A stretch of DNA of 34,767 nt from Hydrolagus affinis (taxonomy: Eukaryota): the NCBI GenBank assembly GCA_012026655.1, contig JAAILG010006085.1, forward strand, positions 1-34,767, given 5' to 3'. Each line of letters begins with the position of its first letter. The first letter of the stretch is position 1. The notes under the pieces are model-generated. The model made no database searches. It was not told where the DNA came from and saw only the letters and a list, made by a program, of their open reading frames with translations. The position numbers and the translations under genes are program-made. Positions 1 through 34,767 of this stretch are shown here, in pieces.

Positions 1-199
1 ACAGTCACTGTGTCTATCTGTGATGTTGAAACGCCCTCCACCACCCCAATGCACACGTACCAAACCAAAAGTTGTTGAAGATGGTGTTCCATCAAAGGGA
101 AAAGGGGAGAGATGCTTAGGAGGAGAATTCAATTTCCTCCTTCATTATTTTAAGACAAAGTTGTCTACCAAGCTAAGACAATGTGGTATTTTGGGTCAC

Positions 200-430
200 A
201 AGAGTCTGCTCTAACTGCAACTGATCATTTTTAATGGTTTTATGGACTTCTATAAGGTAATAATCAGAGGGGATTAGGAAGAAAAAAATTTCAACAGTGA
301 GTTGCTTGGATTTGGAATGAACTGCCTGAAAGGGTGTGGAAACAGGGGCAATGGGAATAATTTGCATAGGTAGATCAGGCATGAGTGGCAGGAATAGCCT
401 CCTTCGGTACTGTATAATATGATTCTTTGA
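200..430 (+). mobile_element. Diverged CR1 3' remnant
   Basis: ggattaggaagaaaaaaatttcaacagtgagttgcttggatttggaatgaactgcctgaaagggtg resembles the CR1 3' ends at 6550-6620. Confidence 0.6.
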
Positions 431-704
431 TTTGATGAACAACAACAACAAAATTACACTTCTTTAGCGCTTTTCATGTCAGGATGAAGAACATTCATGA
501 TTGAGAAAACATCAGCCACTTGATTCAACGATTCTGTTCTACTCTGCACTTGCTCATACAATATTCTTCATTTCATCCACAAAATATGCAGTCAATTCAC
601 CTTATAGTATAGTTAGTGAAGTGCTTTGTGACGACTAGAAGATGTAATAAAGTGAAATGAAAGTAGTGGTAAAATTATTGTTATTATTAGTAGTGGTATT
701 ATTA

Positions 705-987
705 TTATAATACTGCATAATAATAATATTCCTTGTATTTGATATAGCACTTTTCACATCTTCTAGACATCTCAAAGCGCTTCACAGAATATACTGTAAA
801 GTGAATTGACTGTATATTTGTGGGCGAAACACGGCAGCCAATTGTGCACAGCCCACAAACAGTCGTGGATTGAAATGACCAATTTATTATAGTTTTTTTT
901 GAGGAAACTTGCCCTGACCTGATTGGATTCGAAACGCAGGTCTCACGCTTGTAAGGCAAGTGCTCTAACCACTGAGCTACAGGGCTC
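705..987 (-). mobile_element. Near full-length tRNA-derived SINE (DeuSINE-like body, L2-type tail)
   Basis: Head with A box TAGCTCAGTGG (969-979) and B box GTTTCGAATCC (925-935). Body AATTGGCTGCCGTGTTTCGCCCACAAA. Tail AAGTGCTATATCAAATACAAG followed by (att)n. Confidence 0.8.
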
Positions 988-999
988 CTAATACGCTTA

Positions 1000-2540
1000 C
1001 AACAAAATTACATTGATGGAGCACCTTTCACGTCAGGAGACGTCCCAAGGCGCCGAACAGTTGGTTCAGGACCCGAGCGGGTGTGGGGGAGGTCAGGGTA
1101 GAAGGAAGGGGAAGGAGCATAGGAGAGTGAGGAGAGTTTGGAGGGGAGCAGAAGGTACAGTCTTGAGACCAGCCTTGAAGGAGGAAAGGGAGGAAGCGAG
1201 GCAAAGGGATTGCGGGATGGAGTTCCAGAGTGTGGGGGCAGAGAGGCTGAAAGCCCAGCCATCGATGGTAGGGTGGTTTGGGTGGGGGACATGAAGCAGG
1301 CCAGAGCCCGCTGAACAGTGGTGATGGGCAGGCTGATAGAGAGACAGCAGGTGGGAGAGATAGGTGGGGGCAAGGCCGTGAATGGCCTTGAAAGTGAGGA
1401 CGATGATTTTGAATTCAACCCTCTGGGAGATGGGGAGCTAGTGGAGACAAGTGAGGGTGGGAGTGATGTGGTCGCAGAACCTAGTGTGAGAGAGTACACG
1501 AGCTGCAGAATTCTGAATAATCTGCAGCTTGTGAAGGGAGGAGCTGGGAAGGACAACGAGGAGAGAGTTCCCGTAGTCGAGCCTAGATGTGATGAAAGCG
1601 TGGATGAGTGTTTCAGCAGCGTGGGGGATGAGGTAGTGGTGGAGTCTAGCGATGTTGCAGAGGTGGTGGAAGGCTGCACAGGTCATGGTGCGATTTGGGG
1701 GAGGAAGGATAGTTCGGGGTTGAACGAGATGCCCAGATTCCTGACTGGCTTTGAGAGGTGGAGAGAGCAGCTTTGAATGCTGATGGTGCCAGCGCCTGAG
1801 GTGTGGAGGCTCTGATGCAAGCCGATCAGGAGGGCCTCTATCTTGTTGATGTTAGTTGGAGGAAGATGTCCCTTGTCCAGGACTCAATGTCGAACAGACA
1901 TGCAGTGGTCCTGGAGTGGAGGGTGGAAGCGGAAAGGTACAGTTAGGTGTCATCCCCACAGATGTGGAAATTTACCCCATGTCTGCGGATGATGCCACCA
2001 AGTGGGAGCATGTATAGGGTGAAGAGCAGGGGGCCAAGGACAGAGCCCTGGGGAAGGCCGCATGTGACTGCAAGGGCTGGAGGAAAAACCATTGGAGGAG
2101 ACGAAGTGAAGGCGGTGTGAGAGGTATGACTGGAACCAATCAAGGGCAGAGCCTTCAAGGTTGAGGAGGGAGGAGAGGCAGTGGAGGAGGATTGCGTGGT
2201 CTACGGTGGCAGACAGATCGAGGAGGATGAGGAGTCAGAGGGAACCCTGGTCGCAGATGGTCAAGATGTCGTTTGTCACCTTGACCAGAGCAGTTTTCCT
2301 GCTGTGGGCAGCACGGAAACCCGATTGGAGGGGTTCGAAAAGTGAGTGGGTTGAGAGGAAAGAGCGGAGTTGGGAGGCAACCACTCTTTCGAGGACTTTG
2401 GACAGGAATGGGAGGTTGGAGATGGGCCGGCAGCTTGAGAGCTGTGATACATTGAGGGAAGGTTTCTTTAGGATGGGGGTGATAGTGGCAGTTTTGAGGG
2501 GAGTGGGAACGGTGCCAGATGAAAGGGACAGGTTAATAGT
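1000..2540 (-). mobile_element. L2 (CR1-clade) LINE 3' fragment with decayed reverse transcriptase
   Basis: [21 protein letters not shown]...HICGDDT (RT motifs) and AAETLIHAFITSRLDYGNSLL...LQIIQNSAAR (L2 ORF2 C-terminus). Tail ends in (ttg)n near 1000. Confidence 0.9.
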
Positions 2541-2864
2541 GGTTAAATACTATTAGTAGTAGTATTGTTATTAATATTACAATCCAAGTGGCTGGCTTGG
2601 AATTATGCTTTGTTTTAACCAATGTATTCAAAATCTCTTCTTATGAAATATCTAACCAGCTGCAACTGGGTCCCCATTTTGAATTTTGGAAATATTTATT
2701 GTTCCATATTGCATATAGATATAATGTGCAGTGAATTTCGTTGAACATCCCGTTGGTAACAGCAATGACTTGATGAGCTGAATTGCTTCCTTCTGTTTGG
2801 CAATCGCTATAACTGAGGTCAAAGTGAAGCCTGCCACTCTGAACTTCACATCCCTGTGTCTTAC

Positions 2865-3227
2865 CTTTGTAGCAAGTGTAACGATAAGTCTGGTTGCAGT
2901 CGCTGTTAAACCACAGACCGTTGTTCATAGCAACACAGATCACAGAAGACACATAGAAATTTGCCTCCTCTCTCCAGTGTGTGTAGTTGAATGTGTCTCC
3001 GTTTGTCCATGTCCACCCAACATTGGACTCATTATTATAGTACAGTCCAATCCAAAGAGGGATGTCAGGGGCAAACATCTGAGATATGAACCTGAGCTCC
3101 TCTGGATTCCGGACGCTGACAATATCAGTGTGATGATTGCGGCAGTAATCCCGAGCTTCAGTCCAGTTTTTCTGCTGGTTGATATGTATATATTCTCTGT
3201 CCTGGGGTTTTACAGGTTGAGACACAT
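2865..3227 (-). CDS. CTLD9 exon (363 nt, phase 1-1, EAN variant)
   Basis: ttttctttctcag| acceptor and AAAG|gtaaga donor. KNWTEARDYC...LWIGL...CVAMNNGLWFNSDCNQTYRYTC. Confidence 0.92.
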
Positions 3228-3506
3228 CTGAGAAAGAAAAACGATAACAATAATACTCGCATTTGACAAATCACTTCAAGATGTCTATAAGCATTTCATA
3301 GAATTAACTCTTAAGATCCTTGTCCTTCTATTCAAACTCCAAAACCCTCTTGACCATCTCTTACAATTTATACTCTATCCCATTCCCTGTCTGAATGCTC
3401 TGCACTTCTGGTTGACTTGTTCTGTCCATCTCATCAAGGAAACAATAATGAAAAACAACTTGTGTAGTTGAAAATTTCCCAAATGCTTGTAATTTACCGA
3501 TTTTAT

Positions 3507-3875
3507 CTTTGTAGCAAGTAAACTGGTACGTTTGATTGCAGTCATTATGAAGCCACAGAGCATTGATCACAGCCACACAGATTCTGGGGCTTGGATTATC
3601 TGGTTCCGGAAGTTTCCAATGGTCATTATTGAACTTGTCTCCATTTATCCACTTCCAGCCTGCATTAGGTTGCTTATTATCATGGTACAGTCCGATCCAG
3701 ACAGGTGCATCTCCTCTAAACAGCTCAGATATCCCCTCCTGCTCCTTTGGGTTGCTGATGCTGGCAAGGTCTGTATAGAAATTGCGGCAGTGATCGCGGG
3801 CGTCACTCCAGTTTTTCGTTTGGTTGACTCTGTGATATGTTCTGTCCTGTTGCTTTGTTCTCGGATCTAATGGAT
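3507..3875 (-). CDS. CTLD8 exon (369 nt, EPD variant); canonical donor mutated GT>AT, alternative phase-1 donor at 3498
   Basis: Open CTLD frame KNWSDARDHC...VWIGL...EPDN...CVAVINALWLHNDCNQTYQFTC. Ends AAAG|ataaaa, with ATCG|gtaaat 9 nt downstream. Confidence 0.82.
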
Positions 3876-4065
3876 CTAACAAGAGACCATCAAATCAGGA
3901 AATAGCCTAGAGATCAAATGGTTTCTATTTCTTGCAAAGGTTTTTTGGGGTGGGGGGGAAAGCAAAGACAGTTCATATATAGTTTCGCCCCCATAATACA
4001 CAGTCACCGTATACACTTTGCAGTTTATGTTGCAGAGTGAAACATTATATCAAATGCAAAGATTA

Positions 4066-4434
4066 CCGTAAATACCCGCGTATAAGGCGCACTCACGTAT
4101 AAGGTGCACCCCCCACTTTTGACCACCTCGTGGCGAAAAAAAATGATATTGCCAGTGGAATTTTTTTTCCCGCCGGAGATATCATCGGAAAAAAAATTTC
4201 CACCAAAAAAAAATCCAGCAGCGGTGCAGTAAGAATTACCGGACATCGAAGGTGAGTAGCGCCTGGTCTGCGTTGCCGATCCTGGAGAGCGGGTAGTCAT
4301 ACTGGCGGCGCAGTTTGATGACGTACCTCTGGGGGCTGGTCGTCTTTTCCTTGTATCTGCATATAAGGCGCACCCCCCTCTTTCGAGACTTTACGACACG
4401 AAAAAAAGTGCGCCTTATACCCGGAGATTTACGG
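4066..4434. mobile_element. Non-autonomous Tc1/mariner-superfamily (Tc2/pogo-like) MITE
   Basis: TA target duplication at 4064-65 and 4435-36. Imperfect TIRs CCGTAAAT.c.CG.GTATAAGGCGCAC at both ends. Repeated subterminal TATAAGGYGCAC motifs. Confidence 0.85.
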
Positions 4435-4730
4435 TACTATATTATAGCACAAATACCGTCATCAAATTGGAAACCTTATCAAAGAAACAATCAAGACAGT
4501 ATAATGTTCTCTTTGATAGAGCAAGTGTCACACATGTTTATTGAGTCTCACATATAAATAACTTAACAGAGTGAATATTTTGAGAGGAAATTTTCTGAAG
4601 GGTGTGGATGCATAGCAGGGAATTTGAACTAAGTGGCATTGCAATTGGCTTAATGGCTTGTACCTCTAACTGATATGATTTGAGAAAGGGAAGCAATCTT
4701 CTTGACAATCATCTCACTCCCTGATCTTAC

Positions 4731-5096
4731 CTTGGTAGCAACTGAACCTGTACGTTTGATTGCAGTTGTCATTAAACCACACACCACTGTTCATAGCAAC
4801 ACAAATCTCAGCACCTGGGTAGACATTCAGTTCATTATCTTTCCACTGTGTGTAACTGAGCTCATCTTCGTTTATCCATTTCCACCCAGTCGTGGTGCGG
4901 TTACTGTTGTAAAGGCCAATCCAGTAAGGTTTATCTCCATCAAACATCTTAGATACGATCTCCTGCTCCTCAGTGCTCCGAATGCTGATAAGATCCATGT
5001 AATGCCTGCGGCAGTAATCCCGCGCTTCAATCCACTTTTTACGTTGGTCTATCCAGTAATAATCCCTGTGTGCTGATTTTGTGGTTGGGAATAGAT
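4731..5096 (-). CDS. CTLD7 exon (366 nt, phase 1-1, ELN variant)
   Basis: cactcaccag| acceptor and CAAG|gtaaga donor. KKWIEARDYC...YWIGL...EICVAMNSGVWFNDNCNQTYRFSC. Confidence 0.92.
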
Positions 5097-5469
5097 CTGG
5101 TGAGTGCAAAGGCAGCAGAAAATTGGTACAAGCTCCAATGATATCCAGTTTGCAACTCCTTCAATCCTTAATCGCTGAATGTTATATTAAATTCTCAGGT
5201 TTTCATCCATACCTTGTCTTTATTCTTTCTACCTCACTTAATTCCCTCCCCCCCCCTCCCCCCCCACCCCACACACACAGAATACTCCTTAACATTCGAT
5301 CTCTTCAATGTTCTTCTAGTCCAAACCAATTTCCCATTACCTATGCAGATCCCTCCATTAAATCATTGACTGTGATTTCAGCTTCACTAAGGAAGTGGAT
5401 GTTGCTGATGGTGACACTTAGCAGGAGCAAGATGGTAGCCATTGGTGGACACTAGAAATAAGTTTTTAC

Positions 5470-5571
5470 CTGATAAATGATTGCTTTGAGAGTTCGGAGG
5501 TATCGTTGGTGTGGGCAGAGATATTTCTTTTGGAGGAAGCTTTGTGGGTTGTGGAGATGATTGCTTAAGAA
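5470..5571 (-). CDS. Pro/Ser/Thr-rich linker exon (102 nt): VLKQSSPQPTKLPPKEISLPTPTIPPNSQSNHLS
   Basis: tctggctttaacag| acceptor, TCAG|gtaaaa donor, open phase 1-1. Confidence 0.72.
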
Positions 5572-5934
5572 CTGTTAAAGCCAGAAACAGACATCATGCC
5601 ATTCACTATTGGACTGATATGTTGTTTCAATGATTGCAATGAACTGTAAAGATCTTATCATAATCATAATGACTCACAGTGTGTCTCAGTGGAGATATTG
5701 AAAGAAATTTTGGAACTGTTTTAGGCAAAGTTGGCAGATTTTGTTAAAAAGGTGATCATTGCATTGTAAAATAAGTTATCCCATAAGAAATTGGGTGCTT
5801 CACTGAAATGAAGTATATTATTCAGAGATTGTAGGGATTTGGAGGAAAGAGCAGTCAAATGGAATGAGAATGTATTGTTCCAATGCTAGATGCAACAGCA
5901 GAGCAAATATGACAAACTCACAGAAGTGAGAGAA

Positions 5935-6440
5935 GTAATAATAGTGCTTGCATTTTATATAGCACCTTATCACGTCTTCTAGACATCTCAAAGCTCTTCA
6001 CAGAATATACTGCAAAGTAGAATTGGCAGTATATTTTCGGACGAAATGCAGTAGCTTGTTGCACATGGCAGTGTCCCACAAACCATTAAATCAGTCATTG
6101 AGTGACTGATTTATCATTTTATTATCTTATTTTTGAAGGAATGATTACCTCGGGAAAAGCGATCCACTAATCAATTAACAACCAGGTTCTTACTTCCTGA
6201 TGGGTAAACCGAGGCATGTGGAGCAAGGAAATGTACCCAAAGTTTTGCCGTACTGGGACCTGAACCCAGGTCCTCTCCAATAACACAATAATAAAAATTG
6301 GTCATTTCAATCCATGACGGTTTGAGGGTACGTTGCTGTGCGCAATTGGCTGCTGCGTTGCACCCACAAATATACAGCCAATTCACTTTACAGTATATTC
6401 TGTGAAGCACTTTGAGACGTCGATCAGATGTGAAATTTGC
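5935..6440. mobile_element. Two partial copies of the same SINE in opposite orientations (5935-6130 minus, 6280-6440 plus)
   Basis: They share the core cacagaatatactg.aaag...cccacaaac with the 705-987 copy. Confidence 0.7.
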
Positions 6441-6800
6441 TTATGTGAAAGGTTTCGACAGGCTAGATAGGGAAAAGCTGTTTCCGCTGGTAGGTGTGTC
6501 TGTGACCCGTGGACACAGTCTTAAGATATCTACCAAAAGAAGCAGAGGGGAGGTTAGAAGAAATTTTTTTACTCAGCGAGTTGTTCGAATTTGGAATGAT
6601 CTGCCAGAAAGGATAGTGAGGTCCGATTCGATAGCAGCTTTTAAGAGAGAACTAGATAGGTATCTGGGGAAGATGGGTTTGCAGGGTTATGGGGAGAAAG
6701 CTGGTGATTGGAGTTAACAAAAGTGACTTGCTCGGTCAAAGAGCCGGCACAGACTCGATGGGCTGAATGACCTCCTTCTGTGCCGTAAAAGAAAAAAAAA
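6432..6800 (+). mobile_element. CR1 LINE 3' end
   Basis: KGFDRLDREKLFPL...TRGHSLKI...RRNFFTQRVVRIWNDLP, followed by the tail gatgggctgaatgacctcc. Confidence 0.85.
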
Positions 6801-6932
6801 ATGCAAGGATTATTATTATTATTGAGAGGTGAATTCTCTAAATACTGTCTTATAGGACTCTGCCTGACAGAATATGTTTGCGTGTCTGGACAGAACTGCC
6901 AGTCGTATTAACATCAGGCTTCCCAATCTTAC

Positions 6933-7286
6933 CTTTGTGGCACATAAACCGGTATGTATGATTGCAGTAATCGTCGAACCACGTCTCGTTCCCTACAGCC
7001 ACACAGACCATAGCTTCTTGATAACCATTAGGCTCCTTCTCTTTCCAGTGTGTATAATTGAAGTTGTCTCCATTGATCCACTTCCAACCTATTTCAGAGT
7101 GGTTATTATTAAAGAGCCCGATCCACAAAGCAAAGTCTCTGTAAAACATCGAAGTGAAGATTTTCTGCTCCTCTGGGTTCCGAACGCTGACAAGATCTGT
7201 GTAATGTTTGCGGCAGTAATCCCGCGCATCAGACCAGCTTTTCCTCTGGTCGATAAGGTGATACCCTCTGTCTGCAGGATTAATTT
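6933..7286 (-). CDS. CTLD6 exon (354 nt, phase 1-1, EPN motif)
   Basis: ctctcaccag| acceptor and AAAG|gtaaga donor. KSWSDARDYC...LWIGL...EPNG...CVAVGNETWFDDYCNHTYRFMC. Confidence 0.92.
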
Positions 7287-7654
7287 CTGGTGAGAGAAGG
7301 TAACATGAGAAAGTAAGGTATCCAAATACCATTTAGTCCTGTTATCCAAAAGATCTGATACATTTCAAATTTGAATGTCTGAGCTCTCCCAAACCAATGC
7401 CAATTCTCTCAGAACTATTATAGAGCCCATACCCTCAAAATGTGCATTGAATCTCAGTATTTTCTTCCATTCCCATCACTAACACGATCCTCACATTCAT
7501 AGATCACATTCCAAGTTATCTTTTCCTCTACTATGCAAAATATTCTTATCTTTTAGACTTTGATTTCAATCCATGATTCTTCATCTCTCTTATCTCTCTT
7601 GACCTGTACCAATATGCCTTAAAAAAGTTAGAGGGTCCTTTCTCTGTGACAATA

Positions 7655-8070
7655 TCTTGGTCCTCACATTCAAAGCCCTCCTTGGCCTTGCCCCACTCTA
7701 CCTCTGCATCCTCCTAACCCCTGACAACCTGTCTGCCCCCTGCGCTCAACAGGCTCTGGCCTCCTCCAGATCCCCTGACCCACCCACCCCACCATTAGTG
7801 ACCGAGTTTTCAGCCTCCCTGTCCCTAACCTCTGGACCGCCATCTCACAGTCCCTCTGCCTCGTCCCTCTCTGGCCTCCTTCAAGTCCCACCTCAAGACC
7901 CTCCTCTTTGATGGTCCCATTGGTCATCCCAAATTCCCCCCCCCACCCCCTTTCCCTCCACCCTCTCTGTCCCTGACCCCAGCTCAGGTCTGAAACAACG
8001 ACTGTCCAGTGCCTTAGGACATCCTCCTGACGTGGAAGGTGCTGTACAAGTTTAATTTTGTTGTTATTGT
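7655..8070 (+). mobile_element. L2 LINE 3' end
   Basis: Homologous to the 3' part of 1000-2540. Ends ggacatcctcctgacgtggaaggtgctgtacaagt...(ttg)n. Confidence 0.8.
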
Positions 8071-8396
8071 GCGAAGGTTGCTATATCAATGTACATTTAC
8101 ACTAACTTAGCATGAGAGATCCTATATAAATGCCTGATATTAACATTATGGATGGGAAAGTCTATATCGCTATTTTTAATGTCTAAAATATGTTCTTATG
8201 CCCCGTAAAGTATCACCATCCCCACATGTCCTGTCCCAAACTATATATTGTATCCTGATATACTACTGTATTTAGTAACAGAATTCTATCTAACTTATTC
8301 TTGAGAACATGTTAGATAGACTTCTGTTATTTTCAAAAATAAATTAGATAGATTTCTGTTGCTAAATAATATCAACACTTTCCTGCCCGATCTTAC

Positions 8397-8762
8397 CTTT
8401 GTAACAAGCGAACCTGTAAGTCTGATTGCAGTAGTTATCAAACCATAGACTATTGATCATAGCAGCACAGATCACAGATCCTGGTGGAGCATTTGGCTCC
8501 TTGTAGTTCCAGTGTGTGTAGATCAATTCATCACCGTTGATCCACTCCCATATGGTTGTAGTGTAGTTATTGTTGTACAGCCCAAGCCAGAGTGGTGTGT
8601 CTTTACTGAACAGTTGAGTAATATATATATTCTCCTCTGCGCTCCGAATGCTGACAATATCCGTGTAGTAAGTGGTACAGTAACTGCGGGCTTCAGCCCA
8701 TCTTTTCCTTGTTTCAATGCGGTAATACTCTCTTTTCAGGGCATTGATGGCTAGAGATGTAT
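8397..8762 (-). CDS. CTLD5 exon (366 nt, phase 1-1, EPN motif); absent from the supplied ORF track
   Basis: ctctcacaag| acceptor and AAAG|gtaaga donor. Hand translation is open: DTSLAINALKREYYRIETRKRWAEARSYCTTYYTDIVSIRSAEENIYITQLFSKDTPLWLGLYNNNYTTTIWEWINGDELIYTHWNYKEPNAPPGSVICAAMINSLWFDNYCNQTYRFACYK. Confidence 0.9.
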
Positions 8763-8984
8763 CTTGTGAGAGAAGATTACTTTAGTAAATAGTTCAAGCT
8801 CTACAAGGTCCCAGTTCCCCCAATAGGAGTGATTTTGAGATCGATATTTTTAATTTTCAAATCCCTTTGTCTTGCTGTGTCCCATCTTATCCAATCTCTT
8901 CTGAGAATCTACCCTCATGAAGGGTACTTTATCAATACAAGTTGTTGTTCAGTAATATTACACTTTGCTCTTCCCACCTGACCA

Positions 8985-9150
8985 TTGTTGATCCTTTTAA
9001 CCCCCTACCAGCCTGTCCCCTCCGCTTAGCAGACTCTGGCCTCCTCCTTGTCCCCTGAACCACCCGCCCCACCATTAGTGAGCGAGCCTTCAGCCCCTCT
9101 GCCCCTAACCTCTGGAACTCCATCCCACAGTCCCTCCACCTCCACCCCTC
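8985..9150 (+). mobile_element. Short L2 fragment
   Basis: cccaccattagtgagcgagccttcagcc...cctaacctctggaactcc matches the other L2 copies. Confidence 0.65.
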
Positions 9151-9693
9151 CCTGGTCATTGGTGATCAAATATTCAACCACTATCAATCAATCAGCAAAA
9201 ATCCCCTCACTTCCTTTCTCCACGCCTTCAAATCTTTCTTCAAACTATCTGTTGTCATTATTTTGGGCAACACCATCAAAACTTTCCTTTTTGCCCTTTA
9301 TCATACCTGCAAACTGTTTTGAGATATTTATTCTCCATGAAAAGGGATTACACAAGTCACAACTGTTGATGGGAATAACCAAGACCCAATAAGGGTTCGA
9401 TTGAACTGAGATTCTAATCAATGAGCAACCACTTATATTTTGTAATTCTGTCGGCCTGTTGACCCACCTGTACAGAAAATATAGTGACCGAGAAGCAGTG
9501 ACCAAAAGAGAGAATTAAATTAAAGATATAAACATAAAAGAAAGAGAAAACCTAGAAGAAATGCTAAAAGAAGAAACAAAATAGTATTTGATAGCATCAT
9601 AATGAAATTCATGCACCAAATAGCTTCCACCTGCAGTGTGACTCCAGGAATGCAGGTCCACATCACATTACACATCACCCTCACTGAACTTAT

Positions 9694-10021
9694 CTCTGTA
9701 ACAACTAAAGCTTTGGTAAGTTTGATGACAGTAATCATCAAATACATAGACCATTGCTCATAGCATCAAAGACCAAGGCTCCTGAGTCCATTTTGTCTCC
9801 TCCGCTTTGCTGTTTGCACATTCAGACTGCTCTCCAATTATCTACTTGCACTTGGCTATTGTGGAGCTGTAATTTTCTACAACCCAGAGAGGAGTATCTT
9901 TGTCAGATAACTGATATCTGAGAATATGATCCTCTGAGCTCCTAACACTAATAAGATCTATACTTCAGCCCAGTTGTTTCTTAGATTAATCCTGTGATAG
10001 TCACTGCTTGTGGATTCAGTT
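9694..10021 (-). pseudogene. Decayed CTLD exon
   Basis: Recognisable fragments (DYHRINLRNNWAE, DLISVRSSED, TPLWV, AMSNG, FDDYCHQTYQSFSCYR) in shifting frames, with stops, a deletion and a donor mutated to AT. Confidence 0.8.
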
Positions 10022-10318
10022 CTCGTCATTCACATTGCAATTGTAACCAGCATATAAAACATGTCTCTTATTGCTGCACCAAATCCTCCGTTATTTCAGT
10101 GTTTTGATATACAAGTGTAATTTATGTTGAATATTGAATTCAAGGTGACAACTGCTGCTATTATCAACAGGAATGAAACAAGAAAGTGTGTTTATTTGTG
10201 GAAATATCTACCAAAATTAATAACAACACTCCTATAATACTTTAACTGCATGGACCTTCTTTCATCCAAACCAACCTTGGAACATTGTGAACTTGTTCCT
10301 AATAGAGAAACTTGTTAC

Positions 10319-10432
10319 CTGCTGCAGTATTATTTTGAGAGATGGGAGAGTTCAAAGTTGAAATTGGAGTTGTTTCTGTGGCAAAAATGATTGGGGTTTG
10401 TGGAGACGGGGAAGTCAATGGAACTCGAAGGT
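10319..10432 (-). CDS. Mucin-like repeat exon, copy a (114 nt, in-frame 3-nt deletion): DLRVPLTSPSPQTPIIFATETTPISTLNSPISQNNTAA
   Basis: ttccttctgtatacag| acceptor, GCAG|gtaaca donor, open frame. Confidence 0.75.
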
Positions 10433-10964
10433 CTGTATACAGAAGGAACGTCATACATTGTTATTGACATGGCAACTGAAATTGCTATACATCAAATATT
10501 AAGCTTATATAGCCCACTCATATCATACTCGCATTGAGGTGAGCAACAAGACCTTGGCAGAAATGCTCTTAATCTTGATTTTCAAACCTCTGCAAGTAGC
10601 TTTAATCACTCTGGTAATCCAAAGTTCCCATAACTTCCTTCCGTTCCTGGTTGGACGAAACCTTGGGCAAGTTGCCTTACTCCACATGGTTATGATCACT
10701 CAAAAACAATAATAAAGTTGTCTTTTCAATCTATGACTCTATATCATTGCTGCGAGCAATTGGCTTTTGCATTTCACTGACAAATATACAGACAATTTAC
10801 TTTACAGGATATTTTGTGAAGTGCTTTGAGATGTCTAGAAGATGCAAAATTAAATACAAGTATTATTATTATTATATTCATTGATGCCACTGCTCAAACA
10901 AAATAATCCAATGCCATGTTGCATTGCATTTGTTTCTCTTTCACCACCTTTAAAACCATTTTAT

Positions 10965-11110
10965 GCAAAAGAAAGCGAAAGAGAGAACAAACAGAAGAGA
11001 GGATGAAAGAAAGCGAGAACAAAAGAGTTAATCAAAGAGAGAGAGGGAAAGAGAGGGAGAAGGAGGGAGAGGAAGAAAGGGAGGGAGCGAGGGAGTAAGG
11101 GAGTGAGAAT
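10965..11110. repeat. GA-rich low-complexity tract or microsatellite
   Basis: (GA)n and GGA-rich purine run. Confidence 0.8.
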
Positions 11111-11352
11111 GAACGAACAAATGAACAAAGATATTTCTTCTGGAATTCTTTCATTACATCTAAATGATGCCAGAAACCTGTCTGATAGACTGCACATTTG
11201 GTTTGTATAATTGCATCCCATGTTTTTCTTGACTGCGTTCCATAAGATCTGCAAACCACTTTGAGAAACCCAGGCTATATAAATGCTGCTGTACAAATAG
11301 GGTGGATAGAAGCCATTTAATTATTTATTGATTATGGGAAATACGTTTGTAC

Positions 11353-11484
11353 CTTCTTCAGAATTGATTTTGGAGATGAGAAGATCCAAGGACGTGTTTC
11401 TTGGTGTTTCTTCTGTTGAAAAAACGATTGTATACTGTGGCCATATCAGTGATCGTTTACTCGAAGTCGAAGATTTCTGAATAT
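11353..11484 (-). CDS. Divergent linker exon (132 nt): DIQKSSTSSKRSLIWPQYTIVFSTEETPRNTSLDLLISKINSEE
   Basis: ctttctgtgactgcag| acceptor, GAAG|gtacaa donor, open phase 1-1. PQ.xIVFxTExTP resembles the 117-nt repeat exon. Confidence 0.62.
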
Positions 11485-11756
11485 CTGCAGTCACAGAAAG
11501 AGCATCACGTGCATCGTTTCTGACATAATTTACTTTGTTGTATCAGTGTCTTAAATCTACCAAACTTCTAATTGCCATGTTGACTCACACTCAGTGTTAG
11601 AAAGTGGAAATCATAACCACAAGTGAATGCGGAGGATAAGACCTCATCAAGATTTCAAAGCCAGTTGGATAAGTGTAATCGTAATCTGCACACTTGATAT
11701 TGCACCTTATCACGTTGTTGAGATGTCTCAAAGCTCATCATACCTATGTTGTAAAG

Positions 11757-11856
11757 NNNNNNNNNNNNNNNNNNNNNNNNNNNNNNNNNNNNNNNNNNNN
11801 NNNNNNNNNNNNNNNNNNNNNNNNNNNNNNNNNNNNNNNNNNNNNNNNNNNNNNNN
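11757..11856. other. Assembly gap (100 N)
   Basis: Run of exactly 100 N with SINE-derived sequence on both sides. True length unknown. Confidence 0.99.
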
Positions 11857-12150
11857 ATCTTATCAACGTCCCAAAGCGCTTCACAGAATATACTGTAAAG
11901 TGAATTGACTGTATATATTTGTGGGCGAATTGCGGCAGCCAATTGCGCACAGCAGTGTCCCACACACAGTCGTGGATTGAAATGACCAATTTTATTATTG
12001 TGTTTTTTTGGAGGGATTATTATTAGGTGTGTGGAGTAAGGAACTTGCCCAAGGTTTCGCCCTGACCTGCCTGGATTCGAACACAGGTCTCCCCAGCTTG
12101 GTCTCCCCAGCTTTCAAGACAAGTGCTCTAACCACTGAGCCACAGGACTA
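11857..12150 (-). mobile_element. tRNA-derived SINE copy abutting the gap
   Basis: Same body and tRNA-like head (ggattcgaacac...ccactgagccac) as 705-987. Confidence 0.78.
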
Positions 12151-12441
12151 TCTGTGTAGCGACTATCTATCTTGTGGGTTAAATGTGGCAGCCAATTGTA
12201 CACAGCAGTTTCCCGCAAACAGTCGTGAAGTGATTGACCAAATTATAGGCAAATTTTGTAAGGATAAATATTGGAGAGAAACGAAGAAAAGGGTTTCAGC
12301 AGAAAGTCACAGACTCTCAACTGGATTCGAAGAGCTCGTAACAGATTAAAATTATTGGTTGAATTGCTTGGCCGGTGCCATAACCACTGATTTAAAACAT
12401 ACATGCTCTCTAGTTATTGTTGTGGTATTTCATGATTTTAC

Positions 12442-12807
12442 CTTTGTAACACAAGAAGATATATGTTTGATTGCAGTAATGATCAACCCACTGGCCATTG
12501 CTCATAGCAACACAGCCTAGGGTCGTGAGGTAATCATTTGGCTCCATAAATTTCCAGTTTGTATAATTGACCTTGTATTCATTTGTCCACATCCAATGTT
12601 GATTGGATCCATTAAGATTGTACATCCCAATCCAGAGAGGCGTAGCTCCATCAATCAGCTCAGATATAAACTTGTTTTCTTCTGGGTCCTGAATACTGAT
12701 AAGATCTTTGTAATGACTGCGGCAGAAATCCAGAGCTTCAGTCCAGTTTTTCTTTTGGTCGATTAGGTAATATTCTCTATCCTTTTGTTTATTCATCGAA
12801 GATTCAT
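12442..12807 (-). CDS. CTLD4 exon (366 nt, phase 1-1, EPN motif)
   Basis: gatcatcag| acceptor and AAAG|gtaaaa donor. KNWTEALDFC...LWIGM...EPND...CVAMSNGQWVDHYCNQTYIFLC. Confidence 0.92.
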
Positions 12808-13197
12808 CTGATGATCAAGCACATTTATTCAGGGTGAATTACCATCAAATCTTGTACAGTCTTACCACTCCCTATAGATAAAATCTTTACCTGCATTAAT
12901 CTCTACCATTAGGTATATCTTAAAATATTACCGGCTGAATAGTATATTTTACATGCATCTTGCAATCAGAAATTAGTGAAAACTGATATGCAAGTGTAAT
13001 TTAAGTTGAATATTGAATTCAAGGTGACCTCTGCTGCTATTATCAACAGGAATGAAAGAACAAAGTGGGTTTATTTGTGGAAATACCTACCAAAAATAAT
13101 AACAACACTCCTACAATATTTTTACTGCATGCGCCTTCTTTCATCTAAACCAACCTTGGAATATTGTGAACTTGTTCCTAATAGAGCAACTTGTTAC

Positions 13198-13314
13198 CTG
13201 CTGCAGTATTATTTTGAGAGATGGGAGAGTTCAAAGTTGAAATTGGAGTTGTTTCTGTTGCAAAAACGATTGGGGTTTGTGGAGACGGGGATGGAGTCAG
13301 TGACACTTGAAGGT
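13198..13314 (-). CDS. Mucin-like repeat exon, copy b (117 nt): DLQVSLTPSPSPQTPIVFATETTPISTLNSPISQNNTAA
   Basis: ttccttctgtatccag| acceptor, GCAG|gtaaca donor, open frame. Confidence 0.75.
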
Positions 13315-14179
13315 CTGGATACAGAAGGAACATCATACATTGTTATTGACATGGCATTGAAATTGCTACACAACAAATAGTAAGGTTTTTGCCCTCTCAT
13401 ACTCGCTTTGAGGCTAGCAAAGACCTTGGCAGAAATGCTCTTAATCTTGATAATCACCCCGTGCAAGTAGAGTTAATCACTCTTGTTATTCAAAGTTCCA
13501 ATAGCTTCTTCTTCATGTTCCCAGGTGGACACAACCTTGGGCAAGGTTACTCCACATGGTAATGATTCCTCAAAAACAATAATAAAGTCGTCTTTTCAAT
13601 CCATGACTGTGTCATCACTGCAAGCAGTTGGCTTCTGCTTTCACTGACTATGCCAACAATTCAGCATCTTGGGATGTCTTCTTGATTTGAAAGGCACTTT
13701 ACAAATATAATTTTGTATTGTATTGTAGGTGAATATGTGGAAAATGATGGACAATCTCTCAGTATTTCTTTTCCTAAATTATCATGTTGGAACAGTTGGT
13801 CCAACTTTCCTTCTTCTCCTTAGAAATGCGGATATTTGTGTTGCTGGGTTGGCCAAACAGAATTTGTAGAGCAACAGTCTTGATCCTTGCTTCCTGATTA
13901 ATAATTATAGCTTAATGTACAGAAATCCAATCATACTACCAATAATTTATTCTTCTTAATGCATGACTGTTTTCTTAAAACAAGCATTGTCTTCTCATAA
14001 CATAGTAATCACTTCATCATGGTGAGGATAGTAATATTTCCACTGTTAGAAGATATTGGTGCTAGATTTCACTGATCTAACAGTTCCCCGTGTGAAATCA
14101 TAACCCCATGTTATGACATACTCAGGCATACCACAACAAGGATAGAAACTATTTCAGACCTGACAAATTTCTTCAAAGC

Positions 14180-14340
14180 CAAGTTGGTCATTTCAAACCA
14201 CGACTGTTTGTGGGACGCTGCTGTGTACAATTGGCTGCCACATTTTGCCCACAAATAGTCAATTCACTTTACAGTGTATTCTGTGCAGCACTTTGAAATG
14301 TCGATAAGACGTGAAAAGCGCTACATTAAATGTGAGGATT
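14180..14340 (+). mobile_element. SINE 3' part
   Basis: aattggctgccacattttgcccacaaatagtcaattcactttacagt matches the SINE core. Confidence 0.7.
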
Positions 14341-14507
14341 AGTGAATATACAGACTAATATACAGTAAATATCCAGAGCATATACTGTGAAGTGCTTTGA
14401 GATATCTATAAGATGCAAAAGAGTTATATCAAATGCAAGTATTATTCTTATTCTTATATTTGTTGATGCAATATTGTGAACTTGTTCTCAATAGAGCAAC
14501 TTGTTAA

Positions 14508-14624
14508 CTGCTTCAGTATTATTTTGAGAGATGGGAGAGTTCATAGTTGAATTTGGAGTTGCTTCTGTTGCAAAAATGATTGGGGTTTGTGGAGACGGGG
14601 ATGGAGTCGATGGCACTCGAAGGT
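14508..14624 (-). pseudogene. Mucin-like repeat exon, copy c (117 nt), frame open but donor mutated GT>TT
   Basis: Ends GAAGCAG|ttaaca where the paralogs have GCAG|gtaa. Confidence 0.65.
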
Positions 14625-15122
14625 CTGGATACAGAAGGAAAGTCATACATTGTTATTGATATGGCATTGAAATTGCTATACATCAAATATTAAGCTTTTA
14701 TAGTCCACCCATACACGCTTTGAGGCGAGCAATAAGACCTTGTCAGAAATGGTGTTGATCTTGATTACCAGCCCCATGCAAGTAACTTTAATCACTCTTG
14801 TTACTCAAATTTCCCATAACTTTTTCTTTATGTTCCTAGTTTGGAAAAACCTTGGGCAAGTTTCCTTACTTTGCATGGTAATGATCGCTCAAAAACAATA
14901 ATAAAGTTGTCTTTTCAATCCATGACTGTTTGTCATTGCTGCGAGCAACTGGCTTCTGCAGTTCACTGACAAATATGCAGACAATTCACTTGATGGCATA
15001 CTCTGTGAAGTGCTTTGAGATGTCTACAAGATGCAAAAGAGTTATATCAAATGCAAGTATTATTCTTATTATATTCTTTGATGCCATATTGTGAACTTGT
15101 TCCTAATAGAGGAACATGTTAC

Positions 15123-15239
15123 CTGCTGCAGTATTATTTTGAAAGATGGGAGAGTTCATAGTTGAAATTTGAGTTATTTCTGCTGCAAAAATAATTTGGG
15201 TTGGTGAAGACGGTGATGGAGTCAATGGCACTTGAAGAT
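15123..15239 (-). CDS. Mucin-like repeat exon, copy d (117 nt): DLQVPLTPSPSSPTQIIFAAEITQISTMNSPIFQNNTAA
   Basis: ttttgcatccag| acceptor, GCAG|gtaaca donor, open frame. Confidence 0.72.
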
Positions 15240-15309
15240 CTGGATGCAAAACAAACATCATACATTGTTAATGACTTGGCATTCAAATTGCTATACATCA
15301 AATATTAAC

Positions 15310-18060
15310 AACAACAACAACAATGCACTTTTATAGCGCTTTTCACGTTGGGAGGATGTCCCAAAGCACTGAACAGTCAGGTCGGATCCCGAGCGGGGTG
15401 GGGGAGGGTCGGGGTAGAGGGAAGGGGAAGGAGAGTGGGAGGAGGGAAGAGTTAGTGGGGGAGCCGAAGGCGCGGTCGAAGTGGAAGGTCTTCAGACCGG
15501 ACTTGAAGGAGGAAAACAAAAATGAAGAAGACAATGTTAGCGAGCAACTTAGGGAGATTAATATTAGTAAAGAAATGGTTTTAGGTAAATTGTCATGTCT
15601 TAAAACCGATAAATCAGCTGGGCCTGATGGCCTGCATCCCAGAGTTTTAAAGGAGGTGGCTACTGAGATAGTGGATGGCTTGTCTATAATCTTCCAAAAT
15701 TCTCTGGATACTGGAAAAGTTCCCATTGATTGGAAGATTGCAAACACAACTCCACTATTTAAGAAGGGTGGGAGAGAACACATGGGGAACTATAGACTAG
15801 TTAGTCTGACATCAGTGGTAGGGAAAATTCTTGAGTCCTTAATTAAAGACATCGTTATGGGATACTTGGAAGACCATAACAAGATTAGGCAGAGCCAACA
15901 TGGCTTTACAAAGGGAAGTCATGCTTAACTAATCTTTTAGAGTTTTTTGAGGAAGTATCTAGCAGGTTGGATAGGGGGGAACCAGTAGATGTGGTATATT
16001 TAGATTTTAAGAAGGCATTTGATAAAGTGCCACACAAAAGGCTATTGCACAAAGTCAAAGCCCACGGGATAAATGGGAACATATTAACAATGAGTGGCTA
16101 TCTGGTAGAAAACAGAGAATAGGGATAAATGGGTCATTCTCGAATTGGCAGGATGTAACTAGTGGAGTGCCACAAGGATCAGTGCTTGGGCCTCAGCTAT
16201 TTACTATTTACATCAATGATCTAGACGAGGACATTGAATGTAACGTGTCTAAATTCGTGGATGACACTAAACTAGGTAGGAGAGTGAGCTCTGAGGATGA
16301 TGCAAAAAGATTCCAATGGGATTATAGATAGGATAGGGGAGTGGGCGAGAAGGTGGCAGATGGAATTTAATGTGGTGAAGTGTGAAATTATTCACCTAGA
16401 TAACAAAAATAAAAGAATAGATTATTTTCTAGAGGGGGAGAGGTTAGATAGTGTTAGTATACAAAGGGATTTGGGTGTCCTTGTACATCAGTCTCAAAAA
16501 GTTAGTTTGCAGGTGCAGCAAACAACTAAGAAGGCAAATGGCTTGTTAGCATTCATTGCAAAAGGTTTAGAGTACAAGAGTAGGGAAGTCTTGCTGCAAC
16601 TGTATAGGGCCTGGGTGAGACCGCAGCTAGAGTACTGTGTGCAGTTATGGTCTCCTTATTTAATAAAGGACATACTTGCCTTAGAGGGGGGGCAGCGTAG
16701 ATTCACTAGGTTAGTTCCTGGGAAAAGGGGACTGACCTATGAGGATAGGTTGAATAAACCAGGGCTGTATTCTCTAGAGTACAGAAGAATTAAGGGAGAT
16801 CTTATTGAAACATATAAGATTCTTAAAGGGCTGGATAAAGTAGACAGTGAGGAACTGTTTCCCCTGGTAGGAGAATCTATAACCAGGGGTCATCATCTTA
16901 AAATTAAGGGTCAGCCTTTCTACAGAGTTGAGGAAACATTTCTTCACTCAGAGGGTAGTGAATTTATGGAATTCACAACCCCAGAAGGCTGTAGATGCTC
17001 AGTCCTTGAACATTTTCAAGGCTCAGACTGATAGATTTTTAAAAATAGAGGGATTAGGGGATATGGGGATAGGGCTGATAATTAGTGTTAGGTCAGAAGA
17101 TCAGCCATGAACTTATCAAATGGCGGGGCAGGCTCAAGGGGTCAAATGGCCTACCTACTGCTGCTCCTAATTCTTATGTTCTTAAAGGGATTAAGCAAGG
17201 CGAAGGGGCTGCTGGATGGAGTTCCATAGTTTGGGAGCACAGAAGCTGAAAGCCCGGCCACCAATGGTTGGGCGGTTAGGGCGGTAGATGTGGAGCAGGC
17301 TTGAGTCTGCTGAACGGAGGGTGAGGGCGGCTGATAGGGAGACAGCAGGTCAGAGAGATAGGTGGGGCATGGCCGTGAATGGCCTTGAAATTGAGGACGA
17401 GGGTCTTGAATTCAATCCTCTGAGTGAAGGGGAGTCAGTGGAGACGGGCGAAGGTGGGAGTGATGTTGTCGCGAAGCCTGCTATGGGAGAGTACACGAGC
17501 TGCAGAATTCTGAATGATCTGCAGCCTGTGAAGGAAGGAGCTGGGAAGGCTGACGAGGAGAGAGTTCCCGCAGTCGAGCCTGGAAGTGATAAAGTCGTGG
17601 ATGAGAGTTTCAGCGGCGTGGGGGGTAAGGTAGTAGCAGAGTCTGGCAATATTGCGGAGGTGGTGGAAGGCTGTACTGGTCATGGTGGATGTAGAGGAGG
17701 AAGGATAGTTCGGGGTCGAACAAGACGCCCACATTCCTGATTGGCTTTGAGAGGTGGAGAGAACAGCCTTGAATGCTGATGTTGTCAGCACCTGAGGTGC
17801 GGAGGCACTGATGTGAGCCAATCAGGAGGGGCTCTGTTTTATTGACATTGACCTGTAGGAAATTTGCCCTCGTCCAGGACTCAATGTCGGACAGATATGC
17901 AGTCAGAACACTAGTGGTCCTGGAGTCGATGGTGGACGCAGAGAGGTAGAGTTGGGTATCAACTGCATACATGTGGAAATTTACCCCCATGTCAGCAGAT
18001 AATGTCGCCCAGGGGGAGAGTGTAGAGGGTGAAGAGCAGGGGGCCAAGGACAGAGCCTGG
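15310..18060 (-). mobile_element. L2 LINE 3' fragment split by the CR1 (pieces 15310-15515 and 17185-18060)
   Basis: The two pieces join into contiguous L2 sequence (gaaggaggaa|aagggattaagcaagg, compare 1177-1210). The (aac)n tail is at 15310. Confidence 0.85.
15515..17185 (+). mobile_element. 5'-truncated CR1 LINE with interrupted RT ORF, nested inside an L2
   Basis: [78 protein letters not shown]1-type tail ttcttatgttctta. Internal stops and frameshifts. Confidence 0.92.
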
Positions 18061-18486
18061 GAATGTTTTTAGCACTAAGTTTTCATAGTCCACTCATACT
18101 TGCTTTGAGGCGAGCAACAAGACCTTGTCACCAGCCCTATGCAAGTAGCTTTAATCACTCTTGTTATTCAAAGTTCACATTACTTTTTCTTTATGTTCCT
18201 AGTTGGGAAAAACTTTAGGCAAGTTTCCTTACTTTGCATGGTAATGATCGCTCAAAAACAATAATAAAGTTCTTTTCAATCCATGACAGTTTGTCATTGC
18301 TGCGAGCAATTGGCTTCTGCAGTTCACTGACAAATATGCAGACAATTCACTTGACCACATACTCTGTGAAGTGCTTAGAGATATCTACAAGATGCAAAAG
18401 AGTTATATCAAATGCAAGTATTATTCTTATTGTTATATTCGTTGATGCCATATTGTGAACCAGTTCCCAGTAGAGGAACTTATTAC

Positions 18487-18603
18487 CTGCTGCAGTATTA
18501 TTTTGAGAGATGGGAGAGTTCATAGTTGAAATTGGAGTTGTTTCTGTTGCAAAAATGATTTGGCTTTGTGAAGACTGTGATGGAGTCAATGGCACTTGAA
18601 GGT
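18487..18603 (-). CDS. Mucin-like repeat exon, copy e (117 nt): DLQVPLTPSQSSQSQIIFATETTPISTMNSPISQNNTAA
   Basis: Intact acceptor, GCAG|gtaata donor, open frame. Confidence 0.75.
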
Positions 18604-18681
18604 CTGGATACAGAAGGAATGTCATACATTGTTATTGACATGGCATTGAAATTGCTATACGTCAAATATTAAGCTTTTATA

Positions 18682-18791
18682 CAAAAACAGAAGCAGCTGG
18701 GAAAACTCAGCAGGTCAGGCAGCATCCATGGAGAAAGGAAAGTGAGTCAACGTTTCGGGTCCACAACCTTCCGTCAGAACTGGTTGTTTTG
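18682..18791 (-). mobile_element. 110-bp retroposed insert (Penelope-type 3' fragment) with a 14-bp target-site duplication
   Basis: TSD attaagcttttata at 18668-18681 and 18792-18805. The empty site is visible in paralogous units near 14690 and 19410. Contains a minimal hammerhead-like motif. Confidence 0.75.
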
Positions 18792-19228
18792 ATTAAGCTT
18801 TTATAGCCCACTCATATACTCGCATTGAGGCGAGCAACAAGACCTTGCCAAAAAAGCTCTTAGTCTTGATATTCAGACCATTGCAAGTGGCTTTAATCAC
18901 TCTTGTTATTCAAAGTTCCCATAACTTTTTCTTTATGTTCCTAGTTGGGCACAAGCTTGGGCAAATTTCCTTACTTCACATGGTAATGATCATTCAAAAT
19001 CAATAATAAAGTTGTCTTTTCAATCCATGACTGTTTGTCATTGCTGCGAGCAATTGGCTTCTGCGTTTTACTGACAAATATACAGACAATTCCCTTGACC
19101 ACATACTCTGTGAAATGCTTTGAGATGTCTAGAAGAAGCAAAAGTTATATCAAATGCAAGTATTATTCTGATTATTATATTCGTTGATGCCATATTGTGA
19201 ACTTGTTCCTAATAGAGGAACTTGTTAC

Positions 19229-19345
19229 CTGCAGCAGTATTATTTTGAGAGATGGAAGAGTTCCTAGTTGAAATTGGAATTGTTTCTGTTGCAAAAATGA
19301 TTTGGGTTTGTGGAGACGGCGATGGAGTCAATGGCACTTGAAGGT
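19229..19345 (-). CDS. Mucin-like repeat exon, copy f (117 nt): DLQVPLTPSPSPQTQIIFATETIPISTRNSSISQNNTAA
   Basis: ttccttctgtatccag| acceptor, GCAG|gtaaca donor, open phase 1-1. One of six paralogous copies. Confidence 0.75.
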
Positions 19346-19574
19346 CTGGATACAGAAGGAACGTCATACATTGTTATTGACATGGCATTGAAATTGCTAT
19401 AAATCAAACATTAAGCTTTTATAGCCCACTTATATCATACCCGTTTTGAAGCCAGCAAAAAGGCAGAAATAAACTTAATATTCAGACCTATGCAAATAGA
19501 GTTAACTTGTTAACTCTTGTTATTTCAAAATTCCCATAGCTTCATCCTTATGTTCCTAGTTGGGAAAAAAAACC

Positions 19575-21030
19575 TTCTCTAACTCCCTCAAATCCTAGCC
19601 ACTACCGCCCTATTTCTAACCTGCCCTTCCTTGCCAAAGCACTCACACACATTGTTGCCAACCAACTCCGCGCCCACCTCTCCTCCCACTCCCATTTTGA
19701 ACTCCTCCAGTCCAGTTTCCGCCCTGCCCACAGTACAGAGACTGCACTTCTGAAAGACACAAACAATGTCTCTGTGACCAGGGCTCCCTATGTCTCCTTA
19801 TCCTCCTGGACCTGTCCGCTGTGTTTGACACAGTCGAACATGCCATCATCCTCCACCGCCTGTCCTCTGTCCTGCACCTCAGTGCGAACGCACTTGCCTG
19901 GTTCGAGTCCTACCACACAAACCACCAGCAGTGCACCTCAACGAATGGCTTTTCCTCCCGCTCTCACTCAGTTACCTGCAGGGTACTCCAAGGATCCATC
20001 CTTGGCCCTCTCCTCTTCCTCATTTATATGCTCCCTCTTGGGAACGTCATCTGCAGACATGGGATATAAATCCACATATATACAGATGACACCCAACTCT
20101 ATTTCTCTACCTCACTTTGCCACCCGCAGTCCCCTGATGTTCTGTCAGCCTGCTTGGCAGACATCAGGAGCTGGATGAGCATGAACTTCCTGCAGTTGAA
20201 TGTTAACAAGATGGAATCCATATTGTTTGGCTCCCTTCAACATCTTAAATTGCACGGCTCTCACCTCCTCCACCTTCCCAGCCTGCTCCTAAAACTCTCC
20301 GAACCCATGTGCAACCGAGGCATCAGATTCGACCCCCAACTGTCCTTCCTCCCCCACATCCGGTCCCTCATCAGCACCGCTTTTTTCCACCTCAGATAGA
20401 TCCCCGTCTCTGGCAGTATCTCGCCCCAAAAGCCGCTGAAACTCTGGTCCAGGCCTTTGTCAACTCTCGGCTGGACTATTCCAATGCCCTTCTTGCCGGT
20501 CCCCCCTCCACCACAATCCATCAAATCCAACTCATTCAAAACTCTGCCGCCCGCATTCTTACCCGCACCAAACTTTGTTCCCTCATTACCCCAGTCCTTG
20601 CCAGACTTCACTGGCTCCCTGTCCCAGAGAGGATTAATTCAAAATCCTCACCTTTGTTTTCAAATCCCTCCACTCCTCTGCACCCGCCTACCTCTCTGAC
20701 CTCCTCTCTCCTCAAACCAGCACCCATTACCTTCGCCCCACCGGGTCTGGCCTCCTTCTTTGTCCCCTAAATCCTCTGCTCCACCATCAGTGGCTGTGCC
20801 TTCAGCCACTATGCCCCAAGTCTCTGGAATTCCCTTCCTCACTCCCTTCACCTCGCCCCTTCTCTTCCCAGTTTCAGGTCTCAATTAAAGACCTTTCTCT
20901 TCAACCACGCCTCCGGTCACCTTGCTGCCCCTGCCCCTGGCTCAGTCCCGGGATCCATTGTTGTGAAGCACTCTGAGACGCTGTCTGGCATGGAGGGCAC
21001 TATATAAATTGAAGTTGTTGTTGTTGTTGA
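19575..21030 (+). mobile_element. L2 LINE 3' fragment
   Basis: FDTVEHAIILHRL, CRVLQGSILGPLLFLIYMLPLG, AAETLVQAFVNSRLDYSNALL. Tail gggcactatataaattgaag followed by (ttg)n. Confidence 0.9.
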
Positions 21031-21736
21031 AAAACCTTGGGCAAGTTTCCTTACTCCACATGGTAATGATCGCTCAAAAACAATAATAAAGCAATCTTTT
21101 CAATCCATGACCGTATGTTATTGCTGCGATCGACCGGCTTCTGCAGTTCACTGACAAATATGCAGACAATTCACTTGACCACATACTCTGTGAAGTACGT
21201 TGAGATGTCTAGAAGGCGTGAAAGAGTTATATTGAATGCAAGTATTTTTATTATTAATAACACAAAATATCCAGAGCATTGTTGCATTGTATGTGTGTCT
21301 CTTTTACCACCTTTGAAACCATCATGGAAACCCTGAGACAGGTTACCAAGAAGTGTGATTGATGGCAAGTCATTTAAGAAAAAAACAGATTGATTCTATA
21401 ACGCTAAGATGGTAGATTGAGATTCTTGAGGCATGAGCTCAGATAGACAGTGTATTTTATCAGCTTTATGCAATCAATCAATATTCCTCAATGAAAAGTG
21501 CTACAAACGTGAAAGTTCTGGGCAATCAACAACAACATTATATTTATAGAGCACCGTTCACATCGGAAGGACGTCACAAAGCGCTGAAAATCAACTTTGG
21601 TTGACCTCTTGGGTAAATGCTGCTATTGTCAACATTGAAGAGAATCCCAGAATTATGTTTTAGATAAGTAAAGTGAAAATAACTCAGTATTTTACAATGC
21701 GAGACAGCGAAACGCAAGATCACAATCAGTAATTAC

Positions 21737-22102
21737 CTTTCTGGCAAATGAATTGATACGTTTGATTGCAGAAATCATCAAACCACAGCGCTTTGGTTAC
21801 AGCCACACAAACTGGAGAACTTAGATAACCTTTCGGCTCCAGAAATTTCCAGTGTGCATAACTAAATTGTTCTCCTGTTGTCCACATCCAGTTGGTTTTA
21901 GAGCCCTTTTTATTGTACAGCCCAATCCAGACAGGTACATGTTTTTCAAACTGTGGAAAAACGAGCTGGTTCTCCTCAAAGCTCTGAATGCTCATCAAAT
22001 TTGTATAGTGGATGCGGCAAAACATCAGGGCTTCAGTCCAGTTTTTCTCTTGATCAATCAGATAATACATCCTGTTCAATGACTTATTCTTCACTCCAGG
22101 AG
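21737..22102 (-). CDS. CTLD3 exon (366 nt, phase 1-1, EPK variant)
   Basis: ttctcattag| acceptor and AAAG|gtaatt donor. KNWTEALMFC...VWIGL...LEPKG...CVAVTKALWFDDFCNQTYQFIC. Confidence 0.92.
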
Positions 22103-22480
22103 CTAATGAGAAGCCGTGATACAAAGATTCAAACTTCAGTGGAATTCACGTAAAGATGAACTGATATAAGATACTTGTCCTTTTTATCCAATTTAACCAC
22201 TCCCTTACTTTAATCGGACTTTAAACTGTAGCCCATCCCCTTCACTTTTCTGATGTGTTCTTCTCTGTCAGACTCACTCTTTCTTCCCTCTCTCACTGAC
22301 ACCTGCCTGATCCATCATGTCCTTACTCAATTGAACCATCCCAATGGTTTATTTTCCTTCGTGTCTACTAAATTTGTCAGGTAAGGATTTTCTTCAAGTA
22401 ATGTGGTAGCTCGTCATTTGAGATAAATTGTTAGCTGATTCTGGGTTCCTTTGACAGACAAAAGTTTAAAACGTCTTTAC

Positions 22481-22552
22481 CTGTTACAAAATCGGTGGTG
22501 GATTTTGAAGGCTTGACTGTTGGTTTGCTGGGAATTGCAGATATCTGAAAGT
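22481..22552 (-). CDS. Linker exon (72 nt): DFQISAIPSKPTVKPSKSTTDFVT
   Basis: tgtttccacag| acceptor, ACAG|gtaaag donor, phase 1-1, S/T/P-rich. Confidence 0.75.
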
Positions 22553-22723
22553 CTGTGGAAACAGACAGAATGTATTTATTTGGTTTGCGTATGCAACTAT
22601 GTTCTTTACATTGCATGTCCTACATATGAGTAAGGGAGTATATATTTCTACATGAGAGTGGAGGTGAATGCTGTGTGGAATGTGTTGTGGGGAGAATTGT
22701 TGACACTCTACAGAAGTTCTCAC

Positions 22724-22828
22724 CTGTTGCCAAATTGGTGCTATTTAGAGTTATGCCTGGAGTTGTTTTTGGAGTAAAGGCTGATGGTTCTGCAGATAGC
22801 TGGTTGGTTGGTAAAGATTTCTTCCCAC
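22724..22828 (-). CDS. Linker exon (105 nt): GGKKSLPTNQLSAEPSAFTPKTTPGITLNSTNLAT
   Basis: tctccacag| acceptor, ACAG|gtgaga donor, phase 1-1, S/T/P-rich. Confidence 0.75.
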
Positions 22829-23189
22829 CTGTGGAGACATTGCACATACTATTGCACATACATACTGCAGATTGTTCTTCTGGCAGTTTGCTTGGTGTAC
22901 TGTCCAGAGAGAGGGAGAAGTAAAGCAAGACAAAGTGTGAAAAAAAAGAATAATATGGTACAAATTCATCAAACACTTTCATCTAGATTTGTCCACTAAA
23001 TTTTCATTCACTTGTTAGCTTTCATTCAAAGCCCTCTCTGAAAATTGCCTCTTCCATCCTGGTTAGGTTTCCACAGTTAAATATCACTCTTTTCTGGTCT
23101 GATTTCTATCAAATCTATAGAAGACTTCCCGATGGTCATCTCATATAAGATGCTTTATATTGGTGCAAGCATTTGGTATCCTTTAATTA

Positions 23190-24655
23190 TATAACAACAA
23201 CAACAACTTTGATTTATATAGCGCCCTCCAACCGGATGGTGTCTCAGAGCGCTTCACAGTAGCAGATCCCGGGACCGAGCCAGGGGCAGGAAGGTAACCA
23301 AAAACTCGGTCAAAGAGAAAGGTCTTCAACTGTGACCTGAAACTGGGAAGAGAGGGGGCGAGGCGAAGCGAGTGAGGAAGGGAGTTCCAGAGCCTCGGGG
23401 CATAGTAGCTAAAGACACAGCCACCGAGGGTGGAGCGGAGGACTCGGGGGACATGGAGGAGGCCAGACCCAGAGGAGCGAAGGCAGTGGGTGCTGGGTTG
23501 GGGGGAGAGGAGATCAGAGAGATAGGAGGGTGCAGAGGAGTGGAGGGATTTGAATACAAGGGTGAGGATCTTGAAGTCGATCCTCTCTGGGACAGGGAGC
23601 CAGTGAAGTCTGGCAAGGACTGGGGTAATGGGGGAGTGAAGCTTAGAGCGGTGAGCATGCGGGCGGCAGAGTTTTGGATAAGCTGGATTTTGTGGATTGT
23701 GGTGGAGGGGAGACCAGCGAGGAGGGCGTTGCAATAGTCCAGCCATGAGGTGACAAAGGCATGGACCAAGGTTTCAGCGGCTTTTAAGGTGAGGTATTGC
23801 CAGAGATGGGCGATCCATCAGAGGTGGTAGAAGGCAGTGCCGGTGATGGACCGGATGTGGGGGAGGAAGGACAGTTGGGGGTCGAACTTGATGCGAAGGT
23901 TGCGCACAGGTTCGGAGAGTTTTACGGGCAGGCCGGGAAGGTGGAGGAGGTGAGAGCCATGCGAATGGAGACGTTGACGAGAGCCAAGGAGTATGGCCTC
24001 TGTCTTGTCAACATTCAGCTGCAAGAAATTTGTGCTCATCCAGCCCCTGATGTCTGAAAGACAGGCTGACAGAACATTGGGGGACTGGGGGTCACAAAGT
24101 GGAGAGATAGAGGTGGGTGTCATCCGTGTACATGTGGAAGTGTGCCCCATGTCTGCAGATCACATCCCCAAGAGAAAGTGTATAGATGAGGAAAAGGAGG
24201 TGGCCAAGGATGGATCCCTGGGGTACCCCGCAGGTAACTGGGTGACTGCAGGAGGAAAAACCGTTTATGGAGATGTACTGCTGGCGGTTTGTGAGGTAGG
24301 ACTCGAACCAGGCGAGTGCGGTCCCACTGAGGTGGATGGCAGAGGACAGGCAGTGGAGGAGGATGGCGTGGTCGACTGTGTCAAAGGCAGCCAACAGGTC
24401 CAGGAGGATAAGGAGGCAGAGAAAGCCCTGGTCACAGATAGAGAGGACATCGTTTGTGACTTTCACAAGCGCAGTCTCTGTACTGTGGGCAGGGCGGAAA
24501 CCGGACTGGAGGGGTTCGAAGAGGGAGTGGGAGGAGAGGTGGGCGTGGAGTTGGTTTGCAACAACGCGTTCCAGTGCTTTTGAGAGGAAGGACAGGTTTG
24601 AGATAGGGTGGTAGTGGCTGGAGTTTGAGGGATCTAGGGAGGGTTTTTTTCTCAA
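23190..24655 (-). mobile_element. L2 LINE 3' fragment
   Basis: QSGFRPAHSTETALVKVTND...LLDLLAAFDTVDH...GVPQGSILG...HMYTDDT. The (aac)n tail is at about 23195. Confidence 0.92.
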
Positions 24656-24879
24656 AATTAAATTAAAGGAAGCAGGAAACAAAGAAAGAGAGTTAATGAG
24701 AGACAGAATGAAAGAGAGAGATAGAGCTTGTGAAAGAGAAAGACAGAGAGAGAGACCAAATGAACAAACAAACAACAACACAACCAAATTACATTTATAG
24801 AGTGCCTTTCATGTCGGGAGGTTGTCCCAAGATGCTGAAACAAATGAACAAATGAATTGAAAGAAAGGAAGACAAAACG

Positions 24880-25325
24880 GGAAAGATAAAAATAACTTCT
24901 ATACAAGCATCCAGTTCAGCAAACATGGATTGTATTCCTATAAATTTAGAAGGTGATTCGATTGGCTTGTTTAAGGTGATAAAAGATTGTGTGGTAACAG
25001 AGAAGCTATTTCCTGTGGTGGGGATCCAAAACAAGGGGTTAGAATCTTAAAGTTAAAACCAGGCGATTTAAGAGTGAAATTAGGAAGCATTTTTTTCACT
25101 CAAAATGTGGTAGAAATTTGGAACCCTCTCTCCAAAGGCTGTGGACGCTGGATCCATTCCATTCACACCTTCAAATGTGTAGTTAATAGATTTTTGGCAG
25201 GTTACCATATTAAGGGATATGGAGAAAAAGTGGAAACTTGGATATGACATGATTATTTGAGGTACAGATCAGCCACTATCTAATTAATTGGCGGAACAGG
25301 CTTGAAGGGCTGAATGGGTATTCCC
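24880..25325 (+). mobile_element. CR1 LINE 3' end
   Basis: SIFFTQNVVEIWNPL and the tail gaagggctgaatgg. Confidence 0.75.
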
Positions 25326-25626
25326 ATTACTATACTCTTACACTTCTCTGTTCCTAACCATCAGAATTGTTTACTTTCGATTTCTCTTCTTGGGGTTTCA
25401 ATTGCAAAGGAATTTTTGCAGATAAGCCTCCTGAAATTATGATTGAAGCATTCAACAACAACAAAGTACAACAAAATTACATTTATAGAGCGCCTTTCAC
25501 GTCGGGAGGACATCCCAAGGCCCTGAATTCAGCTCGATTGGAAGAGTTGGCAGCGGGATAGGCAGACTGTCCTCCTGTTCCATAATTGAACATGACTCTT
25601 GGGAGGGTCCATATGGCTACACTTAC

Positions 25627-25992
25627 CTGTGTAGCACATGAACTCGTATGTCTTATTGCAGTAGTCATCGAACCACAGGCCATTGTTCACAGCCACACAG
25701 ACATCAGACGTAAGGTAGTCATTTGGCTCCATATGTTTCCAGTGTGTGTAGTTGACCTCCTCTCCATTTGTCCACATCCACGCAACAGTGGAACCGTTTT
25801 TACTGAACAGCCCGATCCAGAGAGTACGATCTCCGACAATCAGCTGAGATATGCGCTTGGCATCCTGTGTACTCTGGATACTGACCAGATCCGTGTATTG
25901 ATCTCGGCAGTAATCCCAGGCTTCAGTCCAGTTTTTCAGTTGCTCGATTGGGTAATATACTCTGCCCACAAGTTTATTCCTCGAAGCCCAAA
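25627..25992 (-). CDS. CTLD2 exon (366 nt, phase 1-1, EPN motif)
   Basis: tcttcactag| acceptor and ACAG|gtaagt donor. KNWTEAWDYC...LWIGL...EPND...CVAVNNGLWFDDYCNKTYEFMC. Confidence 0.92.
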
Positions 25993-26399
25993 CTAGTGAA
26001 GAAACATCACAGCAGTGACCATTTGTAGATCCAAATTTCATTACAATAACAACAAAATTACATTTATAGAGAGCTTTTCAGGTGTTAAACACTGAAAATA
26101 CATTACCTTGACATCCCTTTGTATTGGTACTTCGTCCTACCTCAGTAAACTCTAAACAGAAAACTCTGTTTTCCTACAAAAGTCTTTATGTAATTTATTC
26201 CTTTTTTTTTGTCCCATCATTGCTCACCAGACTTTCAGCCACCATTTCCAAATTCTGTGGAAGTATTGTATTTCCAAATCTCAGCCTTGCTGCCATCACT
26301 TTCACCCCTACCCGCTTTTGAAAGATGTCTCTCTTAGCACCACTTCTGTTATTGTTGGTCTCATCAGCAGCCTTAAATATTTTAGCTAAAGTGCTACAC

Positions 26400-26745
26400 A
26401 ACAACCAACAACAAAAATTATAATTGTATAGTGCCTTTCACATCAGGAGGGAGTCCCAAGGCACTGGACAGTCAGTGTTTCAGACACGAACTGAGGTCAG
26501 AATTGGGGAAGATGGCACAGTCAGAGGTGGGTCTTGAGACGGGACTTGAAGGAGGCCAGAGAGGGGATGAGGTGGAGGGATTGTGGGATGGAATTCCAAA
26601 GGTTGGGAGCACAGTGGCTGAAGGCTCGCCCGCTGATAATGGGACGGGTGGGTCTGGGGCATGGAATAGCCCGGATCCTACTGAGAAAGTGGACAGGTTG
26701 GTAGGGGTTAGGAGGTTCTAGAGGTAGGGTGGGGTTTAAAGGTGA
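26400..26745 (-). mobile_element. L2 LINE 3' end
   Basis: Homologous to the other L2 3' ends, with an (aac)n tail. Confidence 0.75.
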
Positions 26746-26956
26746 GACAAGTCAAGTGCGTGCATTGAACTCCAGATCTCCATTTGGGGACTGGCATCAA
26801 CGGAAAGAAGTAACAGATGGCAAATTATTTGTCAAAAACTAAGTTACATCACTATGTTGCCCCAGAATCAAAATTATTGCATATCAGTGAATAAACATAT
26901 GGGCAGAAATATGTAAATTTCTGAGGAAATAGTTGCAAAGCGAGGTTATTTCAAAC

Positions 26957-27046
26957 CTGTAGGTTGAGGTTTTTCTGATACAGCAAGTTTTGTGGGCTCT
27001 GAGGACTTGATTTCTGGTTTGATGGTGGTCGCAGCATTTTCAAAAT
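26957..27046 (-). CDS. Ser/Thr/Pro-rich linker exon (90 nt): DFENAATTIKPEIKSSEPTKLAVSEKPQPT
   Basis: ctttcacag| acceptor, ACAG|gtttga donor, open phase 1-1 frame, linker-like composition. Confidence 0.7.
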
Positions 27047-27287
27047 CTGTGAAAGTGGAATGAGCAAAACAATTACAAAACAAATAATAAAATTAATAAT
27101 CTTTGCATTTGATATAGTGCCCCATTATGACATTGAGATGAGTCAAAGTGCTTCGCACTGTAATGTACTGTTAGATTTTCTGGGTAAAACCCGGCTCCCA
27201 ATTGCACACAGAAGTATCTTGACAAACAGTCATGAATGACTAATTGGTACGCTTGGAAAGCAATCCACCAATTGACTAACTCTTTAC

Positions 27288-27653
27288 CTTCATAACAGAT
27301 GAACCAATAAGTTTGATTGCAGTACTCATCAAGCCACAGCCCATTGTGCAAAGCCACACAGATCTCAGAAGCTGGATAACCATTCATCTTTTTATCTTTC
27401 CAGTTAGTATAATTGAATGTGTCTTCATTGGTCCATTCCCATCCATCAGTGGTTAGATTATTGTTGTACAACCCAATCCAATAGGATTCTCCATCATTAA
27501 TCATCTGAGCAGTGATATTAGTTTCCTCTGGGCTCCGGATGCTGACCAGATCCACATAATGAGTCCGGCAGTGATCCAGGGCTTCAAACCATTTCTTCTT
27601 TTCGTTAATTGCGTGGTACTTTCTGTCCAAGGATAGAACAGTTTGGGGCAGAG
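27288..27653 (-). CDS. C-type lectin domain exon CTLD1 (366 nt, phase 1-1)
   Basis: Acceptor ttgcag| and donor GAAG|gtaaag. Translation KKWFEALDHC...YWIGL...EICVALHNGLWLDEYCNQTYWFICYE shows the 4-Cys CTLD pattern. Confidence 0.92.
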
Positions 27654-27759
27654 CTGCAAAGATGCAATTGCAACAATAACAAAGATTGCATTACATAGCA
27701 CTCCTCATGTGGGTTAGTGCCCCAGCACACTTGGCAATATAAGAATACTAATCCTTACA

Positions 27760-28047
27760 TTTGATATAGCGCTTTTCATGTCTTCTAGATGTCTTAAAGT
27801 GCTTCGCAAAATATACTGTAAAGTGAATTGACTACATATTTGTGGGCGAAACGTGGCAGCCAATTCGGCAGAGCAGCGTCCCACAGACAGATTCGAGTGA
27901 CCAATTTATAATTGCCTTTTGTTTTCGAGAGATTATTATTAGGCATGTGGAGTAAGGAAACTTGCCCAAGATTTTGCTTTTCCAAGAATCAAACTCGGGT
28001 CACTCGCTGGTAAGGTGAGTGCTCTAAATACTGAGCTACAGGACTCC
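27760..28047 (-). mobile_element. Near full-length tRNA-derived SINE in intron 1 of the lectin gene
   Basis: Same core as 705-987. The head ends about 20 nt from the leader-exon donor. Confidence 0.78.
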
Positions 28048-28068
28048 AGATGATAAAAATAGACTCAC

Positions 28069-28114
28069 CTTGAGTAAGAAGGAAGAGGGAGAAGAGAACC
28101 AGCATTTTACTCAT
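28069..28114 (-). CDS. Exon 1 (signal peptide) of multi-CTLD lectin gene: MSKMLVLFSLFLLTQ, phase-1 donor
   Basis: ATG at 28114 (second in-frame ATG at 28105), hydrophobic run, donor CAAG|gtgagt. Splices in frame to the CTLD1 exon, giving MSKMLVLFSLFLLTQALPQTVLS-LDRKYH. Confidence 0.8.
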
Positions 28115-29719
28115 CCTCTCAAGGGAAATTGTTTGCAGAAAAATGGAGTAAGTTGCTTGTGAGACTAAATTGGCTGCTATTCTGCAACATCAGTGACCTG
28201 CAAATAGCATCAGATGGATATAATGATGCAGGGTGTCTGGGAGAAAAGCCCCCCCACCCCGCCACATAAACCAACACACACATACACCTATAAATTATGG
28301 GTTCTCTGAAATACTAATAGAGTAAATGTAGACCAATGTGGAATCACTAGATAAGTAGTCCGAGGTTTGAGAATTTCTTGCAAAACGAAATGACAATCTA
28401 CAATAAATGGTAATTATTATTATTACAATACTACAGCATTAAAGTACATCACTGTGCAACTGATCATTCTGAAAACAACATTCCGGGTTTCCCATTTATG
28501 CTTTAACCTGGAATTTTACACAATTCAACTTGAATTAAAATTTTAATTTAGAATTAAAATTTAGAATTTAGAATTTAAAGAAATGCATGCTTTTGAGGAT
28601 TGTTATTTTATTGATGGACCTTCATGAACATCAGCGGGATAAACCTTCTCTGTCTATAAAACCAGCCTCAGGAACAAGACTGATCTCTGGCAAAATCTAT
28701 CCTCATGTAATGATTTAACGCACATCTCCGGTATTGCTTTAGAACACATCTCTGGGAAACCAACTGAGACATTCACTGTCATGTTGCAAGTATTTTCCCC
28801 CAAAATCAAAGCGAAAGGAGACATTTTGGAACCATATGGCAAAATTATAAGCAGTCAGTGTCTCAAAGAGGTGCTTACCAGATCTCCTCCTGGTTCACTC
28901 GCCAGCTACGCTTCAATTGCACAATTTGCCACAAGTGGAGGTCTCAGCCAAGCTGAGCAGAAGTATAACAAGTGGCGCGTGTGACAGCTGATGACAGTCA
29001 CTCGTGGGTTCCTTTGAGAAGCGTGTAGTAAAAAAAACAGTCAGTTTTCTGCAAACCAATGATCCCCTCTCTTCAGCACAGATAAACAAAACAAGAAAAG
29101 GTTTCTGGGGAAAAGTTGCACTTGAGTTTAAAGATCTGGGAGACAACCTCTCCCATCCTGCACTACACGGAAATCACAAGAAGACGGGAAAGGCTGATCA
29201 AAAAAAAGTCCAAGTTACATCTAGTCCACCTTCTATCATCCTGGTTGTCACGTTCTACAATAACGAGGATGTTGATATTAATCAATTATTTATGGATTAC
29301 TCTACATCACAGTGGGAAGCTTTGGGAACCTCAGATCCAAAGTTGCCTGGATCTTTGATGCATACAACACTTGTAATGTCTCAAATTACTCATATACTGT
29401 ACTGTATAAATGTACCACTCATATAAAGCCGTCTTCTGGTCCGTTTTGTAGAGCTCCTTCAGATACATTTTTGTGAGTGTTACTTCTGTACTTGTGGAGT
29501 GTAACTTGCCACAATTTCCTTTCCAAATGTGTCATCGAGCCAAAGAAAACAAACTAACTGTTCGTTGAGTCACAAAATCCTGTCTTAGAACAGGACCTTC
29601 TCAAGGGAAATAAAATAAACAAAGTAAAAACAGGACTCATCAGCAAACAAAAGTGTTTCTACTGTTTCACTTCGTTGGGGTAGAGAAGATAAGATACCAT
29701 ACAAGTGCTTGGGATGAAT

Positions 29720-29787
29720 GGAATGTGATTTTTTTTAAGTTGAATTATGCCTTGGAATGTGATTTTTTTTTAAGTTGAATTATGCCT
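29720..29787. repeat. Perfect 34-bp tandem duplication
   Basis: ggaatgtgattttttttaagttgaattatgcctt occurs twice. Confidence 0.9.
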
Positions 29788-30069
29788 TAGAGGTGCTTAC
29801 TGGGGATAAAATAGACAATCAACCAAAAAGCACCTTATTCAGCAATTAACCCCAGTTAATATCAACTTGGAACAGTTGTACACACATATTTGATCTGATT
29901 TTTCTGGCGAAAGGTAGGAGGATTTTGTATTGAGATATTCCAGAAAGCCATGGAGAATAGGGGGATGGTATCATGATTACATTGATTACATTGATCAGTT
30001 GGTCGGGTTTGGAAAACTAGAGACAGAAGGGTTATATAGGTGGGTGGTTAGTACATTATATTAAAAAAG

Positions 30070-30240
30070 CCTACATTTGAAATAGCACCTTTATATGATG
30101 TCTCACAGGCATTCACAGGTACACTGTAGTGGAGTGACTGTATATTTTGGTGGCAAAACGAGGGAACCAATTGCTCAAATCAGTGTCCCACAAACAGCTG
30201 TAGAATGAGTGACCGATTTATTATTACTTGTTTATTTTGA
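30070..30240 (-). mobile_element. Diverged SINE 3' part
   Basis: tagcacctttat...gtgtcccacaaacag resembles the SINE core. Confidence 0.6.
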
Positions 30241-31108
30241 AAGGATTATTACCCCCCTGGAAAAACTTTCCACTGTTGGACTAATAACCGGGTTCCTAAT
30301 TACTGCAAATTAAAACAGTGTTGAGGGATGTGGAAATAATGTAACAACATGTCAGAGCAGATCTGTAGGCCAGAAATGGCCATCTCATGTGTGTTCCTAC
30401 AAATTCTTAGGCACAACATGTTTTGTATTTAAACTGAAGGCAACTATGAGATTAATGTAAGTACATCTGAAACCTTGGACATTTTGCTGTACTAATATTG
30501 TTTTACTGTGATTGCTTTCTCTGTCAAAATAAGAAAGTTATCAGGAGAAACAAAAGTGCATTCAACAACAACAACAGCGTAAAGGGAGCATTACTGTGTC
30601 TCCAGCATTGACCTGGGAGTGTGGACCACAGAGTAAAGGGAGCTTTACTGTGTTCTTGAGACAAGTCAAGTAGTTCTTCCTCAGACTCATTGAATGTAAC
30701 TTGTTCTTTACAGGAGTTCTAATCTAGTCCATTTCAGAGTCAACCATCACTCCATGTTTCCCACTGCCCACCCTGTTCAACCTTTATCTTGATATGTGGT
30801 TCTGGGACTAATTTTGCTCCTGCAGTTCTCACTCAGTCCCCTAGGGGAGGCTGTGGCCTCACGGTATCAATGCCCCCGCCCCCATCTTCACATCGCATAA
30901 AGTGCCGCAAGGTGGGAGGTCCATCTGTAATGTGGTTCATACACTTTGGTGTAATTGGTAGACTAACTCGCCAATGTTTCATGTCAGAGAGATTGTGTTT
31001 GTTTCCATGTGTGTTGTGTGTGCGTCTGTGTGCATGTGAGAGAGACAGATCGAGACAGAAGTGAGCCAGAGTGTGAGGTGCCCAAGATTAATCAAGTATC
31101 TGCCATCA

Positions 31109-31157
31109 ATGAGTCTGTCCTTTCTCACTGTCTTTCTGATCTACATCCTCTGGCCCA
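31109..31157 (+). CDS. TRBV: Leader exon of T-cell receptor V segment: MSLSFLTVFLIYILWP
   Basis: ATG at 31109, hydrophobic 16-mer, phase-1 donor CCCA|gtgagt. Joins in frame (A+GC=Ser) to the V exon. Confidence 0.82.
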
Positions 31158-31394
31158 GTGAGTATCTCTCCACATCTCCCAATTCCCCTCAGATTCCCAA
31201 TTCCATTAGGATTTCATATCATTCCCTTCTCTCTGTCTCTCTGTCTCCAGCTCTATCTCTGCCTGTTTCTTTATCTGTATGTATGCGTGTGTGTGTGTGT
31301 GTGTGTCTGTCTCATATCTCTTCATTACTTGGCTCCTGAGCCTGGAGGGGCCATAACATTCCAGACTCTAGCCTGACTGACAGGAGTATTCAAA

Positions 31395-31800
31395 GCAGAC
31401 TGGTCACTGGGATTCTTCCCAATCAGCTCCCAATGCAAGGCTCTAACTTCAAGCTCCTCGCTCTTGTGCTTAAATTCCTCCACTCCATGGCATCCCTTTA
31501 CATCTCTAATCTCTTCTCTATTCACATTACCCGCTCCCTCCGCTCTAGTGGGTCCAGCCTCCTCCTTGTCCCCAAGTCCTTTACTACTGTGCTTTCAGCT
31601 GCTAAGCCCCAAAACTTTGGAACTCCCTCCTTCAACCCCTTCACCGCACCCCCTCCTTTCCAGTCTTCAGTACCTGAAAATCTTTCTCTTTGACCGCGCT
31701 TACGATTACCTTCCCCCTCCCCTGGCTCAGCCACAGGCTCTGCCATTGTTAAGCACTTTGAGATGCCACCCAACATGATACGAATGCAAGTTGTTGGAGA
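31395..31800 (+). mobile_element. L2 LINE 3' end inside the TCR V leader intron
   Basis: cagctcccaatgcaaggctctaacttcaagctcctcgctcttgtgcttaaattcctcc...aagcactttgagatg matches the L2 3' ends. Confidence 0.75.
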
Positions 31801-31944
31801 AGTTTCTCTCCCAATGTCTGGCCAACAGATATAATCACCACGGCTGTTTGCCAGTTATTTTGCAGCCTTGTTGGCCCACAACACACAGTCACTACACTTG
31901 ACAGCGAGTCCCACTTCTAGTTTAACGCTCACGTTCTCTCTCAG

Positions 31945-32248
31945 GCTGGGCGATGGCCGAGCTGATCTATCAGTGGCCTCCGAGGCTGGTGGTCAGAGAG
32001 GGAGACCCTGTGATGTTGGGTTGCCACCAAAATGACAGCAGTAAAGACACAATGCTCTGGTACCAGCAGAGAGATGGAGAGGGCCTGAGGCTGATCGGAT
32101 ATGTCTTCCATCCAAACTCACCATCTATGGAGAAGGACCAGCCGGGTCAATTTGAGATCATATCACAAAGTAAGGCTACCTCCCAGCTGAACATCTCAAA
32201 GGTGACATCACCTCAGGAGGGGGTCTATTACTGTGCAGCCAGGATGAG
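31945..32248 (+). CDS. TRBV: Germline T-cell receptor variable segment, probably TCR beta V; intact ORF
   Basis: ctctctcag| acceptor. V-set signature AELIYQWP...MLGC...MLWYQQ...GEGLRLIGY...QEGVYYCAARM, directly followed by a 23-RSS. The V call is strong. The beta-chain call rests on the FR1 QWP, GLRLI and CAA motifs. Confidence 0.88.
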
Positions 32249-32287
32249 CACAGTGAGAGAGATTGACTGAAAGCTCACACATAAACC
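32249..32287 (+). promoter_or_regulatory. Recombination signal sequence with 23-bp spacer (23-RSS)
   Basis: Heptamer CACAGTG 32249-32255, 23-nt spacer agagagattgactgaaagctcac, nonamer ACATAAACC 32279-32287 (1 mismatch to ACAAAAACC). Confidence 0.95.
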
Positions 32288-32734
32288 TCTCTTCTCACAC
32301 ACCATTCCTGCCGCCAACTCCCCCTCCCCCCCCCCCCCCACCAATTAGCACCAACACCTGTGCTCTCTAACAAAGTGGAGTAATTTACACACAAAGAGAG
32401 GCAGAAAGCAGTAGATCATCAAACTAGCCAAAAGAGAGATCTGAACAGCGGAGGGAGGGGGTGGGGTTGTGATGTGTGTGGAGCGTTTGACCTAGTTTAG
32501 AGCATAGAGTACAACTGATATTTGAGGTTGGATAAACTAGCAGCAAACTCTCTGCCCACGTGAGCTGTGTGTGGTTTGTGTGCAATGTGGCTATGACTGA
32601 TGACATCCTGTTATTGTGTGGCGCTGCGCGGTAGGTCTCTGTGGGTGAGCAGGTGTCAGGCTGGTAGCTAGGTCTCCTGGCTCAGGACTCGGGGTTCCGG
32701 TTTCAACTCAATTTTGCAGAGTTTTGTGTTCACA

Positions 32735-32905
32735 GTCAAGGCTCTCTCTCTCTCTCTGCCTCTATCTATCTCTCTTTGTCTCTCTCTAATTCATGTTCTC
32801 TATGCCTCCCTGTGTCCTCTCTCTCTCGCTCACTGTATCTACCTCTATATAGCTTTCTTCACCTCCATAAATCTCGATTTTTCTGTCTCTTTCTCTCTGT
32901 CTATC
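32735..32905. repeat. (CT)n-rich microsatellite region
   Basis: Long imperfect (tc)n tracts. Confidence 0.8.
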
Positions 32906-33339
32906 TTTCTTTTCTTTGGCTGACTGTCTGTGTCAATCTCCGAGTCTGTTTGATTTTTTTTAAGTTCAGTCACTCTGTCTCTGGCTCCTTCAGGATGCTC
33001 TGTGTCCTCTCCAAGCCCAGGCCTATCATGTGCAACTCTACCTCAAGAGAAGCCAGAGAAATGGAGAGCGATAGAGACCAGGAGATAGAAAGTCAGAGAG
33101 ACGGAGACTGACGCAGAGACAAAGAGTGAACAAACTAGAGCCTTACTTTGCTTTCTGTTCTTCAACCACAAAATCCCAATCACCAAATTGCCCCCTATTC
33201 CCTGTATGCATTGTGCTTCACCAATCTGCATAGCATAGAGTATCAAAATACCTTTTGAAATACAGATATACTATACTACACAAATAGAACTGCTTAGATC
33301 TACATTTCCTGTATCTACCTCAAGTAACTATAAAGTTGG

Positions 33340-33510
33340 TCAAACTTGACCTGCTCTTCACAAATCCATGCCTGGAGAAAGCCTGGCCACTGGACTCATT
33401 TAAACAGCTGCTCGATGCTGTGATGGGTGGGTGGGGGTGGTCTGATGGAGGTGCTGATAGGAATGGATCAGATGGGCCGAATGGCTTGCTTTACCCAGAC
33501 CAATCTTGTG
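33340..33510 (+). mobile_element. Diverged CR1-like 3' remnant
   Basis: ggactcatttaaacagctgctcgatg...gatgggccgaatggc tail motif. Confidence 0.5.
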
Positions 33511-33704
33511 AGTCAAAACAGACAAACACACACGCACAAATAACAATAATAACAACAACAAAATGACACTTGTATAGGGCCTTTCACATCAGGAGGCCAT
33601 CCCAAGGTGCCATCCAGTAAATGTTTCAGATCCGAGCCGAGGACAAACATGCACACAGAGACAAACACACACAAACATATATTGACAAACACACACACAC
33701 AAAA

Positions 33705-33875
33705 CCAGAACAATGCAAATGCTGGAAATCTGAAATAAAAACTGAAGTCACCGGGAACAAGCAGCAGGTCAGGCAGCATCTATAGAGATAGACAATGAGT
33801 TAATGTTTCAGGTTCAATTACCTTTTATCAGAACAGATTCAACCTGAAATGCTAATTGTTCCCAGCAATTTCTGT
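33705..33875 (-). mobile_element. Second copy of the same Penelope-type fragment, with a partial inverted tail
   Basis: cagcaggtcaggcagcatc...gtttcagg...tcagaac is shared with 18682-18791. Confidence 0.6.
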
Positions 33876-33974
33876 TTTTTATTTTGTAATAATGATAATA
33901 ATTTATCTAGCATTCTTCAAGTGGATAGTGACTGGACAAGATAGTGAAAGAAAGAGTTACATATGGGAAGAGGA

Positions 33975-34105
33975 AAACGGAGAGAGAGAGAGAGAGAGAG
34001 AGAGGGAAAGAGAGACAGCGAACAATGGCGAAAGAGAGAAATAAATGGAGAGAAAGAAACAGACCAACAGGAGAGACAGAAAGTGGGAGTTGCGAACAAA
34101 AATGC
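33975..34105. repeat. (GA)n microsatellite region
   Basis: Perfect (ga)n at about 33981-34003, followed by an imperfect continuation. Confidence 0.85.
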
Positions 34106-34597
34106 ACAGACAGAGAGCAAAGTGAATGGGTTGGGGGTAGGTCGAGGAGAGATGGGGGGAGGTGGGGGAAGCGACAGCAGGTGTCTGCAAACACTCTGCT
34201 CACAGTAAAAACACACACAAAGTGCAGAAGTTTCCACAGCTAAACCTCACCACATCCGCTTGCTCTAATTCTCTCTCTCTCTCTCCCGCGCGCACCCGAC
34301 CTCTTGCTACAACATCAGCAGAGTCTTGGAAACTTGAGTCATAATCTTTCCAAGTGACTCAATGGGGAGGGATATGATACAGAAGGGTCAACAATTAGAG
34401 ACAAAGACTCACAGACAAGGCCCTGCACAATCAGACATATACAGACAGAAATATTGGCGCAGACATAGACAGACAACTGGAGACAGAAACACAGGCAGAA
34501 AGAGCCGCAAGGGAGAAATACACAGACAGACACAATCACACACAGACAAAGGCACAAAGAGACAAAGACAAAGGCATTTACAGAGAGAGGCACAGAC

Positions 34598-34767
34598 ACA
34601 ACAGAAAATTACATTTATAGAGCGTCTTTCTCATCGGGAGAATGTCCCAAGCCGCTGAACAGTCAGATCAAGACCTGAGCAGGCGGGAGGGGCAGGGCAG
34701 GGGGGAGGGCAGGGGAGAGGGTTGGGAGTGGGAGGGAGTGAGTTGGGAGGGGAGCAGGAGGCATAAT
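34598..34767 (-). mobile_element. L2 LINE 3' tail, truncated by the window edge
   Basis: acaacagaaaattacatttatagagcgtctttctcatcgggagaatgtcccaagccgctg matches the L2 tail. Confidence 0.65.

What the first reader, a model, noticed from the sequence alone, without database searches (positions are those of the whole stretch)
2865..28114. Lectin gene built entirely from interchangeable phase 1-1 cassette exons (9 CTLDs plus at least 11 mucin-like linkers behind one leader)
Seen in sequence: one signal-peptide exon, then nine diverged CTLD exons and at least 11 S/T/P-rich linker exons. Each starts and ends in phase 1 and has a length divisible by 3 (354-369 nt; 72-132 nt). Any subset can be spliced to the leader without a frameshift. 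Established knowledge: symmetric phase 1-1 exons underlie exon shuffling, and the mannose-receptor family (MRC1, MRC2, PLA2R1, LY75) has an N-terminal ricin plus FN2 region before its CTLDs. No such region lies between this leader and CTLD1, so this is not a canonical mannose receptor. Inference: either one protein of about 1,500 aa with lectin beads on an O-glycosylated string, or a combinatorially spliced innate recognition repertoire.
Basis: partly seen in the sequence, partly recalled or inferred. Interest (0 to 1): 0.82.

Follow-up and report, generated by a model that had tools for sequence, protein, structure and literature searches.

The report
Chimaera multi-lectin gene of cassette exons
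This is a real gene of a cartilaginous fish, probably for a secreted protein, that strings at least nine C-type lectin domains and several serine/threonine/proline-rich spacers from exons sharing one reading phase; it belongs to a fish-wide family that is annotated automatically but unstudied, and nothing yet shows it is spliced combinatorially.

Summary
The observation largely holds, on the minus strand. One signal-peptide exon (28114-28069) is followed by nine intact Lectin_C exons of 354-378 nt. All start and end in phase 1.

Ten spacer exons rich in S/T/P are credible by sequence. Two (L3, L8) have clear orthologues inside Callorhinchus milii mRNA models. Five are intact members of a recently amplified 117-nt family (four of 117 nt, one of 114 nt) derived from L8. 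Three (L1, L2, L10) are predictions only. An eleventh (4356-4240) is doubtful.

New here:
- a decayed tenth CTLD pseudo-exon;
- a dead 117-nt copy (donor GT changed to TT);
- a mutated donor at CTLD8;
- the N gap is intronic, inside a SINE;
- the gene runs off the window, since C. milii models carry three more CTLDs and a tail absent here.

The window holds no ricin or FN2 domain. In a tree the CTLDs fall outside the mannose-receptor family and inside a clade of fish proteins that go from leader straight to CTLDs. Seven of the nine pair one-to-one with C. milii CTLDs. None has a complete calcium/sugar site.

Catshark RefSeq isoforms of homologues skip single CTLD cassettes, so limited exon skipping is plausible. 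A combinatorial repertoire is unsupported, and I obtained no RNA reads.

Verdict: new member of a known, uncharacterised kind.

The parts
28069..28114 (-). Leader (signal-peptide) exon, coding part: MSKMLVLFSLFLLTQ plus 1 base. Phase-1 donor AAG|gtgagt.
   Evidence: Aligns with the leaders of C. milii models P0185 and P0187. The junction LLxQ|ALPQTV is the same as in XP_007910097.
27288..27653 (-). CTLD1 exon, 366 nt, phase 1-1.
   Evidence: Pfam Lectin_C E 2e-17. Splice sites. 75% aa identity to C. milii P0008 domain 1. Sister pair in the tree, support 99.
26957..27046 (-). L1, candidate spacer exon, 90 nt, phase 1-1 (DFENAATTIKPEIKSSEPTKLAVSEKPQPT). Unverified.
   Evidence: unique sequence. 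Not present in C. milii model P0185, which joins CTLD1|CTLD2 directly. No significant similarity.
25627..25992 (-). CTLD2 exon, 366 nt, phase 1-1. Carries the EPN motif.
   Evidence: The acceptor matches the C. milii junctions CYD|VWGSRNK and LLTQ|VWPSRNK.
22724..22828 (-). L2, candidate spacer exon, 105 nt (or 66 nt with an inner acceptor), phase 1-1. Unverified.
   Evidence: No significant match in C. milii models.
22481..22552 (-). L3, spacer exon, 72 nt, phase 1-1 (DFQISAIPSKPTVKPSKSTTDFVT).
   Evidence: Orthologous exon DFQISTTPSKPSAKPPKSINDF lies in model P0187, directly after a CTLD2-like domain. Score 79 against a shuffle maximum of 45.
21737..22102 (-). CTLD3 exon, 366 nt, phase 1-1.
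19229..19345 (-). L4, copy of the 117-nt spacer exon family, intact.
   Evidence: The family is significantly similar to the L8-type exon of P0187.
18487..18603 (-). L5, copy of the 117-nt spacer exon family, intact.
15123..15239 (-). L6, copy of the 117-nt spacer exon family, intact.
14508..14624 (-). Dead copy of the 117-nt exon. The frame is open but the donor is G|tt instead of G|gt.
13198..13314 (-). L7, copy of the 117-nt spacer exon family, intact.
12442..12807 (-). CTLD4 exon, 366 nt, phase 1-1. Carries the EPN motif.
   Evidence: Pfam E 3e-21. 74.6% identity over 122 aa to P0187. The acceptor matches the junction CQK|DEPSMNK.
11757..11856 (.). Assembly gap (N x 100), intronic, inside a tRNA-Ser-derived SINE copy.
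11353..11484 (-). L8, spacer exon, 132 nt, phase 1-1 (DIQKSST...ISKINSEE).
   Evidence: 61% identity over the whole 44 aa to the exon that follows the CTLD4-like domain in P0187. tblastn E 1.3e-7, flush with the predicted boundaries. Score 107 against a shuffle maximum of 55.
10319..10432 (-). L9, 114-nt member of the 117-nt family, intact.
9692..10040 (-). Decayed CTLD pseudo-exon. Remnants DYHRINLRNNW.., ..DLISVRSSED..TPLW.., ..FDDYCHQTYQSFSCYR lie in different frames with stops. The donor position reads AT.
   Evidence: hmmsearch fragments, reading of the sequence, coordinates.
8397..8762 (-). CTLD5 exon, 366 nt (354 with acceptor 8750), phase 1-1. Carries the EPN motif.
   Evidence: 85% identity to C. 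milii P0010. Tree support 100.
6933..7286 (-). CTLD6 exon, 354 nt, phase 1-1. Carries the EPN motif. Joined directly to CTLD5.
   Evidence: The junction CYK|EISPPDRGYH in C. milii XP_007910317 matches acceptor 7286.
5470..5571 (-). L10, candidate spacer exon, 102 nt, phase 1-1. Unverified.
   Evidence: No significant match.
4731..5096 (-). CTLD7 exon, 366 nt, phase 1-1.
4240..4356 (-). Doubtful eleventh 'linker'. Arginine-rich, weak acceptor (8 of 15 pyrimidines), donor CCG|gtaatt.
   Evidence: No similarity to any model (p about 0.97).
3498..3875 (-). CTLD8 exon, 378 nt (369 with acceptor 3866). The canonical donor is mutated (AAAG|at). The next GT, 12 nt downstream (TCG|gtaaat), keeps phase 1.
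   Evidence: C. milii P0047 reads CYKGKIGK at this place, which I take to mean GT at the usual donor position; no C. milii DNA was read.
2865..3227 (-). CTLD9 exon, 363 nt. It ends in an open phase-1 donor AAG|gtaaga, so the gene continues below 2865 and probably off the window.
   Evidence: No further CTLD, tail or terminal exon was found in 1-2864.

Best explanation
The stretch holds the 5' end and main body of one gene on the minus strand. It most likely comes from a holocephalan (chimaera) other than Callorhinchus milii.

The gene encodes a large, heavily glycosylated, probably secreted 'beads-on-a-string' protein. A cleavable signal peptide is followed directly by at least nine short-form C-type lectin-like domains, each on its own phase 1-1 exon. 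Short spacers rich in S/T/P, likely O-glycosylated, lie between some of them on their own phase 1-1 exons.

The gene belongs to a fish-wide family of multi-CTLD proteins that go from leader straight to CTLDs (CLEC20A-like; auto-annotated as 'MRC1-like' or 'MRC2-like'). This family is separate from the mannose-receptor family.

Because every exon is symmetric, cassettes can be duplicated (the 117-nt spacer family), lost (the CTLD pseudo-exon, the dead 117-nt copy) or skipped without breaking the frame. The array evolves, and probably splices, by whole modules.

No domain keeps the full calcium/sugar ligand set. Binding is therefore more likely multivalent and non-canonical (protein, or glycan through another surface) than classical mannose-type recognition.

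Shown: the exon anatomy, domain identity, orthology, the clade, and the absence of MR hallmarks. Inferred: secretion, glycosylation, inclusion of most spacers, and ligand type.
For: - Nine Lectin_C exons and one leader, all phase 1-1, give an open 1,473-codon model.
- There is a single good leader exon on the strand.
- C. milii models reproduce the junctions leader|CTLD1, CTLD1|CTLD2, spacer|CTLD3, CTLD3|CTLD4, CTLD4|L8, CTLD2|L3 and CTLD5|CTLD6.
- Orthologue identity is 69-85%, against 43-59% among the nine domains of the window. Seven one-to-one sister pairs have support 98-100. The domains are old and individually conserved.
- The tree separates MR-family CTLDs (support 94) from a clade of teleost, elasmobranch and holocephalan multi-CTLD proteins that go from leader straight to CTLDs.
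- No ricin, FN2 or MR tail is present in the window.
- Heptranchias perlo homologues have 369-nt phase 1-1 CTLD exons and small spacer exons.
- Shark homologues start with signal peptide then CTLD and end right after the last CTLD. C. milii P0188 ends in a Lys-rich tail with no hydrophobic stretch that I could see by eye; no membrane-span predictor was run.
- There are 38 N-glycosylation sequons, and the spacers are 36-50% S/T/P.
- Aligned with sugar-binding MRC1 CTLD4, no domain has WND. EPN occurs only in CTLD2, 4, 5 and 6. The Glu before the Cys occurs only in CTLD1 and 7.
Against: - There is no transcript evidence from this species.
- L1, L2, L10 and the 117-nt copies have no counterpart at the same positions in the C. 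milii models, which join CTLD1|CTLD2 and CTLD3|CTLD4 directly. They may be skipped, lineage-specific or not exons.
- Substitutions among the 117-nt copies are mostly non-synonymous, so their sequence is not under visible constraint.
- The 3' end is outside the window, so a transmembrane anchor cannot be excluded for this gene.
- The C. milii models are fragmentary automatic predictions, and I cannot see what RNA support they had.
- CTLD8's donor is mutated, so that cassette may be dying.
Confidence: 0.7

Rival explanations
1. Combinatorial repertoire. The symmetric cassettes are spliced in many combinations, in the manner of Dscam, so that one gene yields a diversified set of multivalent recognition proteins.
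For: All exons are phase 1-1 and every junction codon starts with G, so any subset is in frame. RefSeq isoforms of the catshark homologues differ by exactly one 118-aa CTLD, or by a CTLD plus spacer, in two species. C. milii models differ in which spacers they include, and one joins the leader directly to a CTLD2-like domain.
Against: Symmetric 1-1 exons are the norm for extracellular modules and do not by themselves imply regulated choice. The isoforms seen in sharks are a handful of single-cassette skips. The C. milii model with leader|CTLD2 belongs to a paralogous gene and may simply lack CTLD1. Each CTLD is individually conserved between species, as expected for a fixed array. No RNA data exist for this locus. 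No mutually exclusive exon clusters or docking-type elements were looked for or seen.
Confidence: 0.07
2. A membrane-bound endocytic receptor of the mannose-receptor type. Its transmembrane and cytoplasmic exons (and possibly other domains) lie outside the window, and it has secondarily lost the ricin and FN2 domains.
For: The summed best matches among solved structures are LY75, PLA2R1, the yolk-sac IgY receptor, MRC1 and MRC2. The domain count (at least 9, probably at least 12) is MR-like. The 3' end of the gene is not in the window.
Against: The CTLDs fall outside MR-family CTLDs in the tree. Homologues in sharks and the C. milii 3' model P0188 end without a hydrophobic anchor that I could see by eye. 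These are short-form CTLDs on single exons joined by mucin-like spacers, unlike MR family members. No ricin or FN2 is present.
Confidence: 0.1
3. A decaying or partly pseudogenised array. The locus is a relic in which cassettes are being lost, and the full product is not made.
For: There is one decayed CTLD pseudo-exon, one dead 117-nt exon and a mutated canonical donor at CTLD8. Introns are full of LINE and SINE insertions. No RNA run holds the locus.
Against: All nine CTLD exons are open and keep the four cysteines, the WIGL motif and the tryptophans. They keep good splice sites and are 69-85% identical to C. milii orthologues. The leader and its perfect donor are intact. The lack of RNA runs probably reflects the lack of served RNA data for this species.
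Confidence: 0.08

Closest known systems
Callorhinchus milii gene models XP_007910097 (P0185), XP_007910316 (P0188), XP_007910317 (P0166), and MetaClust/UniProt fragments P0187, P0008, P0010, P0047
   Same: One-to-one orthologous CTLDs lie in the same order at 69-85% aa identity. They share the same leader, the same exon junctions and orthologous spacer exons L3 and L8.
   Different: C. milii has two paralogous genes of this type, and its models are fragmentary. They join CTLD1|CTLD2 and CTLD3|CTLD4 directly, without L1 or the 117-nt exons. They show three further CTLDs and a Lys-rich tail that are not in this window.
[quoted passage not shown]
   Same: A signal peptide is followed directly by 4-7 CTLDs, separated by short spacers that begin D/E plus a hydrophobic residue. 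There is no ricin or FN2, and no anchor that I could see by eye. CTLD exons are single, phase 1-1, about 369 nt. RefSeq isoforms skip whole CTLD cassettes.
   Different: Their CTLDs form a separate clade (support 92), so the arrays expanded independently in elasmobranchs and holocephalans. The spacers are not similar in sequence and are less rich in S/T/P.
Mannose-receptor family (MRC1, MRC2/Endo180, LY75/DEC-205, PLA2R1; CTLD group VI)
   Same: Many tandem CTLDs lie in one chain. This family gives the best summed sequence matches among solved structures. Most domains lack a working sugar site, as in that family (my knowledge).
   Different: There is no ricin B domain and no FN2 domain. The CTLDs fall outside MR CTLDs in the tree. 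These are short-form CTLDs lacking the extra N-terminal cysteine pair seen in MRC1 CTLD4. Mucin-like spacer exons are present. There is no evidence of a transmembrane tail.
Teleost and other fish CLEC20A-like tandem-CTLD proteins (for example Triplophysa 'LY75-like' with 12 CTLDs; carp 2-3 CTLD proteins that cluster with human CLEC20A, PMC6400144)
   Same: The build is leader plus CTLDs only. They sit in the same large clade opposite MR CTLDs. NCBI names some family members 'putative CLEC20A'.
   Different: They share only about 30% identity and have hardly any spacers. The teleost arrays are built from alternating pairs of two CTLD types. Human CLEC20A itself was not compared here.

Membership tests
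C-type lectin-like domain superfamily (Pfam PF00059) | Significant match to the Lectin_C profile over the whole domain | tested here: met
   All nine exons score E 1.4e-14 to 3e-21 and cover profile positions 1-2 to 106-107 of 107.
C-type lectin-like domain superfamily (Pfam PF00059) | Four conserved cysteines and the WIGL core motif | tested here: met
   C28, C98, C111, C119, W58 and G60 are invariant in all nine.
Calcium-dependent carbohydrate-binding C-type lectins (functional class) | Complete calcium site 2 ligand set: EPN or QPD, Glu before the third Cys, and WND | tested here: not met
   Aligned with MRC1 CTLD4, WND is W-[F/L/V]-[D/N/H] in all nine. EPN occurs in CTLD2, 4, 5 and 6 only. 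The Glu occurs in CTLD1 and 7 only. No domain has all three.
Mannose-receptor family (CTLD group VI) | N-terminal cysteine-rich ricin B-type domain | tested here: not met
   The leader is followed by a 415-nt intron and then CTLD1. tblastn with four MR-family N-termini finds nothing better than E 0.3 anywhere in the window.
Mannose-receptor family (CTLD group VI) | Fibronectin type II domain before the CTLDs | tested here: not met
   Same search, no hit. The C. milii orthologue model also goes from leader straight to CTLD1.
Mannose-receptor family (CTLD group VI) | 8-10 tandem CTLDs | tested here: met
   Nine intact CTLDs plus one pseudo-exon lie in the window, and probably more lie downstream.
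Mannose-receptor family (CTLD group VI) | Single transmembrane segment and a cytoplasmic tail with endocytosis motifs | not testable with these tools
   The 3' end of the gene lies outside the window. MR C-termini find nothing. The C. milii 3' model ends in a Lys-rich tail with no hydrophobic stretch seen by eye.
Mannose-receptor family (CTLD group VI) | CTLDs group with MR-family CTLDs in a phylogeny | tested here: not met
   The 28 MRC1 and LY75 CTLDs lie on one side of a branch (SH-aLRT 94). All window CTLDs lie on the other side. The domains are short, so resolution is limited. MRC2 and PLA2R1 were not included.
Fish multi-CTLD proteins with leader straight to CTLDs (CLEC20A-like; auto-annotated MRC1-like or MRC2-like) | Signal peptide followed directly by tandem short-form CTLDs with no other domain type | tested here: met
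   The same holds in P0156, P0002, P0185 and P0001.
Fish multi-CTLD proteins with leader straight to CTLDs (CLEC20A-like; auto-annotated MRC1-like or MRC2-like) | Each CTLD on one phase 1-1 exon of about 354-378 nt, with small phase 1-1 spacer exons | tested here: met
   Window. Heptranchias perlo locus L001: 369-nt exons...caag|GT and ACAG|gtaat. Catshark isoform differences are whole CTLDs.
Fish multi-CTLD proteins with leader straight to CTLDs (CLEC20A-like; auto-annotated MRC1-like or MRC2-like) | CTLDs group with those of the family in a phylogeny | tested here: met
   A 50-row clade (support 94) holds the teleost, elasmobranch, C. milii and window CTLDs.
Fish multi-CTLD proteins with leader straight to CTLDs (CLEC20A-like; auto-annotated MRC1-like or MRC2-like) | Relationship to human CLEC20A itself | not tested
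   This rests only on NCBI names of some hits and on a carp study that clustered such CTLDs with human CLEC20A (PMC6400144).

The most novel reading that the evidence does not exclude
The leader can be joined to many different subsets of at least 9 CTLD and about 10 spacer cassettes. One germline gene, lying next to a T-cell-receptor V segment, would then supply a splicing-diversified family of multivalent recognition proteins in a cartilaginous fish. The recent amplification of the 117-nt spacer exon would tune reach and valency.
Probability: 0.07. Interest if true: 0.8.

Novelty: new member of a known kind. Interest (0 to 1): 0.38.

Why it matters
This gives a clean, fully mapped example of a vertebrate gene made almost wholly of symmetric phase 1-1 modules and caught in the act of module turnover. 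One spacer exon has been amplified to six copies. One of those copies and one lectin cassette are dead, and one lectin cassette has a damaged donor.

It also draws attention to a fish-wide family of multi-CTLD proteins that go from leader straight to CTLDs. Genome pipelines label this family 'mannose receptor-like', yet it is phylogenetically and architecturally distinct from the mannose-receptor family, and nobody has studied what it does. In the tree the arrays of holocephalans and elasmobranchs form separate clades, so they appear to have expanded independently.

If the spacers are O-glycosylated and the protein is secreted, it is a candidate mucosal or plasma agglutinin of cartilaginous fish.

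Practical lesson: the 'MRC1-like' and 'MRC2-like' names in fish annotations should not be read as orthology.

Tried and rejected
- RNA evidence. Two run searches found no served RNA run holding a twentieth of the words. They found only a run of unknown kind holding 43-50% of mostly intronic words (probably DNA), single-cell polyA runs added by study, and a relative's RNA contigs.
No junction reads could be examined.
- A word-indexed protein search with CTLD4 alone found no candidate in its length range.
- I tried to fetch C. milii genomic DNA of the orthologous locus, to compare exon and intron conservation. P0166, P0117, P0047 and P0099 are not on record. P0207 is an unrelated scaffold. The S. 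canicula gene is too long, at 147 kb.
- Literature searches found no description of this chondrichthyan family. The only related material was the Fugu CTLD survey (PMC514892) and a carp study mentioning CLEC20A-like clustering (PMC6400144).
- Rejected candidates: 23492-23337 is a multi-copy transposon piece. 4356-4240 is doubtful. A weak second 'leader' at 13144-13087 has a donor match of 6/9 and is no better than plus-strand background.
- Rejected idea: an exon hidden at the N gap that disrupts the frame. The gap is intronic, inside a SINE.
- The phase-class control showed that my spacer-exon scan is only weakly specific. I do not rest the spacer claim on it.

Full report
WHAT IS THERE

The gene lies on the minus strand. 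A stop-to-stop scan gives nine open segments with CTLD hallmarks. All nine hit Pfam Lectin_C over the full profile, at E 1.4e-14 to 3e-21.

Each domain is bounded by a pyrimidine-rich AG acceptor one base into a codon and by a ...AAG|gtaag-type donor one base into a codon. The exons are:

| Exon | Coordinates | Length (nt) |
|---|---|---|
| C1 | 27653-27288 | 366 |
| C2 | 25992-25627 | 366 |
| C3 | 22102-21737 | 366 |
| C4 | 12807-12442 | 366 |
| C5 | 8762-8397 | 366 |
| C6 | 7286-6933 | 354 |
| C7 | 5096-4731 | 366 |
| C8 | 3875-3498 | 378 |
| C9 | 3227-2865 | 363 |

The leader exon reads ATGAGTAAAATGCTGGTTCTCTTCTCCCTCTTCCTTCTTACTCAAG|gtgagt (28114-28069). It encodes MSKMLVLFSLFLLTQ plus one base. 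It is the only convincing signal-peptide exon with a phase-1 donor on that strand.

Splicing all predicted exons gives 4,420 nt, or 1,473 codons, with no stop, and the model ends open in phase 1. Every donor ends in G, so junction codons are G-N-N and can never be stops.

THE SPACER EXONS

A scan for AG...GT phase 1-1 open pieces with at least 36% S/T/P finds 11 distinct donors on the minus strand and 1 on the plus strand. The specificity is modest. Other phase classes on the minus strand also give 2-8 candidates each.

Sorting the candidates:
- 23492-23337 is a multi-copy transposon piece.
- L1 (27046-26957), L2 (22828-22724), L3 (22552-22481) and L10 (5571-5470) are unique sequence.
- L8 (11484-11353, 132 nt) is related to a family of six copies of about 117 nt: 19345-19229, 18603-18487, 15239-15123, 14624-14508, 13314-13198 and 10432-10319.
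- One of those copies, 14624-14508, has G|tt where the others have G|gt and is dead.
- The copies are about 90% identical, and most codon differences are non-synonymous. This fits a composition-selected mucin-like spacer or neutral drift.
- The candidate at 4356-4240 is Arg-rich, has weak signals and resembles nothing.

Four spacer types begin D-[F/L/I]-[Q/E], as do spacers that follow CY[K/T] in the shark homologues.

COMPARATIVE SUPPORT

A full HMMER search with C4 finds thousands of CTLD proteins. The nearest are cartilaginous-fish proteins.

Callorhinchus milii fragments map onto the window in the same order:

| C. milii protein | Window domains | aa identity |
|---|---|---|
| P0008 | C1-C2-C3 | 75, 75, 69% |
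| P0010 | C5-C6-C7 | 85, 73, 71% |
| P0047 | C8 | 73% |
| P0187 | C4 | 74.6% |

The nine window domains are only 43-59% identical to each other.

XP_007910097 (P0185) reads leader|ALPQTV...(C1)|VWGSRNK...(C2)|41-aa spacer|...(C3).

P0187 comes from MetaClust without an organism name. It shares a run of about 65 identical residues with C. milii UniProt P0064, so I treat it as a C. milii paralogue. It reads leader|C2-like|DFQISTTPSKPSAKPPKSINDFAK|...|C3-like|DEPSMNK...(C4-like)|DIQISSTP...ISKINSEE|....

Its two spacers are orthologues of L3 and L8.
- L3 scores 79 against a shuffle maximum of 45.
- L8 is 61% identical over all 44 residues, at tblastn E 1.3e-7, flush with my exon boundaries.
- The 117-nt family is significantly similar to the L8-type exon.

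XP_007910317 (P0166) confirms the direct C5|C6 junction.

L1, L2 and L10, and the placement of 117-nt exons between C3 and C4, have no counterpart in these models.

These are automatic models, and I could not see their RNA support. The conservation of the length, frame and sequence of L3 and L8 between species is itself evidence that they are exons.

THE GAP

The 100 N at 11757-11856 sit in the intron between C4 (donor at 12442) and L8 (acceptor at 11484). The upstream flank is one copy of a dispersed repeat found about ten times in the window. ARAGORN reads its head as a tRNA-Ser-like sequence at 12061-12150.

No coding piece abuts the gap in any frame. P0187 joins C4 directly to the L8 orthologue. 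The frames of C4 and L8 are each fixed by their own splice sites, so the gap does not bear on reading-frame continuity. A hidden extra cassette cannot be excluded.

NEW ANATOMY

A profile of the nine domains picks up two short CTLD fragments at 9964-9845 and 9757-9671. Reading the region shows a decayed tenth CTLD between L9 and C5. DYHRINLRNNW, IDLISVRSSED...TPLW and FDDYCHQTYQSFSCYR lie in different frames with stops, and the donor position reads AT.

C8's usual donor position also reads AAAG|at. The next GT, 12 nt on, keeps phase 1.

The array therefore shows gain (117-nt exons) and loss (pseudo-CTLD, dead spacer, damaged C8 donor) of whole modules inside an otherwise intact gene.

THE GENE IS NOT COMPLETE IN THE WINDOW

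C9 ends in an open donor. Nothing CTLD-like, and nothing like the C. milii tail, lies in 1-2864.

C. milii P0047, P0164 and P0188 carry CTLDs that are only 41-61% identical to any of the nine, so they are not orthologues of any of them. P0188 continues from a C8-like domain through three more CTLDs and one spacer to a Lys-rich C-terminus. I saw no hydrophobic segment in it by eye; no membrane-span predictor was run.

The true gene probably has twelve or more CTLDs.

WHAT FAMILY

tblastn with the N-termini (ricin plus FN2) and C-termini of four mannose-receptor-family proteins finds nothing in the window.

I built an IQ-TREE tree of 78 CTLDs. It included the window, C. milii, S. canicula, H. 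perlo, L. erinacea, a 12-CTLD teleost 'LY75-like' protein, frog and teleost MRC1, and rodent LY75. The results:
- All MRC1 and LY75 CTLDs lie on one side of a branch (SH-aLRT 94).
- All CTLDs of proteins that go from leader straight to CTLDs lie on the other side.
- Within these, holocephalan and elasmobranch domains form separate clades (92 each).
- C1, C2, C3, C5, C6, C7 and C8 each pair with one C. milii domain (98-100).

The domains are short and many forks are unresolved. MRC2, PLA2R1 and human CLEC20A were not in the tree.

The Heptranchias locus shows the same 369-nt phase 1-1 CTLD exons and small spacer exons.

A search with P0008 shows the family in sharks, rays, sturgeons, paddlefish, bichirs, bowfin, coelacanth, lungfish and teleosts. 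The names given include 'MRC1-like', 'MRC2-like', 'PLA2R-like', 'LY75-like' and 'putative CLEC20A'.

A carp study noted that such 2-3-CTLD proteins cluster with human CLEC20A (PMC6400144). The Fugu CTLD survey listed extra group VI-like fragments (PMC514892). I found no paper describing the chondrichthyan genes.

HOW IT PROBABLY WORKS

Homologues begin with signal peptide then CTLD and end right after the last CTLD. The C. milii tail showed no anchor by eye. I therefore infer a secreted protein.

There are 38 N-glycan sequons, several of them conserved in every domain (NWT, NYT, CNQT). The spacers are 36-50% S/T/P. This points to a heavily N- and O-glycosylated rod carrying many CTLDs.

Aligned with sugar-binding MRC1 CTLD4, none of the nine keeps WND. 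Only four keep EPN, and those four lack the Glu before the cysteine. Classical calcium-dependent monosaccharide binding is therefore unlikely, and the ligands are unknown.

Each domain is conserved across species far better than the domains resemble each other. This argues that each position has its own role, which fits a fixed array better than an interchangeable set.

ALTERNATIVE SPLICING

The only evidence is indirect. S. canicula isoform X2 lacks exactly one 118-aa CTLD of X1. X4 lacks another CTLD plus its spacer. S. torazame X3 and X4 show the same two skips.

To my knowledge NCBI's pipeline calls isoforms from transcript alignments, but I did not verify that for these records.

This makes single-cassette skipping plausible for the family. 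It is what symmetric exons allow in many genes, and it is far from a combinatorial repertoire.

No RNA of this species could be examined.

VERDICT

'Not a canonical mannose receptor' is right. 'Combinatorial repertoire' is untested speculation.

The gene is a new member of an already annotated but uncharacterised fish family. It has some instructive exon-turnover features.

Noticed in passing
window 31953-32287 (+): An intact V-set immunoglobulin-type segment (Pfam V-set E 1.6e-11; ...WYQQ...YYCAAR). It is followed by a recombination signal: heptamer CACAGTG at 32249-32255, a 23-nt spacer, and nonamer ACATAAACC at 32279-32287. It lies head-to-head with the lectin gene, about 3.8 kb from its leader. 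It looks like a T-cell-receptor V gene.
   Followed up: partly
window 9692-10040 (-): A decayed tenth CTLD cassette lies between spacer L9 and CTLD5, with frameshifts, stops and AT at the donor position. The gene tolerates loss of a whole module.
   Followed up: yes
window 14508-14624 (-): A sixth copy of the 117-nt spacer exon has an open frame, but its donor is G|tt instead of G|gt.
   Followed up: yes
window 3498-3512 (-): CTLD8's canonical donor reads AAAG|at. C. milii P0047 reads CYKGKIGK here, which I take to mean GT at this position. An in-phase GT 12 nt downstream could rescue the exon by adding four codons (DKI plus G).
   Followed up: partly
window 11857-12150 (-), with copies near 758-900, 5975-6083, 6279-6429, 10653-10843, 14181-14309, 14847-15032, 21032-21208, 27796-27977 and 30112-30251: A dispersed SINE whose head ARAGORN reads as tRNA-Ser(UGA)-like. 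About ten copies lie in the window, several inside the repeat unit that carries the 117-nt exon. The assembly gap interrupts one copy.
   Followed up: partly
window 24092-24787 (-), 15323-17031 (+): LINE reverse-transcriptase fragments lie in the large introns (RVT_1 E 3e-22 at 24092-24787; weak at 15323-15928).
   Followed up: partly
window 13087-13144 (-): A weak second leader-like open piece (MKEGACSKNIVGVLLLFLV, phase-1 donor, 6/9 consensus) lies just upstream of CTLD4. It is probably chance, since similar pieces occur on the plus strand.
   Followed up: partly
L001 (Heptranchias perlo, CM068675.1), 4549-34524: The shark homologue is a tandem array of near-identical units of about 7.5 kb. 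Each unit has a 369-nt CTLD exon with identical flanks, so the amplification is very recent or homogenised. A second multi-CTLD gene (811 aa) starts 9 kb downstream.
   Followed up: partly
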